A stretch of DNA of 40,724 bases. Source: a virus (taxonomy: Duplodnaviria > Heunggongvirae > Uroviricota > Caudoviricetes). Below, piece after piece: positions 1 to 40,724 of the stretch. The notes under the pieces were generated by a model, which made no database searches, had not been told where the DNA came from, and saw nothing but the letters and a program-made list of their open reading frames with translations. A program made the translations under genes and the position numbers. How positions within the stretch are numbered: position 1 is the first letter of the stretch; each line of letters begins with the position of its first letter. The DNA is taken from positions 1 to 40,724 of the IMG/VR virus record IMGVR_UViG_2565956726_000012, one strand, 5' to 3'.

Positions 1-516
1 ATGAAATTTAAAAAATGTCTTCTGCCTGTGGTAATGTTAGCGTCATTCACTCTGGCAGGATGCCAGTCAAATGCTGATGATCATGCCGCCGATGTTTATC
101 AAACCGATCAACTGAATACCAAACAAGAAACTAAAACCGTTAATATTATTTCCATTCTTCCCGCAAAAGTTGCCGTAGACAACTCCCAAAATAAACGAAA
201 CGCACAAGCCTTCGGCGCGCTTATTGGTGCAGTCGCTGGCGGTGTTATTGGCCACAACGTCGGGTCTGGCAGCAATTCCGGAACGACGGCAGGTGCAGTT
301 GGCGGCGGAGCTGTTGGCGCGGCAGCGGGTTCTATGGTGAATGATAAAACCTTAGTGGAAGGTGTTTCTCTAACGTATAAGGAAGGCACCAAAGTGTATA
401 CCTCCACCCAGGTGGGTAAAGAGTGCCAGTTTACGACAGGTTTAGCCGTTGTTATTACCACGACGTATAACGAAACGCGTATTCAGCCAAATACCAAATG
501 TCCTGAAAAGAGCTAA
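1..516 (+). CDS. Outer-membrane lipoprotein with glycine-zipper (SlyB/YcfJ-like) segment; probable host flank
   Basis: Signal peptide with lipobox LAGC; Gly/Ala-rich stretch GALIGAVAGGVIGHNVG; ATG sits exactly at the window edge so the true start could lie upstream. Confidence 0.6.
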   Translation: MKFKKCLLPVVMLASFTLAGCQSNADDHAADVYQTDQLNTKQETKTVNIISILPAKVAVDNSQNKRNAQAFGALIGAVAGGVIGHNVGSGSNSGTTAGAVGGGAVGAAAGSMVNDKTLVEGVSLTYKEGTKVYTSTQVGKECQFTTGLAVVITTTYNETRIQPNTKCPEKS

Positions 517-531
517 TAATCAGGAGGAGTC

Positions 532-1071
532 ATGAAGAAAGTTTTTCTTTGCGCCATCTTAGCTTCCTTAAGCTATCCGGCTATCGCCTCATCATTGCAG
601 GATCAACTCTCTGCTGTCGCAGAAGCGGAACAGCAAGGTAAAAATGAAGAGCAAAGGCAGCATGACGAATGGGTCGCGGAGCGCAACAGGGAAATCCAGC
701 AAGAGAAGCAACGTCGCGCAAACGCCCAGGCCGCCGCTAACAAAAGAGCGACAACGGCAGCGGCAAATAAGAAAGCTCGTCAGGATAAACTGGACGCCGA
801 AGCCTCTGCGGACAAAAAACGCGATCAAAGTTATCAAGATGAGCTACGCAGCTTAGAGATTCAGAAACAAAAACTGGCGCTGGCGAAAGAAGAAGCCCGC
901 GTTAAGCGAGAAAACGAATTTATCGATCAGGAACTGAAGCACAAAGCTGCGCAAACCGATGTGGTGCAATCTGAAGCTGACGCAAACAGGAATATGACTG
1001 AGGGCGGTCGAGATCTGATGAAAAGCGTGGGCAAAGCAGAAGAGAACAAATCGGACAGCTGGTTTAATTAA
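532..1071 (+). CDS. Secreted charged coiled-coil protein (hypothetical); probable host flank
   Basis: AGGAGG RBS 5 nt upstream of ATG 532; N-terminal signal peptide; K/E/Q/A-rich low-complexity body. Confidence 0.5.
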   Translation: MKKVFLCAILASLSYPAIASSLQDQLSAVAEAEQQGKNEEQRQHDEWVAERNREIQQEKQRRANAQAAANKRATTAAANKKARQDKLDAEASADKKRDQSYQDELRSLEIQKQKLALAKEEARVKRENEFIDQELKHKAAQTDVVQSEADANRNMTEGGRDLMKSVGKAEENKSDSWFN

Positions 1072-1115
1072 TCGATGTAAGTAACTTCAAGCCTATAATT
1101 CTTGAAGATAAAAAA

Positions 1116-1143
1116 CCCTCTGTAGTAACAGAGGGTTTTGTTC
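1116..1143. terminator. Bidirectional rho-independent terminator between host-like genes and the prophage lysis cassette
   Basis: Stem CCCTCTGT/ACAGAGGG with 4-nt loop; T-runs on both strands (TTTTGTTC on plus, TTTTTATC on minus). Confidence 0.6.
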
Positions 1144-1290
1144 ATTCATAGTGCAGGGATCAAAATCATTCCCACTCAATTATTTACGACAATCATAACC
1201 AATTGAGTGATAACATTTTTCCAAAACTTCATTTTTCTAGTACCGTTTTATATACCGTCACCGGAAATCAGTACCATGAAAAATGCCATG

Positions 1291-1773
1291 CTATCTGGTC
1301 AGGGTGTCGTATTGTTTTTCGCAGACTCTTCCGGCTTCGGCTGCCCGGTCAGCATACTCTGCCAGTTGTCTGTTTCTCTCGAGAGATTTGCTGAGCACGT
1401 CGGCAAGCAAAACTCCGGTGTCTGCGGCTGACGTCCCAGCGCCGACAATGGCGTTATACTGCCTGAGCTGCTCACGGATGGCAAAGAGTTGTTGCTGCAA
1501 CCGGCCAGCGCGAGCGGCAGCATCAAGAGCATCATTGCGCGCCTGGTCGATCCTCTGCTGCGCTTCACGTTCATTGATCGATTTCTCCTGTTCGTAGTGC
1601 TGACGAACTATCTCATCTTCAGCTTTGCGGTCTTCCTTCGCCTGCGCATACCCGGCATCGTACTGACGACTGCCGTGTGCATTCCAGGCTACAACTCCTG
1701 ATATGACCAGAACAGCAAGCACCGCCATGATAATCAACTGTTTCCGGTATGCTTTTACGAATGCCCAGATCAT
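1291..1773 (-). CDS. Spanin inner-membrane subunit (Rz-like i-spanin)
   Basis: N-terminal transmembrane segment then long charged coiled-coil; last gene of lysis cassette; start overlaps endolysin stop (ATGA); contains embedded lipoprotein ORF. Confidence 0.75.
1299..1574 (-). CDS. Spanin outer-membrane lipoprotein subunit (Rz1-like o-spanin), fully embedded in Rz in another frame
   Basis: Lipobox LALAGC after hydrophobic signal; Pro/Ser-rich mature part; entirely inside the Rz gene; exact start (M1 or downstream MML) uncertain. Confidence 0.65.
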   Translation of the reverse strand: MNVKRSRGSTRRAMMLLMLPLALAGCSNNSLPSVSSSGSITPLSALGRQPQTPEFCLPTCSANLSRETDNWQSMLTGQPKPEESAKNNTTP

Positions 1774-2399
1774 ACCGCCAGCACCTTACTGGCATTGATG
1801 TATCGCGCGCGCCGGTCGTCGATGCCGTTCCGGCCACCATTGATAATCAGAGTTACACGTGCAATATCGCCGGTATACTTCATGCATCCTTTGCTGGCAA
1901 AGAACCACGCCGCGCTACGAGCCGCGTATTCGTCCTGCGCCAGCAGTTCAGGACTCTCCAGCAGGTCAACCTTAAGACCGTTTCCACAGTCACGATAGTT
2001 ATTCAAACCGGTAACCTGGATAAGCCCGCGCCCACGGTAGTTCCAGCCATCACCAGGGGCATTGTTCCCCATGCGTTTGCTGTACACCAGATTGGCAATC
2101 GCTCTCTGGCGCTCAAGTGGCAATGGTGGTTCGCCTGCACGTCGCCCCAATGCGTTGGCCTGTCCCTGAGTGAGACGCCCAGCCCGAACAAAGTTAGCCA
2201 GTCCGGTGACGCTGTAGTTGAAATTTTCCTGCAACCGGTTGAAGCCACCAGACTCATGCCCGACCTGAGCAATAAACATTGCCTGATCTTCGGGTTTGCT
2301 GATACCAAACTCTTTCATCGCAGAAGTTATATGCGAGAACCAGCGTGCGGCCAGCGCCTCGCTAATACCAGCAGCTCGCTGGAATTGTTTAATCTCCAT
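1770..2399 (-). CDS. Endolysin, glycoside hydrolase family 19 (chitinase-like lysozyme)
   Basis: Motifs [29 protein letters not shown] typical of GH19 phage endolysins; GAGGT RBS 8 nt before ATG 2399; the longer track ORF to 2630 is an untranslated upstream extension. Confidence 0.85.
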
Positions 2400-2697
2400 G
2401 TTTAGACCTCGATATTTTGAAAATATGAACAACGTTACCGCGTGTTTTAATAACCGCGGCAAGCATGACAGCGTTGATAATGACCTCAGATAAATCCACA
2501 GCCATTGGCGTGCGTAACCAGATTGCATAGACGACACGAACAGGAATACTTGCCGCAGCAACAATAAGGAAATAAGCAAGCCACCCTCCCCATCTTCGAT
2601 GTTGAGAGCCGTTACGCCGGAATGTGACAACGCGAATTGCTATGCCAGTACAAATAACTGCATTGGTGATAAGCAAAAAAAACTCATGCGTTACCAT
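2389..2697 (-). CDS. Small lysis-cassette membrane protein (holin or antiholin-like)
   Basis: About three predicted transmembrane segments; overlaps holin stop and endolysin start. Confidence 0.5.
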
Positions 2698-3088
2698 CGT
2701 CTTTTCTCCCCGGAATTAACTCGCGTGGATTATCGGAACGGTGATAGAGCCAGATGCCAATACGCACGGCGACAATTGCTGACACGAATGCGCCTGCAGA
2801 GAAAACAATCCCTTTTTCAAAAGAGTCCTGCGTGATGGTAGGGATCAGGCTGGCTATGCCGATAAGAATTGATGCTGCTGGTTTGTAAAAGAGAAGGCCG
2901 CAAAGAAAGCTGAGCATCGACAGGAGCACCCGGCGACGGATGGGGTACTCTACTGCAGAGGTAACAAAAATTACCGCCCCAGCCAAAGCCCCTAAAGCAA
3001 CCTCCGGAGGGACACCTGCAATAACCGCAGCAAGAGAACTAACACTAAGCCACTGATTTGAAGTTTCATTGGTTAGTTGGAATGACAT
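2684..3088 (-). CDS. Putative holin
   Basis: 134 aa, multiple hydrophobic helices, charged C-terminus; first gene of lysis cassette immediately after tailspike. Confidence 0.55.
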   Translation of the reverse strand: MSFQLTNETSNQWLSVSSLAAVIAGVPPEVALGALAGAVIFVTSAVEYPIRRRVLLSMLSFLCGLLFYKPAASILIGIASLIPTITQDSFEKGIVFSAGAFVSAIVAVRIGIWLYHRSDNPRELIPGRKDDGNA

Positions 3089-3160
3089 AACGAAACCCGT
3101 TTATTTGCAAACACCCTGCTTCAGGAAAAGTATACCGCGCAACAACACACCATTTACGGT

Positions 3161-5623
3161 TCAATTCCCTGTTAATTGCAAAACTTGCTCTTCCAGCTTT
3201 TTAACCCTGCGTCTCATCATCGCAGATTCCAGAATCAGAGCCTCTTCATAACGGATACCGTAACATTCACCAGCCTCGACGGCTTCGCGTACCAGAACCT
3301 TTGTCTGTATAAGTGGGTAAACTCCTGCAGAATGCTCTTCTTCCGTCACATCCCTGTATTCTGCCGGGGCCTCATTCCACTTGTCATAACAGATAAATGC
3401 CAGTCGTGACACATCTATGCCTTCATTCTGAAATACACTGATAACATGCTGCGCAACTGCACCAAAGTGCCATCTTGCTCCGTCTTTACCTTTCACTTCG
3501 ATCCTGTCAAGGTACTGGTATGAAACCCATTCCACTCTTTCCCATGCGTCCAGTATTTTCTCATCAATAACCTCTGGAGCAGTCTTGAAACGCGCATCGG
3601 ACAGCACCGTAAACGCTGACTGGGTAAATCCCCCCGACCATGCACGACCAGCCAACCCAAGAGAATAAGTATTCGTTGTCGATGGTGTCATGGCTGAATC
3701 AGAAAACTGTATATATTCTGAATTTCCAGTAGATATTCGAATATTTCCATTTATTAGCGACATAGTGCCTTTAGTATTATCACTATTGAATAATTTCAAT
3801 TGCGAACTTATACCGCCTCCCACAGCCAGAGATACATCGCCTTCAGCAAGCATTCTGAATTTATCTGCAGAAACAAGCGTCTGGTTAGCAAGGTTAAAAT
3901 ATTTAACCCACCATTCAAAACGCCCTGACATAGTCCCAACGTACTGACCAAGCGCAGGGACGTGAACAACATTGCTATTTGTAGTGCCGTCTATACTGGA
4001 AATACCAGTCACCGCTGATGCAGAACTCAGAATATTATTTCTGTCACCCGGATGTTTAATTTCAACAAAGTTCCTGATACACCCTTCCTCGAAGGTAACC
4101 ACGCCGGAAGAACTATACATGGGGAATATTGACGCATAATTACTGCGTGCAGCATCTAAGAAACGAATGGTTGTAGATGTCTGCAGATCTCCTGATTCAT
4201 TTTTCCCATCACACCCAGTCATTAGAATATTACTGGCAATATTATTATTTCCCTGAACGGTGACGCCGTGCGCCTGCTTTGCGTCCGATTCAGAGTAATC
4301 AACCAGCACATCCGAAATCAGGTTACCAGTCCCCTTGCCAACAACTACTGCGGCGTATTTTGGGTTGTTAGCCATTACACTGCTAATGATATTATTCGTT
4401 GGGGCAGTTTCCGTCTCAGTTCCATTGTAAACAACGTGCTGACACTCTTCACCAATAACATTGCTGACAATGTTATATTTTGCTGCTGTTTTAAGTTCCA
4501 CTGCACCAAACTGAGGATAATTTCTGGCTATCACACCATCAATTAGCGTATTTTGCGATGAATCAAAAAGCACACAACCTGCTTTTTTATTATTTGCGAA
4601 CCCTAAATACTCTCCTCTTATATCTCTAACAATGTAACCTGACGGAATACCATTATCCGGATAAGCGATCAAGCTAAATCCTGGTCCTCGCGTATTTGTA
4701 AATCTGATATTTTTAACCGATACATCATGGCCACCTGAAAATGACACCTGGTGTCCCTGCACACTATCATCTGATTTATTTCCCATAATTGTTAGCGTAC
4801 TAAGCATGCCACCATCGGGCATGTTAAAAACCAGATGATTACCATCTCTGTCATACTGTTTTATCGTTCCCCCACCTGTTCCGTACAAGCCACAACGTGA
4901 AAGAGAAACTAAAGATGTATTGAATACCCCTTCCGGAACAAAAACACTGCTAAACGAATGTAATGATTTTGTAAAAGCATCCTTGTTATCATTTAAGATT
5001 CCATTTTGAGCTCCAAAATCCTTAATGCTGACACCATCACGCATCTTATCCTGGAACGTTCTGTATACCGCTCCAGAACCATACTGAATAAACCAACCAA
5101 AACCACCAATAACTCCGGCGATTGCAGCATCGACATAATTACGCATTGAGCGATTATTTACAGCGTCCTGCTCAAGTGATGGATCGGCAAGGTTAGATAT
5201 TCTGTTTTGCTTTGCATCGTAATATTTTGCAAGCAAAGATGGTTTCATCAATGCACGTCTGAACCACCCAAAACATCGCTGGATCAGCATCGTCAGGTAG
5301 TCAAATGCATCCTCATGAACTTCGGGGAAAAATTTTCCCTGATTGCGAAGATCAGTCTCCTGCACCACATCAAGCACACGCTCTATCGTGATTCGCCAGC
5401 CAGCAGCAAGCGGCGACGGAAGAACCACTGCACCGCCACTATAAGTTCCCGCCCCTGTTACCGTATAACCAGCATCCAGCACTAGTTTTGTAACGTTACC
5501 GTTAAGGTCAGACACCTGAACAACCAGGTCGGATTTTTTGAAAATACGGAAGGTATACGGAAATGATGTCGTAACGCCGTTACCTGTGTATTCGTTGTGG
5601 TCAACTTCGGTTGAGACCGTCAT
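3161..5623 (-). CDS. Tailspike/tail fiber with T7 gp17-like N-terminal adaptor domain, central beta-helix-type region and C-terminal intramolecular chaperone (peptidase S74) domain
   Basis: N-terminus NEYTGNGVTTSFPYTFRIFKKSDLVVQV resembles T7-type fiber N-termini; C-terminal SDARFK motif followed by a coiled-coil tail typical of self-cleaving chaperone domains; GGAG RBS. Confidence 0.8.
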   Translation of the reverse strand: MTVSTEVDHNEYTGNGVTTSFPYTFRIFKKSDLVVQVSDLNGNVTKLVLDAGYTVTGAGTYSGGAVVLPSPLAAGWRITIERVLDVVQETDLRNQGKFFPEVHEDAFDYLTMLIQRCFGWFRRALMKPSLLAKYYDAKQNRISNLADPSLEQDAVNNRSMRNYVDAAIAGVIGGFGWFIQYGSGAVYRTFQDKMRDGVSIKDFGAQNGILNDNKDAFTKSLHSFSSVFVPEGVFNTSLVSLSRCGLYGTGGGTIKQYDRDGNHLVFNMPDGGMLSTLTIMGNKSDDSVQGHQVSFSGGHDVSVKNIRFTNTRGPGFSLIAYPDNGIPSGYIVRDIRGEYLGFANNKKAGCVLFDSSQNTLIDGVIARNYPQFGAVELKTAAKYNIVSNVIGEECQHVVYNGTETETAPTNNIISSVMANNPKYAAVVVGKGTGNLISDVLVDYSESDAKQAHGVTVQGNNNIASNILMTGCDGKNESGDLQTSTTIRFLDAARSNYASIFPMYSSSGVVTFEEGCIRNFVEIKHPGDRNNILSSASAVTGISSIDGTTNSNVVHVPALGQYVGTMSGRFEWWVKYFNLANQTLVSADKFRMLAEGDVSLAVGGGISSQLKLFNSDNTKGTMSLINGNIRISTGNSEYIQFSDSAMTPSTTNTYSLGLAGRAWSGGFTQSAFTVLSDARFKTAPEVIDEKILDAWERVEWVSYQYLDRIEVKGKDGARWHFGAVAQHVISVFQNEGIDVSRLAFICYDKWNEAPAEYRDVTEEEHSAGVYPLIQTKVLVREAVEAGECYGIRYEEALILESAMMRRRVKKLEEQVLQLTGN

Positions 5624-5727
5624 GTTAAATCTCCAGATAGTCGCAGCACCCGTTGCGCCGCATATCTGGTTATTCTATTACCCAAAAAACCATATATGGA
5701 TAGAAAGACTGTGAATATGAATAGATA

Positions 5728-5742
5728 TTACCTTTCAGGTAA
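5728..5742. promoter_or_regulatory. Operator copy A (TTACCTTTCAGGTAA) of the ATTACC-N5-GGTAAT family
   Basis: Perfect 17-bp palindrome ATTACCTTTCAGGTAAT; lies between minus-strand TTGAAA -35-like hexamer and the tailspike gene, and upstream of the plus-strand island. Confidence 0.6.
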
Positions 5743-5779
5743 TTTTCAAAACGTGCTGGATAGCAAACAAATTATTTGA

Positions 5780-5799
5780 TACTGTATAAATATACAGTT
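5780..5799. promoter_or_regulatory. LexA (SOS) box TACTGTATAAATATACAGTT
   Basis: CTGT-N8-ACAG with AT-rich spacer and TA flanks, near-consensus; 20 bp upstream of ATG 5820. Confidence 0.7.
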
Positions 5800-5819
5800 A
5801 TTGCATGGAGAAGATTAAG

Positions 5820-6077
5820 ATGCAGCAGTATCACTATCCACTGGAAGAGGGATTTACCGAAAGGATTCACACGCCGGGAGGCGTCAGGTCACTGGTGGAG
5901 GGATCGCACTTGATGAAATTACTCCGGGATCTCGATAAGGATGGATTTAATGTCGATGGCCCACTTGCCGAACTGACTGCACTGATTAACTACGTCACCA
6001 GCTCACAGATGTCTATGCAGGATCTGCAAACACATCTCGACTATTGTGCCGAACAATTACGAAAACAAACCAGATAA
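5820..6077 (+). CDS. Small standalone antirepressor C-terminal (ANT/KilAC-like) domain protein; candidate SOS-inducible antirepressor
   Basis: 85 aa; clearly alignable to the C-terminus of the downstream Bro-N antirepressor (GVRSLVEGSHLMKLLRDLDKDGFNVDG..AELT vs GVLGLTENSLLMNLLNQLQDDGHDVSG..AELT); GGAG RBS before ATG 5820; LexA box upstream. Confidence 0.55.
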   Translation: MQQYHYPLEEGFTERIHTPGGVRSLVEGSHLMKLLRDLDKDGFNVDGPLAELTALINYVTSSQMSMQDLQTHLDYCAEQLRKQTR

Positions 6078-6080
6078 GGT

Positions 6081-6123
6081 TTGCAATTACCAAGTGAAGT
6101 GCTTATATTTACCTTTGCGGTAA
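6081..6123 (+). promoter_or_regulatory. Sigma70-like promoter (TTGCAA-17-TATATT) with operator copy B (TTACCTTTGCGGTAA) abutting the -10
   Basis: Near-consensus -35/-10 with 17-bp spacer; operator starts at last base of -10. Confidence 0.6.
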
Positions 6124-6236
6124 ATTTACATCGCACTCCTCTTGTGCCATAGTAATCGGGCACTGGCAAAATCCAGTGCCGGGATTGGCGTCCCGAGTTA
6201 CTAAGTGGCGCATACCACGCCAGACGTGGTTTTTTT
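6116..6236 (+). ncRNA. Putative structured small RNA or leader element (c4/sar-like antirepressor control RNA) ending in an intrinsic terminator
   Basis: No ORF; hairpins GGCACTGG/CCAGTGCC (6159-6180) and CGGGA/TCCCG (6180-6195); terminator at 6214-6236; lies between a strong promoter and the ant gene. Confidence 0.35.
6214..6236 (+). terminator. Rho-independent terminator upstream of ant
   Basis: Stem ACCACG/CGTGGT, loop CCAGA, followed by 7 T. Confidence 0.65.
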
Positions 6237-6392
6237 ATGCGTTAAGCACAGCTATATCCGAATTATGGTGGGCTGGGCAGGGGTCCGAAAGGACGCCGGT
6301 ACCACTTAGGCCGGTACGCCAACCTTGTCCAGTTCACCACCAGTAATTGGCGTTGCGGTGGTGATTAAAATCACTAAGTGGAGATAACCACC

Positions 6393-7103
6393 ATGGCTAA
6401 TGCTCAAACTGCCATCTTCAAATTTGAATCTGTTAACCCTATCCGTTCCATCATTATCGATGGCCAACCATGGTTTGTAGCCCAAGACGTTTGTAGTGCG
6501 CTGCGCATCCAAAACGTCACCCAAGCACTTGAAAAACTGGATGATGATGAAAGGTCTATGTTCAACATAGGGCATGAATATCGTGCAATTTTTGACAGCC
6601 GAGTAAAAGAGATCAACATCATCTCCGAGTCAGGCCTCTACACACTGATCCTCCGCTGCCGCGACGCAGTGACACCGGGCACTATCCCCTACCGCTTTCG
6701 TAAATGGGTTACAGGTGAGGTTCTTCCTCAGATCCGCCGCACCGGAAGTTACATTAAAAACTCGCTCCCGCAGGAAGAACGCATAAAGATGGTTGCCGAC
6801 CAGGTTGCAAACGCCACAGCATCAGCAGTGATGCAGGCAATGAAGATAGAGAACAAAACCTACAGCGCCCCGCTGAAGCCCGGCTACCGCAGCCTGATTC
6901 ATTCTCCGTCTGGTGTTCTCGGCCTGACGGAGAACTCATTGCTGATGAATCTGCTGAATCAGTTGCAGGACGACGGGCATGATGTATCGGGCGCGGCGGC
7001 GGAGCTGACCACCATGTTTTGCTACATCGTTGGTGTGAGCAAATGCCTGCGTGATATCCAGACGCACGCGGAGTACATCAACGACAAGGCAGGGTTCTTC
7101 TGA
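6393..7103 (+). CDS. ant: Antirepressor, Bro-N N-terminal domain plus ANT-like C-terminal domain
   Basis: Bro-N-like N-terminus (FKFESVNPIRSIIIDGQPWFVAQDVCSALRI); GGAG RBS 9 nt before ATG 6393; the GTG at 6378 in the track is an unlikely start. Confidence 0.8.
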   Translation: MANAQTAIFKFESVNPIRSIIIDGQPWFVAQDVCSALRIQNVTQALEKLDDDERSMFNIGHEYRAIFDSRVKEINIISESGLYTLILRCRDAVTPGTIPYRFRKWVTGEVLPQIRRTGSYIKNSLPQEERIKMVADQVANATASAVMQAMKIENKTYSAPLKPGYRSLIHSPSGVLGLTENSLLMNLLNQLQDDGHDVSGAAAELTTMFCYIVGVSKCLRDIQTHAEYINDKAGFF

Positions 7104-7148
7104 CAGAACGGCGGCACAGGGATGTGCCTTTAAATAATTCTGTACAGA

Positions 7149-7191
7149 TTGCAGACCGGGGGTGAATAGCGTACTATTACCTCAAGGGTAA
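7149..7191 (+). promoter_or_regulatory. Sigma70-like promoter (TTGCAG-17-TACTAT) with operator copy I (TTACCTCAAGGGTAA)
   Basis: Same -10-abutting operator architecture as copy B. Confidence 0.55.
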
Positions 7192-7251
7192 ACGGATTGG
7201 TTTCATTTTTATTAATCCGTGTAATGAACTTATGAGATATGAGGTAATGTC

Positions 7252-7431
7252 ATGCGAAACGAAAAATTGCAGATGCGTAGAGCGCAAGCTGCCGCAAGAC
7301 GTTCTTTCAATGGAAGCGTAGAGTACGTAAAAGTTACTATGGCAAAAGATCACGCAAGTCGCGTATCCCGCGCTTTCTTTGATTCTCGTAACAATAAGGA
7401 AAATTATGAGTTCGTCTGCGTCGCAGAATGA
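7252..7431 (+). CDS. Small basic protein (59 aa), candidate antitoxin-like partner
   Basis: GAGGTAA RBS 5 nt before ATG 7252; Arg/Lys-rich; 3-prime end overlaps start of next gene by 26 nt; below the 60-aa cut-off of the ORF track. Confidence 0.35.
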   Translation: MRNEKLQMRRAQAAARRSFNGSVEYVKVTMAKDHASRVSRAFFDSRNNKENYEFVCVAE

Positions 7432-7951
7432 TAAAAATCAAATTGTCAGATATAAGGGTCGAGTATTGCATACGCAAAATTTCTCGGCCCTTTGTGCATC
7501 TGATCTTGAGCTGAAGAAAGTATCTGATGCCTTTGCCCAGTATTGGAAAACGGGATACCATCCATCTCTTGGTAAAGATGCTGCATTTGCTCGTCCGACA
7601 GAAATGCTTAAACTAAATGTCAGGCATGCTCATGTCGATAACCAAGACTATATTCCAGAAGATAGTGATAAAAAACACACTGGTAAAAAATCATCTTGGG
7701 ATGCATGGAAAAATATAGCGTCTGTACAAGTAAAATGCATACCAACAAGTGATTGCTTTTTAGTTTATTCGGTAAATCACAATCGTGATGCGCTGGTTAT
7801 GTTTTTTGTTGACGCAGATGCCCACAACATAACTGAGCAAGAAGAGTTTAAAGAGGCAGCAATCACTATCAGTTATCAATTCTTTGAGAAAACAAAAACA
7901 GAACCAATGCCTTTAGAAGAAGATCTTTTTTCTGATAAATGGAAGGAATAA
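7406..7951 (+). CDS. Hypothetical protein with possible YafO-like toxin N-terminal region plus acidic C-terminal extension
   Basis: AAGGAAA RBS before ATG 7406; segment GKDAAFARPTEMLKLNVRHAHVD recalls a YafO-family motif from memory only; AT-rich codon usage; own promoter and terminator. Confidence 0.45.
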   Translation: MSSSASQNDKNQIVRYKGRVLHTQNFSALCASDLELKKVSDAFAQYWKTGYHPSLGKDAAFARPTEMLKLNVRHAHVDNQDYIPEDSDKKHTGKKSSWDAWKNIASVQVKCIPTSDCFLVYSVNHNRDALVMFFVDADAHNITEQEEFKEAAITISYQFFEKTKTEPMPLEEDLFSDKWKE

Positions 7952-7973
7952 GCCCGCGTTGCGGGCTTTTTTT
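7952..7973 (+). terminator. Rho-independent terminator
   Basis: Stem GCCCGC/GCGGGC followed by 7 T immediately after stop at 7951. Confidence 0.7.
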
Positions 7974-8045
7974 ATGGACGAAACAAAAGTCAGTGCTACA
8001 CTCATTGACGCCACATTGAGGTGGCTTATAGATGGAAATTTCACA

Positions 8046-8207
8046 ATGAAAAAAGCATTTGCTGCACTGTTCGTTTTGTTGTCTCTGGTAGCTTCAACTC
8101 AGGCCTTTGCCGGTCGTTGTCAACACGACAGCGATACTGCCGCTGACGGCTCCCGCTGCGGTGGGCGTTCTGCGGATTCCCGCCCGGGCGGCGGTGGCAT
8201 TCGTTAA
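8046..8207 (+). CDS. Small secreted Gly/Arg-rich protein (53 aa), hypothetical
   Basis: Signal peptide MKKAFAALFVLLSLVASTQAFA; GGAAA 7 nt upstream; the longer track ORF from 7959 would start inside the upstream terminator and is rejected. Confidence 0.4.
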   Translation: MKKAFAALFVLLSLVASTQAFAGRCQHDSDTAADGSRCGGRSADSRPGGGGIR

Positions 8208-8229
8208 AAACAAGGCCGCGAAAGCGGCC
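8204..8229 (-). terminator. Rho-independent terminator for the minus-strand structural operon
   Basis: Stem GGCCGC/GCGGCC with GAAA loop; on minus strand followed by TTGTTTTT. Confidence 0.6.
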
Positions 8230-8243
8230 TGTGACATGTCACA
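8230..8243. repeat. Perfect 14-bp palindrome TGTGACATGTCACA (copy 1 of the GTGACATGTCAC family)
   Basis: Exact self-complementary sequence; same 12-bp core recurs at 25642-25653 and 27907-27918. Confidence 0.8.
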
Positions 8244-8804
8244 CTACATTGATATATGATTCATAAAGTAGCTTAAAGATTTACTTCCCAGAAAAGAAAT
8301 TTCTTTTCCTGGATATGTCGCAATAATTGAGCATGACTTATCCCCGTTAGAGGTAACAAATCCTGAATAACCTACTTGTTCTTTACCATTTTGTTGCTTG
8401 GCTAAAAAGTAGAGGTAGCTTATCTTTTTGCCCTCTGGGTAAAACTCTGCCAAACCAGTATCGGTGATTGAATATTTTATTCTCCCGCCTTGAGTAACGT
8501 TTTCCATCTCAAGTTTAGCTATGTCTTTTCTGTTGTATTCAGCATTGATTTTCCTTTTGAAATCAATGTTGTTTTCAAATGAGTAGGAAGCAACAGTCTG
8601 AATAGATGGGAACACGTTTATCTGGATGCCTCCACAGTCGGCACAGGTATAAAGGTATGAATCAGATGGAATCCCCATAAAAGAAAACTGAGTTACCTTA
8701 AATTTATCGCTATCTCCAAAGTATTGAAGTTCGCATTTAACATTTTTCCCTGCAAAAGAAAATGCAGACATCAATATTGAAACAAAAAATATAATTGCCT
8801 TCAT
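8244..8804 (-). CDS. AT-rich secreted protein (cargo gene), possible superinfection-exclusion or conversion function
   Basis: Signal peptide MKAIIFFVSILMSAFSFAG; markedly lower GC than neighbours; sits after the ejection-protein genes and before the tailspike. Confidence 0.6.
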   Translation of the reverse strand: MKAIIFFVSILMSAFSFAGKNVKCELQYFGDSDKFKVTQFSFMGIPSDSYLYTCADCGGIQINVFPSIQTVASYSFENNIDFKRKINAEYNRKDIAKLEMENVTQGGRIKYSITDTGLAEFYPEGKKISYLYFLAKQQNGKEQVGYSGFVTSNGDKSCSIIATYPGKEISFLGSKSLSYFMNHISM

Positions 8805-8806
8805 TA

Positions 8807-11359
8807 TTATTTACCTAGCATGAACTGCGATGGTGGGATCAGAAAGTCGTTACCCTGCTCACGCTCAACACGGCGCTGATAACGCTCAAGAGAGCCTGGG
8901 TCAAGGGCATCTTGTATCCGGTTCAATATTAAACCATTCATCGCCGTACGAAGCCAGAACACGTTGAGGAATGGCGTATTGTCAAGTGCCGTGCGATACC
9001 AGTCACCCAAATCTGCATCCCCTCTCGTGGTCTGCTGGAGCAGCGTGATAATGCTGTCAGCGTTCGATGCTGCTGGCCCCATTAGCGACGTAACCGGCCC
9101 GGCCCCCATGCGGTTGACCTCGCCAAACATGAAGTCACCCAAGATGCCAAGACCGCCCCCCTGAGATGCGGCTGCGAGAAACGTCTTGGCATCTGCCGGG
9201 CGTGGTGTTTGCCCTTTCAGCATGAGTTTTGACTGCATGGAGATATAACCAAACATAGTCGCCCAGACAAAGAGGTTTGCAGCACCAAGGAAAGCCCCCT
9301 TCCCGTTACGTAGCAGCGCATTCGTCAGCGATCCGGTTTTCGACTCACCAAGCCCAGCAGGAATATAACCACGCCCGAATACTTCGCGTCCTAGTACGTT
9401 CTGCATGAAGCTTGCAGTGAACGATTTGTACTGACCAGCGAATCGTATTGCTTCCCCAGCCACCGTTCCTGGCACCGTGCCCATCTTCATAAACGCCTGC
9501 GTGCGATCGCCAGGCTCTGACATGGCGATATTCAGGCGGTCAAGGATGTAGCCGCGCAACTGCCCTTCCAATTGATCGCGTGCGTCAGCGATAGCGCGCT
9601 GCGTTGGTTTGATCCCCTTACTCTCTACATAACCGGCAATCACTTCGTCAGGCACGCCGCGGATGCCGCTGGTCGTCATGAACTTACGACCTTCGCTATC
9701 GGCCATGTCCATGTTGCGAAAAATTTCCCACTCACGTTCGCCAATACCGTGCAGATCCAGCACGCGTCGCAGGTCTTCCGGTAGCCGCGCATGAGACTGG
9801 TCAGCATTCTTTGCAAGCCAGTTGGTTATCATCATGGCGTTGCTGTTGCGACCGCTCTCGGTCCAGAAGTTCATGAGGTTGTACTTAAAGAAAAGCTGCT
9901 GCGCGCGACCAAGCTTTCCATTCAGCGTGTCATCACCAGATATGCGCCGGATGATTTCCTGCGTCATGGAGTCGGAATAAACTCCGATAGAGGAAAGGAT
10001 CTCTTTCTGCTCCGCGCTGTTGTAACGCGTGAAGCGGCCTCTCATAGCACCAAGCAACGCCTGCATAAAATTCTGCCCTTGGTAGCGCATCTCGGTAGCG
10101 GCGATAGGCACGTCGTTAAACGATGAGATTACCGCGCCACCAAGTTGGCTCATACGCAACCAGCCGCGTACAGCCGCCGACGCATTGGCCCAGCCTACGC
10201 TGCCAGGAATATTTAGCGAGCCGTCAACCTGCGGCATTACGGTACGGTTAATGCGACGCACCTTCGTCATGTAGTCAGCCAACGCTGCCGGTCTTCCGGA
10301 TTTGCTGATATCTTCAGCAATGGCGTCCGTCAGGTACTTAAACATGTTCTGTGGGTTAGTGCCCAGTACGCGCATCATGCCCGTTGTGCGGGCAGCGCTG
10401 TTTAAGCCACCAAACAGCGCTTCTCGCAGGCTGCCGGTGCCGAATTGCTGGTTGTACTCGTGCCACGAGATACCATCTTTGAAGTGCAAAATTCGCTCTT
10501 GGCTGGCGCGTTTAGCTGCGTTCGCCGATCCCTTAAAGCCATTCATCCAATCGGGCTTTTCAGATGTAAGATGCACGCCGGAAGCCAGCCCGTTATAAAT
10601 GTTACGCATGAACTGCTCGCGGTCAGCCACGCCGTCAAAAGTGCGCTCATCAAGGCGCGGGAGAATAGCATTTCGCCATGCTTCATAACCTGCGGCGCGG
10701 ATCTTCATGATGTCGTGTGACTGGCGCACTATATAGCCCGGCTCTTTGCGTATCCATGCCCCGGCGCGGTTCTCATCAATGCGCGCAGTTTCCTGCCATT
10801 TCATGATGATTTGTGCAGCGCTTACGGATTGCTTTGTCATACCGTCAGTTGACTGCCCGCGCCCTATGCGCCACATTGCATCGGCAATTTCCCGGTCATT
10901 GCTGCCGCTGGCGATGAATTGCACCAGCCCGGCACGGTCAAAATCGTAGTTGATACCGGAATGATACTTGCCGCGCAGTTGCGCCACCTCCGAAGATACC
11001 GACCGGCGGGCGCCGGTACGCGCATCGTTGCGGCCAACCAGCATTGCTTCAAGCCCGATATCCGGGCGGTCTTTCCAGATAGTACGAAGCTCTCTAAGTC
11101 GTTGTGCGGCAATACGGGCGTTGATTGCCTTATTGCGAGCCTCAATCTGTTTTGCCAGCATATCGGCATTGCTCAGTTCTTCCGCTGCGCGCATCGCGGC
11201 CTCTTCCAGAGACAGCGCCTCATTGGTCGCCAGAATTCGCCTAGTGGTGTCGTTCATGTCACGCACCAGCGACTCCATCTCATCGGAAGAAAGCTCGCGA
11301 CCAGCGGCAGCATTTACACTGCGCTCGCACTGCGTCAAAAATTCGTTTGCTGCCATCAC
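8807..11359 (-). CDS. Large internal virion/ejection protein
   Basis: 850 aa; in operon after the transglycosylase-domain protein; overlapping start/stop with neighbours. Confidence 0.65.
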   Translation of the reverse strand: MMAANEFLTQCERSVNAAAGRELSSDEMESLVRDMNDTTRRILATNEALSLEEAAMRAAEELSNADMLAKQIEARNKAINARIAAQRLRELRTIWKDRPDIGLEAMLVGRNDARTGARRSVSSEVAQLRGKYHSGINYDFDRAGLVQFIASGSNDREIADAMWRIGRGQSTDGMTKQSVSAAQIIMKWQETARIDENRAGAWIRKEPGYIVRQSHDIMKIRAAGYEAWRNAILPRLDERTFDGVADREQFMRNIYNGLASGVHLTSEKPDWMNGFKGSANAAKRASQERILHFKDGISWHEYNQQFGTGSLREALFGGLNSAARTTGMMRVLGTNPQNMFKYLTDAIAEDISKSGRPAALADYMTKVRRINRTVMPQVDGSLNIPGSVGWANASAAVRGWLRMSQLGGAVISSFNDVPIAATEMRYQGQNFMQALLGAMRGRFTRYNSAEQKEILSSIGVYSDSMTQEIIRRISGDDTLNGKLGRAQQLFFKYNLMNFWTESGRNSNAMMITNWLAKNADQSHARLPEDLRRVLDLHGIGEREWEIFRNMDMADSEGRKFMTTSGIRGVPDEVIAGYVESKGIKPTQRAIADARDQLEGQLRGYILDRLNIAMSEPGDRTQAFMKMGTVPGTVAGEAIRFAGQYKSFTASFMQNVLGREVFGRGYIPAGLGESKTGSLTNALLRNGKGAFLGAANLFVWATMFGYISMQSKLMLKGQTPRPADAKTFLAAASQGGGLGILGDFMFGEVNRMGAGPVTSLMGPAASNADSIITLLQQTTRGDADLGDWYRTALDNTPFLNVFWLRTAMNGLILNRIQDALDPGSLERYQRRVEREQGNDFLIPPSQFMLGK

Positions 11360-13053
11360 ATCCCCCGGTTAATCATACAGGCGGCAAATGCCCGGAAAGC
11401 GTTGCTCATGCTATTGTCGCTGGCGTCGGCACGAATATCATTGAGTTTCTGGCGCAACGTGGTCGCAAGATCAGGGTTATCGACAGCGATATCGTCAAGC
11501 AGGGCGTTACTCAGGTTGAGCTCGTTATCAAGGTCTGCAGCGGCAGCGGTAATTTCATGATCTGCCTTTTGCGTTTCTTGATAAACCCGATCGGCTGTTT
11601 CGCTTGCTGGGCGAGCCGTTTCATCAACCTGCCGTGCCGGGTTCTGTATGCGATGGATGGCGCGTTCACGCAGTGCCGGTTTGTGCAGTTCATAGAAGGG
11701 CTCAACATCTGGGCTACGTCCTTCCATCATGTGTGCCAGCGCAGCGCGATACGCCTGCTGGTTCACGTTCCAGTCAGCATCCCTGATGGCGCTTGCGGCA
11801 GTGCGAACTGCGCCAGCGACCGGCGACATCTGCATGCCGTCCAGGATCTGCTGCGCACGCTCGGAAATGGTGACTTTCAGGTCGTCGGGGATCTCGCCGC
11901 GGGAAATCTGAGACTGGCGCCAGCGCGCCTGCTCTGCTGTCGCGTTCTGCTCCAGCGATGTGTTGATCTCCTGATTGCGTGCAGCGATGGCGTCTTTCTC
12001 GGCCTGAATCTCTTTCAGTGCCCTAGAGCGCGCATCCTTAAACTTCATCCGCTGCCCCTGATACTTTTTGGTGCGCTGCTGCAGCGTCGCATCAAGCGAG
12101 TCAGCATGACGTTGATTAGCCGCAAGCTCGGCACGCAGGTCGGCAACGTTACCGATCTGACCGCTCTGTAATTCCTGCTGGCGCGCCATATAGTCAGGAA
12201 CCACGTCGTCATAAGCCCGGCTGTATGCGTAGCTCTCCGCTTCACTGGAAATGGCCGCCGCCAGATCTGCGTTAGCGCCAACCTCAGGGATATTCACGCC
12301 CGCCGGAATGTTGTCAGGCGTTATCACCGGGGTTGGCTGCGCATCGCCAGAAAACGCCGGGGACTCTCCCGTTGCAGCATCGGGAACGCGACGCGGTCGC
12401 ACGATATCGGCGATAAGGCCGCCGCCGGCATGCATTAGACCGCCAGCCATCGTGTTAAAGAAAGTACTTTCCAACGCGTTGCTATAGGTGAAGTCGTCAC
12501 CTTCCGCCGCCGCTGCCAGCCCGGTAAGCGGCACGGTCACCACCGCCTGCGCTGCCCCCATGCGTGCACCAGCAACAAATCGCTCGCCAAATCGGCCAAG
12601 CACAGAAGCCGCCTTTGCTTCTCCAGCGAACGGAACCAGCGCCAGCGCCACGTTACCAGGATCTGCCATTGAACCAGCTAGGCTGGCTGCGAAATTAAGC
12701 GGCGTGGCTACCCATCCGCTCGGTGCCGACATCGCGATCTGCTGGCGTGCCAGAGAATCTTTGCGTTCGGCAATAACATGATCGAGAAAAGCCTGCGTAA
12801 CGCCAGAATCTGGCACGTTTATGCTCTTTACGCCGTACTGCTTCAGGAGCTCATCCGCTTCCTGCTTGCTGATAACTGTAGAGTTTGGGTCATTCGCCAG
12901 CGAGTCGGCCTGCGCAAAGCGGTAGCCGGACATGACCGGCCCCTCTTCAAATCCCTGCTTAAGGGAAGAAAGCAGCGATTCACCAAGCCCTGCTGGCGCG
13001 TTGCCAATTGGCTGGTTAATTCCCTGTCCCGGATCATCTGTGTAAATTGGCAT
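11356..13053 (-). CDS. Internal virion/ejection protein
   Basis: 565 aa; Ala/Gln-rich predicted coiled regions; operon position between two large internal proteins. Confidence 0.6.
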   Translation of the reverse strand: MPIYTDDPGQGINQPIGNAPAGLGESLLSSLKQGFEEGPVMSGYRFAQADSLANDPNSTVISKQEADELLKQYGVKSINVPDSGVTQAFLDHVIAERKDSLARQQIAMSAPSGWVATPLNFAASLAGSMADPGNVALALVPFAGEAKAASVLGRFGERFVAGARMGAAQAVVTVPLTGLAAAAEGDDFTYSNALESTFFNTMAGGLMHAGGGLIADIVRPRRVPDAATGESPAFSGDAQPTPVITPDNIPAGVNIPEVGANADLAAAISSEAESYAYSRAYDDVVPDYMARQQELQSGQIGNVADLRAELAANQRHADSLDATLQQRTKKYQGQRMKFKDARSRALKEIQAEKDAIAARNQEINTSLEQNATAEQARWRQSQISRGEIPDDLKVTISERAQQILDGMQMSPVAGAVRTAASAIRDADWNVNQQAYRAALAHMMEGRSPDVEPFYELHKPALRERAIHRIQNPARQVDETARPASETADRVYQETQKADHEITAAAADLDNELNLSNALLDDIAVDNPDLATTLRQKLNDIRADASDNSMSNAFRAFAACMINRGM

Positions 13054-13054
13054 G

Positions 13055-15676
13055 TTATCGTCCTGATTGCTGGCCGTTCTGGAAAATGTTAATCAGGTTG
13101 TCGCGCTGACTTTCTGCGCTGTATTCCTTAGACTGTCCGGGAGTATATTTCACCGGAGTATCAATGAACTTGGTAATGCTGTTCCATACTGATCGGTTGG
13201 TTGTTCCCAGTTTCGCCAGATCGTTGAACGGCACCGTAATCGGGTTGCCGTCGGCACCGTTGACGATCAGCCCGTTGAGCATCAGGGTAAGTCCTGTTTC
13301 GTCGCTGTTGGTAACCCACTGCGCATTATCACGAATGCGGGAGATACTCTGCTCACGGTTGACCTCATCAGGTAGCCTTGGGTCACCAATAAGCGGCATA
13401 ATCTGATCTGCTGACAGGTTTTTCAGATACGCATTGGCACCATCGTTAACGTCACGAATATCTATCCCTGCACGATTAGGTAGCCGCCAAGTGCCATTGG
13501 TCTGGTACTGCTCGCCGAGGATGTCCTGATACGCCTGTTTTGCTGCATCAGACGCCGACATTCCGCGCTGCATGTTGATGTAAGTAAGTCGTTTTCCCTG
13601 CTCGTTGAAGTTATTCCACACGGCAGTGCCACCAGGCTGAACAACCATCGTGCCAGCAAAATCTTTCGATTGGTCATTCCATGACGAGTCGGCGCTATCC
13701 GCGTCGGTTTTCTCAAGACTGCCGCGTAAGTCAGCAGTTTTAACGCTACGGTTTTGCCAGAGCGCATTTGCCGCGCGCGGGTTCTCGGTAGCCATGACAA
13801 CCTGCAACGCAGGATAAGCGCTCTTCTGAACCTGCTGCATCACCTGATCCGAGTATTTGCCGAACGACTGCGCCACCGACTGAATGGCCTTAACGCTAGA
13901 TTCCTGCGTGTTGTCAATACGCTGCAGTACATCATTGACCATGGACTCCGGTAAAACTTTTTTGCTCATTATCCCCAGGCGGTCTTTTTCAGACTGTATG
14001 CGAGAAACTAGGTATTCACCAGATGAAGGGTCATTCAGGTACTGCTGGAATGCAGCCTGCACAACCGGAGAGTTTTGTTGCAGCCATGCCCCCGGATCCG
14101 CTTCCCGCGCCTTCAGTACCTGCCCAAGCTTGACCTTTGCCGATGCATAAAGCTCTGCTTTGTATTTAAAGTCAGGGTCGTTTTCCTGCGGTGCCATTGC
14201 CTGCACGGCGGCGGTACCCTGCTGGACGTTGCCCTGCATAATGGTCTGATAAACAGGTTGTAGCGTCATTGCCTGCTGGTATTGCTGGAAGGTTTTTTCC
14301 ATCTGCAGGCGCTCGGCAGGCGCTGCCTGAAGCGGCATAACGGCGGCCCATTCGTGCGCTGAAATAGGCGTCACCTGCTTACCGGCCTCAATTTTGGATA
14401 GGTCGTCCTGCATTCGACTCTGTAGCGCAACGCGACCGGCTGAAGCCTGCATGTCGTACATGCCAGCAACCTTGCTCATCATCTGCGACTTTTTGTCCGG
14501 ACTCATGGCGTTCCAGAATGGCTGTGCGATGAGGTTTTCCATCGTCGCAGATCCAGGAATAGCTCCAGCACTGCCAGTTACTTTTGCCACATAATTGCGC
14601 GTCTCGTCGTATGGGATAGCTGCGGCAAACTGGGCGTTACTGACTTCGCCTGTGCGCGGATCGCCAATCTGTTTAATCCAGCCGTCAACCTTTCCTGGGC
14701 CAGCGTTATAGGCAGCTACTGCCAGAACCGGGTTATTGTCGTATTTCTTCATCTGCGCGCCGAAATAAGCTTGCCCCAAGCGGGCATTATAGCGCGGGTC
14801 ATTCAACCATTTATCGCGGTCCCACGGCACGCCAGCAAGGCGGGAAGCTTCGGGGCCAGTATCTTCCGTCACCTGCGCTACGCCAACAGCGCCTTTTGGC
14901 GACACCAGAGGTGTTCCGTCCTTTCCGTACTGATTTCCGCCACTCTCCTGCCAGATTATTGCAGAGAATAACTGCGCCTCACTCGGTGTATCGGTTACCT
15001 CAATCTTGCCGTTCGGACCCATGATCTGTTGATACATCGGCACATACCACGCCTCCGCCGCACCGTTCGCGGCATTCTCGCGCCACGAAACCCAGTTCTG
15101 TTCGATCTCTTCCTGACTCTGGCCGTGGGCTTCGCCGTAAGCGATGATGCTATGATATGCCTTCAATCCTGCCTGGTTTGCCATTGTCGGGTTACGGAAC
15201 TGCATCGATAGGTTTTTTAGTGTCGCATCCTGCATATCCGCCTCATACTGGCGAACCTGTCCTATTTCGTACCTCCCGGCCTGCGTAGTGAACTGAATGC
15301 GCTGCTGCTGCGCCTGCTGCATGAAAGCATTACGAGCCTGTTCATCCGGCAGCGACACAGCCAGTTGTTCGACCTGAGCATCAAACTGCTGCGTATACTC
15401 CTGACCTTTTCCAATAGCATTTTTCCCTTTCAGGTTAAGCAATCCTGTTTCAGGATTATTCAGCAGATCACTGCTTATCTGACTGAGGTTAAGAGATGCC
15501 TCCTGAGCCAGAGCGATATTGGCACGCTGTTTTGCCTGACCAAAAACATCAATTGCCTCTGCCCCTGCCCGAACAAAAGCATCACCAATACCTGGCTGAG
15601 AAAACGTCTGCAAGCCTGCTGACTGAACTCCACGGCTCTGAACCTGACGGCCGGATACTGTTGGTACGACTGGCAT
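13055..15676 (-). CDS. Internal virion protein with lytic transglycosylase (SLT) domain
   Basis: SLT motifs WQESGGNQ, GVAQV, AAYNAGPG; GGAGG RBS before ATG 15676 (TAATG overlap with upstream stop); track ORF to 15751 is an N-terminal over-extension. Confidence 0.8.
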   Translation of the reverse strand: MPVVPTVSGRQVQSRGVQSAGLQTFSQPGIGDAFVRAGAEAIDVFGQAKQRANIALAQEASLNLSQISSDLLNNPETGLLNLKGKNAIGKGQEYTQQFDAQVEQLAVSLPDEQARNAFMQQAQQQRIQFTTQAGRYEIGQVRQYEADMQDATLKNLSMQFRNPTMANQAGLKAYHSIIAYGEAHGQSQEEIEQNWVSWRENAANGAAEAWYVPMYQQIMGPNGKIEVTDTPSEAQLFSAIIWQESGGNQYGKDGTPLVSPKGAVGVAQVTEDTGPEASRLAGVPWDRDKWLNDPRYNARLGQAYFGAQMKKYDNNPVLAVAAYNAGPGKVDGWIKQIGDPRTGEVSNAQFAAAIPYDETRNYVAKVTGSAGAIPGSATMENLIAQPFWNAMSPDKKSQMMSKVAGMYDMQASAGRVALQSRMQDDLSKIEAGKQVTPISAHEWAAVMPLQAAPAERLQMEKTFQQYQQAMTLQPVYQTIMQGNVQQGTAAVQAMAPQENDPDFKYKAELYASAKVKLGQVLKAREADPGAWLQQNSPVVQAAFQQYLNDPSSGEYLVSRIQSEKDRLGIMSKKVLPESMVNDVLQRIDNTQESSVKAIQSVAQSFGKYSDQVMQQVQKSAYPALQVVMATENPRAANALWQNRSVKTADLRGSLEKTDADSADSSWNDQSKDFAGTMVVQPGGTAVWNNFNEQGKRLTYINMQRGMSASDAAKQAYQDILGEQYQTNGTWRLPNRAGIDIRDVNDGANAYLKNLSADQIMPLIGDPRLPDEVNREQSISRIRDNAQWVTNSDETGLTLMLNGLIVNGADGNPITVPFNDLAKLGTTNRSVWNSITKFIDTPVKYTPGQSKEYSAESQRDNLINIFQNGQQSGR

Positions 15677-16221
15677 TATAATCCTCCGGGTAATCTGGTT
15701 CCTGCTGCTGCCCCGATTGGCGCAGGGGTGCTTTGAGTAAACGGACTCCACGTCCCACCAAACATCTGGTACGCACCGTATGCCTTCAGAGGCGCAGTGA
15801 GCAATGTTGTTGCTGCTCCCACATTCCCCTGTTTACGGGCTGAACTGGCTTCTGCTTTATAGTTGGCAGCCTGAACCTGATAACCGTAAGCCTCGCGTTG
15901 CGCGTTATTCACCGTCGTCAGAGAATCAAGAGCGCCAAACTGGGCAGTGTCGCCAAATATATCCAGCGCGTTACCTGTAGATAAATCAGCGCCGGTAGCC
16001 CCCATTGTCGCCGCCTGTGTACCAAGCCGCTGTCGGGTCTCTCTGCGCCGTTGCTCAGCTTCAGCGTTACCTCTGTTTATTGCATCATTTGCCTGAGCTG
16101 TGGCTATATCTGCGTTCGCTTCTGCAACCTTCGAGGCATACTTTCCCTGTTGGTACTGGGTGTATGCCTGAATGCCACTCATGGCGAGCATTGCGCCACC
16201 AGCAATAACCGGATCGCACAT
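15676..16221 (-). CDS. Internal virion protein (T7 gp14-like position)
   Basis: 181 aa; N-terminal hydrophobic segment then Ala/Gln-rich region; operon position. Confidence 0.5.
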   Translation of the reverse strand: MCDPVIAGGAMLAMSGIQAYTQYQQGKYASKVAEANADIATAQANDAINRGNAEAEQRRRETRQRLGTQAATMGATGADLSTGNALDIFGDTAQFGALDSLTTVNNAQREAYGYQVQAANYKAEASSARKQGNVGAATTLLTAPLKAYGAYQMFGGTWSPFTQSTPAPIGAAAGTRLPGGL

Positions 16222-16685
16222 TATTTTCTCTCCATGTGAAATCTGTGGAAATTAAGACCAAGAGCACCATAAGGCGCGGCTTCTTCAAGCCTGAATCCAA
16301 GCCAGTGCAGCCATGCTTTGGCAACATGGTTTCGCTCGTCGACGTAGTTTTCCAGGCGCGGATAAACTGCCAGCATCTGCTGCAATACAGGGCGGCAGTG
16401 GCGAAGAAATGTCTTCTGATATTTTTCAATACGGCTGGTTCCTACCAGCCAGGGCGTACCATTGCCACCGATCATTGACGCCGGAGATACGCCAAACATG
16501 GTTACCAGTTCTCCGTTCGCAAATCCTGACCAGGCCATAGTCGCAGTACGCAGACCAACACGCAGCGCATCTTCGGTAGTCATCAGTGATACCGCATACA
16601 GTTCGTCAATATCAGCCTGACGAACATCCGGCAAAATCATCTGAAGATGCTCTTCGGTTGCGGGAATAATTTGAACATCGATCAT
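16221..16685 (-). CDS. Internal virion protein (T7 gp13-like position)
   Basis: 154 aa immediately downstream of tail tubular B; coupled start/stop. Confidence 0.45.
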   Translation of the reverse strand: MIDVQIIPATEEHLQMILPDVRQADIDELYAVSLMTTEDALRVGLRTATMAWSGFANGELVTMFGVSPASMIGGNGTPWLVGTSRIEKYQKTFLRHCRPVLQQMLAVYPRLENYVDERNHVAKAWLHWLGFRLEEAAPYGALGLNFHRFHMERK

Positions 16686-19156
16686 CAGAATCCCCCAACA
16701 GTAAGGCGAGGAATAACGGCAAGAACAGACAGCGGCAACGGATCAAGCTGACGGATTTTTACACGCCCGTTTTTGCCCCAGTTACTGTCCAGTTTCACTT
16801 CTACTTTTCCGGTAGCATCATCAACAGGATCATCGTAGAACTCGAATTCACGCTGTGGATATTCGTACCATTTACCGCCGGGCGTAGTCGCCCAGATGCC
16901 GCGACTGGCATTCACAACCAGAGTAACGGAGGGGATCACCTGTTTTTTGTCCAGCAGCGTTTCCTGTCCGTTAATGTTGATATCCAGTGTTTCGAATTCA
17001 GCAGTTATTGGCAGGCCGATGTGCACTACAGCCCCCGGAGATTCCAGCGTGACGGCACCTCCGGAAACCACTTTCTGTGGTTCCACGTTCGCATCAGAGA
17101 GAATGTTTACGGTCTGGCCTTCAAGATGAGACAGGCCTCCAAATGTCCGGCGCGCCATCTGCCAGTTCGTGGTAGCCACATTCCTGAGGGATGGCGGGAC
17201 GTTCCTGTTAGCACGAACCACTACAGCGGTATTGCTGGTTACAGAAATGATGTCGCAACGTAATTCTTTTGACACTTCATCGCCAGTATCAGGATCAGTT
17301 CCGGTATAAGGGAACTGTAGTTGAGCACCGACATCACTACTGGTGAAGTACGCACCACCAGAAACACTGATTGTATATTCCGCGCGGTAATCCCATTCGC
17401 CAGAACCACCAGTGACGATCATCGTTCTGTCAGACGTATTTCTTCCATCATAGCTAAGGCCAGAATCAACAAAGAAAGCATCTTCATCGCTGGTAAATAA
17501 ACGGCTGGACAGTCGCTCTATGTATCTCACTGTTTGCCCGTTAACGGTTCGGTTAACGACGAAATACACCGCATCTTCATTGCCTTCGCTGATACTGCAT
17601 GTGCTTTCATATTTTCCGGTACTGGATTGTGGTGCCCATGCAAAAACCTGCTGATCACGCAAATAGGTCATCACCAGTAATTTACCGTCATCACGAATGC
17701 AGAAGGCGCTGGAGTAAGGGACAATCGAGAAGCACCAGTCAACAATGCTGTGCTTCTGAAAAAGATGATTGGCAAGGATGGTCAGGTCGTTCCCCTGATA
17801 GCCGTCAACATCGAATGAGTAGGCCAGATCACGGACAACACTGCCTTTCTCCTGGACGAACAGAGCAATATTCGCCACGGCAATTGGTGGGACATTGCTC
17901 GAGCCATTTGATCCCTGAGAGCTGAATGCAAATGATGATGGGGTAAGCACTTTGTTCTGGTCGCCAGTGATGACGTACTCACCTCCGGAAGTCAGCGCCA
18001 CCAGCGAACCAACATCAATCAGGTGACGGATCTCATTAACCTGACGCCCGGCATAGGTGTAGATAATTCTGTCGTCATCCTGCGTAGGATTGCTTTTGCC
18101 AAAATCCTTATAATCCCCGGTACGGCTGGCCCAGATAGTCTGAGGGAACGCAGTCGATGCGGCGAAGTAAAGGCGTTGTTGATAATAAACAACAGTGCCA
18201 GGATAACCGTTAATACTGTTCCAGGCATATTTAGCCCATTTATAGCTGGCATTATCCTCGCCAACTACCTGCGAAGGGATATAGGAAATCACCTCGGCAG
18301 TTGCAGTAGTTCCATTTGCAGCAGAGATACGGGCAATGCCAAAACCACTGTGCAGATACTCCCACTCAATGCCGGTATCATCATCACCGGATCCGCCCCA
18401 GCCATCCCATGATGTGCCTTCTGTATGCGAAGGGCGCAAAGTGCCTGTTTTGCCTGCTGTAACGGCGCGATAGTAGTTACTGTCTGCACGGCGAATATCG
18501 CCAATCGACGTACTCTTACTGGTTTCCCATACCGGCACAGAATCCACTGCAGGCTGTTCCAGATAGAACAATTTGCCTACCTGCTCCGCGCCAAAAATTG
18601 AGGCGCTTGCCGTTAACGTAATTGTCCCGGTGCTGGCGCTGGCATAAACCGTCACTGAATCGTCAATATTGATATCTTCAAATGGCCCGTTCTTCGTTAC
18701 CACATCAACCAGTTGCCAGTTGTCATGCGCATAGCGGCGCAACTCTTTCGGCGGGTATGCCGGATGAACCAGCGTAAGCACGTCTGCGCTTTGCGTGAAT
18801 TTAATTCGGTACAGATCGGCTTCAGTATATGGCGTGGCAATTTCATAAATAACATTGCTGCTGTTCAGCACCAACGCACCATCTTTGATAACGCGCATGT
18901 ACTGGTGTCCGAACTCCAGAGCATAGGTCTGAACCGTCGAGAACTGGAACGGGATCAGGCGGCATTTCCGATTTGGGTATTTGGCGGCACCGACAAAACG
19001 CGTACCAGGTCGATTCTCAACGCCGCCATACTGCCGCACGATAAAGTTATCGCACTTGCGCAATGCCACCTGGTACTTCGCCATGTCGATACGACCGTAT
19101 AACGACGGTCCAATCTCACCACCGGCAAAGCTGGGCTGGATCCAACTGATAGCCAT
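16685..19156 (-). CDS. Tail tubular protein B (nozzle, T7 gp12-like)
   Basis: 823 aa; size and operon position after tail tubular A; coupled start/stop with both neighbours. Confidence 0.7.
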   Translation of the reverse strand: MAISWIQPSFAGGEIGPSLYGRIDMAKYQVALRKCDNFIVRQYGGVENRPGTRFVGAAKYPNRKCRLIPFQFSTVQTYALEFGHQYMRVIKDGALVLNSSNVIYEIATPYTEADLYRIKFTQSADVLTLVHPAYPPKELRRYAHDNWQLVDVVTKNGPFEDINIDDSVTVYASASTGTITLTASASIFGAEQVGKLFYLEQPAVDSVPVWETSKSTSIGDIRRADSNYYRAVTAGKTGTLRPSHTEGTSWDGWGGSGDDDTGIEWEYLHSGFGIARISAANGTTATAEVISYIPSQVVGEDNASYKWAKYAWNSINGYPGTVVYYQQRLYFAASTAFPQTIWASRTGDYKDFGKSNPTQDDDRIIYTYAGRQVNEIRHLIDVGSLVALTSGGEYVITGDQNKVLTPSSFAFSSQGSNGSSNVPPIAVANIALFVQEKGSVVRDLAYSFDVDGYQGNDLTILANHLFQKHSIVDWCFSIVPYSSAFCIRDDGKLLVMTYLRDQQVFAWAPQSSTGKYESTCSISEGNEDAVYFVVNRTVNGQTVRYIERLSSRLFTSDEDAFFVDSGLSYDGRNTSDRTMIVTGGSGEWDYRAEYTISVSGGAYFTSSDVGAQLQFPYTGTDPDTGDEVSKELRCDIISVTSNTAVVVRANRNVPPSLRNVATTNWQMARRTFGGLSHLEGQTVNILSDANVEPQKVVSGGAVTLESPGAVVHIGLPITAEFETLDININGQETLLDKKQVIPSVTLVVNASRGIWATTPGGKWYEYPQREFEFYDDPVDDATGKVEVKLDSNWGKNGRVKIRQLDPLPLSVLAVIPRLTVGGF

Positions 19157-19761
19157 CAGGACAACCTCGCAATGGTAAACTCGTCAACCGGTGGCTGTGG
19201 TTCCTGTGATTCATTCTGGCTATGCGAGCCAGCACTAAGAATCACGCGATTGTACATATTGAGGGCAAACGTACCGAGGTCTGCATTCCCAGTCAGCGCC
19301 ATGTTAATAGCTGCCGCAAGACGCCAGGCCAACGCCTCCATAAAAATGGCATCAAACATGTTCACATCTGTAACGCGAGAGACATACTTGAGCCATGCCT
19401 GAGGCTGGTCTGTGTAGATCAACTTTCCTGTTCCGTCGGTGTCTGCACCAACTTCGTACTGAACGCGCATTGCTGCTGTTGGATTGCGTACACCAGGAAG
19501 CATAATTTCAGTAATGCGCAGACAATCGGACGGGTACTGGTATGCGTATTCCCAGTCTGGCGGCGGATTGCTCGTATCTGCAAGCGCCACGCGTTTGGTA
19601 GCAAAGTTCCAGTCAAAATCAGAAAGCACAGCATCACGGCAGGCCTCAAAGTGCAGCGAACATTCCCCCGCTTCCTTGCTGGCTTCCGTCAGGCTGTTAA
19701 TACTGCGGCTGTTGCCAATATTGGACAGCGCACGATTGCAGATCTCTACTACAGAGGCCAT
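19156..19761 (-). CDS. Tail tubular protein A (adaptor, T7 gp11-like)
   Basis: 201 aa; position between head genes and tail tubular B. Confidence 0.65.
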   Translation of the reverse strand: MASVVEICNRALSNIGNSRSINSLTEASKEAGECSLHFEACRDAVLSDFDWNFATKRVALADTSNPPPDWEYAYQYPSDCLRITEIMLPGVRNPTAAMRVQYEVGADTDGTGKLIYTDQPQAWLKYVSRVTDVNMFDAIFMEALAWRLAAAINMALTGNADLGTFALNMYNRVILSAGSHSQNESQEPQPPVDEFTIARLS

Positions 19762-19817
19762 AAGTTTCTATACTCCTGCAATAAAGGGGCCGAAGCCCCT
19801 TGTCTGATTCGCGAGGC

Positions 19818-20153
19818 TTACACGCCCAGTTCTTTACGCTTATCTGCGATCTTCTCGCGGAGCGTTTCTGCTTTGGCGTTATGGTGTGGCTTCTCGTTAA
19901 AGAGCAATTCGTACTCTTCACGGAGCTTATCCAGTTCACCATCATCTGACACATCGTTGATGATTTTGGTGCTGGTTGCTGCCATTGACACCTTTCCCGC
20001 TACCTTTGCTTTTGCCTGTCTGGCTGCATCGTTAACAGGTTCCAGTGCGCTACCAGGCTCACCTTCGTATTCGATTTCTGCCCCCTCCGGCCACAGAGTG
20101 TTATGGATATGAGAGAGGCGCAGAACGCGGTATCTTGGTTTCTCACCTGACAT
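19818..20153 (-). CDS. Hypothetical virion-module protein
   Basis: AAGGTG RBS before ATG 20153; between capsid-region genes and tail tubular A. Confidence 0.45.
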   Translation of the reverse strand: MSGEKPRYRVLRLSHIHNTLWPEGAEIEYEGEPGSALEPVNDAARQAKAKVAGKVSMAATSTKIINDVSDDGELDKLREEYELLFNEKPHHNAKAETLREKIADKRKELGV

Positions 20154-20163
20154 CAATATCACC

Positions 20164-20601
20164 TTAACCAGTTACTTTTGAGCGGATCGGATACGGCGTA
20201 TTGGCATCAACATCAAGATTGATACCCGCAGTGAATTTGCCAGCCGTTAGTGGGCCAGTTGCGACGGAGTAGTTAACACGCAGATATCGCTGAACACCGG
20301 CTGGCACCTTTGCAGAAACAACTCGCTTACCTGCTGTCAGGGTGGCCTTTGCCAGTGCGCCACTATCATAAATAGTGGACCATGAGCTGTTATTCTCACT
20401 CGTCTGCAACTGGATGTTTACAGTTGCCTCACCACTTGCCGTGGCGGCTTCGTTAACCAGCGCCCAAAACTCAAGCGGGTAACCCACACCGATATCGCGA
20501 CGGTTTCCGTCAATTGGACCGAGATCGATTACTTCAGTAGAAGCCGCGGTATCAGTTACCGCCTGTGCTTCGGAGAACATCAACAGTTTGTCGGTGATCA
20601 T
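20164..20601 (-). CDS. Hypothetical structural protein (possible head decoration or accessory)
   Basis: 145 aa immediately downstream of major capsid gene; GGAG RBS after stem-loop. Confidence 0.5.
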   Translation of the reverse strand: MITDKLLMFSEAQAVTDTAASTEVIDLGPIDGNRRDIGVGYPLEFWALVNEAATASGEATVNIQLQTSENNSSWSTIYDSGALAKATLTAGKRVVSAKVPAGVQRYLRVNYSVATGPLTAGKFTAGINLDVDANTPYPIRSKVTG

Positions 20602-20616
20602 CTTCTTTCTCCATTA

Positions 20617-20636
20617 GTGGGTCTGTTACGACCCAC
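20617..20636 (-). other. Stable stem-loop just after the major capsid gene (mRNA stabiliser or attenuator)
   Basis: Stem GTGGGTC/GACCCAC with 6-nt loop, no U-tract. Confidence 0.5.
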
Positions 20637-20652
20637 TGGTTAATAACAGGCG

Positions 20653-21645
20653 TTACACCACACGGGCTTCTGTTTCCAGAAGCGCATCAGTTTCACGGAT
20701 TGGTACACCACGGAATGAAGTCCACCACTCGCCTTCTGTCTCTTTTACGCTGATCGCCAGAGATGTTTTCTCCAGAGATTGCAGATCAAGAGCCTGGCCT
20801 ACAGTGCGGTTCATGTAGAACACCGGGCGACCCATTCCACGGTTTGGAATGCGATGCAGTGCTTTAACCATCAACTTCGCAATATTTGCGGCAGAGGAAG
20901 GTTCTGAAAGATTGCTGACATCGATGTTTGCAATGCGAACAACATAACGCCAGTCACGCAGAGCAAGTCCGTTGTCCCATTTGTAATGGGTGCGATAGCC
21001 TTCGTACTTGCCGCCATTAGCATCTTCCAGTGTCACCTGGCCTTTATCTTCCATCTGGATGCCAGCCTTCTGCCCTTTCGGGAAGATGCCATGCACGGTG
21101 TTTTCGCCCCACACCACTAACCAGATTGAGGTGTTATCTGTACCCGTGCCACCAGCATCAATGATGTTCTGAGCATTACCCGCAGACAGGCTGGAATAGC
21201 GGGAGGACAGTCCCATAAACTGCTGAGGGTTAACGCTGGAATCACCATAAAACAGTGTCTGCGCCATCTGCTGATTCATCGCTTCAATAAATGCGCGGTC
21301 TTCAGACAGGCGGAATTCGGCGGTATTACCGTTCAGATCAGCCAGTGACTTATCGACTTCAGCATAGGTTTCCAGCATGCCAACGGAATCGGTGACCTGC
21401 ACTGTGGTTGATTTGCTTGGCTGTACACCATAGTTCAGCAAACGCCAGGTAGCTGAAGGTAAACCAGAACGAATGGTGGTTCGGTGTCCGGTAGGAAGGT
21501 TCCCTTCGACAAAAGGCATATCCTGAAGGATCGGGTTAGTTTGACCGAGAAGCTCGATAATCTTATCGACTTTCCCGTTTGGATCGACGCGCTTACCCCA
21601 GTCAGCCAGCGTTAGCGCAGTTAAGCCTTTAACAGCCATTGTCAT
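20653..21645 (-). CDS. Major capsid protein
   Basis: 330 aa directly after scaffold gene; position and size; followed by stem-loop. Confidence 0.7.
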   Translation of the reverse strand: MTMAVKGLTALTLADWGKRVDPNGKVDKIIELLGQTNPILQDMPFVEGNLPTGHRTTIRSGLPSATWRLLNYGVQPSKSTTVQVTDSVGMLETYAEVDKSLADLNGNTAEFRLSEDRAFIEAMNQQMAQTLFYGDSSVNPQQFMGLSSRYSSLSAGNAQNIIDAGGTGTDNTSIWLVVWGENTVHGIFPKGQKAGIQMEDKGQVTLEDANGGKYEGYRTHYKWDNGLALRDWRYVVRIANIDVSNLSEPSSAANIAKLMVKALHRIPNRGMGRPVFYMNRTVGQALDLQSLEKTSLAISVKETEGEWWTSFRGVPIRETDALLETEARVV

Positions 21646-21653
21646 TTCCTCTC

Positions 21654-22355
21654 TTATTTGCCATAGAGCACTTCGGCCGCACTACGCTGGCCTTCATTAC
21701 CACCGGTGACCATGCCATCTTCAGACATCGCCTTTCCGATTTTCACGAACGTTTTGACCAGATCAGGGTGATTACCCAGCCCGGTGGTGTTCAGATATTC
21801 TTTGAGTTCAGGTGTCCCGAACTGGTCAAGCGCACGCTGTGCGGCGCTAAGGTTAGAAATCAACTTGTCGCCACCGATTTCTTTGTCAGCTTTTACATCC
21901 GCAGCCCACTGCTCGGTTGTTTTCTGCCAGGCTTCTGCCTGGCGCTGCTGAACACCTGCCAGAATCTTCGGATAAGCATCAACCAGCTTTTGCGCTTGCT
22001 CGTTGGTCAGGTTAAGTTCTCGCGCCACCGGCTCGAATTCCTTCAACGCTTCTGTATCCAGCTCTACGCCTTCGGCAGCCTGAAACTCGTACTTCTCAGG
22101 CGCACCCTCTGGTTTATCGCCGTCCTTTTTTTCATCCTGCTTATCGTTTTCAGGCTTTTTGTCATCAGCAGGTTTATCGCCATCAGCAACAGGTTGTGGC
22201 TTATCACCTTCCTGTTGTGATGGATCACCAACTGGAGCAGGGTTATCACCTGCAGGCGCTGACGGTTCTGACGCAGCCGGAGCTGCTCCACCATCGACTG
22301 GTTGCTCATTGCAAAGACGGCTATACAGCAAACGCTCAAATAAATTCATGATCAC
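21654..22355 (-). CDS. Scaffolding protein
   Basis: Acidic low-complexity N-terminus (D/K/P/E-rich), helical C-terminus; between portal and capsid. Confidence 0.65.
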   Translation of the reverse strand: MIMNLFERLLYSRLCNEQPVDGGAAPAASEPSAPAGDNPAPVGDPSQQEGDKPQPVADGDKPADDKKPENDKQDEKKDGDKPEGAPEKYEFQAAEGVELDTEALKEFEPVARELNLTNEQAQKLVDAYPKILAGVQQRQAEAWQKTTEQWAADVKADKEIGGDKLISNLSAAQRALDQFGTPELKEYLNTTGLGNHPDLVKTFVKIGKAMSEDGMVTGGNEGQRSAAEVLYGK

Positions 22356-22648
22356 TCCTGTTCACTGGCCTCTTTGGCCATCTTCAAATACTGTTCAGGG
22401 CAATGCGCCATAACGCGCTGAAACAGTTCCAGCGCCAGATTGCGTTGCCCCTCATTAAATGCCATTGCCATAGCGTCCATCGGTGAGATAGCGGAAAACA
22501 CACGGCCTTTCTCCAGCACCGACCAGACAACGCGACGCCCCTGTTCACTGCTCATGACAAAGCGAATGTCATCAATTTCACGCTGTGCCATGTCACGTTG
22601 CTTACGGGCGTTTTCTTCTTTCAGTTGATCGTCTTCGTAATCTGTCAT
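22352..22648 (-). CDS. Hypothetical head-module protein
   Basis: 98 aa; translationally coupled to portal (ATGA overlap). Confidence 0.45.
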   Translation of the reverse strand: MTDYEDDQLKEENARKQRDMAQREIDDIRFVMSSEQGRRVVWSVLEKGRVFSAISPMDAMAMAFNEGQRNLALELFQRVMAHCPEQYLKMAKEASEQE

Positions 22649-24324
22649 TGTGATTGCCCACCCTGACCACTAACTGCATTCGCCATAGCTGACAAAACAC
22701 TCGGATCCGAAGTTTTAGCTTCGCTTAGCGTCTTGGCACCCTGTGCCGCCGCCATCCCCATCGCCATCATTTGTTGCTGCTGTTGTTGCTGTGCCCGTTG
22801 CTGGCGAGCCTGCTCAACCTGTTCCTGCGGAACAATGACGGTTGGAGACACTCCGGACATATCAGCGAATGCATCGATCGCCTGATCAACGTTGAGTTTG
22901 TCGAGAGCTTCTGGTTTCGCTTGCGCAAGTTGACCAATGAAGTTAACCGTGGACGCCAGACTGGACAGGCCGATAGACTTCTGCGCCTGAGCCATGACGG
23001 AAATGTATTCGACCTTCAGGGGCATACCTTCCATCGCGTCAGGCGGTGGCGGCAGCATGTTTTTACGCACCATCATCGAGAAAGCGCGGTCAATGAGAGG
23101 GTTAAGACATTCGTCGTTCAGACGCTCCAGAACCGGCCCCAACATCAGAAGTTTTTCTTCTTTCATTTCGATCACCGCTTCAACAGGCATCGAGCGGGTA
23201 TTGATGTTCTGCAACATCATGAACAGATCGACAAAGTAGGCGCTGTTAATGATTTGACGAGTGTCCTGAATGTCTGCTACCAGATCTGCTGTACTGGGGT
23301 TAACCAGATAAGCAGGCCTGAAACCATCCTGACCAGTAATCTGATCGATATACGTGATGTCGCCAGGAAGAAGGGAGGCGCGCTGATTCTTGAGGGAAGT
23401 CGGAGCAACCATCGGCGGATTGGTGGCTTTATCAATCAACTGCGACTTGCGCTTCTGGAGAAGCTGCAATGCCTTAACAGGTCCAAGCGCCAGCATACCC
23501 GGGCATGATGATCCATAAACATCTTCGCCATTAACTTCCCAGCGCGGAGCCATAATTGGAAACTCATCAAATCCGGACTCACGCAACAACTTGTCGTTAT
23601 CGCCACCAACCTCGTAATAAACCGATTTGAATGGCTTGTTCTTGCTATCCAGCTTCGATGTATCGCGGTCAATGTTCGGGTAAACCGAATGCATCACGTC
23701 AATCCACTTCTCGTAGGTGCCGCTTTCCCACATGCTTTTTACGGATTCGCTGACGTTATTTAGCCCGAACTCCTGAACAAGCTGACGAACAGTCATAGAG
23801 AACTTGCGAAAACAGGTGTCCACACTGCCACGAGGTGAGTTAGCCAGGTAGTAACTGCCTATCGGGAATGGCATTGTGCGAATGATGTCCTCGTCATCCT
23901 CCAGCACCGCCATTGCACCAGTGCTGTATGTGCCGAGGCTTCCGTATAACTGCGGAAGAGACTGGTAGAGATTCGACTTATTGAACATATCGTTCATGCG
24001 GTTCTGCACCGCCTCGAGCCACAACTTAACAGGACCATAATCCATCATTTCAGGATCTGGCGTAGCCAGGCGAAACCACGGACGCGCAGGGCTTGTGATG
24101 CCTGACATCATGCCGCTGGCGAGAGTGCGCGCCGCCATAGTCCCGGTCGAATCAATAATGCGTGTATTGCGTCGATCGTTACGGTTGACCTCAGAAGTCA
24201 GAAAGCGGGAACCACGCGGGTTGATGTAATCACTCAACTCGCGCCAGTGCGGCTCGAACGACTGACGCTCGCTTTCAAGTTGTGCGAACTGTTTGTTCAA
24301 TCGCTCTTTAGTTGTTTCCGCCAT
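22645..24324 (-). CDS. Portal protein
   Basis: 559 aa; position after terminase; poly-Q C-terminal tail; GGAG RBS 8 nt upstream. Confidence 0.8.
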   Translation of the reverse strand: MAETTKERLNKQFAQLESERQSFEPHWRELSDYINPRGSRFLTSEVNRNDRRNTRIIDSTGTMAARTLASGMMSGITSPARPWFRLATPDPEMMDYGPVKLWLEAVQNRMNDMFNKSNLYQSLPQLYGSLGTYSTGAMAVLEDDEDIIRTMPFPIGSYYLANSPRGSVDTCFRKFSMTVRQLVQEFGLNNVSESVKSMWESGTYEKWIDVMHSVYPNIDRDTSKLDSKNKPFKSVYYEVGGDNDKLLRESGFDEFPIMAPRWEVNGEDVYGSSCPGMLALGPVKALQLLQKRKSQLIDKATNPPMVAPTSLKNQRASLLPGDITYIDQITGQDGFRPAYLVNPSTADLVADIQDTRQIINSAYFVDLFMMLQNINTRSMPVEAVIEMKEEKLLMLGPVLERLNDECLNPLIDRAFSMMVRKNMLPPPPDAMEGMPLKVEYISVMAQAQKSIGLSSLASTVNFIGQLAQAKPEALDKLNVDQAIDAFADMSGVSPTVIVPQEQVEQARQQRAQQQQQQQMMAMGMAAAQGAKTLSEAKTSDPSVLSAMANAVSGQGGQSQ

Positions 24325-24338
24325 TTCAATGACTCCGG

Positions 24339-24545
24339 TTACTGACCAAGCAGCGTTTTACCGCTGGTATTAGCGGTTGATGTGTCGCCCTGAGAACCGG
24401 TAAGCAGCGTAGAACTACGACCAGCAGCAGCGCGACGGCGACGTGTTTCTTCGTCGCGGGCATCAACAACGGCGGCATCCTGCTCCTGTGGTGCTGCCTG
24501 AACTTCTGGTGTTGCAGGCACTGATGGTGAGCTACCCATGCACAT
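24339..24545 (-). CDS. Small low-complexity ORF upstream of portal (hypothetical)
   Basis: GGAG RBS; its initiation region TCAATGACTCCG is duplicated in front of portal; coding status uncertain. Confidence 0.3.
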   Translation of the reverse strand: MCMGSSPSVPATPEVQAAPQEQDAAVVDARDEETRRRRAAAGRSSTLLTGSQGDTSTANTSGKTLLGQ

Positions 24546-24604
24546 ATCAATGACTCCGTACGCAATTAAATTATTACCAATTTAACCACATATGATTTAT
24601 TTAT

Positions 24605-24641
24605 CGTAGAAGGTTGACATTTAACGCGTGAATTATTACCT
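24605..24641. promoter_or_regulatory. TTGACA -35-like element plus operator copy C (TTACCTTTCAGGTAA)
   Basis: Identical 15-bp core to copy A; lies between portal-side operon and the tRNA island. Confidence 0.5.
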
Positions 24642-24972
24642 TTCAGGTAACTAAAGAGCTCATTCTGGTTACTAACCTGACTGGCTTGTCGTTAAATTAA
24701 ACAGGTGGAGTGAGCTTTTATTTTGAGCAGTACGGCGTATGGCACATGCGCCGATAGCGGTCTGGATACGTTTAAGGGGCACCCTCCCTTGCTCGGGCAA
24801 ACGAACCAGGTAGCCGGAATGTGCAAGTCGAGCGGTTTTATTCCGCGCACGGGGATTCACCATCCCGGCGATTCGGTGTGACGCCTCGGAAGAGACGAGG
24901 GTACAACGATGAGAGCATTTATGGAGCCGCGACAAAGTGTGGCGCCTTAACAGGCTAAGTGCTCTCAGCGTT

Positions 24973-25049
24973 GTGGCATTAGCTCAGTCGGACAGAGCAA
25001 CCGCCTTCTAAGCGGTTGGTCGCAGGTTCGAATCCTGCATGCCACGCCA
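24973..25049 (+). tRNA. tRNA-Arg (anticodon UCU), phage-borne
   Basis: 77 nt cloverleaf: 7-bp acceptor stem GTGGCAT/ATGCCAC, D-arm GCTC..GAGC, anticodon loop CTTCTAA, T-arm GCAGG-TTCGAAT-CCTGC, discriminator G plus CCA; closely resembles argU-type tRNA. Confidence 0.9.
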
Positions 25050-25092
25050 GAATCACGCCTAAGGACCGTGATGCCAGAAGTTCCAGGGGCTT

Positions 25093-25134
25093 GGCGGTGA
25101 TGGTTTCCCTTGAAGAACTATCACCGCCCTTTTT
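25093..25134 (+). terminator. Rho-independent terminator after tRNA
   Basis: Stem GGCGGTGAT/ATCACCGCC followed by CTTTTT. Confidence 0.55.
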
Positions 25135-25179
25135 ACAGCAGGACGCCATTGCGATGACTTCATGCTGTAAACCAGTACA

Positions 25180-25203
25180 GCCCGGTTCGCCGGGCATTTT
25201 TTT
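25180..25203 (+). terminator. Rho-independent terminator
   Basis: Stem GCCCGG/CCGGGC with TTCG loop followed by ATTTTTTT. Confidence 0.7.
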
Positions 25204-25214
25204 AAGGTGAGATC

Positions 25215-25637
25215 ATGAAAACAGCCGACATGCTAGCTAAATATCTAAATGAATGGCCGTGCAAATATGTACGCATTGTTCAGGGTGATGACTCAATTTT
25301 TTATGGTGTTTTTGCAGGAAATGAAATGCTTTGTGAAGCAATTCCAGGTGAGCGACTTGCCGGGTTAACGCTTAGCGATGACCATGGAATAGGAGTTACT
25401 TGCCATGACTGGATTTCAGCGCAGAAAACTGAAATGGAAAAAGGCAATGTGTTTGATATTTCTCGCGCTGTATACGCCAAAGAAAAAAGTGATGATGATT
25501 ACATGCGCGAAAACTTATACAACATGAAGTTACAATGCCTGGCTGAAGTGCTTAGTAAAAGATCTTTACTTGATGTGGTTGGTGCTGAGCAGGACGCCAA
25601 GGCAATCAACGCCGCATTCGATAAAATAACCTTCTAA
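25215..25637 (+). CDS. Hypothetical protein (140 aa) in the plus-strand island between portal and terminase
   Basis: AAGGTGA RBS 5 nt before ATG; convergent with terminase; flanked by terminators. Confidence 0.6.
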   Translation: MKTADMLAKYLNEWPCKYVRIVQGDDSIFYGVFAGNEMLCEAIPGERLAGLTLSDDHGIGVTCHDWISAQKTEMEKGNVFDISRAVYAKEKSDDDYMRENLYNMKLQCLAEVLSKRSLLDVVGAEQDAKAINAAFDKITF

Positions 25638-25641
25638 CACC

Positions 25642-25653
25642 GTGACATGTCAC
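25642..25653. repeat. Palindrome GTGACATGTCAC (copy 2)
   Basis: Exact 12-bp palindrome 5 nt after the stop at 25637. Confidence 0.8.
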
Positions 25654-25657
25654 AAAC

Positions 25658-25686
25658 AGCCAGCCGATGAGCTGGCTTTGTTTTAT
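25658..25686 (+). terminator. Rho-independent terminator in convergent intergenic region
   Basis: Stem AGCCAGC/GCTGGCT, loop CGATGA, followed by TTGTTTTAT. Confidence 0.65.
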
Positions 25687-25727
25687 CCTCATCAGAGGAT
25701 ATCAACGACATTATCCCCACCAGCGGA

Positions 25728-27203
25728 TTAAGCATACGGGTCATAATCTGTGATGGCCTTGCCTTGCTGGTTCTGCTGCCCAGGAATTCGCAGACGCTTC
25801 GACACAGGGAAAGCAAACGTCAGCAGTAGCGCATCGCCTTTACCCGGCGAACGCCCAAGCCGCTCCTTGATATCTTCCTTCGGTTCGATAACGATTTTAC
25901 CGTCCACACGAACTTTGTACTCTGCCGCTGACAGGTCGTCTGCAGTTTCCTGGTCATCCAGCATGCCGCCCAGCCTCAGCCATGTCTTACATGAGTTGAA
26001 CATCTCCCCACGCTTGTTAAGCATCTGCGGGTCAGTGGACGCACCGCCGAACGGAACAAGTTGCCATGTACGTCCCCAGCCATCACCGATTGACTTCAAA
26101 CCGGTTCCGTAACCGAAGTCGATGAACACCGCGTCAGCCTGATACTGGTCTTCAAAGTCAGCGATACGCTTCGCCATAATCAGATCGTCGGTGGTCTTGT
26201 TACCAGTCCATAGCACCTTACTGTGCAGCCCCTGCCGCAGGTATATCACCGCGTCATCAACGCCTGAGTATGCCGGGTCAACGCCGATTATCACCGGAGC
26301 ATGTGCAACCTGCGCAGCGGTTACCACCCGTTTCATTGCCTCATCAGTAAGACCGGTAGGGATAAACTGCAATTCAGATGCATCAGGGAATATGCCGCGC
26401 ACACGGATTTTAACGAAGTCGCTATCTTCCCCGTAGTCATCAACCCATTTCTGCAACTGCTGTTTGTTAGTGCCTTCCACCGTCCGGCTGTCAATCTGCG
26501 CAGTTTTCCAGCGGTGTTTATATTTGCGGAAACATTCGCGGAAACGCCCGGTGTTACGTGTAGGGTTTCCGAACGCTACCCAGATAATCTCAGTGTCTTC
26601 GTCCGTAAGCGCACCCTCAGCAACTTCCCACACCAGATCCGCAATGTTCGACGCTTCATCGAATACCACGATGATGCGTTTGCGCTCGTTGTGTAGTCCG
26701 GCGAACGCCTCAGTGTTGTGCTCAGACCAGGGGATTGCGTCAGCTCGCCACCGCTTGTCGTGCCCAGGGTCATTGCTGTACATCGCGGTAGCGGTACAGG
26801 TAAACCAGTCTTTCGTGATAGCAAGGTTTGACCACTTGATAATTTCCGGCCAGGTCTTCGTTCGTAGCTGGTTGTCGGTGTTGGCGGTCACCACGACCTT
26901 ACAATCCTCGCAAGTGGACATGCCCCAGTTGATCAGCATTGAGATGAATGCGGATTTACCAATACCGTGACCAGAAGCACGTGCCAGCATAAGCGGCTGA
27001 TATCGCGTCTCTGGATTCTGCAGGTGATCACGTATCTCTCGGAACGCATCAGCCTGCCACTGACGTGGGCCGGTAGCATGTGCCAGTTCAGTCCCTTCTT
27101 CCCCCCACGGGAACGCATAGAGGGCATAGCCAAGCGGATCGTGAGTGAACCCTGCAATATCCTCGATCAACTGCTCTTCAGGAGATAACGCTGTATCTGT
27201 CAC
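25728..27203 (-). CDS. terL: Terminase large subunit
   Basis: Walker A-like ARASGHGIGKSAF; ATPase plus nuclease architecture; 4-bp overlap with small subunit. Confidence 0.9.
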   Translation of the reverse strand: MTDTALSPEEQLIEDIAGFTHDPLGYALYAFPWGEEGTELAHATGPRQWQADAFREIRDHLQNPETRYQPLMLARASGHGIGKSAFISMLINWGMSTCEDCKVVVTANTDNQLRTKTWPEIIKWSNLAITKDWFTCTATAMYSNDPGHDKRWRADAIPWSEHNTEAFAGLHNERKRIIVVFDEASNIADLVWEVAEGALTDEDTEIIWVAFGNPTRNTGRFRECFRKYKHRWKTAQIDSRTVEGTNKQQLQKWVDDYGEDSDFVKIRVRGIFPDASELQFIPTGLTDEAMKRVVTAAQVAHAPVIIGVDPAYSGVDDAVIYLRQGLHSKVLWTGNKTTDDLIMAKRIADFEDQYQADAVFIDFGYGTGLKSIGDGWGRTWQLVPFGGASTDPQMLNKRGEMFNSCKTWLRLGGMLDDQETADDLSAAEYKVRVDGKIVIEPKEDIKERLGRSPGKGDALLLTFAFPVSKRLRIPGQQNQQGKAITDYDPYA

Positions 27204-27796
27204 TGATTGCCATCCTGACGTTCTTTCAGTCTCTTCCTGGCTGCCGCTATGCGATCAGCAATTGTCACATTCACATTAACATCCAGGCGTTCTTTGAACG
27301 CGTTGACATCAACATGCTTACCAATCAGCTCAAGGTTCTTCACCTTGTCAGGCCATTTAATTTTTTTGAGGATTGTCTCTATCGAATCCTCGTTCATGTT
27401 CATGATGGTCGATGACAGATCAAAGCCGCTAAGCGTAGTGCGCCAGATTTTCGGCCACTCGCGGATTGGTTTAAGGCTCCCATCGTCGTTGAGGATGTCG
27501 ATCACGTCCATCTGGTCGATCTCCACCAGGCGCATGAGAACGTAATCAGCACTGACGCGCATTCGTTTGTTGCGCTCCTCCATCAACTCGGCAATCCGTT
27601 TTTGAATGCGTTCATCGCGCATCATGACACTGGCTTTAACTGCCGCTGTATTTGGGGAGAATCCTGCGTTAATCGCTGCCTGAGTCTGGTTTTCAGGCGT
27701 TTTGATGTATGACTGGCAATAAGCCTCCTGCATTGCTGTTAGTGGCTTAAATTGCGTTGATTTGCGTTTATAGGTTTTAGGTTCAGCAGGCATCAT
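27200..27796 (-). CDS. terS: Terminase small subunit
   Basis: Conserved LTAMQEAYCQSYIKTPENQTQAAINAGFSP region; start at ATGATG 27796/27793; track extension to 27874 crosses a terminator hairpin. Confidence 0.8.
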   Translation of the reverse strand: MMPAEPKTYKRKSTQFKPLTAMQEAYCQSYIKTPENQTQAAINAGFSPNTAAVKASVMMRDERIQKRIAELMEERNKRMRVSADYVLMRLVEIDQMDVIDILNDDGSLKPIREWPKIWRTTLSGFDLSSTIMNMNEDSIETILKKIKWPDKVKNLELIGKHVDVNAFKERLDVNVNVTIADRIAAARKRLKERQDGNQ

Positions 27797-27813
27797 AACC
27801 ACCGTGGTAATTG

Positions 27814-27828
27814 TTACCGTTGTGGTAA
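27814..27828. promoter_or_regulatory. Operator copy J (TTACCGTTGTGGTAA) in the terminase upstream region
   Basis: On the minus strand preceded by TATTAT, the same -10-abutting arrangement as other copies. Confidence 0.5.
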
Positions 27829-27840
27829 TAATACCATGCA

Positions 27841-27866
27841 AAATAAAGCCGCCATAGTTGGCGGCA
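27841..27866 (-). terminator. Rho-independent terminator just upstream of terminase genes (tR-prime-like)
   Basis: Stem GCCGCC/GGCGGC with 6-nt loop; on minus strand followed by CTTTATTT. Confidence 0.5.
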
Positions 27867-27906
27867 GTATTCAAAATCCATCAAATTCATCATGCATAAT
27901 CTACTC

Positions 27907-27918
27907 GTGACATGTCAC
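27907..27918. repeat. Palindrome GTGACATGTCAC (copy 3)
   Basis: Exact 12-bp palindrome overlapping the stop codon of the zinc-ribbon protein gene. Confidence 0.8.
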
Positions 27919-28253
27919 ACTATTAATTTCGTTTCATGCCAGCCTTTAGTCACCCAGCATTGCGAGTCACCATTACACGGGCATGAATTAACTGGAACTC
28001 TCTCGCCGCACTTACCGCAACGTTTTCTGCTGATCGATTTTATACGCCCGCGCACACGTGCATCATCCTGGCGGATCAGTAACGCTATATACTCACCAAA
28101 TTCGTAAGGCGCACGCCCGGGGCGACGCGTGGCACAGTTACGCTCCAGCATTTCAATTTCCTGAGCATCAAGCACAATTTCCAGCTTACGCACACCAGAT
28201 GCAGCTTGTCTGGCTCTCTGAGCGGCTTTGCGCTCTGCTGCTGATTTAGCCAT
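27915..28253 (-). CDS. Small protein with C-terminal zinc-ribbon (candidate late-gene regulator)
   Basis: C-terminal CGKCG...CPC...C cysteine cluster; AAGGT RBS; immediately upstream of terminator and terminase. Confidence 0.5.
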   Translation of the reverse strand: MAKSAAERKAAQRARQAASGVRKLEIVLDAQEIEMLERNCATRRPGRAPYEFGEYIALLIRQDDARVRGRIKSISRKRCGKCGERVPVNSCPCNGDSQCWVTKGWHETKLIV

Positions 28254-28288
28254 CAATATTTACCTTTATCGCGAACACCTTTACCGGT

Positions 28289-28531
28289 TTATCTCCTTTG
28301 CATGGCACGTAATTTTTTCAGATGGTTCTCCTGTTCTGTTTCAGCCAGGATCTGGTGATATTCTCTGTGATCAATGTGTTCGAATAAATTATTGAATTTT
28401 CTGATGCACACCCTTCCAGGATAGCCATCCATCCTCTTGAAGAACACTGAGTGATCAGTACTACGAATGATTTTTACTGGATAGCCAGCACTATCGGTGT
28501 ATATCTGCCCGCGTTGAATCAAAGCGAACAT
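28289..28531 (-). CDS. Hypothetical protein
   Basis: GGGGA RBS before internal ATG 28531; track ORF begins with TTG at 28567. Confidence 0.4.
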   Translation of the reverse strand: MFALIQRGQIYTDSAGYPVKIIRSTDHSVFFKRMDGYPGRVCIRKFNNLFEHIDHREYHQILAETEQENHLKKLRAMQRR

Positions 28532-28615
28532 GTGGTTATCCCCATCGACAAATCGAGTACACAACAAACGCTACTGCGAATACCATCCCCAGAGTTACGA
28601 TTGCATCAGGCCAGC

Positions 28616-29359
28616 TCATTGATTCACCTCCTGCGGCGGTTCTGGCAGCGGCATCCAGTGGGTTGCCTGCTCAATACCATTACCCGGCTTAATCGTTGCT
28701 TGTCCTCGCCGAAAGGTACTTCCGGTATAGCGTGCGGAGCATATTAGCGGCTCAACCAGATCACTATCGAAATTCACCGAAATAAGTACGTTCTGATTCT
28801 TTTTCGGCATTCGCTCACTACAGCTTATCCAACCATCCGGAGTTACCGGATAGTTGCCAGCCAGTCTACGCAAAACAGCCTTAATTGCATCAATACGGTC
28901 ATCATCAACTTTTTCTACAATATTGGAATTTAAATACTTCGAAGCCTTGCTATGCCAATCGCTGGTTTTAGGGTCTTGTCCATCCATCAAACGCCAAGCT
29001 TCAGCGATTAACTCATAGCCAGTAACAGTGGCTTCCTGCGCATCACCAATCAGTTGTGTGATCTCTCTTTCAAGCATGCTTAGAGCGTTAGGCATTGGTT
29101 TTTCTTCCGGTACTACTGGAACGGGGGGAGCGGCGTAGACCTCAATAATTCCATTATCAATAGGCCATTCTCCATCCTTGAGGTAGTCACTTGTGCCGTC
29201 AACTTGCTGTTCTGCAATGTGGAATGCACCTATTGGTTTTGCTTCCAGCGATGCCAGAGCAATTTCATAAGCACGGCGCTCAATATTGTCTCTCACATCC
29301 AGGCTACCTATGCGCTCTTTGATTTCTTTAATCAGTTCTTTGTCGGTTAAAGTGGTCAT
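28616..29359 (-). CDS. DUF551-like phage protein
   Basis: C-terminal HWMPLPEPP motif characteristic of DUF551 proteins of enterobacterial prophages (from memory). Confidence 0.6.
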   Translation of the reverse strand: MTTLTDKELIKEIKERIGSLDVRDNIERRAYEIALASLEAKPIGAFHIAEQQVDGTSDYLKDGEWPIDNGIIEVYAAPPVPVVPEEKPMPNALSMLEREITQLIGDAQEATVTGYELIAEAWRLMDGQDPKTSDWHSKASKYLNSNIVEKVDDDRIDAIKAVLRRLAGNYPVTPDGWISCSERMPKKNQNVLISVNFDSDLVEPLICSARYTGSTFRRGQATIKPGNGIEQATHWMPLPEPPQEVNQ

Positions 29360-29565
29360 TTGTTAATCCTCAAAACTTTATGCCCGGGCGCAAAAGCACG
29401 CGTTTTGTCTTTGCTTATTCGCCAGCCATCCTTGCGCGCCTCTTTTGCACAGCCAGCCCATGACGTACCTATATACTCACCGAAGTCTGGCGACTTATAT
29501 TTGCCATCTGTACACTGGAGGCAATCACAATAGAGATGCATGGTGTAACTTGCAGCGATAGCCAT
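29356..29565 (-). CDS. Hypothetical small Cys-rich protein
   Basis: AGGAG RBS 8 nt before ATG 29565; coupled to downstream gene. Confidence 0.4.
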   Translation of the reverse strand: MAIAASYTMHLYCDCLQCTDGKYKSPDFGEYIGTSWAGCAKEARKDGWRISKDKTRAFAPGHKVLRINK

Positions 29566-29566
29566 A

Positions 29567-29755
29567 TCACTCTCCTTTAGTGCGCAAGTGGTTTTTCCAG
29601 CGGTTTTGCGCCGCGCTGGGCTTTTTGCAAAAACCACAATCCATCATCCCGTAATATTTCATCAACCCCATCCGTCGGTTGCTGAGTCTCACCCACTGCC
29701 AGACGCCAGGAGCGTTTCTACGAACTAACAGAATCTTTGCTTTACGGTTTTTCAT
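29567..29755 (-). CDS. Hypothetical small basic protein
   Basis: AGGAG RBS; overlaps stop of upstream Ea22-like gene; coding status uncertain. Confidence 0.3.
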   Translation of the reverse strand: MKNRKAKILLVRRNAPGVWQWVRLSNRRMGLMKYYGMMDCGFCKKPSAAQNRWKNHLRTKGE

Positions 29756-30473
29756 CGCTTTGCTCTCCTGCATCTCCTTTGGTGCGAATTCCAGCGGCGC
29801 GTGGCACATTAACTTCCACGATGCGCACAGTTGGTTTGTACATCTCAATCGCAGTCAGCCAGTCAGCGCCAGTCATGCGCTTTTCTGCATCGCCATTAGT
29901 CCACTTAACCGGTACACCAATAGCCTTCATCGCGATTTCTATTTCCCCGGCAATGGCGCTTTTTCCGCAACCAGTAAAACCAGATACAACGACCAGAACT
30001 TCACCTTTGGCTGGTTTTATTTCCCGCGCTTCCAGTTCTGCTATGCGCTTACTTCCATCCGAGATAACACCTTCGTAATACTCGCGCTGCTCGTTGAGTT
30101 TTGATTTTGCTGCTTCAAGCTCAACGCGCAGCTTCCCAACCGTAAGCGCAATATCCTCGTTCTCCTGGTCACGGCGTTTGATGTATTGCTGGTTTCTTTC
30201 CCTTTCATCCAGTAGTGCCAGCACGGTAGCTGGATTGGCTGCGGCGATGAATTCAGCATTGGCCTGCTGTTCCATTTGGAAATCTTCATAGAAACGGCTT
30301 TCTGGATGCGCTCCTTCAATTCTGCAAATAGGAATATATCCAGCAACCTCGCGATGAATTAGTGCATCATCACCATCAAATCGTCCCTCTCCATATTCGA
30401 GCGACCACACACCACACGTTGCTTTCTCTGCCTTTTCACGCAGTGCCTGATAGTCAATTGTCATTCTCGCCAT
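29742..30473 (-). CDS. Ead/Ea22-like protein
   Basis: N-terminal MTIDYQALREKAEKAT..WS and central coiled-coil resemble the Ea22 family of lambdoid prophages. Confidence 0.65.
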   Translation of the reverse strand: MARMTIDYQALREKAEKATCGVWSLEYGEGRFDGDDALIHREVAGYIPICRIEGAHPESRFYEDFQMEQQANAEFIAAANPATVLALLDERERNQQYIKRRDQENEDIALTVGKLRVELEAAKSKLNEQREYYEGVISDGSKRIAELEAREIKPAKGEVLVVVSGFTGCGKSAIAGEIEIAMKAIGVPVKWTNGDAEKRMTGADWLTAIEMYKPTVRIVEVNVPRAAGIRTKGDAGEQSDEKP

Positions 30474-31105
30474 CCTTCACAGTTGTAATCACTACAGCCT
30501 TCAAAATCATATGGGCTGTACTGCCAGGTTATTTTTCCGCAATGCGGACAATTCCAACGCACCTTCCCGCTTCGCGACTTCTTTCTTCTGTTCTGCTCTT
30601 TCAACCAGTCAGGCATGACCAAACCTGCGCCCTGAACCATTGTTCTGCGGTTAAAGTTATTGATATTGAACGTCCGGCGCTTTGCTGCATCAGCAATGGA
30701 AAATGGCAACCAAACTATTCCTGGTTCGTTTTTGTTGGCGACGCTAAAGATGGTCGCTTTACTGAAGTCATCTGTTGGCAATCCACCGTGTTGAAGCCAG
30801 TAAACATCGTTGCCGTTCCAGCTGCCTTTTTTGTAGGCCACATACGCAGTGCAATCTGACTCAATCAGGCTTTCTGTAGGGATGTACTGGCAATCAACGT
30901 GCCACACAGCCATTGCATCCACACTATCGGCACAAACAGGCTGATCGATATCTCGCCCACAATTCCAGGCTTTTTGGGCTTCTTCCAGCGTGTAAACATG
31001 AGCGCGATCGATATCAGAACTGTAACCATTGCCGTTATGGCAATGGAATGAAGCGTTATTACCCACAGTTTCACGCAAGCACATCATGTAAAAGCGGTTA
31101 TTCAC
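30461..31105 (-). CDS. Hypothetical protein with C-terminal CPHC zinc-ribbon
   Basis: 214 aa, operon context among lambdoid accessory genes. Confidence 0.5.
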   Translation of the reverse strand: MNNRFYMMCLRETVGNNASFHCHNGNGYSSDIDRAHVYTLEEAQKAWNCGRDIDQPVCADSVDAMAVWHVDCQYIPTESLIESDCTAYVAYKKGSWNGNDVYWLQHGGLPTDDFSKATIFSVANKNEPGIVWLPFSIADAAKRRTFNINNFNRRTMVQGAGLVMPDWLKEQNRRKKSRSGKVRWNCPHCGKITWQYSPYDFEGCSDYNCEGWRE

Positions 31106-31409
31106 TGGCTGCCTCCTTTGCTGGGCTTTCTAACTTCTGAGTGGTTGTATCAAACTCAAACAACTTAACCACGTCATCAAACAGGACATAATCGCCATCA
31201 GAATCTTCAGTCATGTCAGCGCCACAATCCTGACCGAACGAGTCACAACCATCCATATCAAGCTCGTATCGCTTGAGTTTTGCGATATTTGATAAATTCA
31301 GCGCCAGTACAGCAAGGTCATAAACCTCATCAGCGGTATACCCGGCACCATGCCCATACATTTCAATACGGGATATGATTTCTTCTACACGTTGTTTTGT
31401 GATCGTCAT
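31098..31409 (-). CDS. Hypothetical acidic protein
   Basis: 103 aa, overlapping neighbours. Confidence 0.5.
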   Translation of the reverse strand: MTITKQRVEEIISRIEMYGHGAGYTADEVYDLAVLALNLSNIAKLKRYELDMDGCDSFGQDCGADMTEDSDGDYVLFDDVVKLFEFDTTTQKLESPAKEAASE

Positions 31410-31411
31410 TT

Positions 31412-31936
31412 TTACTCACCTTCCTGTTCTTCCAGAAAAATACGCATAGCCTCAAGCATCTCTTCGGTGTCATACGGTGACAACTTGTCACGCAGGATGT
31501 GTTCAATGCTGTTAATGAACTTGCGGATTGCTTTGCGTTCAATTTCAGCCAGAAAAGCATCGGTGGCTGGAGTTTCGCTGTGGTGCAGGGCATCGTTGAT
31601 AATCATTGCAGCAACTCCGGCCTGCCCTGCATCCGTGACCGACACATGCTCAAGAGTTACAGCCATTGCATGTTTCAGCCCCGCATTCTCCGCTGCCAGC
31701 GCCGAAAACTTCTCGTGTGCCAACTTAACAGCTGCATCAGCCTGCTTAATTGACTCAATCGCTTTCTGCTGGTCTTCGGCCAGCGCATTAGCACGCACCA
31801 GTTGCACTTCCAGTTGCGTTGCCAAATCGCTGATCAGCTTTGCCACACTGCGCATATCAACGGCACCACATTCTGCTTTCAGTTCCGAAGCCATCTCATG
31901 CCCGGCGGCAACTAACCCTTTGATATTACTTTCCAT
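31412..31936 (-). CDS. Hypothetical coiled-coil protein
   Basis: 174 aa, Ala-rich helical. Confidence 0.5.
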   Translation of the reverse strand: MESNIKGLVAAGHEMASELKAECGAVDMRSVAKLISDLATQLEVQLVRANALAEDQQKAIESIKQADAAVKLAHEKFSALAAENAGLKHAMAVTLEHVSVTDAGQAGVAAMIINDALHHSETPATDAFLAEIERKAIRKFINSIEHILRDKLSPYDTEEMLEAMRIFLEEQEGE

Positions 31937-31997
31937 CTTTACCCTCGCTTATCCACATAACTTATTGATAACATTGATAACTAAAAAGATCGTCGAT

Positions 31998-32342
31998 TCA
32001 GAACTCTTCGATGATCCAGCCACCACCTGCTTTCTTTGGTTTAACCGTTACCCCGATGATTCGGAACGGATACTGATCTGCGGCGACTTTGGTTTTCACC
32101 CTGGCGTCGTCGGTCCAGAAACCTTTCACTTCGTGCAGTTCCATCTCGCCGGTGGCGAGCATCACAGCAAAATCGGGCGTATAGAACGTGTTGTCAGCTA
32201 ACCGCAGCTTGATACCCTCAAATCGATACCAGACGATTTCTCCTGCACGTTTACGCAGCTCAAGGTGCTGGCAATACGCAGATTCTGTTTTGTTCATCTG
32301 ACCTGTTTTGAGTCGACCAAGAGCCTGTATCTGTTTTCTCAT
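31998..32342 (-). CDS. DUF1064-type PD-(D/E)xK nuclease (possible resolvase-like)
   Basis: Motif YTPDF ...(x)... LHEVKG consistent with a PD-(D/E)xK catalytic core. Confidence 0.55.
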   Translation of the reverse strand: MRKQIQALGRLKTGQMNKTESAYCQHLELRKRAGEIVWYRFEGIKLRLADNTFYTPDFAVMLATGEMELHEVKGFWTDDARVKTKVAADQYPFRIIGVTVKPKKAGGGWIIEEF

Positions 32343-32345
32343 GAT

Positions 32346-32429
32346 TTACCTCTGAGGTAATTAAAAACCACATAAGACACGAAATCAATAGATTTTAGAA
32401 TATTTTATTACCTAACAGGTAATTGTCGA
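32346..32429 (-). promoter_or_regulatory. Minus-strand promoter (TCGACA-16-TAAAAT) with operator copies D (32346-32360) and E (32408-32422)
   Basis: Copy E lies in the spacer, copy D in the 5-prime UTR 4 bp before ATG 32342. Confidence 0.55.
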
Positions 32430-32459
32430 GACGTAAAAAAATGCGCTATCGCGCTGGTA

Positions 32460-33260
32460 TTACTTGATAAATCCTGCCGCCTTTCCCCGCCTGTATTCCT
32501 CCATCAGCCACTGCGCCGGTGTTATTCCCCCAAGGGTGGCGGCGTTAGGCATGCACCCGAAACTTCGCCCTGGTGGATGGTAAACGTCTCTCCCTGTGTC
32601 CGGAGGCGTACTCATGGGCTCTGGCTTTGCCTGTATGCTGATCACCGGATCGGGTATCTGCTGTCCGGAAGCCACCTTTTTCGCCCAATCATCGAGCAGC
32701 CTGCGTGCGTGTTTCTCAACCTCAATCTCGCTAAGCTGGCGCTGATACATTGCACGGCGGGTATCACATACGACCCAGTACATAACCGGATGTCGCCACG
32801 GGAATCTTTCGGGACCACCAGGATATAAACTTTTTTCCTTGCTGTACCGGTGAAACTCCGCCATCACATCGTCAATGGTGACGCCAAGAACCATCTTGCT
32901 GTCTTTGCACCACTTGATAAATTGCCCTGGAGACGGCCAGAACGGAGATTCACTGGCGCGGGCGTGGCGCATACCAGCAGAAACCTGTTCACGGGTTCGG
33001 ATCCCCCCTTCGGCAAACGCAGCAATCCACTGCTGTTTTGCAGCAACTTCCTGCTCTGGCGTCTTCAGGTTGGTTACCACTGCCGCCGGAAACAGTTGTT
33101 TCAGCTGTTTAAAAAGGGCATCAACAAGCCTCTCTGCTGACATGTTCACCACATTGTCATTGTTGACGTACTGATGCTCATAACCTGACATGCGAGAAAG
33201 GGCTTCTCCGTCACGGTTTTGTATCGCGGTAAAAACGTTGTTCACAAGAAATCCTCCCAT
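32460..33260 (-). CDS. Replication protein P-like helicase loader
   Basis: Region QQWIAAFAEGGIRTREQVSAGMRHARASESPFWPSPGQFIKWCK aligns with lambda P as recalled. Confidence 0.75.
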   Translation of the reverse strand: MGGFLVNNVFTAIQNRDGEALSRMSGYEHQYVNNDNVVNMSAERLVDALFKQLKQLFPAAVVTNLKTPEQEVAAKQQWIAAFAEGGIRTREQVSAGMRHARASESPFWPSPGQFIKWCKDSKMVLGVTIDDVMAEFHRYSKEKSLYPGGPERFPWRHPVMYWVVCDTRRAMYQRQLSEIEVEKHARRLLDDWAKKVASGQQIPDPVISIQAKPEPMSTPPDTGRDVYHPPGRSFGCMPNAATLGGITPAQWLMEEYRRGKAAGFIK

Positions 33261-34057
33261 GCTTCAGGGCTGTTCCAGTGCGGAACGTTGTTATCAGGTA
33301 ATGTTGATTGCTTCTGTCTGCTAATCTGCAGCCGCCTTGCCAGCTTCTGCTCCCACTGTGCCTGATGGTATGCCTTACCCTCAGCCATCCAGTAAATTCT
33401 GAACTCTGCAAGTTCCTGTGCCGTTGGCAGACTGTCCAGGTAGATTCCCTGCAATGAGCTTTTCCGAAGAAAGTCATCTGATGGCTGCCATTGTTCATGC
33501 ATGACAAATTTACCTAATTGCCCTGGCCCACCAGGAGGAACAAAGTTATTCATCACGGCGTTGTTTGCGCCGGGGTCATGAGGAACAGAATCCCCGGTTT
33601 TTGTCCTGCTCTCCCTCTCTTGGTTAAATGACTGGTTATATGACTGGTTCTGGATCCCGTTTTTGGGATCATTCAACATCCCGTTTTTGGGATCATTCAA
33701 CATCCCGTTTTTGGGTATATTCCCGTTTTCGGTAACATTACCGTTTTCGGGTTCATTGCCCCCCTCCCGGTTGCCTTTAATGTTCCCGTTTTTGGTTATA
33801 TTAAGAGAGAAAACCCGCACTCTTTTTGTCGCTCCCTTTCTCTCTCCGGTATCTGAAATAAGCCCCATTTTCATGAGCGATATAAGCCCGGCCTGCACGG
33901 TTTTTTTATTCAGGCAAGTGTCTTTAACGAGGCGTTCTATGCTGGGGTAGCAGAGGTTATATTCATCGGCTCTGTCAGCCATCGAGAGCAGTATGAGCTT
34001 TAATGATGAGCTACCTGGATCTGTCTCCCAGGCCCAATCTGTTGCATGTCTGCTCAT
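33242..34057 (-). CDS. Replication initiator O-like protein containing the iteron origin
   Basis: N-terminal winged-helix-like region; central Asn/Gly-rich amino-acid repeats encoded by DNA iterons. Confidence 0.7.
   Translation of the reverse strand: MSRHATDWAWETDPGSSSLKLILLSMADRADEYNLCYPSIERLVKDTCLNKKTVQAGLISLMKMGLISDTGERKGATKRVRVFSLNITKNGNIKGNREGGNEPENGNVTENGNIPKNGMLNDPKNGMLNDPKNGIQNQSYNQSFNQERESRTKTGDSVPHDPGANNAVMNNFVPPGGPGQLGKFVMHEQWQPSDDFLRKSSLQGIYLDSLPTAQELAEFRIYWMAEGKAYHQAQWEQKLARRLQISRQKQSTLPDNNVPHWNSPEAWEDFL
33653..33800. repeat. Replication origin iterons (about 6 copies of TCCCGTTTTTGGGAT-like repeat)
   Basis: Two exact 24-bp tandem units CATCCCGTTTTTGGGATCATTCAA plus degenerate copies at 18-24 bp period, inside the O-like gene. 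Confidence 0.75.
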
Positions 34058-34072
34058 GATTAATCTCCGCTA

Positions 34073-34273
34073 TCAGCTTGAGTGTTGTGGGGAGGAATTA
34101 ATCATGATCTGCTTAATCTCTGCCCTGATGCGACGGTTTGATTCCATGGTGCACTCAACACAGTGTCCGTTGTAAACCCAGCGTTCACTGTCATGTCCGT
34201 GCTTACATGGTTTTCCGGTGTAGTAGCGTTTAAGTCCGCGCTTTGCGGCATCAATACGTGTAATGATTTCCAT
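34073..34273 (-). CDS. Small zinc-finger protein at the CII-equivalent position
   Basis: C-x-H-x-H...C-x2-C cluster; between Cro-like and O-like genes; start chosen at ATG 34273. Confidence 0.4.
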   Translation of the reverse strand: MEIITRIDAAKRGLKRYYTGKPCKHGHDSERWVYNGHCVECTMESNRRIRAEIKQIMINSSPQHSS

Positions 34274-34353
34274 GGTAAGCCCTGTTATTAGTATTGGGAT
34301 TACGGTCATTTTGTGCTGACACAAAAAAAAGATCAACCAGATTTGGTTATTTA

Positions 34354-34368
34354 TTACCTTTGAGGTAC
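34354..34368. promoter_or_regulatory. Operator copy F (TTACCTTTGAGGTAC)
   Basis: One mismatch in the right half-site; between tR1-like terminator and the CII-position gene. Confidence 0.45.
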
Positions 34369-34375
34369 GAATAGA

Positions 34376-34401
34376 TATGAAAAGACCGCCGGGTGGCGGT
34401 C
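34376..34401 (-). terminator. tR1-like terminator after the Cro-like gene
   Basis: Stem GACCGCC/GGCGGTC with 4-nt loop, short U-tract on minus strand. Confidence 0.45.
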
Positions 34402-34423
34402 TACAGAGGGTTGTAGCTGGATA

Positions 34424-34654
34424 TCATGAGTAGAAGAAGTATGCCAGTTCTGCTTTTGAGCGCAGCCATTGTCTTGTTTTACAGGCTTTAAAAAGCCCAT
34501 TCATCAATACTTTACCTGGCATTTTGCGCTTACCTGTTAAGTGAGTCTGGATATAGTGACTCGTCGTTCCGGCTTCCTGTGCGAAGGCTTCACGCTCATC
34601 CGGAGTAAGTGCAAGCCAGTGCTTTTTGAAATCGAAATGTCCGTTATCGCTCAT
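34424..34654 (-). CDS. Cro-like HTH regulator
   Basis: 76 aa; HTH-like LTPDEREAFAQEAGTTSHYIQTHLTG; divergent from repressor across the operator cluster. Confidence 0.55.
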   Translation of the reverse strand: MSDNGHFDFKKHWLALTPDEREAFAQEAGTTSHYIQTHLTGKRKMPGKVLMNGLFKACKTRQWLRSKAELAYFFYS

Positions 34655-34666
34655 AGCTATTGCCTG

Positions 34667-34690
34667 ATATTTATTTCAGATAATAAATAT
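34667..34690. repeat. AT-rich 24-bp palindrome ATATTTATT-TCAGAT-AATAAATAT at the Cro-side promoter
   Basis: 9-bp arms, exact reverse complements. Confidence 0.7.
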
Positions 34691-34753
34691 TCACCCATAA
34701 GGTAACAAAAATCAAGGATAGTTACCTATGAGGTGCATTTACCTGTTGGGTAA
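34691..34753. promoter_or_regulatory. Immunity-region operator cluster: three adjacent copies (34691-34705 imperfect, 34722-34736, 34739-34753)
   Basis: TCACCCATAAGGTAA, TTACCTATGAGGTGC, TTACCTGTTGGGTAA between divergent cro-like and repressor genes. Confidence 0.65.
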
Positions 34754-34808
34754 TATTGCTTTAAATTGAATCATCTACTGATTCATATATGAGGCGATTT
34801 TCCAGAAA

Positions 34809-35393
34809 ATGAAAAGTATCCAGGACGTCCGCAGGCAAAATCTCAACGACTTGATCGACCGTGAATTCAATGGTGTTCAGACGCGGATGGCAGAAAAACT
34901 TGGAACTCAGGCAAATCTGGTAAACCGCTGGGCTCTTGGCAAGAAGGTTATCGGCGACCAGGTTGCGCGAAAAATTGAAGCTGCCGCCAATAAACCCCGT
35001 AACTGGCTTGATATCGATCGCTCGCTTTCTCAGGAAGGTTTTCAGCCTGTCGGCCCAAGCGACATTGGTCAGCTGGCGGCTCACAACCTGGAACGCTGGA
35101 TGAGCGAAAGCCGCGACCTTTCAACGCAGGGAAAACTTCACCGCGCATCCGGCGTCGCCCAGGTGACAATCAGCCGCCTGTTAAACAATGAGGTCAGCGT
35201 TTCCATTTCCACCCTGGAGAATGTTGCATCCGCATTCGGGCGTCACGGATATGAACTACTGATTCACCCGCACGACCCTGCGACTATCAACTATGACCGC
35301 TCACGCTACGCATTGTTACCCGAAACCGAGAAAGCAAAGATCGAAAGTTACATTGAATTTGTCATCAACCAGAACGAAAAAAGCAAACAATAA
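34809..35393 (+). CDS. Prophage repressor with two tandem XRE-type HTH domains, no S24 peptidase domain
   Basis: Two HTH motifs (QTRMAEKLGTQANLVNRWALGKK and QGKLHRASGVAQVTISRLLNNE); no Ala-Gly/Ser-Lys autocleavage module; divergent from cro-like gene. Confidence 0.75.
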   Translation: MKSIQDVRRQNLNDLIDREFNGVQTRMAEKLGTQANLVNRWALGKKVIGDQVARKIEAAANKPRNWLDIDRSLSQEGFQPVGPSDIGQLAAHNLERWMSESRDLSTQGKLHRASGVAQVTISRLLNNEVSVSISTLENVASAFGRHGYELLIHPHDPATINYDRSRYALLPETEKAKIESYIEFVINQNEKSKQ

Positions 35394-35415
35394 AACTATA
35401 GTTTTCAGTAAGTAA

Positions 35416-35437
35416 GCCGCCTCATGGCGGCTTTTTT
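35416..35437 (+). terminator. Rho-independent terminator after repressor gene
   Basis: Stem GCCGCC/GGCGGC, loop TCAT, 6 T. Confidence 0.75.
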
Positions 35438-35450
35438 ATTGCCAGATAGA

Positions 35451-35465
35451 TTACCTTACGGGTAA
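35451..35465. promoter_or_regulatory. Operator copy H1 (TTACCTTACGGGTAA)
   Basis: Perfect half-sites, 20 bp upstream of the early-left -35. Confidence 0.55.
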
Positions 35466-35484
35466 TTTTTTTAACTCATATCTA

Positions 35485-35527
35485 TTGACACCAAACCAAA
35501 TAAGCATAATTATTACCCCAACGGTAA
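35485..35527 (+). promoter_or_regulatory. Early-left promoter (TTGACA -35, AT-rich -10) with operator copy H2 (TTACCCCAACGGTAA)
   Basis: Consensus TTGACA at 35485-35490; operator at 35513-35527 abutting the -10 region. Confidence 0.6.
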
Positions 35528-35546
35528 CAGACCGAGGTAACAAGTT

Positions 35547-35699
35547 ATGCAGTGGAAAATCATCAACGGTTGGTACTGCGTTACTGCATGCGGATTCATG
35601 AGCTGGAAGTTCCGCACCTTACAGGAAGGCATTAAGTGGGCTTTCGTCAGCAAAGAAGCTCGCGATGTAGCCAACGATAACGAGATATGGGAGGGCTGA
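35547..35699 (+). CDS. Small ORF (50 aa), first gene of early-left operon
   Basis: GAGG RBS 9 nt before ATG; Trp/Cys-rich; below track cut-off. Confidence 0.3.
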   Translation: MQWKIINGWYCVTACGFMSWKFRTLQEGIKWAFVSKEARDVANDNEIWEG

Positions 35700-35701
35700 T
35701 A

Positions 35702-36001
35702 ATGAACGTTAATCAGCAGAAAAATCTTCAAAAAATCATGCTGGCATTCGACAAGGACTACCGCCTGTCAGAACAGCTATATGACCGACAAGTTGAACTG
35801 ATTGAGAGCATCCGACTTCATCAACTGTCCTCAACTTTCGACGTTGTAACAGGCAAAGGCGTTCGTCAGGAAGTGCTGGAGGCTGCTAAAGACAGCCCTG
35901 AGTTCGAAGAACTGGTGGATGCCTACCGGCGCGAGGCAATGGCAATTATAGCGCGCTGGGATCTGGCGGATCAGCTTGATGGGCAGAGGGACGCGGCATG
36001 A
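35702..36001 (+). CDS. Hypothetical early protein
   Basis: GAGGG RBS; immediately upstream of exonuclease gene. Confidence 0.5.
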   Translation: MNVNQQKNLQKIMLAFDKDYRLSEQLYDRQVELIESIRLHQLSSTFDVVTGKGVRQEVLEAAKDSPEFEELVDAYRREAMAIIARWDLADQLDGQRDAA

Positions 36002-36897
36002 TGCGGAACGCTGGAATCATGGATAGAACAAAATACATCGGAGGAAGCGATGTTGCAGGGATTCTTGGAATTAGCCCATGGCGCACCCCGCTTGAGGTTT
36101 ATCTGGATAAGGTCCAGCCACGTGTCAAACCAGTAGACCCAAGCAAGCAGAAAGTTTTCACGCGTGGCCAGCGTATGGAGCCATACGTAATAGACCTGCT
36201 TTCTGAGGAAACAGGGATGGAAATCGTTCATCGCGGAAACCGCTATATCCACCGTGATTACGATTTTATTGCAGCTGAGATCGATGCAGAAGCAGCGTCA
36301 GGCGAGAACATTGAGATCAAAACAGTTAGTCCGTTCAAAGCCAAAGAATGGGGAGAAATCCAGACAGATGCAATTCCTGTGCATTACACGGCCCAGGCCA
36401 TGCACGGGTTGATGGTTACAAACAAACAGGTATGCGTTTTCGGTGTGCTTATCGGTGGCGACGACTTCCGAATCTATCGGGTTGAGCGTGATGAAGAAAC
36501 TATCCAGGCGATCTTAGAAAAAGAAATCGCTTTCTGGGACCGAGTGAAAAATCTTAACCCGCCGGAAGCTACCAGCGTAAGCGATGTATCGCTGATGTTT
36601 GAGAAAGATGCCGGGACAAGTATCGAGGCTGACGGAAAGGCACTCGCACTATTCAACAATCTACGAGACATGAAATCACGCAGAAAATCACTGGAAGAAG
36701 AAATAGCTATATCAGAAGAGAAGCTGAAGATGTACATGCAAGAGCACTCAGTCCTGACCCTGGACGGAAAGCCGCTCTGCACATGGAAATCTCAGATCAG
36801 CAACAGATTCGACCAGAAGCTATTCCAGTCAGTACACCCTGAGTTATTCGAAAAATTCAAAACAACAACGACACAACGCGTCTTCAGAATGAAGTAA
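35998..36897 (+). CDS. YqaJ-type viral recombinase exonuclease (lambda Exo-like)
   Basis: N-terminal GGSDVAGILGISPWRTPLEVYLDK signature of YqaJ/Exo PD-(D/E)xK nucleases; paired with recT. Confidence 0.85.
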   Translation: MMRNAGIMDRTKYIGGSDVAGILGISPWRTPLEVYLDKVQPRVKPVDPSKQKVFTRGQRMEPYVIDLLSEETGMEIVHRGNRYIHRDYDFIAAEIDAEAASGENIEIKTVSPFKAKEWGEIQTDAIPVHYTAQAMHGLMVTNKQVCVFGVLIGGDDFRIYRVERDEETIQAILEKEIAFWDRVKNLNPPEATSVSDVSLMFEKDAGTSIEADGKALALFNNLRDMKSRRKSLEEEIAISEEKLKMYMQEHSVLTLDGKPLCTWKSQISNRFDQKLFQSVHPELFEKFKTTTTQRVFRMK

Positions 36898-36906
36898 GGA
36901 GAAAAA

Positions 36907-37929
36907 ATGTCTATCAATGCACTTAAGGCAGCGGCTACCGGTAACCAAGTTGCACATCATAATGAGAAACCAACAACTCTGGCCGGACTTCTGGCAGACC
37001 CAAAAATTAAAGCTCAGATGGCTTTGGCACTTCCAAAGCACATGACAGCAGACCGTCTGGCGCGCATAGCAACCACAGAGATCAGAAAGGTTCCAAAACT
37101 TGCATCATGCGACCAAGCCAGCTTCCTGGGGGCAATTATGCAATGTGCCCAATTGGGTCTTGAACCAGGCGGAGCTCTTGGACACGCTTACCTGATACCG
37201 TTCGACAAACGCCAGAAAGTAAATGGAAGATGGGAAACCGTATCTACAGAAGCACAGCTGATTATCGGCTATCGCGGAATGATTGACCTTGCCCGCCGCT
37301 CTGGGCAGATCCTGAGTATCTCGGCTCGTACCGTACATACAAACGACAAATTCAGCTACTCATACGGCCTGGAAGAAACGCTCGAGCATTTACCTTGCGA
37401 AACAGGTGACAGCGGAGAATTAACGCACGTTTACGCCGTTGCACGACTGAAAGATGGCGGAGTCCAATTTGAAGTTATGAGCCGGGCAGACGTTGAGAAA
37501 GTTCGTGCACTGAGCAAAGCCGGTAGCAGTGGCCCATGGGTTGATCACTTCGATGAGATGGCTAAAAAAACAGTAATTCGCCGACTGTTCAAATATCTTC
37601 CTGTTTCTATTGAAATGCAGAAGGCTGTTGTTATGGATGAGCGCGCTGAAGCTGGACTTAGCCAAGATAACGCAGCTGTTATCACTGGTGAATATTCCGT
37701 AGTTGACGATGAGCGTCAACACCTGTCGCCAATTTCAGATTCAGAACGAGAAGAAGCTCGAGAATATATCATCGCGATACTTAATAGCCTGGATCCATCT
37801 GCTGAAGATGCAAAAACGATGTTCAAGCGCGCTGAAAATGAAATTAACACCATGGCTGAAAAGCTCGGTGATGAATATCACCAAAAATTCATGATGACGC
37901 TTAACGATATGCGTCCAGAATTCGAGTAA
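36907..37929 (+). CDS. recT: RecT single-strand annealing recombinase
   Basis: RecT family core (ASCDQASFLGAIMQCAQLGLEPG ... HAYLIPF); directly downstream of exonuclease. Confidence 0.9.
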   Translation: MSINALKAAATGNQVAHHNEKPTTLAGLLADPKIKAQMALALPKHMTADRLARIATTEIRKVPKLASCDQASFLGAIMQCAQLGLEPGGALGHAYLIPFDKRQKVNGRWETVSTEAQLIIGYRGMIDLARRSGQILSISARTVHTNDKFSYSYGLEETLEHLPCETGDSGELTHVYAVARLKDGGVQFEVMSRADVEKVRALSKAGSSGPWVDHFDEMAKKTVIRRLFKYLPVSIEMQKAVVMDERAEAGLSQDNAAVITGEYSVVDDERQHLSPISDSEREEAREYIIAILNSLDPSAEDAKTMFKRAENEINTMAEKLGDEYHQKFMMTLNDMRPEFE

Positions 37930-37978
37930 CCACCACCGCGGCGCCACGTGCGCCGCACTGCAACCAAGAGAGGTATTC

Positions 37979-38227
37979 ATGAAAGGTGCATTAGGTAAGA
38001 AAGAACTCCTGGCGGTGGTGCCACTGTCATGGAGCACTATCGACCGTATGGAGCGCGCAGGGGAATTTCCTAAACGCTGGTATATCACCGATAAACGCTG
38101 CGCATGGAACCGTGATGAAGTTGAGCGTTGGCTTGATGAACGTCAGGCAGCAAGCCCGGCAGAGTTCCAGGGTAAAAAGCCTCCTGTTCAGCAACGTGTA
38201 TATCGTCCCGTGAGCAACGCTGCATGA
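37979..38227 (+). CDS. AlpA-family DNA-binding protein (excisionase/regulator candidate)
   Basis: 82 aa; HTH region SWSTIDRMERAGEFPKRWYITDKRCAWNRDEVERWL resembles AlpA-type proteins. Confidence 0.65.
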   Translation: MKGALGKKELLAVVPLSWSTIDRMERAGEFPKRWYITDKRCAWNRDEVERWLDERQAASPAEFQGKKPPVQQRVYRPVSNAA

Positions 38228-38336
38228 GTGCGCTGCTAAGGCACTGGAGCAAATGGTCAGGATGGTACTTATTCCTGGCCTCTGTTTCAGCATGGCTTTA
38301 TCTGCTGGCATTAATTTTCAGAGAGGGTTGGATTAA

Positions 38337-38636
38337 GTGAGAAAGTTAAGCCGACTTGAAAAATATCACATGAATAAGGTTTCAATGCGCAGTCCGTCAA
38401 AGATTGTCGCCGTTACTCCTGCGGCGATAGAGATCGAAAAACGCGCGATTGAAAGAGAGAAAAAAGGGCAATTCCGCATTGCCGCTCACCTTTGGCTTCA
38501 GTGTATGGATGTTGCTTCTGGTGATGTTGAACGTGCAAGGATCGCGGTTCGCAGGGACCAATGTATCACAAAAGGTAACGGCCTTCGCCGTGGCGACTAT
38601 AGCGGCATAGGATGTTGTGGGGTGGTTTATGACTAA
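38337..38636 (+). CDS. PerC-like transcriptional activator candidate
   Basis: Segment AIEIEKRAIEREKKGQFRIAAHLWLQCMD resembles the PerC/Pch family as recalled; start codon ambiguous (GTG 38337, ATG 38370 or 38385). Confidence 0.4.
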   Translation: MRKLSRLEKYHMNKVSMRSPSKIVAVTPAAIEIEKRAIEREKKGQFRIAAHLWLQCMDVASGDVERARIAVRRDQCITKGNGLRRGDYSGIGCCGVVYD

Positions 38637-39279
38637 GAAATACACACTAATCTATGCAGATCCACCCTGGGTATACCGGGACAAAGCCGCAGATGGTAAT
38701 CGCGGTGCCGGTTTTAAATATCCGGTTATGAGTGTGCTGGATATCTGCCGCCTTCCTGTGTGGGATTTGGCCGATGAAAACTGTCTGTTGGCCATGTGGT
38801 GGGTGCCAACACAACCACTCGAAGCACTAAAAGTTGTTGAAGCCTGGGGATTCCGTCTGATGACGATGAAGGGCTTCACGTGGATAAAATGTGGTAGTCG
38901 ACAACCAGATAAACTGGTTATGGGTATGGGACACATGACTCGCGCCAATAGTGAAGATTGCCTGTTTGCGGTAAAGGGAAAACTACCTACGCGCATTAAT
39001 GCAGGGATCGTTCAGTCATTTACCGCACCGCGGCTTGAGCATTCAAGAAAGCCAGATATCGTTCGTGAAAAACTTGTGCAATTATTAGGCGATGTTTCTC
39101 GCATTGAACTGTTCGCCCGCCAGACGTCTCATGGCTTTGATGTTTGGGGTAATCAGTGCGAAGACCCGGCAGTGCAACTACACCCTGGATACGCGTTGGA
39201 TATTGGCGGATTAACAAATGCATTCAGCAATGCTCCGCTGTCACCAACAGACATCCAGGGGCGGGAGCGTGCTGCATGA
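38629..39279 (+). CDS. MT-A70 family DNA N6-adenine methyltransferase
   Basis: Catalytic motif IYADPPWVY (DPPW) near N-terminus. Confidence 0.8.
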   Translation: MTKKYTLIYADPPWVYRDKAADGNRGAGFKYPVMSVLDICRLPVWDLADENCLLAMWWVPTQPLEALKVVEAWGFRLMTMKGFTWIKCGSRQPDKLVMGMGHMTRANSEDCLFAVKGKLPTRINAGIVQSFTAPRLEHSRKPDIVREKLVQLLGDVSRIELFARQTSHGFDVWGNQCEDPAVQLHPGYALDIGGLTNAFSNAPLSPTDIQGRERAA

Positions 39280-39470
39280 ACAGGGCATCACCAGCAGATT
39301 TAAGAAAATGCCTTGAAACTGCAAACATGCTTGCACACAGCGGGATCAGGTTTGTTCCAATTCCCGCTGTCACTGATGCTGAATTTGCAACACTGTCAGC
39401 AATATTCGAAAACAAAATTGAATCACTGGCAGCAGAAGCAGAGATGGAAGAAAATCAGCAGAACTATTAA
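39276..39470 (+). CDS. Hypothetical small protein
   Basis: ATGA overlap with methyltransferase stop; 64 aa. Confidence 0.45.
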   Translation: MNRASPADLRKCLETANMLAHSGIRFVPIPAVTDAEFATLSAIFENKIESLAAEAEMEENQQNY

Positions 39471-39473
39471 ACG

Positions 39474-40724
39474 TTATTCCCCCGCCATCCACTTCTCAAA
39501 CTTCGACGGGGAGAACGGAATCAGATCCGTATGCTCCCCGTCAATCCATGAATCAATCATATCGGCCCACTGCTGCAACATGTAGGCGCGCTGTCTGGCG
39601 TATTCCGCTTTGTTATATACGGCGCGCACACCTTTCTGCTCATGTGCCAGAGCCTTTTCAATCCAGTCTGAAGGATAACCAGCCTCATGCAACAACGTAC
39701 TGGCTGTACGGCGCATATCATGTACAGTGAAGTCCTGAATATGCTCACCATCTTCATTTATTATTTTCACCGTTCTGTCGATCAGAGAGTTCAGCGCGGC
39801 ATTAGATAATGGCTTCCGGAAATTGTAACGACCAGGAACCAGATATTCACTTCCACCAGCGCACATCTGCAACCCGACCAATATATCCTGTGCCTGTTTA
39901 GGCAGGTAAATAACGTGCGCCCGGCTTCCCTTCATGCGGTCTGGAGGAATTGTCCATGTCCATTTTTTAAAATCTATTTCATCCCACGTTGCATTGGTGA
40001 ATTCGCCCTTACGAACCATAGTGATAAGCACCAGTTTTAAAGCCATTTTCATAGTGCCCATAGCACCAATGGCATCCAGCGTGCGGAAGAACAGGCCAAT
40101 TTCTTCTGGTGTCAGTGTTCGCTCTCGTGGTTTAAATATGGCGATAGACGAAGGTTTAATGTCAGCCGCAGGATTAAACAAACCATGACCACGGTCATTG
40201 GCGTGACGGTATACGCTACTGATGATCTCCCTGGCCTGCACTGCTGTTGCCCGGCCACCGCGTTCGACAATCCGGTCACACAAATCACGAACCATCGATG
40301 TGGTAATTTCAGCCATCATTTTATTGCCAAGAACCGGAAGTATGTCACGGTCGATCACCGCCTGTTTCATTGCGCGGGTACTGTCAGCCAGGATGACGTG
40401 TTTCATATAACTGTCGGTATGTACCGCAAACGTCTCGGCACCACGAATCTTTTTGATACCGTCACGTTTAGCCGCAGCCGGTGACTGGCCTGCTTTAAGC
40501 AGCTTCTTTGCAGCAATCAGTTCTTCTCGCGCTTCTGCCAGGCTGATACCGTCACGCCCATACTGCCCGATTACCAGTGTTTCGCGGCGACCGTTGATAC
40601 GGTAGTCATAGCGAAACGAGACCGTGCCTGACGTAAGCACAGCTACATACAGCCCGTCACGATCGGAGACCTTGTACAGTTTGTCCTGCGGCTTGAGGTT
40701 TTTTAATTTTGTATCGGTAAGCAC
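39474..40724 (-). CDS. int: Tyrosine integrase (P4-like family), 5-prime end at window edge
   Basis: N-terminal LTDTKLKNLKP...DGLYVAVLTSG...FRYDYR typical of P4-like integrase arm-binding domain; C-terminal catalytic region with HxxR and terminal Tyr region; GTG at the very last window codon so the true start may lie outside. Confidence 0.85.
   Translation of the reverse strand: MLTDTKLKNLKPQDKLYKVSDRDGLYVAVLTSGTVSFRYDYRINGRRETLVIGQYGRDGISLAEAREELIAAKKLLKAGQSPAAAKRDGIKKIRGAETFAVHTDSYMKHVILADSTRAMKQAVIDRDILPVLGNKMMAEITTSMVRDLCDRIVERGGRATAVQAREIISSVYRHANDRGHGLFNPAADIKPSSIAIFKPRERTLTPEEIGLFFRTLDAIGAMGTMKMALKLVLITMVRKGEFTNATWDEIDFKKWTWTIPPDRMKGSRAHVIYLPKQAQDILVGLQMCAGGSEYLVPGRYNFRKPLSNAALNSLIDRTVKIINEDGEHIQDFTVHDMRRTASTLLHEAGYPSDWIEKALAHEQKGVRAVYNKAEYARQRAYMLQQWADMIDSWIDGEHTDLIPFSPSKFEKWMAGE

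Follow-up and report, generated by a model that had tools for sequence, protein, structure and literature searches.

A probable K5-lyase tailspike with an S74 intramolecular chaperone in an epsilon15-like Escherichia coli prophage

Our analysis of a 40,724-nucleotide stretch of phage DNA (the window) indicates that one of its genes very probably encodes a receptor-destroying K5-lyase tailspike with an S74 chaperone, carried by an epsilon15/phiV10-like prophage and similar in architecture to the E. coli prophage protein ElmA. The tailspike consists of three modules, which are an N-terminal attachment domain, a lyase module and a C-terminal S74 chaperone (Table 1).

Table 1. Features of the tailspike gene and its surroundings in the window
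Feature	Residues	Window position	Strand	Basis
Tailspike CDS		3161..5623	-	ORF list and translation; RefSeq CDS identical or 99.8% identical
N-terminal virion (tail-hub) attachment domain, epsilon15/phiV10 type	aa 1-197	5033..5623	-	spike homology
K5 (heparosan) lyase module, predicted	aa 198-674	3602..5032	-	PDB 2x3h/9vvr matches, AlphaFold, Foldseek
Putative catalytic residues	E376 (4496-4498), K378 (4490-4492), Y399 (4427-4429)	4427..4498	-	KflA alignment
Peptidase_S74 intramolecular chaperone, 16.9 kDa	aa 675-820	3164..3601	-	Pfam and structure matches
SDARFK motif with predicted dyad	Ser675 (3599-3601), Lys680 (3584-3586)	3584..3601	-	endoNF alignment
Exchangeable cassette, approximate extent		3060..5035	-	EC67 comparison and megablast match ends
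Shine-Dalgarno GGAG, 7 nt upstream of the ATG		5631-5634	-	sequence read directly

The tailspike gene and its lyase module

The open reading frame is intact and encodes 820 aa, with an ATG start at 5621-5623, a stop codon at 3161-3163 and a predicted precursor mass of 89.7 kDa as computed from the sequence. An earlier note on this DNA had given its limits exactly but had not stated the strand; since the plus-strand translation of the same segment was riddled with stops, the gene lies on the minus strand. The 2463-nt coding sequence was found in RefSeq at full length and at least 99% identity in 68 complete E. coli genomes. The protein belongs to a cluster of 384 members, and alleles of 89-100% identity exist among cluster members and homologues. 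RefSeq labels it only as 'tail fiber domain-containing protein'; the cluster member names were likewise generic, and neither these names nor the supplement of one paper held an ElmA name, accession or primers. Because promoter and terminator counts in window 2900-6500 were no higher than in shuffled sequence, we claim no transcription signal from that scan. A LexA box was noted at 5780-5799.

Comparisons of sequence and of predicted structure both related the central part of the protein to the K5 lyase KflA. PDB entry 2x3h (KflA) matched residues 199-675 without gaps (E = 2.3e-184), the lyase domain being 58-60% identical to the crystallised protein, and entry 9vvr matched the tailspike with E = 5.5e-225. 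The KflA-type protein P0021 (632 aa) was 58% identical over aa 201-817 (~600 aligned residues), and homologues in the lytic phages UE-S5a/b and UE-M6 are named 'K5 lyase'. When the AlphaFold model was searched with Foldseek, 2x3h ranked first (E = 1.1e-44, TMt 0.74), followed by other beta-helix tailspikes. Within the module, a right-handed, single-stranded parallel beta-helix occupies about aa 225-520 and a C-terminal stalk comes after it; in KflA this stalk intertwines in the trimer, and the tailspike has a corresponding one. Model pLDDT was 80-96 over about aa 200-520, where regular short strands were seen, while the monomer model had low confidence (pLDDT < 50) at aa 85-195 and 565-600.

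These results bear out the earlier suggestion of a beta-helix depolymerase, with the enzymatic activity itself predicted from homology. The Gly/Asn/Ser/Thr-richness that had been noted for the central 500 aa was also recovered, these four residues making up 37.8% of aa 176-675, compared with 14.4% of the C-terminal domain and 26.9% of the N-terminal one. Of the checks that had been proposed, structure prediction led to 2x3h for the beta-helix and to 3gud/3gw6 for the chaperone; the HMM search succeeded for the S74 domain, whereas generic Pfam beta-helix and pectate-lyase models stayed below their cut-offs (PF13229, 19.1 bits vs 25.9; PF12708, 13.6 vs 27). We did not count these sub-threshold scores against the fold, because the sequence and structure matches to 2x3h were decisive.

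The putative catalytic residues E376, K378 and Y399 align with KflA E206, K208 and Y229 (residue types checked), which we take to be the catalytic residues reported by Thompson et al. in 2010. Among lyase-type homologues down to 40% identity, E376 and K378 were present in 16/16 and Y399 in 15/16, and none of the three positions was conserved in spikes with other enzymatic modules. The sequence evidence supports a capsule-directed lyase (beta-eliminase) and not an O-antigen hydrolase, and we infer that the substrate is the K5 heparosan capsule, cleaved by beta-eliminative chemistry.

The C-terminal chaperone and its predicted release

The C-terminal part of roughly 150 aa that the earlier note had delimited by SDARFK measures 146 aa, and its assignment as an S74 intramolecular chaperone was confirmed at the level of homology. 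The Pfam model PF13884 matched with E = 1.4e-13 and 51.3 bits (cut-off 22), with aa 675-735 corresponding to profile positions 1-57 of 58. Structural entries matching the domain included 3gud (E = 3.5e-20), 3gw6 (1.5e-18), 6eu4, 7y5s and 4uw8; in the Foldseek search, 3gud scored a TMt of 0.85-0.87, and both 3gud and 3gw6 covered the domain. A terminal helix was predicted at aa 792-819 (pLDDT 83-90) and aligns with the C-terminal helix of solved chaperones. In those structures the C-terminal helices make a trimeric coiled coil (PMC4690869), in agreement with the coiled-coil end that had been read from the sequence.

A Ser-Lys dyad of S74 chaperones has been described (endoNF S911/K916; PMC8326128). 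Ser675 of the tailspike aligns with endoNF position 911 (an Ala in the crystallised S911A variant), and Lys680 aligns with K916. The SDARFK motif aligns with SDERHK of GA-1 gp12, so that the released GA-1 chaperone begins at the residue corresponding to Ser675, and the deposited 2x3h chain ends at a Ser aligned with Ser675. Both Ser675 and Lys680 were conserved in 16/16 lyase-type spikes and in 23/28 other aligned spikes. With the scissile bond position transferred from T5 pb1 and K1F (PMC4690869), we infer that the protein is a trimer and that its chaperone is released by autoproteolysis at Leu674-Ser675, which would leave a mature chain of 72.8 kDa (predicted) and free the 16.9-kDa chaperone. 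Arg660 was considered as the counterpart of endoNF R897 and T5 R1250. Because it is offset by one alignment column and is variable rather than conserved, we do not claim this equivalence.

The attachment domain, the exchangeable cassette and the prophage

The window represents the complete prophage of a temperate, epsilon15/phiV10-like podophage, integrated between guaA and yfgI. Its genes run in the order integrase, early genes, terminase, portal, capsid, ejection proteins, spike and a lysis cassette of holin-holin-GH19 endolysin-DUF2514, with the spike gene adjoining the lysis cassette just upstream. The modules from integrase to lysis are long intact reading frames, collinear with the annotated prophage of strain Ecol_AZ162, to which the prophage is 98.5% and the spike 99.8% identical. 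A siphovirus or lambda-like context, guessed from ORF sizes, was dropped because of the T7-gp14-family core protein, the Bbp16 cement protein and the epsilon15-type spike N-terminus. We also rejected the possibility that the window is the MLI109 prophage. Complete (100%) identity is limited to the spike, the prophage being mosaic and differing from MLI109 in window 8244-16217.

The N-terminal 165 residues of the tailspike are 70% identical to the epsilon15 spike and 68% to the phiV10 spike, and the attachment domain is 94-95% identical to that of several E. coli podophages. PDB entries 28lx/8ck1 matched this N-terminus in sequence and Foldseek searches. By this domain and by its position in an epsilon15-like genome, the protein is a tailspike of the epsilon15/phiV10 (Uetakevirus-like) type. 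Matches to many tail-fibre PHROGs were confined to aa 1-166, and in 493 E. coli genomes the match to the gene was limited to its first 110-615 nt. The conserved part is aa 1-197, common to prophages with different enzymatic modules. The product name of ElmA, 'eliminase', is also annotated on phage proteins that share only the N-terminus of the tailspike.

In near-isogenic prophages this position is taken by an endosialidase or by a different enzymatic module. Against the EC67 prophage, which has an endosialidase spike, protein identity was ~94% over aa 1-196 and fell after aa ~197, and DNA identity returned at about window 3060-3090; megablast matches in other genomes ended at nt 582-615 of the gene. 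The exchangeable cassette takes in, approximately, the enzymatic module with a chaperone of its own and the 3' intergenic region as far as the opening codons of the holin gene, and it has a GC content of 42.6% vs 49.6% for the whole window. The earlier statement that this gene usually defines host serotype specificity therefore held in so far as near-isogenic prophages swap enzymatic modules; since the target would be the K5 heparosan capsule, the specificity would concern the K-type and not the O-serotype.

Capsule association, proposed mechanism and known relatives

Strain Ecol_AZ162, the host of the closest prophage, carries the K5 capsule genes kfiA, kfiC and kfiD. A chimeric spike+kfiC query was run against 5,426 E. 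coli genomes. We counted kfiC in ~36 of ~69 spike-positive genomes, and in the remaining 5,357 it occurred in ~232 (odds ratio ~24, Fisher p ~1e-29); the overlap was calculated by setting the summed places against their union, and the counts ignore clonal relatedness. The spike thus shows strong enrichment among kfiC-positive strains. Of the genomes that carry it, about half are without kfiC, and one carrier that we examined has a K1 locus.

Such carriers would also fit a KflA-fold depolymerase with a substrate other than heparosan (another acidic capsule or an O-antigen), for which the 58% identity to the characterised KflA leaves room, and tailspike specificity can shift with few changes. 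We nevertheless consider a different substrate improbable. A published switch from a K5 to a K1 capsule in a lineage of K5 ancestry (PMC11488385) explains the K1 carriers. The KflA alignment runs through 477 residues without a gap, the putative catalytic residues are conserved, the enrichment in kfiC-positive genomes is strong, a K5 locus accompanies the closest prophage, and ElmA is an experimentally documented prophage K5 lyase with an S74-type chaperone. We give similarly little credence to the idea that the spike is kept in K1, kfiC-negative strains because it benefits the lysogen, either by stripping the heparosan capsule of competitors after spontaneous induction or by cleaving or binding unsulfated heparan-sulfate domains of the host epithelium, which are chemically identical to heparosan. 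An alternative for the spikes in K1 strains, which are at least 99% identical, is that they are a molecular fossil of a K5 ancestor.

It is very unlikely that the gene is left over from a defective prophage and, although its sequence is intact, is no longer expressed or built into virions and serves the cell in no way at present: the persistence of the spike in strains whose K1 capsule it should not recognise, the lack of an above-chance promoter in the scanned upstream region, and the Tn3/tet(A) insertions and truncated genes of the related MLI109 prophage point that way, but the window is intact from integrase to lysis and collinear with the Ecol_AZ162 prophage, the full-length gene is conserved across the 68 genomes and the large protein cluster, lyase activity has been reported in E. 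coli K5 cultures, and this proposal concerns the present use of the protein and not its identity.

For the K5-lyase tailspike, we propose the following mechanism. Three chains would assemble, with the S74 chaperone nucleating the trimer via its terminal helices and templating the intertwined stalk. Once the stalk has folded, the Ser675/Lys680 dyad would cut the Leu674-Ser675 bond and the 17-kDa chaperone would depart, so that a mature trimer of ~73-kDa chains would be held at the tail hub by aa 1-197. The beta-helix would then bind the K5 capsule, whose heparosan repeat is -4GlcA-beta1,4-GlcNAc-alpha1-, and cleave it by beta-elimination, in which E376, K378 and Y399 probably act as the catalytic residues. 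Capsule cleavage would allow the virion to tunnel to the outer membrane.

A K5-lyase tailspike of this kind is already known, and the earlier observation was correct but ordinary: K5 lyase tailspikes, their beta-helix structure and the self-cleaving chaperone have been described since 1996-2010, and the tailspike fits every testable feature. The gain is one of annotation, as the gene can now be named as a heparosan (K5) lyase tailspike of the ElmA type. This is relevant to capsule typing of ExPEC lineages, to phage or depolymerase therapy against K5 strains, and to the control of heparosan chain length in bioengineered-heparin production. In addition, some carriers now have a capsule that does not match the specificity of their spike, and this discrepancy could serve as a simple marker of past capsule switching.

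ElmA is a K5/heparosan lyase encoded by a prophage of E. coli K5. It has been included in a list of proteins that have a C-terminal intramolecular chaperone, and lyase activity in E. coli K5 cultures has been attributed to a gene of this kind. Legoux et al. reportedly described ElmA, from E. coli K5 strain SEBR 3282, in 1996 as a chromosomal N-acetyl-heparosan lyase or 'eliminase', and its length is presumably 820 aa, the same as that of the tailspike here. Its homology to KflA is said to be limited to the C-terminal three quarters (Clarke et al., in 2000), and the homology of the tailspike to KflA is confined in the same way. The tailspike appears to correspond to ElmA by architecture, host and annotation trail: it is prophage-encoded in E. 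coli, has the predicted K5 lyase with a C-terminal chaperone, and has an N-terminal domain to which the 'eliminase' label is attached; in these respects we saw no point in which the two differ.

KflA itself (coliphage K5A / K1-5 ORF46, 2x3h) shares the beta-helix, stalk and S74 chaperone, the Glu/Lys/Tyr positions and the cleavage-motif Ser in the alignment column of Ser675. It differs in its 30-aa SP6/K1E-type adapter-binding N-terminus (632 aa in total), where the tailspike has a 197-aa epsilon15-type domain, and it comes from a lytic phage, whereas the tailspike comes from a temperate prophage. The spikes of Kayfunavirus (843 aa; 9vvr), Kagunavirus (778 aa) and UE-S5/UE-M6 (784 aa) are 54-57% identical in enzymatic module and chaperone, but each has another N-terminal attachment domain, e.g. 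T7 tail-fibre PF03906 or PF18668. Judged by these homologies, virions of at least five types bear the putative K5-lyase cassette.

The chaperones of endoNF (3gw6), GA-1 gp12 (3gud) and T5 pb1 (4uw8) have in common with that of the tailspike a homologous C-terminal domain with a Ser-x4-Lys dyad and a terminal helix, placed directly after a trimeric beta-stalk. They are only 25-37% identical, follow unrelated passenger domains and, in endoNF and T5, use a neighbouring-chain Arg (R897 / R1250) with no clearly conserved tailspike counterpart. Finally, gp20 of Salmonella phage epsilon15 and the tailspike of E. coli phage phiV10 resemble the present protein in prophage type and in gene position ahead of the lysis genes, but their enzymatic modules act on O-antigens and have no relationship to the K5 lyase module.

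Enzymatic module and C-terminal chaperone of the tailspike

Interval 3161-5623, where an earlier note had placed a self-cleaving tailspike depolymerase, corresponded exactly to one ORF on the minus strand, which encodes 820 aa without interruption (N-terminus MTVSTEVDHNEY..., C-terminus ...EEQVLQLTGN*). Plus-strand coding was rejected, its translation being riddled with stops. The description in that note proved accurate, since ORF, motif position and composition all matched. The SDARFK motif starts at residue 675, so that the C-terminal piece said to measure roughly 150 aa has 146 aa, and the Gly/Asn/Ser/Thr-rich central 500 aa (residues 176-675) contain 37.8% of these residues vs 14.4% in the C-terminal piece.

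For the lyase module, two PDB entries led the sequence matches: 9vvr, a tail spike protein from a phage (E = 5.5e-225), and 2x3h, which is KflA, the K5 (heparosan) lyase tailspike of coliphage K5A. The 2x3h alignment ran without gaps across query residues 199-675 (E = 2.3e-184), and the deposited chain stops at the serine aligned with Ser675. Identity to a KflA-type protein of 632 aa was 58% over 600 residues. The AlphaFold model was confident over the beta-helix (pLDDT 80-96), and its closest structural match was again 2x3h (E = 1.1e-44, TMt 0.74); further beta-helix tailspikes ranked next. A profile search for pectate-lyase-like folds had been proposed; the generic Pfam beta-helix models scored below threshold only, whereas the fold itself was borne out by the 2x3h sequence and structure matches, and we therefore attribute the low scores to weak profiles rather than to a missing fold. 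Positions 206, 208 and 229 of KflA, reportedly its proposed catalytic residues (Thompson et al. 2010), are occupied in the KflA-type protein by E, K and Y and correspond to E376, K378 and Y399 of the tailspike. Among 16 lyase-type homologues, with identity down to 40%, E376 and K378 were invariant and Y399 was present in 15, whereas none of the three was conserved in spikes bearing other enzymatic modules. By homology, the tailspike is predicted to have lyase activity.

The Peptidase_S74 profile PF13884 matched with E = 1.4e-13 and 51 bits (Pfam cut-off 22), as expected from the chaperone proposed earlier. Solved chaperones of GA-1 gp12 (3gud, E = 3.5e-20), endosialidase NF (3gw6, 1.5e-18), AS12 gp42 and T5 pb1 also matched this domain; its model superposed on 3gud with TMt 0.85-0.87 and includes a long helix at 792-819. 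In the alignment, Ser675 corresponds to endoNF position 911 (Ala in the S911A crystal construct) and Lys680 to Lys916. This Ser-Lys dyad is needed for self-cleavage (PMC8326128), and in T5 pb1 and K1F the bond that is cut is the one just before the serine (PMC4690869). Cleavage of the tailspike is accordingly predicted between Leu674 and Ser675, with computed masses of 72.8 kDa for the mature chain and 16.9 kDa for the fragment. Homology suggests that the protein would undergo both autoproteolysis and trimerisation.

Positions of the tailspike domains and neighbouring features
Feature	Position	Strand	Basis
epsilon15-type virion-attachment domain	residues 1-197	-	identity to epsilon15/phiV10, PHROG matches
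K5 lyase module	residues ~198-674	-	PDB sequence matches, KflA identity, AlphaFold model
Peptidase_S74 / intramolecular chaperone domain	residues 675-820	-	Pfam, PDB matches, superposition of the AlphaFold model on 3gud
GGAG at Shine-Dalgarno position	7 nt upstream of tailspike ATG	-	sequence
LexA/SOS box AACTGTATATTTATACAGTA	5780-5799		near-perfect, one position off the consensus; 0.02 chance matches expected
90-aa ORF, no Pfam match	5805-6077	+	LexA/SOS box 5 nt upstream
Bro-N (antirepressor-like) protein	6378-7103	+	
YafO-toxin-like protein	7379-7951	+	
Integrase	39474-40724		ORF/annotation comparison
Host gene yfgI	532-1071		
Host gene yfgH	1-516		
EC67 spike region	EC67 locus 3393-6512, counterpart of window 3060-5035		comparison of prophages

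Modular exchange within the prophage family

The window holds a temperate podophage in its entirety. After the integrase come early genes, terminase, portal, capsid, ejection proteins and a small accessory region, followed by the spike and a holin-holin-GH19 endolysin-DUF2514 block. In strain Ecol_AZ162, a 98.5%-identical prophage sits between guaA and yfgI. A tRNA-Arg (anticodon TCT, which reads the rare AGA codon) lies between the terminase and portal genes at 24973-25049. Divergent to the tailspike gene runs a LexA-box gene set (5805-7951), which has the appearance of an antirepressor operon under SOS control that would serve prophage induction.

Residues 1-165 of the tailspike were 70% identical to the epsilon15 and 68% to the phiV10 tailspike, and matches to many tail-fibre PHROGs were confined to this N-terminal part. 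Among 5,426 complete E. coli genomes, 68 had full-length copies of the spike gene (100% identical in MLI109), and about 425 further genomes matched only its first 110-615 nt, to which endosialidase, GH28-like, SGNH or peptidase-G2 modules are fused. In the near-isogenic prophage of strain EC67, which aligns to 91% of window 1-25000 (97.9% identical), a 1,039-aa endosialidase replaces the K5 lyase. The two spike proteins are ~94% identical up to residue 196 and diverge beyond, their chaperones being merely 30% identical; DNA identity returns near window 3060-3090, which places the breakpoints at about residue 197 and within the holin gene 5' end. Enzymatic module and chaperone thus travel together as a ~2-kb cassette (GC 42.6% vs 49.6% for the window), each module bringing its own S74 chaperone. 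In lytic phages, at least five further attachment domains carry the same lyase and chaperone cassette.

Window 8244-16217, an ejection/internal-protein region with ORFs of 186, 850, 565 and 898 aa, one of them an SLT transglycosylase-domain protein per the Ecol_AZ162 annotation, did not match the MLI109 prophage by megablast. Since the spikes are identical, the family is mosaic beyond the spike. In MLI109 (NZ_CP117008.1 1411000-1431000), a resistance island (Tn3-family/tet(A), carrying pemIK) splits the early region and truncates replication protein P, so this copy is probably defective.

Association with K5 hosts and relation to ElmA

The kps locus of Ecol_AZ162 (NZ_CP019015.1 2680000-2720000) carries the K5 capsule genes kfiA, kfiC and kfiD. 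Co-occurrence was probed with a chimera of lyase module (1,100 nt) and kfiC (900 nt) as query, which found 338 places in 301 genomes, and hence ~36-37 genomes with both. Set against totals of ~69 genomes positive for the spike and ~268 for kfiC, this gives an odds ratio of ~24 (Fisher p ~1e-29, clonal relatedness ignored). The kfiC gene is missing from about half of the ~69 carriers, so that spike specificity is out of step with the present host capsule. One of these, WP3-W18-CRE-03 (NZ_AP021963.1 805000-830000), has at the same site, by yghD, a K1 (neu) locus for a polysialic-acid capsule with neuB, neuC and polysialyltransferase, a pattern consistent with the recombinational K5-to-K1 capsule switch published for ST1193, which descends from K5 CC14 (PMC11488385). 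In the K5 probiotic Nissle 1917 (NZ_CP007799.1), the best place of the chimeric query was kfiC rather than the lyase module, with a second place also present; a second Nissle assembly had one place only, kfiC.

Phage proteins sharing only the N-terminus of this tailspike are annotated as 'eliminase', the product name of ElmA. ElmA likewise has 820 aa and reportedly resembles KflA in its C-terminal part only, just as this tailspike does. Likened in this way by description and annotation, the tailspike is very likely ElmA. The overall interpretation in the earlier note is upheld by the S74 domain and the beta-helix K5 lyase homology, and the sequence evidence supports a sharper identity, namely a tailspike of the ElmA type, a heparosan (K5 capsule) lyase that carries an S74 intramolecular chaperone and is encoded by an epsilon15-like prophage. 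ElmA figures in the literature as the K5/heparosan lyase that E. coli K5 owes to a prophage, is counted among the four protein groups bearing an S74-type intramolecular chaperone, and has been employed for heparosan trimming in engineered strains; an ElmA-type K5 lyase tailspike with such a chaperone is therefore biology already known.

Follow-up and report, generated by a model that had tools for sequence, protein, structure and literature searches.

A probable secondary immunity region in an ε15/phiV10-like Escherichia coli prophage combines two known prophage switches

Genes and control sites of the island

We analyzed a 40,724-nucleotide stretch of viral DNA (Caudoviricetes; IMG/VR record IMGVR_UViG_2565956726_000012), hereafter the window, in which an island at 5640-8243 lies between virion/ejection-type genes and the tailspike gene. 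The first-pass annotation had placed it in this slot, which is like that of P22 immI, and all elements that it had listed there exist at or near those positions. The palindrome TTACC-N5-GGTAA, a predicted operator of the prophage repressor Rep, occurs exactly at 5728, 6109 and 7177, one copy preceding each of three transcription units. Protein-coding genes and sites outside the RNA elements are as follows:

5728-5742, strandless: predicted Rep operator A (TTACCTTTCAGGTAA), exact palindrome 5' of ant
5780-5799, strandless: LexA box (TACTGTATAAATATACAGTT), 18 of 20 consensus positions, the only one in the window
5820-6077, plus: ant, small SPC32H-type antirepressor of 85 aa (homology, phrog_450 match)
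6109-6123, strandless: predicted Rep operator B (TTACCTTTGCGGTAA), exact palindrome
6393-7103, plus: Bro-N::Ant-like antirepressor of 236 aa (Pfam Bro-N, 1.8e-19)
7177-7191, strandless: predicted Rep operator I (TTACCTCAAGGGTAA), exact palindrome before the third unit
7252-7431, plus: 59-aa ORF, candidate antitoxin or partner (phrog_6685 match), overlapping the next gene by 26 nt
7406-7951, plus: YafO-like protein of 181 aa with a RelE/HigB-type fold (Pfam YafO_toxin, predicted fold)
7950-7968, plus: intrinsic terminator closing unit 3 (8-bp stem with 6 GC pairs, then a T run)
8046-8207, plus: small secreted-peptide moron of 53 aa (phrog_14503, 'membrane associated protein, moron')
8213-8230, strandless: hairpin terminator common to the island and the convergent minus-strand late genes (terminator scan)
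34809-35393, plus: rep, the prophage repressor, outside the island (match to PDB 5D50_A, SPC32H Rep, E 3.5e-42)

The mini-protein ORF of unit 1 proved real, but its start, previously set at 5805, is likely the ATG at 5820, since a Shine-Dalgarno (SD) sequence, GGAG, lies at 5807-5810 and homologues align from 5820. The ANT-domain label given to it had to be dropped: the protein has no Pfam ANT (KilAC) domain and belongs to the SPC32H Ant family, sharing 89% identity with the product of the annotated ant of SPC32H and matching PDB 5D50 chain E with an E-value of 1.4e-47. In relatives, the LexA box and operator A stay a constant 50-52 bp apart, and the ant control region is conserved from ε15 through E. 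coli. Judged by homology, unit 1 is the SPC32H LexA-Ant-Rep switch, which has been characterized by experiment and structure and which ε15-like phages natively carry in this slot. The consensus promoter scan detected no canonical promoter for ant or unit 3.

Operator I, the two further ORFs and the terminator are likewise all present. The 59-aa ORF is kept as a protein, with an identical overlap, in four genera; it had no match in Pfam, NCBIfam or PADLOC and matched no antitoxin family. For the YafO-like protein, the Pfam YafO_toxin score is marginal, barely over threshold, and the predicted fold is nearest to HigB and RelE in a model of moderate confidence (pLDDT 64). Defence-system models matched neither protein. 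The gene pair recurs in the slot in four genera and is most likely a toxin-antitoxin-like translation inhibitor.

The gene for a small secreted peptide was also found as described. Read from the sequence, the peptide has a Sec-type signal (MKKAFAALFVLLSLVASTQAFA), and a promoter-like site (TTGACG-17-TATAGA, 8004-8032) precedes its gene, which has no Rep operator. Relatives annotate the product as a 'transmembrane anchored protein'. This fourth unit is a self-contained moron.

The predicted RNA-controlled unit

The structured RNA noted ahead of the Bro-N gene is real: Rfam families isrK and C4 were both matched, and the C4 fold (-43.6 kcal/mol, z = -5.0) leaves its a' and b' segments unpaired. 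The elements of this part of unit 2 are:

6081-6153, plus: promoter-like sites around operator B, TTGCAA-17-TATATT at 6081-6109 and TTTACA-17-CATAGT at 6125-6153 (consensus scan)
6160-6236, plus: isrK / c4-a1b1 leader RNA (Rfam isrK, 67.2 bits; GA 50)
6185-6191, plus: box a1 (TTGGCGT), complementary to C4
6201-6208, plus: box b1 (CTAAGTGG), complementary to C4
6214-6230, plus: leader terminator hairpin, then a T run (terminator scan)
6261-6344, plus: C4 antisense RNA (Rfam C4, 66 bits; GA 45)
6302-6309, plus: b' (CCACTTAG), in the C4 hairpin loop (fold)
6316-6322, plus: a' (ACGCCAA), in the single-stranded C4 junction (fold)
6347-6353, plus: C4 target box a2 (exact complementarity)
6374-6381, plus: C4 target box b2 (exact complementarity), overlapping the Bro-N gene SD GGAG at 6380-6383

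The Rfam c4-a1b1 model matched 6147-6199 with 44.3 bits, just under its GA of 46.7. Segments a' and b' are exactly complementary both to a1/b1 and to a2/b2, and the lengths and spacing of a2/b2 agree with the annotated P1 boxes. Among 9-10 phages, four a-box and five b-box variants shift in concert at all three positions, and b2 lies over the SD, about 10 nt 5' of the ATG, in every phage compared. In the consensus scan promoter-like sites were no commoner than in shuffles, so the pair around operator B is weak evidence; the start predicted from the 6125-6153 site falls near 6160, at the isrK 5' end, which parallels P1 P2c4/P1c4. An icd gene is absent from unit 2, as is a counterpart of the coupled orf45 of Gifsy-1 (the equivalent ORF, from ATG 6265, stops after 14 codons, 84 nt before the antirepressor ATG). 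Unit 2 is a P1/P7-type c4 antisense-RNA immI module, equivalent also to isrK-orf45-anrP of Gifsy-1.

The Bro-N gene that follows was confirmed by its Pfam domain, and its product is homologous to a ZX5 anti-repressor that has been tested by experiment. Residues 155-231 of the product match SPC32H Ant (5D50_E, E 2.2e-13), and the protein shows no relation to P1 Ant1 or Gifsy-1 AnrP.

Predicted repressor operators, proposed switching scheme and alternatives

Seven more exact copies of TTACC-N5-GGTAA lie elsewhere in the window, and with up to one mismatch allowed the window holds 15 matches against 0.68 expected, a number reached by 0 of 100 shuffles. Operator A is kept in ε15, SPC32H, phiV10 and TL-2011b, and the ε15 GenBank record labels the homologous site as a 'repressor' protein_bind. 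A site like operator B precedes isrK in phiV10, TL-2011b, Tyrion, ZX5 and prophages of Serratia and Cedecea, and the third unit is also preceded by an operator in Serratia, Cedecea, Hafnia and TL-2011b, as well as in ZX5 with different cargo genes. Comparison over six genera shows conserved half-sites on either side of a spacer that varies freely. The control sites of the island are, as had been proposed, the phage-wide palindrome, here the predicted operator of the prophage repressor, and a LexA box.

The island probably serves an ε15/phiV10-like E. coli prophage as its region of secondary immunity (antirepression), with three operator-headed units and an autonomous moron. It is a mosaic that joins two known prophage switches, one with a small antirepressor under SOS control and one with an antirepressor under antisense-RNA control of the P1 type; behind them come a toxin-like gene pair under repressor control and the small secreted-peptide gene. 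This agrees with the immI-type region suggested by the first-pass annotation, but support for an immunity role does not extend to the two ORFs of unit 3 or the secreted-peptide gene.

What this analysis observed is sequence homology, membership in RNA families, complementary and covarying boxes, and conserved operators; all binding, expression and timing in the following scheme are inferred. In a lysogen, LexA on 5780-5799 would hold ant off, to which Rep at operator A may add. DNA damage would then lead to LexA cleavage and production of the 85-aa Ant, which would bind Rep, break up its DNA-binding tetramer and derepress all TTACC-N5-GGTAA operators, resulting in lytic growth. Given the 89% identity, this would carry over the mechanism demonstrated in SPC32H, in which Ant is under LexA control (Kim & Ryu 2013, as cited in PMC7380047) and the Ant tetramer takes apart Rep, itself a tetramer that binds palindromic sites (PMC9638917; PMC9986798). 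A Rep operator 5' of ant is awkward because Ant is needed while Rep is still active, and operator A may serve weak repression, looping or nothing at ant.

Unit 2 would be transcribed from one or two promoters around operator B, the transcript running from the leader (a1, b1, leaky terminator) through C4, a2 and b2 to the Bro-N::Ant gene. In an immune cell, pairing of a'/b' of C4 with a2/b2 would hide the ribosome-binding site (RBS) and leave the second antirepressor untranslated. Short transcripts of the leader, with a1 and b1 on them, could compete for C4, which agrees with the activation of anrP by IsrK in trans in Gifsy-1, where translation was raised 140-fold (PMC4825925). In an infected cell without a matching C4, or where C4 is outrun, Bro-N::Ant protein would be produced and would inactivate Rep, which both Ant-domain proteins presumably target, through its Ant-like domain. 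The unit 3 proteins would be made only while Rep is off, and unit 4 would be a constitutively expressed secreted peptide, a moron of the lysogenic-conversion type.

Several features of the Bro-N protein argue against an alternative that we find unlikely, namely that independent cargo genes have gathered at an intergenic site that tolerates them, that Rep operators just silence this cargo, and that only ant switches, the Bro-N protein having some other role (e.g. DNA binding or host takeover). Its Ant-like domain is full-length, and ZX5 ORF4, 81% identical overall, differs from it at a single position from residue 76 to the C-terminus; overexpression of ORF4 pushed the phage lysis-ward, with lysogeny down about 1000-fold (PMC9782041). 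The domain recurs in TL-2011b (83% identity), where it is joined to P22_AR_N and controlled by arc/sar, a P22-type control module. In phiV10, however, the Bro-N protein is frameshifted within this domain, which would thus be dispensable for viable phage. Comparison with relatives bore out the earlier suggestion of a variable cassette set: the ant core occurs in 529 of 5426 E. coli genomes and the YafO cassette in 61, the remaining cassettes vary, ε15 and SPC32H have ant alone, and ZX5 carries other genes at the third position. Such variation favors the cargo alternative, yet in every element examined (P1, Gifsy-1, APSE, ZX5 and Tyrion) the gene behind the C4 module is an antirepressor gene by annotation or study, and Serratia, Cedecea and Hafnia keep the order ant, Bro-N, 59-aa ORF, YafO-like at 60-72% protein identity.

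It seems improbable that the palindrome is the site of another regulator (a Cro-like protein or late-gene factor) rather than Rep, with the island controlled otherwise. Copies cluster on both sides of rep (34691, 34739, 35451 and 35513) and also lie in the gap that separates rep from the divergent cro-like gene, and the SPC32H Rep tetramer reportedly binds palindromic sites (PMC9638917). The copies before late operons (terminase, 27796/27814; gp3 homologue, 24636) would be unusual for a lambda-like repressor, but P1 C1 normally controls numerous operons through scattered operators. The repressor-site annotations of ε15 are predictions, not experiments.

The island belongs to a Uetakevirus prophage of E. 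coli that is ε15/phiV10-like and not P22-like, closest to TL-2011b, phiV10 and ZX5 and agreeing in gene order with ε15 and SPC32H. The island does lack an Arc/Mnt-type protein (no Pfam match), as had been observed, and sar RNA is absent as well. A divergent P22 immI homologue (mnt-arc-ant-sar), with unrecognizable regulators replacing Mnt and Arc, is highly improbable and was largely refuted by family tests: despite the analogous position between virion/ejection-type genes and tailspike, and a genuine Arc-like gene, P22_AR_N antirepressor and sar RNA in this slot of TL-2011b, the island ORFs gave no matches to Arc/Mnt or P22_AR_N, sar was not matched in the island even at E <= 1, isrK and C4 are the RNAs actually present, in ε15 and SPC32H the slot's ancestral content is just LexA-controlled ant, and the backbone is ε15-like.

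Comparison with known systems

The SPC32H switch (Kim & Ryu 2013; Kim et al. 2016; PDB 5D50/5D4Z) shares with unit 1 the slot between tailspike and virion genes, an Ant of 89% identity, a homologous Rep, the operator half-sites and the distance of the LexA box from the operator. In SPC32H and ε15 ant is alone in the slot, whereas three more units follow it here, and Rep itself has diverged (E 3.5e-42), Ant being 89% identical.

Unit 2 resembles immI of P1/P7 (Oc4 operator, P2c4/P1c4 promoters, a1 b1, c4, a2 b2, icd, ant1/2) in its C4 covariance-model match, a repressor operator accompanied by a pair of promoter-like sites, a boxes of 7 nt and b boxes of 8 nt in equal order and spacing, b2 over the SD, and phage-specific box covariation. 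In contrast, its antirepressor is unrelated to Ant1/2, being Bro-N fused to an SPC32H-Ant-like domain, its operator belongs to a different repressor family, and its leader has an intrinsic terminator (the isrK form). In P1, icd is required for ant expression; as icd is absent here, C4 would act directly on the RBS of the antirepressor gene.

The Gifsy-1 isrK-orf45-anrP-isrJ locus (Hershko-Shalev et al. 2016; PMC4825925) also has isrK and C4 ahead of an antirepressor gene whose SD is covered by b2, and Rfam finds isrK, c4-a1b1 and C4 there in matching order. It differs in that the island has neither a translatable orf45 coupled to the antirepressor nor isrJ, AnrP is an ORF6N protein unrelated to the Bro-N protein, and the Gifsy-1 locus adjoins Q. 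In vB_EcoP_ZX5, an E. coli Uetakevirus, ORF4 likewise follows isrK, C4 and Rep operators, but its N-terminal Bro-N part has diverged and the third unit consists of unrelated genes. The ZX5 paper (PMC9782041) contains 0 occurrences of LexA, and the ZX5 record annotates the C4 region as an ORF and not as an RNA.

P22 immI (mnt, arc, ant, sar) is similar in map position and in secondary immunity by an antirepressor; the window is without Arc/Mnt, sar and a P22_AR_N domain, whereas the TL-2011b slot holds a true P22-type module with an Ant-like C-terminal domain like that of the island. Unit 3 is similar to YafN-YafO and RelE-HigB in its Pfam YafO_toxin match, HigB/RelE-like predicted fold and overlapping small upstream ORF. 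Its protein is about 50 aa longer, with a low-confidence insertion at residues 76-116, the partner, which matches no family, is not of the YafN/Phd antitoxin type, and what precedes the unit is an operator of the prophage repressor, not an obvious autoregulated promoter. The "different parts list" of the first-pass annotation is not a new design, since unit 1 corresponds to the SPC32H switch and unit 2 to a P1/P7-type immI; the island is a tidy yet largely ordinary example.

Location and variability of the island

The island at 5640-8243 had been described in the first-pass annotation as resembling an immI-type region, and the features listed for it (palindromes, LexA box, RNAs, ORFs, and terminators) are all present. 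On sequence grounds, its host is identified as an ε15/phiV10-like (Uetakevirus) E. coli prophage and not as a P22-like phage. The phages closest to the island are TL-2011b (95% identity, 90% covered), HEMP4, ZX5, and phiV10, and the gene order of ε15 and SPC32H is that of the window. Two genes flank the island:

3161-5623, minus strand: tailspike
8807-11359: large virion protein (phrog_684)

Next to the island, a minus-strand gene (8244-8804) encodes a protein of 186 aa that has a signal-like sequence at its N-terminus, belongs to phrog_11983, and has no match in Pfam, NCBIfam, or PADLOC searches. Last in the virion operon, it holds the place of the small gp18 of ε15 and of the integral membrane protein of SPC32H. 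A tRNA gene (24973-25046; Rfam, 73 bits) was found where SPC32H has tRNA-Arg.

Among 5426 complete E. coli genomes, 562 contain part of the island and 58 contain at least 80% of it. The ant module was detected in 529 of these genomes and the YafO cassette in 61, while the Bro-N allele of the window is full-length in 101 and partial in 475. These counts bear out the proposal that the island is a variable cassette set, with a conserved core and exchangeable cassettes. In TL-2011b (L001), an insertion of approximately 1.1 kb (3459-4547) lies between ant and the isrK promoter and is annotated, on the minus strand, only as 'similar to hypothetical protein'; an additional copy of the Rep operator is present at 4208 of the same phage.

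The palindrome TTACC-N5-GGTAA is predicted to be the operator of Rep, the prophage repressor. Exact copies are present at 5728, 6109, and 7177 (operators A, B, and I, respectively) and at seven other positions of the window, and when one mismatch was allowed, 15 matches were found in the window versus 0.68 expected. Copies of the palindrome lie on both sides of rep, including the interval that separates it from the divergent cro-like gene. In the GenBank record of ε15, the homologous sites carry a binding-site annotation, 'repressor', among them the site before gp19 (ant) and those before the terminase and gp3 operons. All three plus-strand units are headed by an operator in the prophages of E. 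coli, Serratia, and Cedecea. Tyrion and phiV10 have two units only, again with an operator at the head of each, and ZX5 has three operator-headed units whose cargo differs. Of the three Hafnia units, two were found to be preceded by an operator, and SPC32H and ε15 have a single operator, ahead of ant. Across the compared prophages and phages, the two half-sites of the operator are invariant, and the 5 nt between them are free to vary.

Palindromes also precede the late (structural and terminase) operons of the window (24636-24650 and 27796-27828), as is likewise annotated in ε15. Direct action of a repressor on such operons would be unusual for lambdoid logic and more similar to P1 C1.

The putative LexA-controlled antirepressor

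Homology of its components identifies unit 1 as the LexA-Ant-Rep switch of SPC32H. The small ORF reported in the first-pass annotation does exist, with a start that is most likely at ATG 5820 (85 aa), whereas the ANT-domain label given to its product had to be abandoned, as a Pfam search for ANT/KilAC gave no match. This protein (Ant, 5820-6077) is 89% identical (tblastn) to the product of the gene annotated as ant in SPC32H and matches PDB 5D50 chain E, 'Anti-repressor protein' (E 1.4e-47). Rep (34809-35393) matches 5D50_A over its full length (E 3.5e-42). A LexA box (5780-5799), which agrees with the consensus at 18 of 20 positions and is present as a single copy in the window, lies 21 bp before the ATG. 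The control region of ant, comprising operator, LexA box, and SD, is conserved among ε15, SPC32H, and the E. coli phages. In the switch as described in PMC7380047 (citing Kim & Ryu 2013), self-cleavage of LexA allows Ant to be made, and the repressor is then inhibited by protein-protein contact. PMC9638917 and PMC9986798 further describe a Rep tetramer that binds palindromic sites and an Ant tetramer that takes two Rep dimers, thereby disrupting the Rep tetramer.

A consensus promoter scan gave no site for ant, and promoters for ant and unit 3 were assigned by eye only. A predicted Rep operator precedes ant, although ant must be expressed with Rep active. No terminator separates the end of ant from the region of the isrK promoter (6077-6160), whereas ε15 has a terminator behind gp19; transcripts of ant made under SOS induction could therefore continue into the isrK-C4-Bro-N unit.

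A related ε15-like prophage of Serratia rubidaea (L011/L012, ~3100-3210) retains ant, isrK-C4-Bro-N, and the pair of 59-aa ORF and YafO-like gene, together with all three operators. Its ant has no recognisable LexA box before it, and its Ant is only 39% identical. This relative may have a different induction input.

The isrK-C4 module and the putative Bro-N antirepressor

Unit 2 is headed by operator B and contains two RNA elements, which correspond to the structured RNA of the first-pass annotation, followed by the gene for the Bro-N protein (6393-7103). Its features are as follows:

6081-6109 and 6125-6153: promoter-like sites, the second predicting a start at the 5' end of isrK
6109-6123: operator B, between the two promoter-like sites
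6147-6199: Rfam c4-a1b1 (44.3 bits, slightly below GA 46.7)
6160-6236: isrK (Rfam RF01394, 67.2 bits versus GA 50)
6185-6191: a1, TTGGCGT, in the leader
6201-6208: b1, CTAAGTGG, in the leader
6214-6230: terminator of isrK
6261-6344: C4 antisense RNA (Rfam RF01695, 66 bits versus GA 45; fold z = -5.0)
6302-6309: b', CCACTTAG, in the C4 hairpin loop
6316-6322: a', ACGCCAA, in the C4 single-stranded junction
6347-6353: a2
6374-6381: b2, overlapping the SD GGAG (6380-6383)
6393: ATG start codon of the Bro-N gene, 11 nt after b2

The isrK family spans the a1/b1 leader and the terminator of the leader. Unpaired a' and b' of C4 are exactly complementary to the downstream a2 (7 nt) and b2 (8 nt), the latter being located at the RBS of the Bro-N gene. 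In the annotated P1 record, the order is C1 operator Oc4, P2c4, P1c4, a1 (7 nt), b1 (8 nt), C4, a2 (7 nt), b2 (8 nt), icd, and ant1/2, and the layout of operator, promoter-like sites, a1, b1, C4, a2, and b2 recurs in the window. The position of operator B between two promoter-like sites parallels Oc4/P2c4/P1c4, with the proviso that the consensus promoter scan of the window gave no excess over shuffles (and no site for unit 3). Based on this layout, unit 2 is recognised as a putative immI module of the P1/P7 type. According to PMC8198154, C1 at the operator blocks ant expression in P1, and C4 is needed for full repression.

The boxes were compared in ten loci (window, phiV10, TL-2011b, Tyrion, Serratia, Cedecea, Hafnia, Gifsy-1, P1, and APSE-2) and, in part, in VT2-Sakai. 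Variants of the a box are TTGGCGT, TTGGTCT, TTTGCAC, TTGACCT, and TTGACAG, and those of the b box are CTAAGTGG, CTAAAAGG, CTACAAAGG, CTAACAAGG, TCACCG, and GTTAGTG. Within each phage, all three copies of a box vary in concert, as is expected where pairing between RNAs determines specificity. Such an interaction underlies the heteroimmunity of P1 and P7. As the b box of the window is unlike that of phiV10 and TL-2011b, its immI specificity should differ from theirs.

Two differences from known systems concern translation. In P1, icd is translationally linked to ant, whereas in the window no ORF enters ATG 6393, stops being present in all frames within 6360-6392. The window also lacks the orf45 coupling of Gifsy-1, where the stop of orf45 overlaps the start of the antirepressor gene, since the ORF from ATG 6265 stops at 6309 after 14 codons. 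With an orf45 equivalent of only 14 codons and without icd, C4 would act directly on the antirepressor RBS.

Gifsy-1, in which IsrK was studied, shares isrK and its terminator with the window, and Rfam isrK, c4-a1b1, and C4 matches follow in succession upstream of anrP. In this phage (L016, 34131-34329, minus strand), the published 'orf45' in the isrK-anrP interval coincides with an Rfam C4 match, and c4-a1b1 overlaps isrK. IsrK provided in trans is reported to pair with the orf45 region and to increase the translation of anrP 140-fold (PMC4825925). We infer that free leader RNA would compete for C4, which fits this effect of IsrK. Given that orf45 coincides with the C4 RNA, the models for IsrK and for P1 c4 probably describe one mechanism. 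Among the papers listed by a literature search, none links IsrK to c4. However, isrK and c4 were already noted beside a Bro-N gene in an APSE paper (PMC7313666), so this type of module was known; in view of that paper and of the c4-a1b1/isrK overlap in Rfam, no novelty is claimed for the link.

Modules of isrK and C4 are widespread (257 phage records), including Stx-converting phages and APSE, where the module lies before the antirepressor gene P43. In Stx-converting phages it is located between ninE and a gene upstream of roi (VT2-Sakai, L008, 1501-1702). As judged from these occurrences, the module is predicted to move among unrelated phage backbones. In ZX5 (L017), an ORF annotated as 'ash family protein' (2134-2247) sits on C4 RNA (Rfam match at 2120-2205) and is probably an RNA gene mis-annotated as a CDS.

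Alignments identify the 236-aa Bro-N protein as a putative second antirepressor directed at Rep. It has an N-terminal Bro-N domain, and its residues 155-231 align with the entire Ant of SPC32H (E 2.2e-13). Its identity to ORF4 of ZX5, an E. coli Uetakevirus, is 81%; from residue 76 to the C-terminus the two proteins differ at a single position, and ZX5 shares isrK, C4, and the operators with the window. Overexpression of ZX5 ORF4 lowered the prophage titre from 10^9 to 10^6 and repressor transcription by 75% (PMC9782041). No homology was detected between the Bro-N protein and P1 Ant1 or Ant2 (BLASTP E 0.15) or Gifsy-1 AnrP, and it would belong to another antirepressor family than Ant1/Ant2. 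In phiV10 (L002, 3750-4334), a frameshift falls inside the Ant-like C-terminal domain of the 194-aa Bro-N 'anti-immunity protein', and the Rep-binding part has therefore probably been lost.

In TL-2011b, the slot also holds a third antirepressor module (6456-7640, minus strand), in which an Arc-like repressor and a sar RNA recognised by Rfam accompany a 314-aa P22_AR_N protein. The last 101 aa of the P22_AR_N protein are 83% identical to the Ant-like C-terminal domain of the window Bro-N protein. Because the Ant-like domain is under LexA, C4, or arc/sar control in these loci, it would behave as a portable effector. Concerted evolution of the small Ant and the Bro-N C-terminal domain was considered and rejected, as their identity is 28-48% whether they come from the same or from different phages.

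Units 3 and 4 and comparison with known systems

The remainder of the island contains the following features:

7177-7191: operator I, ahead of the 59-aa ORF
7252-7431: 59-aa ORF, with a 26-nt overlap with the 181-aa gene
7406-7951: YafO-like protein, 181 aa, with a candidate RelE/HigB-type fold
7950-7968: terminator
8046-8207: unit 4 peptide, 53 aa, with a Sec-type signal peptide
8213-8230: terminator

The YafO-like family has few members, all of them from Enterobacterales. The YafO-like gene also comes after ant and a Bro-N gene in ε15-like prophages of Serratia, Cedecea, and Hafnia, and the 59-aa ORF and an operator are conserved there; ZX5 differs in having unrelated genes in the third operator-headed position. 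The conserved 59-aa ORF, which overlaps the candidate toxin gene, has no Pfam, NCBIfam, or PADLOC match and does not belong to a recognisable antitoxin family, YafN/Phd-type or other. A PDB sequence search with the YafO-family profile gave a spurious match only (E 0.49), and a fold search was used instead. As a best guess, unit 3 might encode a toxin-antitoxin-like translation inhibitor that is expressed only on derepression, a possibility to which we give limited credence.

Unit 4 lies between two terminators, has a promoter-like TTGACG-17-TATAGA upstream, and lacks a Rep operator. Its peptide is classified in PHROGs as a moron, membrane-associated protein. NCBIfam and PADLOC searches with the YafO-like protein and the unit 4 peptide were empty, and a known defence system is thus unsupported.

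A more speculative idea, which we consider unlikely, is that ε15-like phages have connected one portable Rep-binding domain to several independent inputs at a single locus. Alone under LexA, the domain would provide an SOS input; fused to Bro-N under the P1-type C4/IsrK RNA circuit, it would provide a superinfection or immunity-specificity input; and in TL-2011b, its fusion to P22_AR_N under arc/sar would be an additional one. On this reading, the conserved unit 3 pair, presumed to be controlled by Rep, would be a functional third arm of the switch and not simply a passive toxin-antitoxin moron. It could, for example, shut down translation and with it the synthesis of new Rep, so that lytic commitment is locked in.

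With the ant core in 529 of the 5426 genomes, approximately 10% of complete E. coli genomes would carry a prophage family induced via a LexA-controlled antirepressor and not via repressor cleavage. Many members of the family add a second, RNA-gated antirepressor on the same putative repressor-binding domain. This has a bearing on the prediction of prophage induction and on cross-talk among prophages. The series of ant, ant with C4/Bro-N, and ant with C4/Bro-N and arc/sar/P22_AR_N also offers natural material on the exchange of antirepressor modules across phage families.

P22-type immI regions have the ribbon-helix-helix repressors Arc and/or Mnt, for which no island ORF gave a Pfam match; sar RNA was not found in the window even at E <= 1, although this search does recover it from TL-2011b. 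The candidate antirepressor of unit 2 has a Bro-N domain and no P22_AR_N, which is present in TL-2011b gp42. In ε15 and SPC32H, ant is the sole gene in the slot. With the SPC32H switch, the window shares a small (~86 aa) Ant homologue, a LexA box by ant, and a cognate two-domain Rep from the same phage. The immI-type reading is correct in part: the island is a putative antirepressor region that lacks Arc/Mnt and has predicted Rep operators and a LexA box, but its parts come from two known systems in tandem, plus cargo. Taken one by one, these parts are already known.

Follow-up and report, generated by a model that had tools for sequence, protein, structure and literature searches.

Fourteen palindromes as probable operators of the prophage repressor in an integrated φV10/ε15-like podovirus

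The window, the whole stretch of 40,724 nucleotides that was analyzed, is an integrated podovirus of the φV10/ε15 type (Uetakevirus) with 14 copies of the palindrome (A/T)TTACC-N5-GGTAA(T/A) spread over nine loci, and these copies probably serve as operators for Rep (34809-35393), the repressor that the prophage itself encodes, by the mechanism set out below. The initial annotation had named this repressor, and from homology and site placement it is still predicted to be the best explanation. Enrichment of the sites, promoter overlap, conserved positions and spacings, and protein homologies were all observed. The pattern is already known, as the same motif is annotated as repressor-binding sites in the ε15 RefSeq record, in which 'protein_bind: repressor' marks exactly the zero-mismatch copies, only seven perfect ones.

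The analysis confirmed that the repeated 17-bp palindrome is real. Exact ATTACC-N5-GGTAAT was found three times in the window (0.00 expected) and, at ≤2 mismatches, 17 times (1.15 expected), a number reached in none of 100 shuffles. Non-coding DNA, which makes up 6.3% of the window, contained all 11 exact TACC-N5-GGTA cores (binomial P = 6e-14) and 14 of the 17 ACC-N5-GGT cores (binomial P = 9e-15), and the palindrome is thus commoner in intergenic than in coding DNA, as the initial annotation anticipated. Spacers other than N5 gave zero intergenic matches in the window. The count of 14 rests on the invariant core ACC-N5-GGT, with coordinates given as 17-mer starts; about 13 copies had been listed initially, with the copy at 27795 missed, most coordinates referring to the inner 15-mer TTACC-N5-GGTAA (+1), and '24627' given in error for 24635. 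Five in-gene matches at ≤2 mismatches (2729, 4838, 10236, 15678 and 31028) have no invariant core, scored ≤10.2 bits on the position weight matrix of the sites versus ≥13.2 for the 14 sites, and look like chance. About 60% of the half-sites in the window read ACCT/AGGT. Several copies (34353, 32407, 27813 and 35450) are located directly 3' of terminators. The 14 sites are:

5727-5743, operator in the divergent ant/tail-fiber region, exact copy
6108-6124, operator at -8 to +8 of the window's top-scoring promoter-like sequence, TTGCAA-17-TATATT (6081-6109, score 12.4)
7176-7192, operator at -8 to +8 of the promoter of orf59 and a YafO-like toxin, TTGCAG-17-TACTAT (7149-7177)
24635-24651, operator that separates the portal unit from the tRNA/moron unit and overlaps, at -10 and +1, a promoter directed away from the portal gene
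27795-27811, terS operator 2, 18 bp from operator 1 (same 18-bp pair in φV10, ε15 and Tyrion)
27813-27829, terS operator 1, directly after the p55 terminator (27865-27848), at -8 to +8 of an extended -10 promoter (TGgTATTAT, 27836-27828)
32345-32361, proximal operator of the DUF1064 promoter, at -8 to +8 of TTGATT-17-TTTAAT (32388-32360, score 11.2), kept in 6/6 genomes
32407-32423, exact copy following the terminator of the P gene (32454-32435), the distal one of two operators in the DUF1064 promoter region
34353-34369, operator directly after the cro terminator (34402-34383), centered at -60 of an internal promoter for p42-dnaT-P
34690-34706, cro-proximal (OR1-like) operator in the -35/spacer of PR, GTTACCTTATGGGTGAA on the minus strand
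34721-34737, middle (OR2-like) operator, the weakest copy, GTTACCTATGAGGTGCA, 14.6 bits
34738-34754, rep-proximal (OR3-like) operator, its TTTACC half forming the -35 of a candidate rep promoter
35450-35466, PL distal operator, directly after the rep terminator (35414-35433), exact ATTACCTTACGGGTAAT
35512-35528, PL proximal operator, at -8 to +8 of PL

The sites coincide with the best promoters of the window: each of the four top-scoring σ70-like promoters, and eight of the 13 scoring ≥10, overlaps or abuts a site. Copies starting at the last base of a -10 hexamer had been pointed out, and three were verified: TTGCAA-17-TATATT ends at 6109, TTGCAG-17-TACTAT at 7177 and TTGACA-17-AATTAT at 35513. 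The last of these is PL (35485-35513, score 11.2), whose geometry is kept in 6/6 genomes. In the immunity region, PR is TTGTTA-17-TATTAT (34708-34680, score 11.5), with operator 34690 covering -33 to -17. Operators 34721 and 34738 adjoin, 17 bp center to center, a pair also found in ε15, SPC32H and BUCT711. The candidate promoter of rep, TTTACC-18-TAAATT (34738-34767), recurs in 6/6 genomes. The best immunity-region copy overlies the -35 of this candidate promoter, which implies either unusually strong self-repression or a wrong promoter assignment.

In the terminase region, the TGnTAYTAT element at terS is kept in φV10, Tyrion, ε15 and SPC32H. Operator 2 ends 1 nt ahead of ATG 27793, which is probably the true terS start, judging from the short N-terminus MPAEPK… that matches ε15 TerS. 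Operator 32345 holds the Shine-Dalgarno of the DUF1064 gene and ends 2 nt ahead of its ATG, and operator 32407 also lies, in this window, within the spacer of TCGACA-16-TAAAAT (32429-32402).

Accessory units are preceded by sites as well:

6378-7103, Bro-N antirepressor (domain match)
7252-7951, orf59 and YafO-like toxin unit (YafO_toxin Pfam match)
24973-25049, plus strand, tRNA-Arg(TCT), downstream of the promoter at 24614-24642

The promoter at 6081-6109 stands ahead of an isrK-like RNA, a C4-like RNA (Rfam matches at 6160-6236 and 6261-6344, respectively) and the Bro-N gene, and a second promoter nearby, TTTACA-17-CATAGT (6125-6153), agrees with transcription starting at isrK 6160. The operator and promoter of the YafO unit occur as the same pair in TL-2011b. 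The tRNA-Arg/moron promoter, TTGACA-17-TACCTT (24614-24642, plus strand, score 10.5), carries its operator at -14 to +2 in 6/6 genomes, and terminators follow the tRNA at 25093-25128 and 25180-25195.

No conserved core promoter overlaps sites 34353 and 5727, and at 34353 the σ70-like promoter scan found no promoter overlapping the site itself. The p42-dnaT-P promoter, TTGATC-17-CAAAAT (34336-34308), and its operator at -60/-61 are both kept in 6/6 genomes. Operator 5727 lies at about -57 of a candidate ant promoter, P_ant (TGGATA-17-TACTGT, 5757-5785), and its gap to the LexA box is fixed at 37 nt in 5/6 genomes and is 36 nt in the sixth; a σ70-like tail-fiber promoter across this operator (5749-5720) was found only in this window among the genomes compared.

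The comparison set comprised six uetakeviruses with Escherichia, Salmonella, Enterobacter and Klebsiella as hosts, all of which share the motif, the syntenic loci and the promoter geometry despite Rep identities of 43-78%. Exact 62-bp pairs occur at two loci in 6/6 genomes, namely PL (35450/35512, center to center; 63 bp in BUCT711) and the DUF1064/RuvC promoter (32407/32345). In 120 viral contigs (Rep identity 30-100%), fetched with a pattern permitting spacings of 47-77 bp, 144 of 184 pairs, or 109 of 147 distinct sequences, were spaced by 62-63 bp.

The regulatory genes and the LexA box of the window are:

34809-35393, plus strand, rep, 194-aa repressor with an N-terminal XRE-type HTH, a middle dimerization domain and a C-terminal tetramerization domain
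34424-34654, minus strand, cro-like gene, 76 aa, first gene of PR, 100% identical to φV10 p41
5820-6077, plus strand, ant, small SPC32H-type antirepressor, by homology inactivating Rep (PDB 5D50_E 'Anti-repressor protein', E=1.6e-47)
5780-5799, LexA box TACTGTATAAATATACAGTT at the ant promoter, with CTGT-N8-ACAG at 5782-5797

Rep is 99.5% identical to φV10 p40 and has a full-length match in SPC32H Rep (PDB 5D50_A, E=3.5e-42); a domain search of the protein found no S24 peptidase domain, and NLVNRW, its recognition helix, does not vary within the genus. The LexA box is perfect and kept in all relatives. SPC32H Rep is a tetramer that binds palindromic sites (PMC9638917), with a tetramerization fold of a type tied to DNA looping (PMC9986798). 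In phage ZX5, whose Rep is 99.5% identical to that of the window, overexpression of Rep left no free phage and lowered holin mRNA by 99.97% (PMC9782041). An independent link of the Rep-type HTH family to the ATTACC half-site is provided by Pseudomonas phage PseuP_224 (59.5% GC), in which the N-terminal domain of cI is 39% identical to that of Rep and ATTACC-N4-GGTAAT sites occur only in two regions flanking cI.

From these observations we infer Rep binding at each site, looping and an effect on transcription. Paired N-terminal domains of Rep would read the two TTACC half-sites, in a protein architecture shown for SPC32H. In the lysogen, Rep would sit on the RNA polymerase footprint (-8 to +8) at the PL, DUF1064, terS, isrK/C4/Bro-N and YafO-unit promoters, at -14 to +2 of the tRNA-Arg/moron promoter, and in the -35/spacer of PR and of the candidate rep promoter, the last suggesting negative autoregulation. 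At PL and DUF1064, where the second operator is 62 bp upstream (about six helical turns), one tetramer may clamp both sites around the -35 in cooperative micro-looping, and repression of P_ant and of the p42 promoter (P_p42) is probably aided too by the single operator that each has at about -57 to -60. Rep thus plausibly shuts PL, PR, its own, the mid-early and the terminase promoters, and three accessory units (isrK/C4-RNA/Bro-N, YafO-like and tRNA-Arg). By homology to SPC32H, induction would proceed without RecA cleavage: DNA damage would release LexA from the ant promoter, Ant would strip Rep tetramers from the DNA, and all operator-bearing promoters would open at once. The portal and tail-fiber units would additionally need a separate conserved promoter element.

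That element is a second conserved palindrome (AACCATATATGGTT) in both units, followed after 9 nt by a -10-like hexamer:

5672-5699, minus strand, element ahead of the tail fiber, CCATATATGG, 9 nt, then TAATAG(AAT)
24570-24595, minus strand, element ahead of the p06/portal unit, TCATATGTGG, 9 nt, then TAATAA(T)

At p06/portal the 30-nt block is near-identical in 6/6 genomes. These promoter-like blocks, 27-39 bp downstream of the operators, indicate that late control is not by Rep alone, and the varying distance from operator center to late-promoter block (estimated at about -66, -78 and -70) argues against direct control of late promoters by the operators. No core promoter reading towards the portal gene overlaps site 24635; the promoter that does is directed away from it, contrary to the initial placement of an operator ahead of the portal block, and is kept in 6/6 genomes. 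The view of a single regulator gating early, late and accessory units is consequently only partly supported: it holds for the early, terminase and accessory promoters and the immunity region, and fails for portal/tail-fiber control by Rep alone. Nor does an operator head essentially every unit, since ant is under LexA control and the lysis genes of this window lack a dedicated operator. Relatives carry a copy between their lysis genes and the gene for O-antigen conversion, and this counts against the proposal since the conversion gene should be on in lysogens.

Cro and repressor share operators in λ and P22, and by this analogy the cro-like protein could be the main or an additional binder of the sites, as a lytic-phase regulator that would lower or switch promoters after induction, with Rep confined to the immunity region. 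We regard this as possible, though doubtful. The HTH-like stretch of the cro-like protein (AGTTSHYIQxHLT) is invariant, and the protein is better conserved than Rep across the genus (58-84% vs 43-78%), matching the invariance of the motif; however, the ATTACC half-site accompanies a Rep-type N-terminal domain in the unrelated Pseudomonas phage, the ε15 annotation names the repressor as binder of the sites, and overexpression of Rep alone silences lytic genes (PMC9782041). The two readings are mutually compatible, and the cro-like protein is a possible second binder of the same operators. Alternatively, the upstream copies, at about -57 to -62, and some of the single ones might be architectural or looping anchors or class-I-type activator positions and not simple occluders, with Rep readying P_ant or P_p42 to fire once LexA or another second factor departs. 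The classical CRP class I position is -61.5, close to these copies, and the fixed -60/-61 at P_p42 (6/6 genomes), the fixed 37-nt gap to the LexA box (5/6), the conserved 62-bp pairs and the looping-type fold of Rep are in line with it, but nothing points to Rep contacting RNA polymerase, activated replication genes or ant would harm a lysogen, and P_ant and P_p42 are predicted promoters of modest score (8.3 or lower), which makes this reading unlikely.

Much less credible is that the repeat binds no protein and arises from promoter or ribosome-site sequence, such as a -10 junction TAnnAT-TACC or the Shine-Dalgarno GAGGTAA, or else from linkers for recombination where modules join. Several copies do complete a -10 hexamer at its 3' end or hold a Shine-Dalgarno, and copies lie at mosaic junctions, such as 24635, left of which the genomes cannot be aligned; yet both half-sites are symmetric with an invariant N5 even where no promoter or start codon is near (34353, 35450 and 5727), no other spacer length was found, and the 62-bp phasing is conserved. 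A host regulator such as an MqsA-like XRE protein is, if anything, still more improbable. The MqsA palindrome is ACCT-N2-4-AGGT, which the ACCT/AGGT half-sites resemble, but the flanks differ (TTACC vs TAACC) and the motif is conserved in phages of four host genera alongside their own Rep.

With the sites read as Rep operators, the closest known system is that of ε15 (NC_004775.2) and the SPC32H Rep-Ant-LexA module (PDB 5D50/5D4Z), with homologous repressor and antirepressor, a LexA box at ant and the same 62-bp pair spacing, although window Rep is only about 43% identical. ε15 has the identical motif ATTACC-N5-GGTAAT at the same loci (terS, gp3/portal, tail fiber, early-left, and mid-early before DUF1064 or RuvC). 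The window adds predicted Rep-controlled accessory units (isrK/C4/Bro-N and YafO-like) and, unlike relatives, is without the O-antigen gene and an operator ahead of the lysis genes. As in λ, three operators lie between divergent rep and cro, two lie at the early-left promoter past the rep terminator, and negative autoregulation is likely; in contrast to λ, nine of the 14 copies are outside these two regions, and Rep lacks a domain that RecA could cleave. The window showed no recognizable genes for N or Q antiterminators. PseuP_224 represents the λ-like state: it has a Q gene, and the shared half-site is confined to OL and OR.

P1 operators are bound by C1 monomers, and P1 late promoters are Lpa-dependent and not known to be C1-bound. 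As in the window, one P1 repressor has about 14-22 17-bp operators spread genome-wide, and in P1 immI (c4 antisense RNA-icd-ant) a C4-family antisense RNA precedes an antirepressor operon under the repressor. The P1 operators are dispersed over the genome, many overlapping non-immunity promoters, and are asymmetric (ATTGCTCTAATAAATTT) (PMC8546580), in contrast to the palindromes of the window, predicted to be read by a tetramer. C1 is unrelated in sequence to Rep. Of the P1-like rather than λ-like wiring initially suggested, the functional likeness stands and the kinship does not; the P1-like picture appears apt as an analogy, and the window would not belong to the P1 family.

The stoperators of mycobacteriophage L5 gp71 are many sites in short intergenic gaps that are asymmetric, orientation-dependent and block elongation. 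The window likewise has many intergenic sites genome-wide, several after terminators, but most are palindromic and overlap promoters. Such multi-site asymmetric operators have been contrasted with lambdoid ones (PMC1934351). In the Gifsy-1 isrK-orf45-anrP locus, an antirepressor-like gene comes after an isrK RNA that has a terminator of its own (PMC4825925), an order shared by the window, whose module adds a C4-family RNA and lies behind a predicted Rep operator in a podovirus. As a whole, the window is no new system and represents a rediscovery of the sites annotated in ε15.

The window carries an integrated temperate podovirus of the φV10/ε15 type (genus Uetakevirus); the sequence of the att core was taken from PMC9782041. 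The immunity region was 97-98% identical to those of φV10, PAS61 and phiv142-3, and other regions were mosaic. Left of the att core lie genes for a glycine-zipper/TraT-like lipoprotein (1-516) and a DUF5384 protein (532-1071), and the right edge of the window is the integrase start codon. In all relatives an operator-like site, ATTACCTTAAAGGTATA, precedes int by about 58 bp; because the window stops at the int start codon, a counterpart would fall just outside it. φV10 p13, for which the φV10 record notes similarity to ε15 gp10 (a 'major coat protein' by the ε15 annotation), is missing: tblastn found no counterpart, and the gap between p12 and p14 is 56 bp (19761-19818). BUCT711 also appears to be without p13.

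Prophage end and LexA site
1164-1180, -: att core ATTGAGTGGGAATGATT, marking the prophage end
5780-5799: LexA box TACTGTATAAATATACAGTT at the ant promoter, a perfect match

The 194-aa repressor, Rep (34809-35393, +), is 99.5% identical to φV10 p40 and a full-length homologue of SPC32H Rep (PDB 5D50_A; residues 1-190 aligned, E=3.5e-42), covering all three of its domain types, for DNA binding, dimerisation and tetramerisation; it was also aligned with four genus members. The small gene at 5820-6077 (+) matches the Ant chain (PDB 5D50_E, E=1.6e-47) and thus encodes an SPC32H-type antirepressor. Pfam analysis of Rep returned HTH families only, and no S24 (RecA-cleavable, self-cleavage) domain was found. 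The Rep and Ant homologies, the LexA box and a Rep without S24 therefore identify the switch as the Rep/Ant/LexA type described for SPC32H. As recounted in PMC9638917 and PMC9986798, SPC32H Rep is a protein with DNA-binding, dimerisation and tetramerisation domains that sits as a tetramer on palindromic sites and is disassembled by Ant. In its PDB alignment Ant was far closer to SPC32H Ant than Rep is to SPC32H Rep (43% identical), which contrasts with the binding of Ant to the C-terminal domains of Rep.

The initial annotation had described a repeated 17-bp palindromic operator, ATTACC-N5-GGTAAT, and comparison with dinucleotide shuffling bore this out: three exact copies occur in the window (shuffle mean 0.00), and 17 at two or fewer mismatches (1.15 by shuffling). 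The operator set was defined by the invariant core ACC-N5-GGT, which gave 14 copies at nine loci, named here by the 17-mer start. Most of the coordinates listed previously were those of the inner 15-mer (+1), the copy at 27795 had been missed, and the one placed at 24627 starts at 24635. Intergenic enrichment, proposed as a check, was confirmed with a gene map based on φV10 homology: the non-coding 6.3% of the window contains all 11 TACC-N5-GGTA cores (P=6e-14). Half-site pairs with spacers other than 5 gave zero intergenic matches in the window. Five coding matches with two or fewer mismatches were rejected as operators on the basis of low PWM scores and a broken ACC/GGT core. A perfect palindrome within orf214 (31028-31044, ATTGCCGTTATGGCAAT) has the operator pattern with one base altered symmetrically in each half (TGCC/GGCA), and is weak on the site matrix (8.5 bits). 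The association with σ70 promoters was also upheld; a simple σ70 weight matrix, run over both strands of the window, reached a score of ≥10 at only 13 positions, eight of which, including the top four, adjoin or overlap a copy.

Operator copies (17-mer start) and their placement; the six genomes are the window, φV10, ε15, SPC32H, Enterobacter phage Tyrion and Klebsiella phage BUCT711
5727: at about -57 of the candidate ant promoter
6108: -8..+8 of the window's best promoter, TTGCAA-17-TATATT
7176: -8..+8 of TTGCAG-17-TACTAT, before orf59 and a YafO-like toxin gene
24635: -14..+2 of TTGACA-17-TACCTT, + strand, in 6/6 genomes
27795: 18 bp past 27813, ending 1 nt before the terS ATG at 27793
27813: -8..+8 of a conserved extended -10 (TGnTAYTAT), directly after the p55 terminator
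32345: -8..+8 of the mid-early DUF1064 promoter, TTGATT-17-TTTAAT, including the gene's Shine-Dalgarno
32407: 62 bp upstream of 32345, directly after the P-gene terminator
34353: after the cro terminator, centre -60/-61 of the conserved internal p42-dnaT-P promoter P_p42 (TTGATC-17-CAAAAT), in 6/6 genomes
34690: within the -35/spacer of the cro-side promoter PR, TTGTTA-17-TATTAT
34721 and 34738: adjoining each other
35450: 62 bp upstream of 35512, directly after the rep terminator
35512: -8..+8 of the early-left promoter PL, TTGACA-17-AATTAT

Four lines of evidence assign these operators to Rep, whose binding to them is predicted. The motif occurs at matching syntenic loci in φV10, ε15, SPC32H, Tyrion and BUCT711, and the recognition helix NLVNRW is invariant among the uetakeviruses compared, in which Rep identity is only 43-78%. 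In the RefSeq entry for ε15, 'protein_bind: repressor' features are placed at 12-27, 2931-2947, 19895-19911, 32479-32494, 32554-32570, 32616-32632 and 35906-35922, and these are zero-mismatch motif matches in ε15, with starts within one base. Window copies at terS, the gp3/portal unit, the tail fibre, early-left and the mid-early DUF1064/RuvC locus are syntenic with them. Overexpression of the ZX5 Rep, 99.5% identical to that of the window, reduced holin mRNA by 99.97% and left no phage free (PMC9782041). In the Pseudomonas siphovirus PseuP_224 (59.5% GC), whose cI has an N-terminal domain 39% identical to that of Rep and a LexA-like C-terminus, five ATTACC-N4-GGTAAT sites (spacer 4, not 5) border cI, split three and two between its two sides (10905-10946 and 11767-11821), with the same geometry of a -10 ending inside the operator; the rest of that genome has only two 2-mismatch matches. 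This pattern indicates that the ATTACC half-site travels with the Rep-type HTH family. With a Q gene, and with its sites confined to OL and OR, PseuP_224 represents a λ-like equivalent of the uetakevirus regulon and its dispersed sites.

Three operators (34690, 34721 and 34738) lie between the divergent rep and cro genes, over the predicted PR and rep promoters. The sole conserved candidate rep promoter (6/6 genomes) takes its -35 from the TTTACC half of 34738. The operator layout at the DUF1064 promoter is the same as that at PL, and the 62-bp pairs at both are present in 6/6 genomes (63 bp once). A search of viral contigs for the paired pattern, with 47-77 bp allowed between sites, gave 120 loci, and a Rep homologue (30-100% identity) could be detected for 87 of them. 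The spacing was 62-63 bp in 144 of 184 pairs and, with each distinct sequence counted once, in 109 of 147; when sequences were clustered at 75% identity, it still accounted for 14 of 31 clusters, and any other distance for at most four.

At terS, the true start is almost certainly 27793 (-), giving an ε15-like protein of 197 aa (MPAEPK…). The long frame of the φV10 annotation (27874, -, 224 aa) was rejected as an artefact, as it would enclose two operators in the gene, crosses the terminator hairpin and encodes LNTAANYGGFILHGIITTTV…, and the short form is the match to ε15 TerS.

Accessory features and RNA matches of the window
6160-6236, +: isrK (Rfam, 67 bits, above the gathering score)
6261-6344, +: C4 antisense RNA, RF01695 (Rfam, 66 bits, above the gathering score)
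6378-7103: Bro-N antirepressor gene, downstream of isrK and C4
24973-25049, +: tRNA-Arg(TCT) (ARAGORN and Rfam)
25093-25128 and 25180-25195: terminators after tRNA-Arg

The 56-aa ORF at 6176-6346, which overlaps isrK and C4, is probably not a gene. The arrangement of operator 7176, orf59 and the YafO-like gene is also found in TL-2011b. Operator copies had further been placed in front of the portal and tailspike blocks as gates. For the portal block this did not hold, since the promoter over 24635 is directed away from the portal gene in 6/6 genomes. The region downstream of that promoter differs between phages, and here comprises tRNA-Arg, two terminators and orf140; in 24650-24972 Rfam found no structured RNA, the tRNA being the only match. 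The tRNA-Arg(TCT) appears to be driven by the predicted Rep-controlled promoter at 24614-24642. As it lies beneath the φV10 p04 'hypothetical protein' ORF (24979-25197, -), that ORF is probably spurious; the SPC32H record annotates a tRNA-Arg at the syntenic position. A second CTGT-N8-ACAG match, CTGTAAACCAGTACAG (25165-25180, +), between the tRNA terminators and orf140 (25215-25637), may represent a weak LexA box belonging to the orf140 moron, or a chance match. At the tail fibre, the site itself (5727) stood, at a fixed 37 nt from the LexA box in 5/6 genomes, but the co-directional σ70 promoter across it was found in this window alone and was not relied on.

In 6/6 genomes, a second element lies between operators 24635/5727 and the late genes, consisting of a palindrome, CCATATATGG (extended AACCATATATGGTT), exactly 9 nt, and a -10-like hexamer.

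Second element and further AACCATATATGGTT positions in the window
24570-24595, -: second element before the portal unit
5672-5699, -: second element before the tail fibre
34335-34348 and 6068-6081: further AACCATATATGGTT positions

In relatives, AACCATATATGGTT occurs at 24736 (φV10), 24748 (ε15), 24826 (SPC32H) and 26452, 34215, 35385 and 37308 (Tyrion), and the second element also precedes the lysis genes. In the window, the tail-fibre gene adjoins the lysis cassette (3089-3160), and no O-antigen acetylase gene, operator or CCATATATGG block was found in that interval, in which φV10, ε15, SPC32H and Tyrion differ; the lysis genes here may be transcribed by read-through from the tail-fibre unit. 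At the p42 and Bro-N promoters, variants of AACCATATATGGTT adjoin the -35, and Tyrion and BUCT711 have further variants within the PL and DUF1064 promoter spacers. The distance from operator to second element varies (27, 39 and 30 nt), so Rep is unlikely to act directly on these putative late promoters. Inspected by eye, σ32 -10, σ54, CRP, FNR, DnaA, Fis and IHF sites did not fit the second palindrome. Its enrichment within one genome is weak (3 observed vs 0.66 expected), and the case for it comes from its syntenic conservation. It may be the site of a late-gene activator or switch factor.

From the observed homologies, placements and conservation, we infer Rep binding, looping and transcriptional effects as follows. 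In the lysogen, Rep tetramers on the operators would keep RNA polymerase off eight promoters (PL, PR, rep, DUF1064, terS and three accessory ones), cooperative clamping of the 62-bp pairs would strengthen repression, and operators near -57 to -60 would assist at the promoters of ant and of the replication genes. LexA cleavage would free Ant expression, and Ant would then remove Rep from all sites simultaneously; portal and tail-fibre expression would need an extra step through the second element. It is possible, although we consider it rather doubtful, that uetakeviruses run an antitermination-free programme of two factors. One would be a looping Rep tetramer, which would enclose the -35 of key early promoters in micro-loops of a fixed 62 bp and would also sit at about -57 to -62 of the ant and replication promoters. 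The other would be a regulator that reads AACCATATATGGTT and sets the early-to-late switch, with AACCATATATGGTT standing in for the -35 at portal, tail-fibre and lysis promoters, adjoining it at replication and Bro-N promoters, and lying in the PL/DUF1064 spacer in some genomes. A λ-like OL/OR set, as in PseuP_224, would thereby have spread genome-wide and displaced N/Q control.

Wiring closer to P1 C1 than to λ had been suggested initially. The dispersal of many 17-bp operators (14 at nine loci) and a C4-RNA/antirepressor operon downstream of operator 6108, under predicted Rep control, are indeed P1-like, and the isrK, C4 and Bro-N module resembles P1 immI and Gifsy-1 isrK-anrP. The likeness does not extend to the protein family or to operator symmetry: all matches of Rep were to SPC32H Rep or to HTH families of the XRE type, none to a C1-family protein, and the P1 operator consensus is asymmetric, whereas the window sites are symmetric palindromes. 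The three operators between divergent rep and cro, with predicted overlap of PR and the rep promoter, recall λ CI/Cro; however, 9 of the 14 operators are located away from OL and OR, in agreement with the earlier view that the wiring is unlike λ, and Rep has no S24 domain for RecA-dependent self-cleavage. The system belongs to the Rep-Ant family of ε15 and SPC32H, with all of the features examined present: full-length Rep homology, Ant, a LexA box at ant, no S24 domain, and sites at the ε15 loci. As the ε15 annotation has the same motif at the same loci, the finding as originally worded is already known for the genus; full-text literature searches with motif strings and with Uetakevirus plus operator returned nothing relevant. 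The feature is thus real and correctly outlined, and is ordinary within its phage group.

These results correct the annotation of the terS start, the tRNA-Arg beneath a 'hypothetical protein', and the unannotated isrK and C4 RNAs. The conserved 62-bp pairs offer a clean system for studying the way in which the Rep tetramer solved for SPC32H engages DNA, which PMC9986798 describes as having 'not been extensively characterized'. In the lysogen, the prophage repressor would keep the accessory units (antirepressor module, toxin-like unit and tRNA) silent, so that they would not be expressed. Published φV10-type annotations list no operators, and the sites described here provide a testable regulatory map for φV10-type E. 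coli prophages, O157 included.

Follow-up and report, generated by a model that had tools for sequence, protein, structure and literature searches.

The closest described counterpart of the locus analyzed here is the Ant/Rep pair of phage SPC32H (Kim & Ryu 2013, J Virol 87:11775; Kim et al. 2016, PNAS 113:E2480; PDB 5D50 and 5D4Z). For the SPC32H genes, which are orthologous to those of the present locus, LexA control, the non-cleavage of Rep and an Ant-Rep complex have been reported. According to the 2016 structure, as it is summarized in papers citing it, an Ant tetramer is joined with two Rep dimers, and the DNA-binding Rep tetramer is broken by way of the Rep C-terminal domain. For the class as a whole, a review states that self-cleavage of LexA leads to synthesis of Ant, which inhibits the repressor through protein-protein contact. 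A non-cleavable repressor combined with a small LexA-controlled antirepressor encoded outside the immunity region is also described for GfoA/GfhA of Gifsy-1 and Gifsy-3 (PMC3121763) and for Tum of coliphage 186. These phages are lambdoid siphoviruses or a P2-like myovirus, and their likeness to the present locus is one of mechanism, not of membership. The SPC32H Ant is reportedly distinct in structure from the Gifsy and Tum antirepressors.

Other known systems are analogues of a neighboring Bro-N gene rather than of the small ant gene. These are the immI region of P1 and P7, organized as c4 antisense RNA-icd-ant, and the isrK-orf45-anrP region of Gifsy-1 (Hershko-Shalev et al. 2016, PMC4825925). 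The immI region of P22, in which Ant is under the control of Mnt, Arc and sar, likewise provides a podovirus with a second, non-SOS antirepressor beside the tailspike gene.

The DNA analyzed here is a stretch of 40,724 nucleotides, referred to below as the window. A preliminary description of it had predicted induction of the Gifsy type, in which the SOS response derepresses a small antirepressor that inactivates a non-cleavable repressor. The logic of that prediction stands by close orthology and conservation, and the functional architecture of the Gifsy and 186 systems is indeed present, with ant located 29 kb away from rep, a LexA box in front of ant and a Rep that lacks an S24 domain. The family, however, is that of SPC32H Ant/Rep; searches of Pfam, PHROG and PDB with Ant and Rep returned the SPC32H family only. 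As judged from sequence, the locus is a member of this family, as every sequence-level defining feature that was tested is present, and it is very probably an SOS-responsive induction module orthologous to the SPC32H Ant/Rep/LexA system.

The ant gene and its LexA box

Positions 1-1276 of the window carry the host genes yfgH and yfgI, a segment of the E. coli chromosome, and a complete prophage fills the rest, with its integrase gene (39474-40724) at the right end. A related genome has the prophage between yfgI and guaA. The prophage is a phiV10/epsilon15-like phage (Uetakevirus) with E. coli as its host. Its ant region is 91-97% identical to those of the phiV10-like Escherichia phages HEMP4, phiv142-3, TL-2011b and phiV10 and about 76% identical to those of the Salmonella phages epsilon15, SPN1S and SPC32H, all three of which belong to the genus Uetakevirus. 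The tailspike gene runs leftward from position 5623 and the 85-amino-acid (aa) gene rightward from position 5820. The features of the ant locus are as follows.

5728-5742, no strand: palindrome TTACCTTTCAGGTAA, probable Rep operator, between ant and the divergent tailspike gene
5757-5785, plus strand: candidate ant promoter, with TGGATA at 5757-5762, a 17-bp spacer, TG at 5777-5778 and TACTGT at 5780-5785
5780-5799, no strand: LexA (SOS) box TACTGTATAAATATACAGTT, recognized by consensus match, uniqueness and conservation
5808-5811, plus strand: Shine-Dalgarno sequence GGAG, 8 nucleotides before ATG 5820, with GCATGGAGAAGA conserved in relatives
5820-6077, plus strand: ant, 85-aa antirepressor, orthologue of SPC32H Ant, with matches to PDB 5D50_E and PHROG 450

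The preliminary description had placed an 85-aa open reading frame (ORF) 20 bp past the LexA box, and this agrees with a gene that starts at ATG 5820 and extends to 6077. The mechanical ORF call is 5805-6077 (90 aa); the start at ATG 5820 is preferred because of the GGAG at 5808-5811, the protein known from PDB and SPC32H, and the annotations of phiv142-3 and RefSeq. In a phmmer search against PDB, the product matched chain E of 5D50, "Anti-repressor protein" (E=1.7e-47). It is 89% identical over 83 aa to the 86-aa product of SPC32H_020, ant (E=2e-57), and it matches PHROG 450 across positions 5-88 of 88 (E=1e-47). The gene stands alone, divergent from the tailspike gene, and is syntenic with its counterparts in SPC32H, epsilon15, phiV10 and phiv142-3.

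The small protein had been described from the sequence as a stand-alone C-terminal domain of the neighboring Bro-N antirepressor. The resemblance itself was borne out, with 42% identity over 74 aa (E=2e-15) and matches of both proteins to full-length PHROG 450, but the small protein is not a detached piece of Bro-N. It is a complete, widely conserved Ant; the fusion is the Bro-N protein, which bears an Ant-like module. Decay of the ORF from a second copy of the Bro-N gene was rejected, because the ORF has full length relative to PHROG 450 and the crystallized protein and is conserved in genera that have no Bro-N gene.

The claim of a near-consensus LexA box in front of this gene was upheld. 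The sequence TACTGTATAAATATACAGTT at 5780-5799 agrees at 18 of 20 positions with the E. coli LexA consensus TACTGTATATATATACAGTA and has the palindromic CTGT-N8-ACAG form with an AT-rich core that is expected of an E. coli-type SOS box. When the window was searched with the 20-mer TACTGTATATATATACAGTA at three or fewer mismatches, this site, with its two mismatches, was the sole match in the 40.7 kb, and the same search of 100 shuffles of the window gave zero matches. It is possible to read the CTGT-N8-ACAG as a chance palindrome in AT-rich intergenic DNA and to leave the control of ant to Rep alone, acting at the operator-like site nearby. By chance, 0.57 copies of the bare 8-base pattern are expected in the window, which has two, and the conserved Rep-operator-like palindrome at 5728 lies only 38 bp upstream of the box; a full 20-mer match of this quality, however, was absent from the shuffles, the half-sites are invariant across genera while the spacer drifts, and one half-site change separates SPC32N from SPC32H. 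A chance origin is therefore exceedingly improbable, and we treat the site as a LexA box.

The second copy of CTGT-N8-ACAG, at 25165, was rejected as a LexA site. It abuts a terminator hairpin, faces no promoter and is probably a chance match, one such copy being about what chance would supply. The adjoining region (24560-25200) contains a non-coding stretch of about 400 bp, at whose start are a consensus TTGACA and the operator-like palindrome of 24636; a tRNA gene (24973-25046) and the terminator come next. In the annotation of a related RefSeq prophage, the tRNA is tRNA-Arg.

In an upstream alignment that included SPC32N, the box at 5780-5799 was column-for-column orthologous among the window, phiV10, SPC32H and epsilon15. 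Its N8 core is ATAAATAT here versus ATGTTTAT in SPC32H. The box of SPC32N differs from that of SPC32H by a single C-to-A change in the ACAG half-site. This half-site mutation is said to make Ant expression constitutive and to have been the route by which LexA control was discovered.

The pattern extends to more distant relatives. IMG/VR contains 298 relatives of Ant, and the LexA box was intact in 80 of 84 related loci, with the CTGT and ACAG half-sites invariant and the N8 core drifting. The remaining four are SPC32N, two artefacts of contig ends and a locus where an insertion element lies inside the box. At the last of these (IMGVR_UViG_2563366870_000004, about positions 1960-2000), an insertion-sequence-like end replaces the left half of the box and leaves only the ACAG half-site before ant, which amounts to a natural disruption of LexA control. 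In another record, locus L024, the contig starts with the Nextera transposase adapter AGATGTGTATAAGAGACAG, which runs straight into the middle of the LexA box, an assembly artefact in IMG/VR. In the Enterobacter phages Tyrion and BUCT554, where DNA identity has fallen to about 75%, CTGT-N8-ACAG is still perfect. The Klebsiella phages ST11-OXA245phi3.2 and BUCT711 have ATGT-N8-ACAG, with one half-site mismatched, and in their branch the control by LexA may be weaker. The ribosome-binding site (RBS) region of ant also deviates in these two phages.

The promoter of ant is less conspicuous than its LexA box. A standard sigma-70 scan (at least 9 of 12 positions) found no site at the LexA box; a relaxed hexamer scan gave the candidate listed above, which scores 7 of 12 plus the TG motif and has as its -10-like hexamer TACTGT, the left half of the LexA box. 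The TGGATA, TG and TACTGT elements are invariant in the window, phiV10, SPC32H and epsilon15 and largely kept in the Enterobacter and Klebsiella relatives. Several other hexamer pairs chosen by hand, with TATAAA or TATACA as the -10 element, were set aside, their -35 partners being poor or unconserved. TGGATA-17-TGnTACTGT is the only phage-invariant promoter candidate, and it would overlap the LexA box. The TTACCTTTCAGGTAA palindrome, which does not vary among eight phages, precedes the -35-like hexamer by 15 bp and may serve ant, the divergent tailspike gene or both. Because this conserved Rep-operator-like palindrome is so close to the promoter, ant may have a second input, one that the simple model of LexA control omits.

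The repressor Rep and its operators

The repressor gene lies 29 kb to the right of ant, next to a divergent cro-like gene.

34424-34654, minus strand: divergent cro/early-regulator-like gene, 76 aa, with a match to PHROG 35, "transcriptional repressor" (E=5.6e-13)
34691-34753, no strand: operator-like palindromes in the rep/cro-like intergenic region, at 34691 and 34739, with a degenerate copy near 34722
34809-35393, plus strand: rep, 194-aa non-cleavable repressor, homologue of SPC32H Rep, with matches to PDB 5D50_A and 5D4Z_A

The earlier statement that this repressor has tandem helix-turn-helix (HTH) domains and no peptidase domain proved correct: an HTH_3 domain covers aa 106-147, a weaker YdaS-like HTH covers aa 21-61, and there were zero matches to Peptidase_S24. 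Rep matches chain A of PDB 5D50, "Repressor" (E=3.5e-42), and, in its C-terminal part, 5D4Z_A (E=3.6e-20), and its full-length identity to the rep product, SPC32H_041, is 43%. The same genome therefore encodes a repressor of the Rep type, with a DNA-binding N-terminus, a C-terminal domain homologous to the one that serves in Ant binding and tetramerization in SPC32H, and no autocleavage domain. A hidden cleavable repressor was also sought: neither Rep nor any of ten further candidate regulators and early ORFs showed an S24 domain, and the annotation of a closely related RefSeq prophage lists no such domain either.

The palindrome TTACC-N5-GGTAA is present in 15 copies in the window, versus 0.68 expected, with sites at 5728, 6109, 7177, 24636, 27796/27814, 32346/32408, 34354, 34691/34739 and 35451/35513. 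Copies cluster in the rep-cro intergenic region, and further ones flank ant and the Bro-N gene. The motif is enriched in SPC32H too, despite the divergence of the two Rep proteins, and SPC32H has the same layout, with three palindromes between rep and SPC32H_042, the gene whose position is equivalent to that of the cro-like gene here. In the epsilon15 record, the homologous palindrome is annotated as a protein_bind feature, "repressor". TTACC-N5-GGTAA is probably the operator of Rep.

Taken together, the likenesses to SPC32H extend over the genus Uetakevirus, the gene order, the operator motif, the 89%-identical Ant, the full-length Rep homologue and the orthologous LexA box before ant. The differences are the host (Salmonella for SPC32H versus E. 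coli here), the divergence of Rep, the N8 core of the box and, in SPC32H and epsilon15 alike, the lack of the IsrK/C4/Bro-N cassette that here follows ant. The following steps would make up the switch. In the lysogen, host LexA would sit on the 5780-5799 box, covering what are probably the -10 element and the start of ant transcription, and keep ant silent, while Rep, an HTH protein of two domains that lacks a peptidase for self-cleavage, would repress the lytic promoters through TTACC-N5-GGTAA operators. DNA damage would activate RecA and provoke self-cleavage of LexA, which would allow transcription of ant. Ant would then build up, bind Rep and free it from its operators. We infer from orthology that the same steps operate in this prophage, and the promoter hexamers are likewise predictions.

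The unequal conservation of the two partners bears directly on the last step. Because Rep is only 43% identical to its SPC32H counterpart, versus 89% for Ant, retention of the Ant-Rep contact is here an inference. The same inequality would be expected if Ant acted mainly or only in trans, on the repressors of co-resident prophages in a Gifsy-style cross-talk, or if the resident Rep had escaped Ant, and non-cognate repressors are known targets of antirepressors (Lemire et al. 2011, PMC3121763). The homology of Rep is, however, full length and includes the crystallized C-terminus that serves in Ant binding and tetramerization (5D4Z_A), Ant and this type of Rep co-occur in the same genus, and the TTACC-N5-GGTAA operator motif is common to the window prophage and SPC32H. 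We consider a trans-acting Ant, or an escaped Rep, very unlikely and favor an Ant directed at the resident Rep.

A second Ant module in an IsrK/C4/Bro-N cassette

A cassette containing regulatory RNAs and a second antirepressor gene lies directly downstream of ant.

6109-6153, plus strand: start of the cassette, with operator-like palindrome TTACCTTTGCGGTAA at 6109-6123 and promoter-like TTTACA-17-CATAGT at 6125-6153
6160-6236, plus strand: IsrK-like RNA, with b1 at 6185-6191, a1 at 6201-6208 and an intrinsic terminator at 6214-6236
6261-6344, plus strand: C4-type antisense RNA, matching Rfam RF01695 at 66 bits (gathering cut-off, 45)
6347-6383, plus strand: C4 target sites, b2 TTGGCGT at 6347-6353 and a2 CTAAGTGG at 6374-6381, exact complementary 7- and 8-mers
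6393-7103, plus strand: Bro-N antirepressor, 236 aa, with a Pfam Bro-N match (E=1.9e-19) and an Ant-like C-terminal module at about aa 153-234

The IsrK-like RNA was recognized by Rfam model RF01394, that of the Hfq-binding RNA IsrK, with 67.2 bits, above the gathering cut-off of 50, and the c4-a1b1 model RF03163 scored 44.3 bits, just below its cut-off of 46.7. Two segments of the C4 RNA are complementary to target sites, the loop CCACUUAG to both copies of CTAAGTGG (6201 and 6374) and the single-stranded ACGCCAA to both copies of TTGGCGT (6185 and 6347). The cassette thus has two pairs of C4 target sites, the downstream pair lying over the RBS of the regulated gene, as in the immI region of P1. 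The Bro-N gene starts at ATG 6393, and its GGAG (6380-6383) is overlapped by the a2 site, which is predicted to act directly on the Bro-N ribosome-binding site. No icd- or orf45-like leader ORF was found between the end of C4 (6344) and the Bro-N start (6393).

This organization resembles P1 immI and Gifsy-1 isrK in its IsrK-like leader with terminator, its C4 RNA, its a1/b1 and a2/b2 sites with a2 over the RBS, and its downstream antirepressor. It differs from them in the absence of an icd/orf45-like ORF, in an antirepressor that consists of Bro-N with an SPC32H-type Ant C-terminus, and in the position of the cassette, which follows a LexA-controlled ant directly, without an intervening terminator. 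In P22, the comparable antirepressor is controlled by the Mnt and Arc proteins and sar RNA, whereas IsrK and C4 RNAs occupy that place here, and the P22 repressor C2 is RecA cleavable, unlike the Rep of this prophage.

The Bro-N protein matches PHROG 130, "anti-repressor Ant", and its last ~80 residues, which share the conserved Ant core, align with the whole of PHROG 450 (E=6e-36). In about 80 relatives, the N-terminal (Bro-N) part is mosaic or replaced and the Ant-like C-terminus is conserved. The phage thus has two Ant modules under two different controls. Several observations on these modules may be noted. In E. coli AR_0085, a second antirepressor joins a different N-terminal domain to the same Ant module (94% identical in nucleotides). 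The DGHDVSGAAAEL motif of the Bro-N Ant-like module is identical to the motif of the small Ants of Klebsiella phages. The gene containing the module lies at 6393-7103 in the window, and the module lies at 10685-10942 in the related locus L087. Between the Bro-N gene and the virion genes, a cargo-like region at 7.2 to 8.8 kb in the window varies among relatives and includes a 190-aa ORF (7379-7951, plus strand) with a weak Pfam match to the YafO toxin of type II toxin-antitoxin systems, at an E value of 1.4e-5, just above the cut-off.

A gene that carries a full-length Ant module, lies directly downstream of ant and has its own regulatory RNAs could itself be the main inducer, in which case induction would be driven mainly by the Bro-N::Ant-module protein (6393-7103), under IsrK/C4 RNA control, and the small LexA-controlled Ant would have an accessory or redundant role. 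SPC32H and epsilon15, however, lack the Bro-N cassette and have ant and its LexA box, and in SPC32H it is Ant that has been described as the inducer. The box and the ant coding sequence are visibly constrained in 80 of 84 loci, and the phiV10 Bro-N is annotated in a shorter form (194 aa plus a separate 29-aa ORF), which suggests that it is dispensable. That the Bro-N protein is the main inducer is extremely unlikely on these grounds, and the small Ant is retained as the principal link between the SOS response and Rep.

The two antirepressors might nevertheless be coupled. A scan for terminators found none from the ant stop codon to the IsrK terminator, and because of this, ant transcripts may include the a1/b1 decoy. 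It is possible, if on balance unlikely, that in the phiV10-like lineage, SOS-driven ant transcripts carry or yield the IsrK-like RNA, titrate C4 and unlock translation of the second antirepressor. If this is true, it would constitute an RNA-sponge feed-forward step that joins the SOS signal to an immI-type switch.

Annotation of the switch in E. coli prophages

The LexA-Ant-Rep switch was already known, having been described in SPC32H in 2013 and given a structure in 2016, and its occurrence in an E. coli prophage adds no new biology. The practical value of the present case is in annotation, since ant is under-annotated in public databases. Of 5,426 complete E. coli genomes, 529 (~10%) carry the ant locus, and PGAP/RefSeq labels its product "hypothetical protein" there; most phage records give the same label, and PHROG 450 (phrog_450), the family of Ant, is labelled "unknown function". 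Because the repressor has no peptidase domain and ant is labelled as hypothetical or of unknown function, prophages with this locus could be mis-scored as having no route to SOS induction. The pairing of ant with a second Ant module under IsrK/C4 control is the only part of the locus that might reward experiment.

Follow-up and report, generated by a model that had tools for sequence, protein, structure and literature searches.

An isrK-C4 antisense RNA module in front of the antirepressor gene ant of an epsilon15-like temperate phage

What fills the stretch in front of the antirepressor gene ant in this phage DNA, and how would it act on ant? The DNA analyzed, called the window here, is a stretch of 40,724 nt (40.7 kb) and is an epsilon15/phiV10-like (Uetakevirus) temperate phage. 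Its region 6081-6392 is bounded by a 90-aa ORF (5805-6077) and by a 236-aa ORF with its ATG at 6393. A sequence-only reading had placed here a promoter, an RNA of about 120 nt with two hairpins and a terminator, and a repeat that could pair with the ribosome-binding site of ant, and had proposed a c4- or sar-type small RNA or an attenuator. We searched the region with the Rfam covariance models and obtained matches to two RNA families upstream of ant.

6160-6236, plus strand: IsrK-type leader, the a1-b1 leader of the c4 operon (Rfam RF01394 isrK, 67.2 bits)
6160-6179, plus strand: leader hairpin 1
6180-6195, plus strand: leader hairpin 2
6214-6236, plus strand: intrinsic terminator, with a 6-bp stem (6214-6219/6225-6230), a 5-nt loop and a run of seven T residues (6230-6236)
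6261-6344, plus strand: C4 antisense RNA (Rfam RF01695, 66.0 bits)
6393-7103, plus strand: ant, antirepressor of 236 aa (Pfam Bro-N, 1.8e-19; PHROG 130 "anti-repressor Ant", 8e-56)

Both matches span the full model (isrK 1-77, curated threshold 50 bits; C4 1-87, curated threshold 45 bits), and the proposal of a c4-type small RNA that controls ant translation is borne out by them. The two hairpins followed by the intrinsic terminator were also read correctly, as was the lack of any substantial ORF between the upstream promoter-like site and the terminator in the ORF list; nor is there an ORF between b2 (listed below) and ant. What has to be changed is the identity of the RNA that ends at the terminator, which had been taken for the c4 RNA itself. 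Since isrK lies at 6160-6236 and C4 at 6261-6344, the terminator-ended RNA is the IsrK-type, or a1-b1, leader. C4 sits beyond the terminator, and its supply therefore depends on read-through. The gene ant, whose product has an N-terminal Bro-N domain and a C-terminal domain, lies downstream of C4 in the same orientation.

The leader is ordered as hairpin 1, hairpin 2, linker and terminator, and its fold has an energy of -29.7 kcal/mol (z -2.87). The terminator is modest and would release a 77-nt IsrK-type RNA. A further family, RF03163 c4-a1b1, matches 6147-6199; its 44.3 bits fall just short of the threshold of 46.7. The isrK model (no clan) and the c4-a1b1 model (clan CL00128) thus match overlapping stretches, 6147-6236 in the window, and the P1 leader (L016 3218-3312) matches both, so that RF01394 and RF03163 appear to describe one RNA. 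We equate IsrK with the a1/b1 leader of the c4 operon because the P1 a1-b1 leader gives an isrK match which, weak and sub-threshold as it is (35.1 bits), includes the hairpin and the U-run. Hfq binding is a trait given for IsrK in the Rfam family description.

From the annotated ends of P1 C4, the mature C4 of the window is predicted at 6267-6341 (75 nt); the two RNAs share their ends, UAU/GGUGGG at the 5' side and CACCACC at the 3' side. The minimum-energy and centroid folds both agree with the family consensus (-43.1 kcal/mol, z -4.64) and consist of a long basal stem, a GAAA-capped hairpin and a second hairpin with a 9-nt loop. None of 200 shuffles folds as well as the core 6267-6341. The leader, C4 and the start of ant are tied together by two sets of complementary sites.

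6185-6191, plus strand: a1, UUGGCGU, in the loop and upper stem of leader hairpin 2
6200-6208, plus strand: b1, ACUAAGUGG, in the single-stranded linker of the leader, with an 8-nt pairing core at 6201-6208
6302-6309, plus strand: b', CCACUUAG, in the 9-nt loop that caps the second hairpin of C4
6316-6322, plus strand: a', ACGCCAA, single-stranded, in the junction that follows the second hairpin of C4 on its 3' side
6347-6353, plus strand: a2 target, UUGGCGU, in the ant leader
6373-6381, plus strand: b2 target, ACUAAGUGG, overlapping the ant Shine-Dalgarno GGAG (6380-6383)

The 9-mer ACTAAGTGG has exactly two copies in the 40.7 kb, those of b1 and b2, as had been noticed (0.12 expected by chance); two or more copies were found in none of 100 shuffles. 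Its second copy does overlap the Shine-Dalgarno of ant, which is located 9 nt before the ATG. The complement described at 6302-6310, CCACTTAGG, pairs with the 9-mer over eight of its nine bases; at the ninth position a G stands opposite an A, and the exact reverse complement of the 9-mer is absent from the whole window. It is b' proper, CCACTTAG at 6302-6309, that is complementary to CTAAGTGG. The suggestion that this segment could pair with either copy amounts to the b'/b1/b2 relationship of the P1 c4 system. The second triplet, TTGGCGT/ACGCCAA, had been missed by the sequence-only reading, as had the promoter-like site at 6125-6153 and the palindrome at 6107-6125. TTGGCGT alone is not rare (12 copies in the window versus 6.6 expected), and it is the placement of the triplet, not its rarity, that counts. 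The b duplex (8 bp) has an energy of -12.6 kcal/mol and the a duplex (7 bp) one of -10.3 kcal/mol, the same with both sets of targets. Folded by itself, the ant leader shows no significant stability (z -1.42).

The isrK and C4 elements stand in tandem at all 15 phage loci fetched, and across these loci the a and b triplets change in concert, as in the following three phages.

phiV10: a triplet as in the window; b1/b'/b2 are ACTAAAAGG / CCTTTTAG / ACTAAAAGG
phiv142-3: a1/a'/a2 are TTGGTCT / AGACCAA / TTGGTCT; b triplet as in the window
Klebsiella phage Kp4865-1: a1/a'/a2 are TTGAGAC / GTCTCAA / TTGAGAC; b1/b'/b2 are ACTACAAAGG / CCTTTGTAG / ACTACAAAGG

A pattern scan of viral contigs yielded 120 unique related modules, and a T-run of at least five residues precedes C4 in 109 of them. 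In 69 of the 120, at least two C4-internal segments of at least 7 nt have an exact complement both upstream and downstream; when the C4 segments were swapped between modules, this held for 2.3 modules on average and for 7 at most (200 permutations). The sites keep fixed positions in the related modules, with a2 lying +5 to +10 nt after the conserved C4 3' motif TCACCACC and the downstream ORF typically starting about 8-11 nt after b2. Pair counts from a MAFFT alignment gave a covariation of 0.370 for a1/b1 with a'/b' (0.129 when shuffled) and of 0.279 for a'/b' with a2/b2 (0.116 when shuffled), values that none of 500 shuffles reached in either case and that exceed every slid control. The alignment is rough: about 11 of its sequences fit the pattern by chance and are no C4 modules, and the variable sites are partly misaligned. 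For that reason the alignment-free swap test is the cleaner measure. All six a and b sites co-vary across the relatives. After the 69 modules a long ORF follows directly in 45 and a short icd-like ORF in 20; an icd-less layout like that of the window is thus common.

Where transcription of the module would begin was deduced from promoter-like sites and from their conservation.

6081-6109, plus strand: upstream promoter-like site, TTGCAA-17-TATATT, predicted start around 6116
6107-6125, no strand: operator-like palindrome of 19 bp, ATTTACC-N5-GGTAAAT (spacer TTTGC), between the two promoter-like sites
6125-6153, plus strand: second, conserved IsrK promoter (predicted), TTTACA-17-CATAGT with TG at 6145-6146, predicted start around 6160

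The upstream site had been called near-consensus; a promoter-like site is indeed present, but with 9 of 12 consensus positions matched it is a decent one and not more. A site in this position, adjoining the palindrome, is kept in phiV10, Tyrion, phiv142-3, ZX5 and Klebsiella phage ST11-OXA245phi3.2, but not in TL-2011b, Kp4865-1 and ST512-KPC3phi13.3. Overall, most epsilon15-like relatives examined had the upstream promoter-like site, and the other phage groups did not. The second site is the conserved one: in 58 of the 69 modules the first IsrK hairpin is preceded, at a distance of about 6 nt, by the end of a promoter-like site, despite differing hexamers. The conserved leader start would be the one around 6160, giving the 77-nt RNA, and a 120-nt form would need the upstream promoter. 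In the minimum-energy fold of that longer transcript (6116-6236), the segment 6143-6156 pairs with the b1 region (6197-6212). Such a pairing would mask b1 in the longer isoform alone. This is only an idea, and stays so because covariation is absent: among the relatives the b1 core varies, but its 5' partner, which falls on the -10 region of the second promoter, does not.

The palindrome overlaps the upstream promoter at its -10 and start and borders on the -35 of the second one, and among relatives its arms are constant and its spacer is variable. Its core, TTACC-N5-GGTAA, occurs in the window 10 times exactly and 15 times with up to one mismatch, versus 0.68 expected at up to one mismatch; the exact 15-bp copies start at 5728, 6109, 7177, 24636, 27814, 32346, 32408, 34739, 35451 and 35513. 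Copies precede the small-terminase ORF (27.8 kb) and flank a 194-aa HTH_3 ORF (34809-35393), which is a candidate repressor. These dispersed palindromes look like an operator set, as known for C1 of P1, and their recurrence suggests that the main repressor of the phage may also control the cassette, like C1 in P1.

How would these elements work together? The P1 record gives the annotated order Oc4, P2c4, P1c4, a1, b1, C4, a2, b2, icd, ant1, and the window follows this immI order element for element, minus icd, with the palindrome and the two promoter-like sites as putative counterparts of the operator and the promoters. Similar to P1, C4 has the same fold, with b' in a loop and a' single-stranded. 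P1 C4, of about 77 nt, is cut from a longer precursor by RNase P, and both this processing and a Rho-dependent polarity have reportedly been described in P1. We consider the window very probably to carry a P1-type immI cassette that silences Ant by antisense RNA. Transcription from the conserved promoter (around 6160) and from the operator-flanked upstream promoter would enter the leader with a1 and b1, and termination at 6214-6236 would release the 77-nt IsrK-type RNA. By analogy with P1, read-through transcripts would be processed by RNase P into a stable C4 of about 75 nt, which would pair with a2 and b2 in trans, and possibly in cis, and block ribosome binding and hence the synthesis of Ant. 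The block would maintain lysogeny and superinfection immunity, with a specificity set by the a and b sequences. As the leader carries the same a1 and b1 as the real target, the short RNA could, after the example of IsrK in Gifsy-1, pair with a'/b' and counteract C4, and its accumulation would then switch ant translation on. Several observations count against this model: the palindrome touches both promoters, which makes the output of C4 in a lysogen uncertain, C4 can be made only by read-through of a terminator, the c4-a1b1 score stays just below its cut-off, and the ant leader has no significantly stable fold.

The window also differs from P1 in several respects. It lacks icd, and b2 covers the Shine-Dalgarno of ant itself; the P1 route, in which icd is blocked and polarity acts on ant, is therefore inapplicable, and with no icd leader gene the direct target of C4 would be the ribosome-binding site of ant. 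The sites themselves are different, TTGACAG (a) and GTTAGTG (b) in P1 versus TTGGCGT and CTAAGTGG in the window, and so is the antirepressor, which is a Bro-N protein here. The palindrome of the window would be that of a different repressor and lies between the promoters, whereas the P1 operator lies upstream of them. Finally, the window is an integrating podovirus and P1 a plasmid prophage.

The second system to be considered is isrK-orf45(STnc1160)-anrP of Gifsy-1, where IsrK in trans lifts translation of the antirepressor more than 100-fold (Hershko-Shalev et al. 2016, PMC4825925). It shares with the window a leader of the 77-nt type, the distance of the promoter, the kind of terminator, a C4-homologous segment and an antirepressor gene downstream; the b specificity is unlike that of the window, and the published model does not call the downstream RNA c4 (PMC4825925). 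The pairs G28:C162 and G31:C159 were tested there with compensatory mutations (PMC4825925). As that paper prints no sequence, its numbering was matched via our locus L121, which agrees with it at C18, G28, G31, A107, AUG 119-121, C159, C162, G173, C175 and in the 45-codon ORF. L121 reads UUGGCGU (a1) at positions 26-32 and ACGCCAA (a') at positions 158-164, both identical in the window; the pairs tested in Gifsy-1 are therefore a1:a' pairs. This ties the IsrK experiments of Gifsy-1 to the classical P1 c4 scheme.

In the view of the Gifsy-1 authors, their results reflect alternative folding of the read-through mRNA together with translational coupling through orf45 (PMC4825925). Could such a cis switch alone explain the window? 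In that case a1:a' pairing in cis would inactivate the mRNA, an IsrK-like RNA would open it and translation of the orf45 equivalent would be coupled to ant, with no C4 acting in trans. The full-length isrK match and the identity of a1/a' with the segments tested fit this account, which in Gifsy-1 has mutational and native-gel data behind it (PMC4825925). The orf45 equivalent of the window, however, has 14 codons (ATG at 6265, stop at 6307-6309); with 84 nt left to the ant ATG, coupling to ant is impossible here, and the Shine-Dalgarno of ant itself lies inside b2. A cis switch also leaves the covariation of a2/b2 with a'/b' unexplained, and the Gifsy-1 paper itself detected STnc1160, a stable processed RNA, downstream of IsrK (PMC4825925). 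We regard the cis switch alone as unlikely for the window, well behind the P1-type cassette. Within the P1-type cassette, we only infer in which direction and by which mode the IsrK-type RNA acts, because a1 mutations in cis raise basal translation in Gifsy-1 (PMC4825925), a result that a simple decoy model does not predict.

An attenuator is a still weaker candidate and, in our judgment, a very improbable one. It would make the terminator at 6214-6236 the regulated step, at which alternative pairings or a factor would decide on read-through into ant, and the repeats by-products. There is a terminator between promoter and gene, and the related CI RNA of P4 is reported, as cited in PMC4825925, to cause premature transcription termination of the replication genes. 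By its description, the P4 arrangement of CI with seqA and seqC resembles the window in having a processed small RNA between upstream and downstream complementary sites, and SeqA is regarded by the IsrK authors as a structural homologue of IsrK (PMC4825925); it differs in that CI acts on termination of replication genes and not by blocking the ribosome-binding site of an antirepressor. In the folds of the window, the terminator stem has no competing anti-terminator pairing, b2 lies at the ribosome-binding site and not near the terminator, and the three-way covariation involves a and b sites that lie outside the terminator stem.

The sar alternative is extremely improbable. In the accessory immunity region of P22 (immI: mnt, arc, ant), the small RNA sar restricts translation of the antirepressor, and it is a true cis-antisense RNA from the opposite strand. 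An RNA of this type would have to cross the ant ribosome-binding site on the minus strand, where a weak terminator-like hairpin is found at 6392-6377. No minus-strand promoter-like site was detected in 5500-7000, the reverse strand of C4 carries no structural signal (z -0.26) and every Rfam match in the region is on the plus strand, so that a sar-type antisense RNA was rejected for want of both a minus-strand promoter-like site and minus-strand structure. That the region codes for small proteins, as the CDS annotated over the module in phages ZX5, yong2, SfV and Ayreon would have it, is just as implausible, since the ORFs of the window (56 aa and 34 aa) have no Pfam match, it is base pairing and not codons that tracks conservation, and the review summary of the Gifsy-1 paper notes conserved nucleotides with a variable amino-acid sequence.

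The isrK-C4 module is real and well conserved and is an ordinary member of described RNA families; both families, the layout and the mechanism have been described already, and the system is a known one. The comparison of relatives adds one thought on specificity. The a-site of the window (UUGGCGU) is that of Gifsy-1 and phiV10, its b-site (CUAAGUGG) is that of phiv142-3, and in the viral contigs one b is found with several a's and one a with several b's. We would tentatively propose, though we hold it for rather doubtful, that the IsrK-type leader is a dedicated decoy whose co-evolution with C4 is as tight as that of the real target, and that a and b reassort to give combinatorial immunity specificities. 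If this were true, the C4 and IsrK RNAs of unrelated prophages with one site in common could, in a polylysogen, regulate one another's antirepressors to some extent. The practical value of these results is in annotation and prediction: the a and b sequences allow one to predict which epsilon15-like, Stx, SfV-like and Gifsy-like prophages share secondary immunity or escape it. The understanding of how such systems work is unchanged.

The module is common to 257 phage records, including Stx phages and phages of Klebsiella, Yersinia, Hafnia and Salmonella, and is carried by 434 of 5,426 complete E. coli genomes (about 8%). Over 6081-6400, Escherichia phage HEMP4 matches best among the phages (99.4% identity), and in one RefSeq E. 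coli genome the module is 100% identical to that of the window. No RNA feature is annotated on the module among the E. coli matches listed, where the Bro-N CDS is the sole feature beneath the match. In several phages a protein CDS is drawn over isrK and/or C4, named "ash family protein" in ZX5 (C4 only), "Ash family protein" in yong2, "immunity region" in SfV and Ayreon and "putative antirepressor" in 118970_sal3. The loci with such a CDS are the following.

L005, 794-907
L009, 388-1071
L137 and L138, 365-1201
L012, 231-1373

In 37 of 75 related modules, the frame opened by an ATG in the 5' stem of C4 extends beyond C4 by more than 80 nt, into the region of the downstream gene, which looks commoner than chance would give.

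A few observations were made on the neighbors of the module. The 90-aa ORF (5805-6077, plus strand) is a stand-alone copy of the C-terminal domain of Ant (42% identity over 78 aa, E 1e-16, to aa 151-228) with its own palindrome copy upstream (5728-5742); both proteins match PHROG 450, of unknown function, and the product of the ORF may modulate or mimic Ant. In phage TL-2011b, an insert of about 1.1 kb (L002 1885-2973) separates the 90-aa ORF from the isrK module and takes the place of the upstream promoter region of the window. On the 3' side of ant, a 190-aa ORF (7379-7951, plus strand) is preceded by the palindrome copy at 7177-7191 and has a marginal match to the YafO toxin (25.6 bits, cut-off 25). 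A tRNA gene is present at 24973-25046 on the plus strand (Rfam tRNA, 73.3 bits).

Follow-up and report, generated by a model that had tools for sequence, protein, structure and literature searches.

Two overlapping open reading frames (ORFs) in a variable part of a phage genome raise the question of whether they form a toxin-antitoxin-like pair and, if so, whether the pair governs its own expression or is governed by the phage that carries it. The ORFs lie in a 40,724-nucleotide stretch of DNA, here called the window, which was analysed as a whole and is a near-complete genome of a phiV10/epsilon15-like podovirus of the genus Uetakevirus. An initial annotation had described the locus as AT-rich, autonomous defence cargo with an operator-gated promoter and a clean terminator, in which a 59-residue Arg/Lys-rich ORF with a good ribosome binding site precedes a 181-residue ORF that resembles YafO and bears an acidic C-terminal extension. 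From the analysis described below, the locus is probably a bicistronic cassette encoding a YafO-type toxin and its partner, carried as exchangeable cargo near the tailspike gene of a phiV10-immunity Uetakevirus prophage.

Several of the described features held up without change (Table 1). The coordinates of both ORFs and their 26-nt overlap are correct, and the G+C content is 39.5% across 7149-7973 compared to 49.6% for the window. The terminator is also as described, with a GC-rich 8-bp stem (7950-7968) followed by seven T residues. On the other side, the hairpin at 7113-7131 probably terminates transcription of the Bro-N antirepressor gene upstream, and would thus mark the left boundary of the unit. 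Its stem varies in a paired fashion among relatives (GGCACA/TGTGCC versus GGCGCA/CGCGCC). The Shine-Dalgarno sequence of the small ORF is kept as TGAGGTG/A in relatives, and that of the toxin gene contains an AAGG that is invariant in nine diverged loci. Conservation at the DNA level is unusually high across the junction of the two genes (7372-7491). This junction holds no conserved RNA structure (-5.6 kcal/mol, no covarying pairs), and the core of its conservation reflects dual coding of the YEFVC end of the partner and the MSSSASQ start of the toxin. No known RNA was found by Rfam within 7100-8000. Nine nucleotides at 7176-7184 can also pair with the Shine-Dalgarno region (7240-7248), and this pairing would probably lie upstream of the start of the transcript made from the cassette's own promoter.

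Table 1. Positions of features in the window
Feature	Position	Strand	Details
Tailspike gene	3161-5623	minus	flanks the variable cargo region
Palindrome copies	5728, 6109		at the other two plus-strand cargo promoters
ant promoter	6081-6109		geometry identical to that of the cassette promoter
Bro-N antirepressor gene	6378-7103		cassette lies just downstream
Hairpin GGCACA-GGGA-TGTGCC, then TTT	7113-7131	+	-10.1 kcal/mol, z -2.6
Sigma-70-type promoter	7149-7177	+	-35 TTGCAG (7149-7154), 17-nt spacer, -10 TACTAT (7172-7177)
Operator-like palindrome TTACCTCAAGGGTAA (TTACC-N5-GGTAA)	7177-7191		one copy of a phage-wide set
Shine-Dalgarno GAGGT, small ORF	7241-7245	+	6 nt before ATG
59-aa basic partner, candidate antitoxin	7252-7431	+	phrog_6685, E 1.9e-44
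Shine-Dalgarno AAGGA, toxin gene	7396-7400	+	5 nt before ATG; inside the partner ORF
181-aa YafO-family (PF13957), RelE/BECR-fold protein	7406-7951	+	predicted mRNA endoribonuclease toxin
Intrinsic terminator AAGCCCGC-GTT-GCGGGCTT and T run	7950-7975	+	-14.8 kcal/mol, z -2.9
Secreted-peptide gene	8046-8207		neighbour of the cassette
Large internal-protein genes	8807 onward	minus	flank the variable cargo region
Palindrome copy	24636		upstream of a tRNA
Palindrome copies	27796, 27814		ahead of the terminase region
Palindrome copies	32346, 32408		within the early region
Palindrome copies	34691, 34739		between the divergent Cro-like gene and the repressor gene
HTH repressor gene	34809-35393		Pfam HTH_3
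Palindrome copies	35451, 35513		at a TTGACA promoter right after the repressor gene

Judged by profile comparison, the 181-residue protein is a member of the YafO family with a RelE fold and additional C-terminal sequence. The single sequence matches the Pfam family PF13957 (YafO_toxin) marginally, with 25.7 bits against a threshold of 25 (E 1.2e-5, residues 46-148). A profile built from 24 close homologues, searched against 1.84 billion proteins, recovered 70 cluster representatives that grade continuously from 165-200 residues down to the 130-150 residues of canonical YafO. PF13957 is matched by 38 of 59 relatives (best E 5.4e-29), and the family profile aligns with residues 2-130 of YafO from Escherichia coli K-12 (NC_000913) with an hhalign probability of 97.9% (E 5e-13). 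The resemblance to YafO, which had been proposed initially, is therefore genuine. This assignment is already known, as RefSeq names gp44 of phage TL-2011b, which is 98% identical, a "type II toxin-antitoxin system YafO family toxin", and PGAP gives the same annotation in E. coli chromosomes. In PHROGs the protein falls in phrog_1651, a group of unknown function, and it has no match in NCBIfam. YafO is a translation- or ribosome-dependent mRNA interferase that is neutralised by YafN (PMC2814082, PMC7781912, PMC11980606); its ribosome dependence is still debated (PMC11980606).

Two segments set the long proteins apart from YafO, namely an insertion (residues ~78-113, about 36 in all) that follows the H-x-H strand and a conserved C-terminal tail of roughly 20 residues (162-181, PMPLEEDLFSDKW). 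The extension noted initially is thus present. The net charge over the last 20 residues is -2.2 and the protein as a whole is mildly acidic (pI 5.98). The window protein has every one of the residues that stand out in an alignment of 59 sequences: G56 and H76, which never vary, and F43, D58, P64, S115, Y121 and H140, each with at least 90% conservation. The features that are invariant in the family (the G of FG[KR]D, its D, the H of the H-x-H strand, the Y of LVY, and the C-terminal H) are likewise kept. We know of no YafO catalytic residues that have been defined experimentally. Strong purifying selection acts on the toxin gene (omega 0.04-0.12), the segments encoding the tail and the insertion included. 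A RelE/BECR fold is predicted by AF2 from the alignment of 59 sequences, which was the model used (the 24 close homologues gave a pLDDT of 54), and the tail and insertion are modelled with high confidence as packed on the core. Foldseek searches of this model against the PDB and BFVD gave no significant match, and a PDB sequence search matched no solved chain.

The small ORF is a real gene. This conclusion is based on a dN/dS ratio of 0.16-0.35 in the part outside the overlap with the toxin gene, on the match to phrog_6685, and on a length that is fixed at 59-60 residues among homologues sharing 52-98% identity. We found 13 homologous clusters initially and 36 with a profile search, every one of which is annotated as hypothetical. 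More distant homologues are present in other genera. As described, the protein is rich in Arg and Lys, which make up 12 of its 59 residues (pI 10.0). A basic partner with an acidic toxin reverses the charge pattern that is usual for antitoxins and toxins.

Homology to the partner is concentrated in a C-terminal core of about 35 residues, which reads VKVTM.K.HA..VSRAF[FY]DSRN.K.NYEFV in the window and, for example, KMSVE.A..LSKKMF...ELYDDAE elsewhere. This core is shared among upstream ORFs whose N-terminal parts range from about 20 to about 100 residues. A conserved toxin-binding segment joined to a variable remainder is the usual modular layout of antitoxins. The partner has no match in Pfam, NCBIfam or PADLOC and no antitoxin match in the PDB, and its profile aligns with E. 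coli YafN with an hhalign probability of only 0.8%. The HMM searches that the initial annotation proposed as a check thus returned PF13957 for the large protein and no antitoxin family for the small one. An apparent kinship with ribosomal protein uL22 (PDB E 0.01) was rejected as a chance match, with a best-domain E of 0.42 and no match to other uL22 sequences. We consider the 59-residue protein a likely antitoxin, mainly because its synteny with the toxin gene is conserved in contexts that otherwise differ.

In more than ten genomic contexts, a small or mid-sized ORF carrying the same C-terminal core immediately precedes a long YafO gene on the same strand, and the partner family is always found directly upstream of such a gene. 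These contexts include prophages of Serratia, Arsenophonus and Providencia, a moron in a siphovirus tail module, a chromosomal site adjoining a restriction-modification gene, marine and other metagenome contigs, plasmids of Acinetobacter and Klebsiella, and phage EC.W1-9. The two ORFs overlap by 8-53 nt in some of these contexts and are separated by 2-4 nt in others, and the Acinetobacter plasmid has a wider gap of about 93 nt. All 45 Uetakevirus-type loci carry both genes. Both are intact in 44 of these, the toxin alone is broken in one and the partner alone in none. This is consistent with a toxin-antitoxin pair but counts for little, as most of the loci are near-identical copies. In Providencia-type prophages there are two to four small ORFs ahead of the toxin gene, and in one of them a regulator-like N-terminus (KTIRxTDEHKQLLEKGSRILA) is fused to the partner core. 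The extra Providencia-type ORFs were considered as possible ribbon-helix-helix proteins, which Pfam did not confirm (DUF7386 matched weakly, E 0.04-0.07). Overall, the gene order and tight coupling resemble those of a type II toxin-antitoxin operon, and the recurrence of this arrangement in unrelated contexts supports a candidate pair of this kind. The original description of a toxin-antitoxin-like pair agrees with this organization, but no antitoxin family accounts for the small protein.

Of 5,426 complete E. coli genomes, 61 contain the cassette (at least 80% matched). Matches to any part of the unit extend to 176 of these genomes, and the partial ones among those listed span the first 41-48 nt only. 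We also found the cassette in 43 IMG/VR contigs. In a set of 50,697 phage records, TL-2011b alone has the cassette, and EC.W1-9 has a relative of 31% identity. One profile scan of genome contigs gave no confirmed locus.

The host phage has phiV10 immunity. The repressor encoded in the window shares 99.5% identity with those of phiV10, phiv142-3 and vB_EcoP_ZX5, compared to 43% with that of epsilon15. Overexpression has verified the functions of the vB_EcoP_ZX5 repressor and of its Bro-N antirepressor (PMC9782041). The cassette lies in a variable cargo region bounded by the tailspike gene on one side and the large internal-protein genes on the other. Rfam identified C4 and isrK RNAs upstream of ant in the window, and the slot occupied by the cassette adjoins this isrK/C4/ant switch region.

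The promoter assigned to the cassette matches the sigma-70 consensus at 7 of 12 positions, a weak match for which a promoter scan made no call. Nonetheless, the layout TTGC.. / 17-18 nt / TA(A/C)TAT is kept in alignments of the upstream regions of nine diverged relatives whose spacers differ. A palindrome, TTACC-N5-GGTAA, begins on the final base of the -10 hexamer and also overlaps the expected transcription start. The operator-gated promoter described initially is thus upheld in its layout and in the position of the palindrome, while the promoter itself remains weak by consensus. The window contains 10 exact copies of the palindrome and 15 with at most one mismatch, whereas shuffled sequences average 0.68 and never exceed 4. 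The copy at 6109 has exactly the same -10/operator geometry as the copy at 7177. The palindrome is conserved upstream of the cassette in all Uetakevirus-type loci. From the positions of the copies, this element is most simply explained as the operator of the phage's main repressor. An inverted repeat at 7189-7198 and 7214-7223 was rejected as an operator, since it is a lineage-specific insertion that is absent in relatives.

The secreted-peptide gene next to the cassette has no copy of TTACC-N5-GGTAA upstream in the palindrome scan of the window. A TTGACG/TATAGA pair ahead of this gene looks promoter-like by eye, and the promoter scan made no call there.

The promoter and operator appear to belong to the phage backbone rather than to the cassette, and the unit is by this reading not autonomous in its regulation, contrary to what had been proposed. 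This assignment follows from phage phiv142-3, in which the same segment (7109-7196, comprising terminator, promoter and operator) drives two unrelated small genes, and from the phage-wide occurrence of the palindrome. Phage phiv142-3 keeps the same three operator slots and has no match to the cassette. Relatives of the cassette outside Uetakeviruses have no palindrome upstream and use other promoters. Together with the slot shared with phiv142-3 and the partial matches in E. coli genomes, this places the mobile cassette proper at about 7197-7975, within a backbone slot presumably controlled by the repressor. With regard to autoregulation, the phage-wide operator is the sole palindrome conserved at the promoter, and the partner has no recognisable DNA-binding domain. 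Because the palindrome is phage-wide and flanks the repressor gene, and because the slot swaps its cargo, the cassette is probably tied to the lysis-lysogeny switch.

These observations suggest a model for the cassette. Transcription would begin at the sigma-70 promoter, whose -10 and start site are covered by the putative dispersed operator, so that the phage repressor would keep expression low in the lysogen and release it upon infection or induction. Control would be supplied in trans by this repressor, as the partner lacks a recognisable DNA-binding domain, and the transcript would end at the hairpin and T run at 7950-7975. Because the toxin start codon lies 26 nt inside the partner ORF, the partner would be translated first and the toxin probably by coupled translation. 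As a YafO homologue with the fold predicted above, the toxin may cleave mRNA and thereby arrest translation. Based on synteny and architecture, the partner may neutralise it by direct binding through the C-terminal core. As to how the phage benefits, abortive infection or exclusion, shut-off of the host in the lytic phase, and prophage addiction are all candidates. Gating by the operator fits a role in the early or induction phase at least as well as it fits defence expressed in the lysogen, and the latter would become less plausible if the repressor closes the promoter tightly. The proposal that the unit is defence cargo found no match in PADLOC-DB v2, where neither protein matches any defence model at E values up to 1.

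Alternative explanations concern both the purpose of the pair and the nature of the small protein. The YafO-type nuclease could be an early-lytic tool of the phage that degrades mRNAs of the host or of competitors, with the small protein setting its timing or dose. The early promoters flanking the repressor gene and the region ahead of the ant operon bear the same operator as the cassette, the slot lies beside the isrK/C4/ant switch region, and the gating looks selective given that the neighbouring gene at 8046-8207 lacks an upstream palindrome. Relatives of the cassette, however, also occupy sites unrelated to phages, on plasmids and beside a restriction-modification gene, with other promoters. 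A self-contained toxin-antitoxin module accommodates this better than a takeover function specific to phages does. The phage's own translation would moreover suffer from a general mRNA interferase. We regard an early-lytic tool as unlikely. A more specific version, in which the long YafO mRNase is a repressor-gated weapon for host shut-off or exclusion that the partner times or targets, receives still less weight from us. The partner might in this case perhaps imitate the ribosome docking site of the toxin, for which the weak match to the N-terminal part of uL22 (E 0.01) is the only hint.

In another alternative, the toxin might be restrained in cis by its acidic-aromatic tail, or be non-toxic, and the small basic protein could then have another role such as nucleic-acid binding or regulation. 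The tail and insertion are indeed specific to the subfamily, are under purifying selection and are modelled as packed on the core; no antitoxin family matches the basic partner; and some relatives have two to four small upstream ORFs, one of them regulator-like. This explanation is nevertheless improbable. The core of the upstream ORF is conserved with the toxin across contexts while its N-terminus is free to vary, which suggests that the two proteins interact as partners; the overlap of start and stop is maintained; and no locus was found with a broken partner and an intact toxin. That the small ORF is a chance frame, lying in the leader of a YafO-like locus with a single gene, has an almost negligible probability. 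PGAP omits the small ORF in the E. coli genomes listed and no family outside PHROGs matches it, but its constrained substitution outside the overlap, constant length, conserved Shine-Dalgarno sequence, PHROGs match and distant homologues in other genera all argue for a gene, and the dN/dS ratio and the 36 homologous clusters effectively refute this explanation.

The locus is of interest because YafO is among the least understood toxins of the RelE superfamily. New here are the recognition of long YafO proteins as a distinct subfamily and of a partner family that is unrelated to YafN, usually goes unannotated and is omitted by PGAP in the E. coli genomes listed. One consequence of this omission is that toxin-antitoxin pipelines will report these toxins as orphans. 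The apparent link between the toxin cassette and a putative phage-wide operator is also new. The long subfamily with its small partner would give a second, independent way of studying the neutralisation of YafO toxins, and a slot that swaps cargo under such an operator offers a testable toxin module tied to the lysis-lysogeny switch. Should the toxin prove non-toxic, or the partner give no rescue, the locus would merely be an annotated YafO-like hypothetical gene.

Among known systems, yafN-yafO of E. coli K-12 has a toxin that is homologous to that of the cassette along nearly the whole of YafO, with a RelE/BECR fold predicted likewise for the cassette protein. It also shares the antitoxin-first order and tight coupling. 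In contrast, the toxin of the cassette has 181 residues rather than 132, its upstream protein is unrelated to YafN or Phd/YefM, and the cassette sits in a prophage cargo slot with an operator-like site of the phage repressor at its promoter, whereas yafN-yafO belongs to the LexA-controlled dinB operon. The toxins HigB2 of Vibrio cholerae (5mje) and HigB1 of Mycobacterium tuberculosis (7nbu) share only 8-9% identity with the cassette toxin and gave no significant Foldseek match. Unlike the cassette, higBA loci place the toxin first and use an HTH antitoxin.

The paaR2-paaA2-parE2 systems of E. coli O157 prophages combine a toxin of the RelE/ParE superfamily, an antitoxin of about 60 residues without a DNA-binding domain, and a separate regulator. 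They are similar to the cassette in prophage location, toxin superfamily and the very small size of the antitoxin. However, their toxin is ParE, which targets gyrase and belongs to a different family, and their antitoxin is unrelated to the partner described here. The separate regulator is a dedicated gene in paaR2-paaA2-parE2, while in the window this role would fall to the main repressor of the phage. A dedicated regulator-like ORF is found only in the Providencia-type relatives, where it was not confirmed by Pfam.

With respect to regulation, there is a parallel in phage P1. The C1 repressor of P1 acts at scattered operators, including that of the c4/ant operon (immI: c4 RNA - icd - ant), and P1 also carries the toxin-antitoxin pair phd-doc, which regulates itself and stabilises the plasmid prophage. 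The window is P1-like in having C4 and isrK RNAs upstream of ant and 10 dispersed putative operators. The two phages differ in operator sequence and repressor family, and the phage of the window integrates, whereas P1 is maintained as a plasmid.

Synonymous divergence is unevenly distributed across the cassette formed by the 59-aa candidate antitoxin ORF, or partner (7252–7431), and the overlapping YafO-family toxin ORF (7406–7951). Across the same locus pairs, dS is 0.25–0.8 in the partner ORF versus 0.7–2.8 in the toxin ORF, and is thus several-fold lower in the partner. The junction (7372–7491) is 95–98% identical among relatives that are only 65–85% identical further downstream. Dual coding accounts for the 26-nt overlap only, not for the wider low divergence across 7252–7491. 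A search for a conserved RNA structure at the junction found none.

The leader of the cassette carries a potential pairing. The segment ATTACCTCA (7176–7184), which includes the left half-site of the cassette copy of the palindrome TTACC-N5-GGTAA, is perfectly complementary to TGAGGTAAT (7240–7248), which covers the Shine-Dalgarno sequence of the partner. The fold of the read-through leader containing this pairing has a free energy of -18.5 kcal/mol (z -2.05). In a transcript reading through from the upstream antirepressor (ant) gene, the predicted fold could hide the Shine-Dalgarno sequence of the partner. Transcription initiated at the promoter of the cassette itself would probably yield an RNA without the upstream pairing arm.

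In E. coli RefSeq genomes carrying the cassette (H7–H10), PGAP annotates the YafO-family toxin and assigns no feature to the 59-aa upstream ORF, and as a result the toxin appears to be an orphan. In Providencia-type prophages (L065:2082–2910, L066 and L067) the toxin gene is preceded by tandem arrays of two to four small ORFs. Some of these are paralogues of the partner core, the conserved C-terminal segment of the partner family, and have NHEFVL or YDGYELEE at their ends. The N-terminus of one resembles a regulator and occurs both in fusion with the partner core and apart from it. In a prophage of Arsenophonus nasoniae (L050), the same cargo region includes a gene (L050:4085–4681) that encodes an OspG-type kinase domain, beside a Bro-N gene and a cassette whose toxin belongs to the longer YafO subfamily. 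The OspG-type kinases form a family of type III effectors.

Ribosomal protein uL22 from Pseudomonas also matched the partner-family profile weakly, in its N-terminal part (E 0.01; best-domain E 0.42). Because other uL22 sequences did not match this profile, the similarity is probably due to chance; it is recorded here only since binding of YafO to the 50S subunit has been reported (PMC7781912).

Downstream of the cassette lie two more cargo genes, which are convergent. A motif scan of the window found no palindrome copy upstream of the first, where a TTGACG/TATAGA promoter-like pair is visible by eye and was not called by the promoter scan. Elsewhere, a palindrome-bearing TTGACA promoter (about 24610–24650) lies about 340 nucleotides upstream of a tRNA gene.

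Features of the phage genome outside the toxin and partner ORFs
Feature	Position	Strand	Remarks
90-aa ORF	5805–6077	+	phrog_450; homologous to C-terminal part of neighbouring antirepressor
isrK Hfq-binding RNA	6160–6236	+	Rfam, 67 bits
C4 antisense RNA	6261–6344	+	Rfam, 66 bits
53-aa protein	8046–8207	+	signal peptide; "putative transmembrane anchored protein" in phage TL-2011b
Two-way terminator	8213–8230		between 8046–8207 and 8244–8804
186-aa protein	8244–8804	-	signal peptide; phrog_11983; convergent to 8046–8207
tRNA gene	24973–25046	+	Rfam, 73 bits
Palindrome copies	5728, 6109, 7177, 24636, 27796/27814, 32346/32408, 34691/34739, 35451/35513		

The isrK and C4 RNAs sit between a palindrome-bearing promoter (6081–6109) and the Bro-N antirepressor gene (6378–7103). 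The 90-aa ORF has its own palindrome-bearing upstream region (copy at 5728), and its family, phrog_450, is also matched by residues 158–239 of the antirepressor. An equivalent 83-aa gene adjoins the tailspike gene in Providencia and Arsenophonus prophages. The RNA and antirepressor arrangement is an immI-like c4/ant switch, resembling those of P1/P7 and Gifsy-1.

Copies of the 15-bp palindrome, (A)TTACC-N5-GGTAA(T), are scattered through the phage genome, with ten exact ones in the window versus 0.68 expected. Copies overlap the -10/+1 region of several promoters, and copies flank the repressor gene on both sides. The set looks like a regulon of putative operators for the phiV10-type repressor in the style of P1, in which the operators of one repressor are likewise dispersed.

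Follow-up and report, generated by a model that had tools for sequence, protein, structure and literature searches.

A palindrome repeated at transcription-unit boundaries of a phiV10/epsilon15-like prophage is a candidate operator of a phage-encoded, predicted ribbon-helix-helix protein

We analysed a 40,724-nt stretch of viral DNA (the window), which is a phiV10/epsilon15-like prophage, and found that it contains three exact copies of the 12-bp palindrome GTGACATGTCAC, at 8231-8242, 25642-25653 and 27907-27918. Sequence comparisons suggest that the three palindromes are probably the operators of the phage's own 112-aa protein, a predicted ribbon-helix-helix (RHH) and zinc-binding protein encoded at 27915-28253(-). 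The sites, the terminators beside them and the gene of the protein are as follows.

27906..27919, no strand: site A, C-GTGACATGTCAC-A; one arm includes the TGA stop of the regulator gene, 27915-27917(-)
25641..25654, no strand: site B, C-GTGACATGTCAC-A; between the stop of 25215-25637(+) and a terminator common with terL
8230..8243, no strand: site C, T-GTGACATGTCAC-A; directly after the stop of ORF 8244-8804(-)
27840..27865, minus strand: terminator A, GCCGCCAACTATGGCGGC then TTTATTTT; closes the early-right unit, 41 nt downstream of site A
25658..25687, plus strand: terminator B, AGCCAGCCGATGAGCTGGCT then TTGTTTTATC; 4 nt from site B, with an A-rich other side towards terL
8205..8230, minus strand: terminator C, AGGCCGCTTTCGCGGCCT then TGTTTTTA; 0-1 nt from site C, closes the structural operon
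27915..28253, minus strand: gene for the 112-aa protein, of the epsilon15 gp49 / phiV10 p55 / N15 gene 46 family

The positions given for the three palindromes in an earlier note on this DNA were correct, as seen from a scan of the window. The view taken there, that three copies are unlikely by chance, is borne out by dinucleotide-preserving shuffles of the window, none of which (0/100) had any copy of GTGACATGTCAC, and by the exactness of the palindrome across genera while its flanks diverge; the naive expectation for a 12-mer is about 0.002 copies (40724/4^12). Copy C is a perfect 14-bp palindrome, TGTGACATGTCACA (8230-8243). The sole near copy, GTGCCATGTCAC at 22585-22596, has one mismatch, lies within a coding sequence and is at chance level. 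Every exact copy is flanked by a stop codon on one side and by an intrinsic terminator on the other. Site A precedes the hairpin 27848-27865(-) by 41 nt, upstream of terS. Site B is 4 nt past the TAA stop of ORF 25215-25637(+), a reverse-oriented cargo gene, and 4 nt ahead of the hairpin 25658-25677(+), which is also downstream of terL (25728-27203(-)). At site C, the preceding TAG stop (8244-8246) is that of ORF 8244-8804(-), the last in the structural operon, and the hairpin 8213-8230(-) is 0-1 nt away. We rejected the palindrome itself as an intrinsic terminator: its arms are 2 nt apart, it lacks a T tract, and the true terminators are the adjoining hairpins.

Epsilon15, Tyrion and phiV10 have all three copies at orthologous positions, exact except for one mismatch in phiV10 copy A; the sequences flanking the palindromes have diverged among these phages. 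TL-2011b has exact sites A and C at orthologous positions and is missing copy B, and among 80 close viral loci, 52 carry site B, offset from site A by about +2.26 kb. Of 5426 complete E. coli genomes, 501 (~9%) have the site A region; in YDC107, where the prophage adjoins guaA, this region is 100% identical to that of the window. Homology to other phages ends at 8242/8243, exactly at site C, and no more than 7 nt from site B. The match to one record, YDC107_2, is limited to the terminator plus the palindrome. The gap between site and hairpin is also conserved in the epsilon15 lineage, being 0-4 nt at B and C and 19-41 nt at A; terminator A itself is kept in epsilon15 and Tyrion, where it lies 23 nt from the site. 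The placement at operon ends next to terminators, on which the earlier note relied, holds with conserved geometry for this lineage but does not extend to the N15, ZF40 and Vibrio lineages examined, where the sites do not adjoin terminators. No one transcriptional role, therefore, suits all contexts.

The association of the motif with the gene for the 112-aa protein reaches further than its association with terminators. The motif begins 1 nt ahead of the TGA stop of this gene in 133 of 186 viral loci, and 1 nt ahead of the stop in 32 of the 55 loci found in bacterial genomes, which come from about 50 Enterobacterales species (the genomes were scanned for homologues with a 4-sequence alignment as the query); these 55 loci contain 78 sites, with 1.0 expected. 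The linkage spans podoviruses, the myovirus ZF40, N15-type plasmid prophages and P2-like phages. ZF40, whose protein is 67% identical (identities here are from tblastn), has three exact copies, one of them directly after the gp22 stop. N15 and phiKO2 (35-37% identical) have GTGACTGGTCAC three times, once on the stop of gene 46, and Vibrio phage K233 (31% identical) has three GTGAC-NN-GTCAC sites. The distance from gene to nearest site is 0.2-4.5 kb in the P2-like and Vibrio groups, and intragenic sites exist in N15 (repA) and ZF40 (gp08 and gp12). The N15 sites associated with the antirepressor operon and repA are at 28550 and 33237. A scan of viral contigs with the 14-mer TGTGACATGTCACA gave a homologue in 22 of 80 loci, a count from partial loci and from a 14-mer that has a chance background. 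Many temperate phages of enteric bacteria and Vibrio that are unrelated to one another carry the gene together with a site. The proposal of the earlier note that the 27915-28253 protein is a possible binder is strengthened by the co-occurrence of its homologues with the motif in very different phages, and by the usual overlap of the motif with the stop codon of the protein's own gene, both of which point to the protein as the likely partner of the sites. Full-text searches of the literature found no mention of any of six motif strings in a phage context. Packaging sites (pac/cos) were rejected, as the same motif stands alongside unrelated terminases and is distant from cos in N15 and ZF40; the partition sites of N15 and phiKO2 were also rejected, being GTGCGACCACGGTCGCAC, which differs in sequence and lies elsewhere.

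The general motif is Y-GTGAC-NN-GTCAC-R, and its spacing is strict. GTGAC-N2-GTCAC has 322 matches in 3.6 Mb of related loci, where ~3.4 are expected; the other spacings from N0 to N8 have 0-4 matches each, and the everted arrangement has almost none. N3, the spacing of matS, occurs once in the 3.6 Mb, which leaves N2 with 322 of the 323 N2-or-N3 occurrences. The arms are invariant, the central NN and the flanks are variable, and there are no compensatory changes in the arms, a pattern that is expected of protein recognition and not of an RNA stem. Because NN differs within clades, and even within single genomes, we do not claim co-variation of the protein clade with the central dinucleotide. 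A CRP site (TGTGA-N6-TCACA) was rejected, since the phage palindrome has N4 where that site has N6, and at the flanks it has only Y/R in place of T/A.

A monomer model of the 112-aa protein has the beta-alpha-alpha arrangement of an RHH DNA-binding fold. Its basic N-terminal helix is conserved, its C-terminal part is Cys-rich, and the protein has four invariant or nearly invariant cysteines; C40, C79, C82 and C99 may form one zinc site. The symmetry of the site and the 7-bp spacing of the half-sites would be compatible with an RHH dimer reading the operator, as far as a model of the monomer can indicate. The residues of the predicted beta-strand that usually read bases are not conserved across the family, despite the invariant arms; recognition may therefore use the N-terminal helix, with R8 and R13 as candidate residues, or another protein altogether. 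The protein has no match in the curated families of Pfam (zf-dskA_traR among them), NCBIfam and PADLOC. PDB sequence searches gave nothing significant and Foldseek against the PDB gave nothing; in a PDB profile search, residues 49-108 matched F-plasmid TraR weakly and not significantly (E = 0.2). We found no functional study of N15 gp46 or epsilon15 gp49 in the literature.

Known systems resemble parts of this arrangement. The predicted beta-alpha-alpha fold, the small size and the palindromic operator are like those of the RHH repressors (Arc/Mnt of P22, CopG, omega of pSM19035, MetJ), and the phage half-sites, 7 bp apart, match the register of omega, whose heptads (WATCACW) repeat every 7 bp. 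Unlike these repressors, the phage protein has an extra conserved basic N-terminal helix and a predicted C-terminal zinc-binding part, one of its predicted operators lies within the gene's own stop codon and not at a promoter, and its sites are at the 3' ends of units beside terminators. The C-terminal part shares, in a weak match, the helix, CxxC...C, helix layout of TraR/DksA-type C4 zinc-finger proteins that bind RNA polymerase. The zinc finger of DksA/TraR is CxxC-N17-CxxC; in the phage protein the position of the fourth Cys differs, and the N-terminus of the helix is tied to the RHH domain. The gene order is like that of a lambda Q-type module, in that the early genes end with the regulator, after which come the site, the terminator, terS and the late genes. 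Unlike in such a module, two further sites are found at the ends of late units; no Q-family homology was found for the 112-aa protein, and ZF40 and N15 encode both its homologue and a Q-like protein.

We propose that the candidate operator YGTGACATGTCACR, which is symmetric, would be bound by the 112-aa protein as a dimer or a pair of dimers. As the TGA stop of the gene is inside a site, the gene and this site form a cassette, and each genome has one or two more sites at other places. The sites of the epsilon15/phiV10 lineage lie 0-41 nt upstream of the terminators that end three successive rightward transcription units, namely the early-right unit, terS-terL, and the portal-to-internal-virion genes, and the bound protein would thus be placed to alter transcription passing these boundaries. 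It may modulate termination. Alternatively, it may be a roadblock or insulator against convergent transcription of the cargo gene. Binding of the sites by the protein is what we infer from the linkage; the direction of its effect on termination is speculative. A reverse terminator composed of hairpin plus roadblock was rejected, as the geometry is against it: RNA polymerase would be expected to meet the bound protein before the hairpin is transcribed.

The phage motif is E. coli matS minus one central base. The matS consensus is the 13-bp GTGAC-RNY-GTCAC (PMC3603311), a pattern that the phage sites do not have, and true matS sites are reported to be absent from 500 prophages. It is unlikely, though conceivable, that the phage protein and its sites are a phage-borne counterpart of MatP/matS, possibly an evolutionary cousin, that is, a DNA-organising or boundary system and not a classical promoter regulator. 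The three sites might then be bridged into loops matching the transcription units, host SMC/MukBEF-type machines might be kept off phage DNA, a protein just behind RNA polymerase might switch intrinsic terminators on or off, and a spacer one base shorter would hide the sites from host MatP. As in MatP/matS, the inverted half-sites are GTGAC and GTCAC, the (predicted) binder has an RHH domain, and a few sites are dispersed on each DNA molecule in the same host taxa. Unlike in MatP/matS, the spacer is 2 bp, not 3, and the sites are on phage DNA outside Ter. MatP has a four-helix bundle and a coiled coil, whereas the phage protein lacks both and has a Cys4 module instead. BLASTP of the 112-aa protein against E. 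coli MatP was not significant (E 13), and neither was hhalign, which, with a single sequence on the MatP side, gave a probability of 0.1% and E 0.51, with the RHH segments in register. That host MatP itself binds the sites as matS-like elements, with the phage making use of, or interfering with, the Ter-macrodomain, MukBEF or ZapB machinery, is very improbable given the strict N2 spacing, the reported lack of true matS in prophages, and the linkage to the stop codon of a phage gene, which points to a phage-encoded binder. Nor are the sites confined to Ter, as they occur on plasmid prophages, such as N15, and on the YDC107 prophage beside guaA, a position outside Ter.

Other readings of the palindrome are less likely. 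The palindrome could act as RNA, either as a mini-hairpin stacked on the terminator hairpin (a 3'-end stabiliser or terminator accessory) or beside ribosome-binding sites. RNA folding yields a stem of 4-5 bp immediately 5' of every terminator hairpin, and a Shine-Dalgarno sequence or start codon closely follows the site in N15 and at some Vibrio-phage sites. We consider this very improbable, however, as the stem is very weak, the arms stay invariant over very divergent phages without compensatory substitutions while the loop bases vary, the sites occur in either orientation and within genes, and an Rfam search matched no family. The palindromes could also be passive linkers or module junctions that recombination among mosaic phages has preserved, with no binding function, which would fit the ends of homology at sites C and B and the restricted match of YDC107_2. 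This too is very unlikely, because a stretch of 12 bp offers little for homology-driven exchange to act on, phages with no other sequence in common carry the motif together with the same gene, and the central bases differ among lineages but the arms do not. We give least credence to GTGACA being a -35-like element, with the palindrome as the core of a bidirectional promoter and with a late promoter at site A, ahead of a terminator, on the pattern of Q-type modules. A scan found GTGACA-18-CATGAT at site A and GTGACA-18-TATGAT at site C, TAAATT lies 17 nt past site A in epsilon15 and Tyrion, and the regulator gene occupies the place of lambda's Q gene. Yet such scan matches, weak at site A, do not exceed their frequency in shuffles, sites B and C in other phages have no conserved -10 at the right distance, a terminator hairpin abuts both of them, and the protein has no similarity to Q.

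Our preferred reading, operators of the 112-aa protein, names a candidate regulator of phiV10/epsilon15-like phages, with exact sites at three unit boundaries; to our knowledge, the control of late transcription in these podoviruses has not been established. It also defines a compact gene-plus-operator cassette, the operator role being predicted, which has moved among podo-, myo- and siphovirus genomes and plasmid prophages and is hosted by about 50 Enterobacterales species, and by Vibrio and Aeromonas phages too. The near-identity of the sites to matS raises a testable question on the origin of MatP/matS or interference with it, and bears on the reported absence of true matS from prophages.

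We located three exact copies of the 12-bp palindrome GTGACATGTCAC in the 40.7-kb window. The window is an E. coli prophage of the phiV10/epsilon15-like type (Uetakevirus), and its phage map reads along the minus strand. No copy of the palindrome appeared in any of 100 dinucleotide-preserving shuffles of the window, which bears out the claim of the earlier note that the recurrence exceeds chance. As that note had also proposed, each copy lies at the 3′ end of a gene beside a terminator hairpin, with a stop codon on one side and the intrinsic terminator on the other, and the copy called site A indeed overlaps the stop codon of the 27915-28253 gene:

27907-27918, site A: includes the TGA stop of ORF 27915-28253 (minus strand); 41 nt ahead of hairpin 27848-27865 (minus strand), before terS
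25642-25653, site B: 4 nt past the stop of ORF 25215-25637 (plus strand); 4 nt ahead of hairpin 25658-25677 (plus strand), which is also downstream of terL
8231-8242, site C: after the TAG stop of ORF 8244-8804 (minus strand); touches hairpin 8213-8230 (minus strand); within a 14-bp perfect palindrome, 8230-8243

Permitting two mismatches added a single match, GTGCCATGTCAC at 22585, which is inside a coding sequence and at chance level. The early region holds one GTGAC-N5-GTCAC (GTGACAACTTGTCAC, 31477-31491), probably by chance, because an equally rare match occurred in 4 of 100 shuffles.

The count in related phages that the earlier note proposed found the motif there too. In epsilon15 (Salmonella) and Tyrion (Enterobacter), with roughly 77-82% DNA identity to the window over 29-54% of a 12-kb query, copies A, B and C are all exact and at orthologous positions, with differing flanking bases. 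phiV10 has B and C exact and copy A with one mismatch, straddling the record ends; TL-2011b is without copy B and has another cargo gene in its place. In strain YDC107 a prophage adjoins guaA, and its site A region is 100% identical to that of the window; of 5426 complete E. coli genomes, 501 carry this region. Across 80 close viral relatives (1.37 Mb) we counted 131 instances of GTGAC-NN-GTCAC, which fell at A or B in all close-relative loci with positions listed. The palindrome is unmarked in both reference annotations, though both mark the adjacent terminators.

The GTGACATGTCAC sites close three consecutive rightward units, with a terminator next in each case. Across the epsilon15 lineage the hairpin comes 0-4 nt after sites B and C, and 19-41 nt after site A. 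A terminator-like element was found within 70 nt in 44% of 213 unique contexts, compared with 12% of random positions and 16% of positions after long ORFs; the enrichment came mainly from the epsilon15-type and P2-like groups and was absent in the N15, ZF40 and Vibrio groups. The window also carries a second palindrome, TTACC-N5-GGTAA, in 10 exact and 5 one-mismatch copies (0.68 expected), several of them in the immunity region; its equivalents are annotated as repressor-binding in epsilon15's record. The exact copies are:

5728-5742: before the tailspike gene
6109-6123: before the isrK/C4/antirepressor operon
7177-7191
24636-24650: before the portal operon
27814-27828: before terS
32346-32360
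32408-32422
34739-34753
35451-35465
35513-35527

The isrK/C4/antirepressor region is a P1-type c4/ant immunity module, and its operon heads towards site C. Features of this region, and a tRNA gene near site B, are:

6160-6236, plus strand: isrK (Rfam, 67 bits)
6261-6344, plus strand: C4 antisense RNA (Rfam, 66 bits)
6378-7103, plus strand: Bro-N/antirepressor ORF, directly downstream of isrK and C4
7379-7951, plus strand: ORF whose match to a YafO-type toxin domain (Pfam PF13957) narrowly passes the cut-off; part of the cargo region, with the antirepressor gene on one side and site C on the other
24973-25049, plus strand: tRNA-Arg (anticodon TCT), between terL and the portal operon, beside the cargo gene ending at site B

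The palindrome finding is real and broader in reach than could be seen from the window. Using tblastn with the 112-aa protein encoded by the ORF that ends in site A, we found homologues in 154 phage records, with Vibrio, Escherichia, Salmonella, Klebsiella, Yersinia, Aeromonas, Enterobacter and Pectobacterium as hosts. The very different carrier phages examined all had the same motif (percentages are protein identities by tblastn):

ZF40, myovirus: protein 67%; GTGACATGTCAC exact three times, one 2 nt past the gp22 stop
N15 and phiKO2, linear plasmid prophages: protein 35-37%; three copies of GTGACTGGTCAC or its complement, conserved in position, one of them falling on the gene-46 stop
Vibrio phage K233, unclassified: protein 31%; GTGACGCGTCAC once and GTGACACGTCAC twice, one site 19 nt upstream of terS (site end to ATG)
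Yersinia vB_YenM_42.18, P2-like: protein 39%; two sites separated by 33 bp, the one exact and the other with 1 mismatch

N15-like loci (n=49) held 105 sites against 0.84 expected, P2-like and related loci (n=55) 56 against 0.89, and bacterial-genome loci (n=55, about 50 species, including Citrobacter, Klebsiella, Pantoea, Erwinia, Pectobacterium, Providencia, Morganella, Xenorhabdus, Rahnella, Serratia and others) 78 against 1.0. The register relative to the gene is the same in 133 of the 186 viral loci and in 32 of the 55 from bacterial genomes: the site begins precisely one nucleotide ahead of the stop codon, which places the TGA within the GTGAC arm; sequence on either side of gene-end sites in this register is unrelated. 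The N15 sites (28550, 33237, 39269) and phiKO2 sites (9510, 14390, 20267), all GTGAC(TG/CA)GTCAC, have equivalent positions in the antirepressor-operon leader (in N15, its promoter/leader region), inside repA and at the gene-46 stop, and differ from the annotated partition sites, GTGCGACCACGGTCGCAC.

Two P2-like prophages have paired sites (one mismatched) 33-34 bp apart (L159, 10793-10838; L007, 11675-11719); the L159 pair lies between the regulator gene and portal gene Q, and a G-rich sequence resembling cos is about 200 bp away. In one relative (L186, 10279-10360) the gene-end site is followed 6 bp on by TTGACT...TATACT and a canonical LexA box, TACTGTTCATATATACAGTA, elements that precede a UmuD-like ORF inserted before terS.

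The 112-aa protein, a homologue of epsilon15 gp49, phiV10 p55 and N15 gene 46, is labelled hypothetical by the sources. Its sole family assignment was PHROG 536, 'transcriptional regulator', with no match in Pfam, NCBIfam or PADLOC; a PDB profile search gave nothing but a non-significant TraR-like match (residues 49-108, E 0.2). In a set of 1.84 billion proteins the family makes up 241 clusters at 50% identity, a small number, and nearly all members are stand-alone proteins of 105-135 aa. The AlphaFold model (alignment of 30 sequences, mean pLDDT 80.9) has a predicted ribbon-helix-helix (RHH) fold. R8, R13, R43, Y50, E54, C79, C82 and T102 are invariant and C40 and C99 nearly so, a pattern suggestive of a basic helix at the N-terminus and of a metal site formed by four Cys residues. 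Predicted β-strand residues differ between clades, whereas the site arms do not; it may thus be the conserved N-terminal helix that reads the arms. Nine phage proteins detected by proteomics in a Klebsiella telomere-phage lysogen (PMC12042878) include a 'gp46', which may be the homologue of N15 gene 46.

In 3.6 Mb, the GTGAC/GTCAC arms were enriched only at 2-bp spacing (322 observed, about 3.4 expected); N3 gave one match, each remaining spacing 0-4, and everted arms next to none. The arms never varied in 217 unique contexts, the base outside each arm was a pyrimidine in 98%, and the central dinucleotide was mostly AT, also CA/TG, AC, CC, AG and GC, which defines the motif as Y-GTGAC-NN-GTCAC-R. 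As RNA, the palindrome could form a weak 4-5-bp mini-hairpin beside each terminator. However, the invariant arms and absent compensatory changes argue for sequence recognition, and an RNA hairpin is less consistent with the data. Binding by host MatP also fits less well. Nearly every carrier found is a phage or prophage from Enterobacterales, Vibrio or Aeromonas, the MatP-containing taxa (two genome loci are labelled Pseudomonas and Advenella), and hhalign places the RHH segments of the 112-aa protein and MatP in register; hhalign and BLASTP gave no significant similarity between the two proteins. The E. coli MatP site, matS, is GTGAC[AG]N[TC]GTCAC and is reported to be absent from all of 500 Escherichia and Salmonella prophages (PMC3603311). 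The phage motif has identical arms but a spacer one base shorter. We regard matS as the nearest known site by sequence and not as a class to which the motif belongs.

Among mosaic relatives, homology ends precisely at site C and no more than 7 nt from site B. One side of site C matches TL-2011b at 98%, and the ORFs beyond it had no megablast match in the phage collection (queried part 8243-9500), which points to modules having been swapped with the palindrome as the join. Passive recombination linkers are less consistent with the data. The ORFs just past site C (8243-11359) encode 186 aa (PHROG 11983) and 850 aa. The gene and site together are directly upstream of an epsilon15-type terS in 15 loci (within 1.5 kb), precede a NinB homologue by at most 1.5 kb in 8, an arrangement also seen in lambdoid nin regions, and are beside a P2-type portal gene in 6-9. 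Several TTACC-N5-GGTAA copies mark unit starts, and GTGACATGTCAC marks unit ends. A role as packaging sites agrees less with the data, and the same holds for a -35-like promoter core.

The best supported reading is that the sites are operators of the RHH/zinc protein, the predicted binder, which would bind the symmetric site either as one dimer or as two paired dimers. Regulators of the RHH type that act on palindromic operators are a known kind, and the 7-bp half-site spacing of the phage motif fits the register seen in omega and similar RHH proteins. Our literature search found no paper with any motif string in a phage context and no functional study of the 112-aa protein. New are the protein family combining a predicted RHH fold with a Cys4 module, the putative operator embedded in the gene's own stop codon, and the matS-minus-one motif with its placement beside terminators in one lineage. 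In the epsilon15 lineage, the bound protein would be just upstream of RNA polymerase as the polymerase arrives at each terminator, and from there could weaken or strengthen termination. Alternatively, it could block convergent transcription from reverse-oriented cargo genes.
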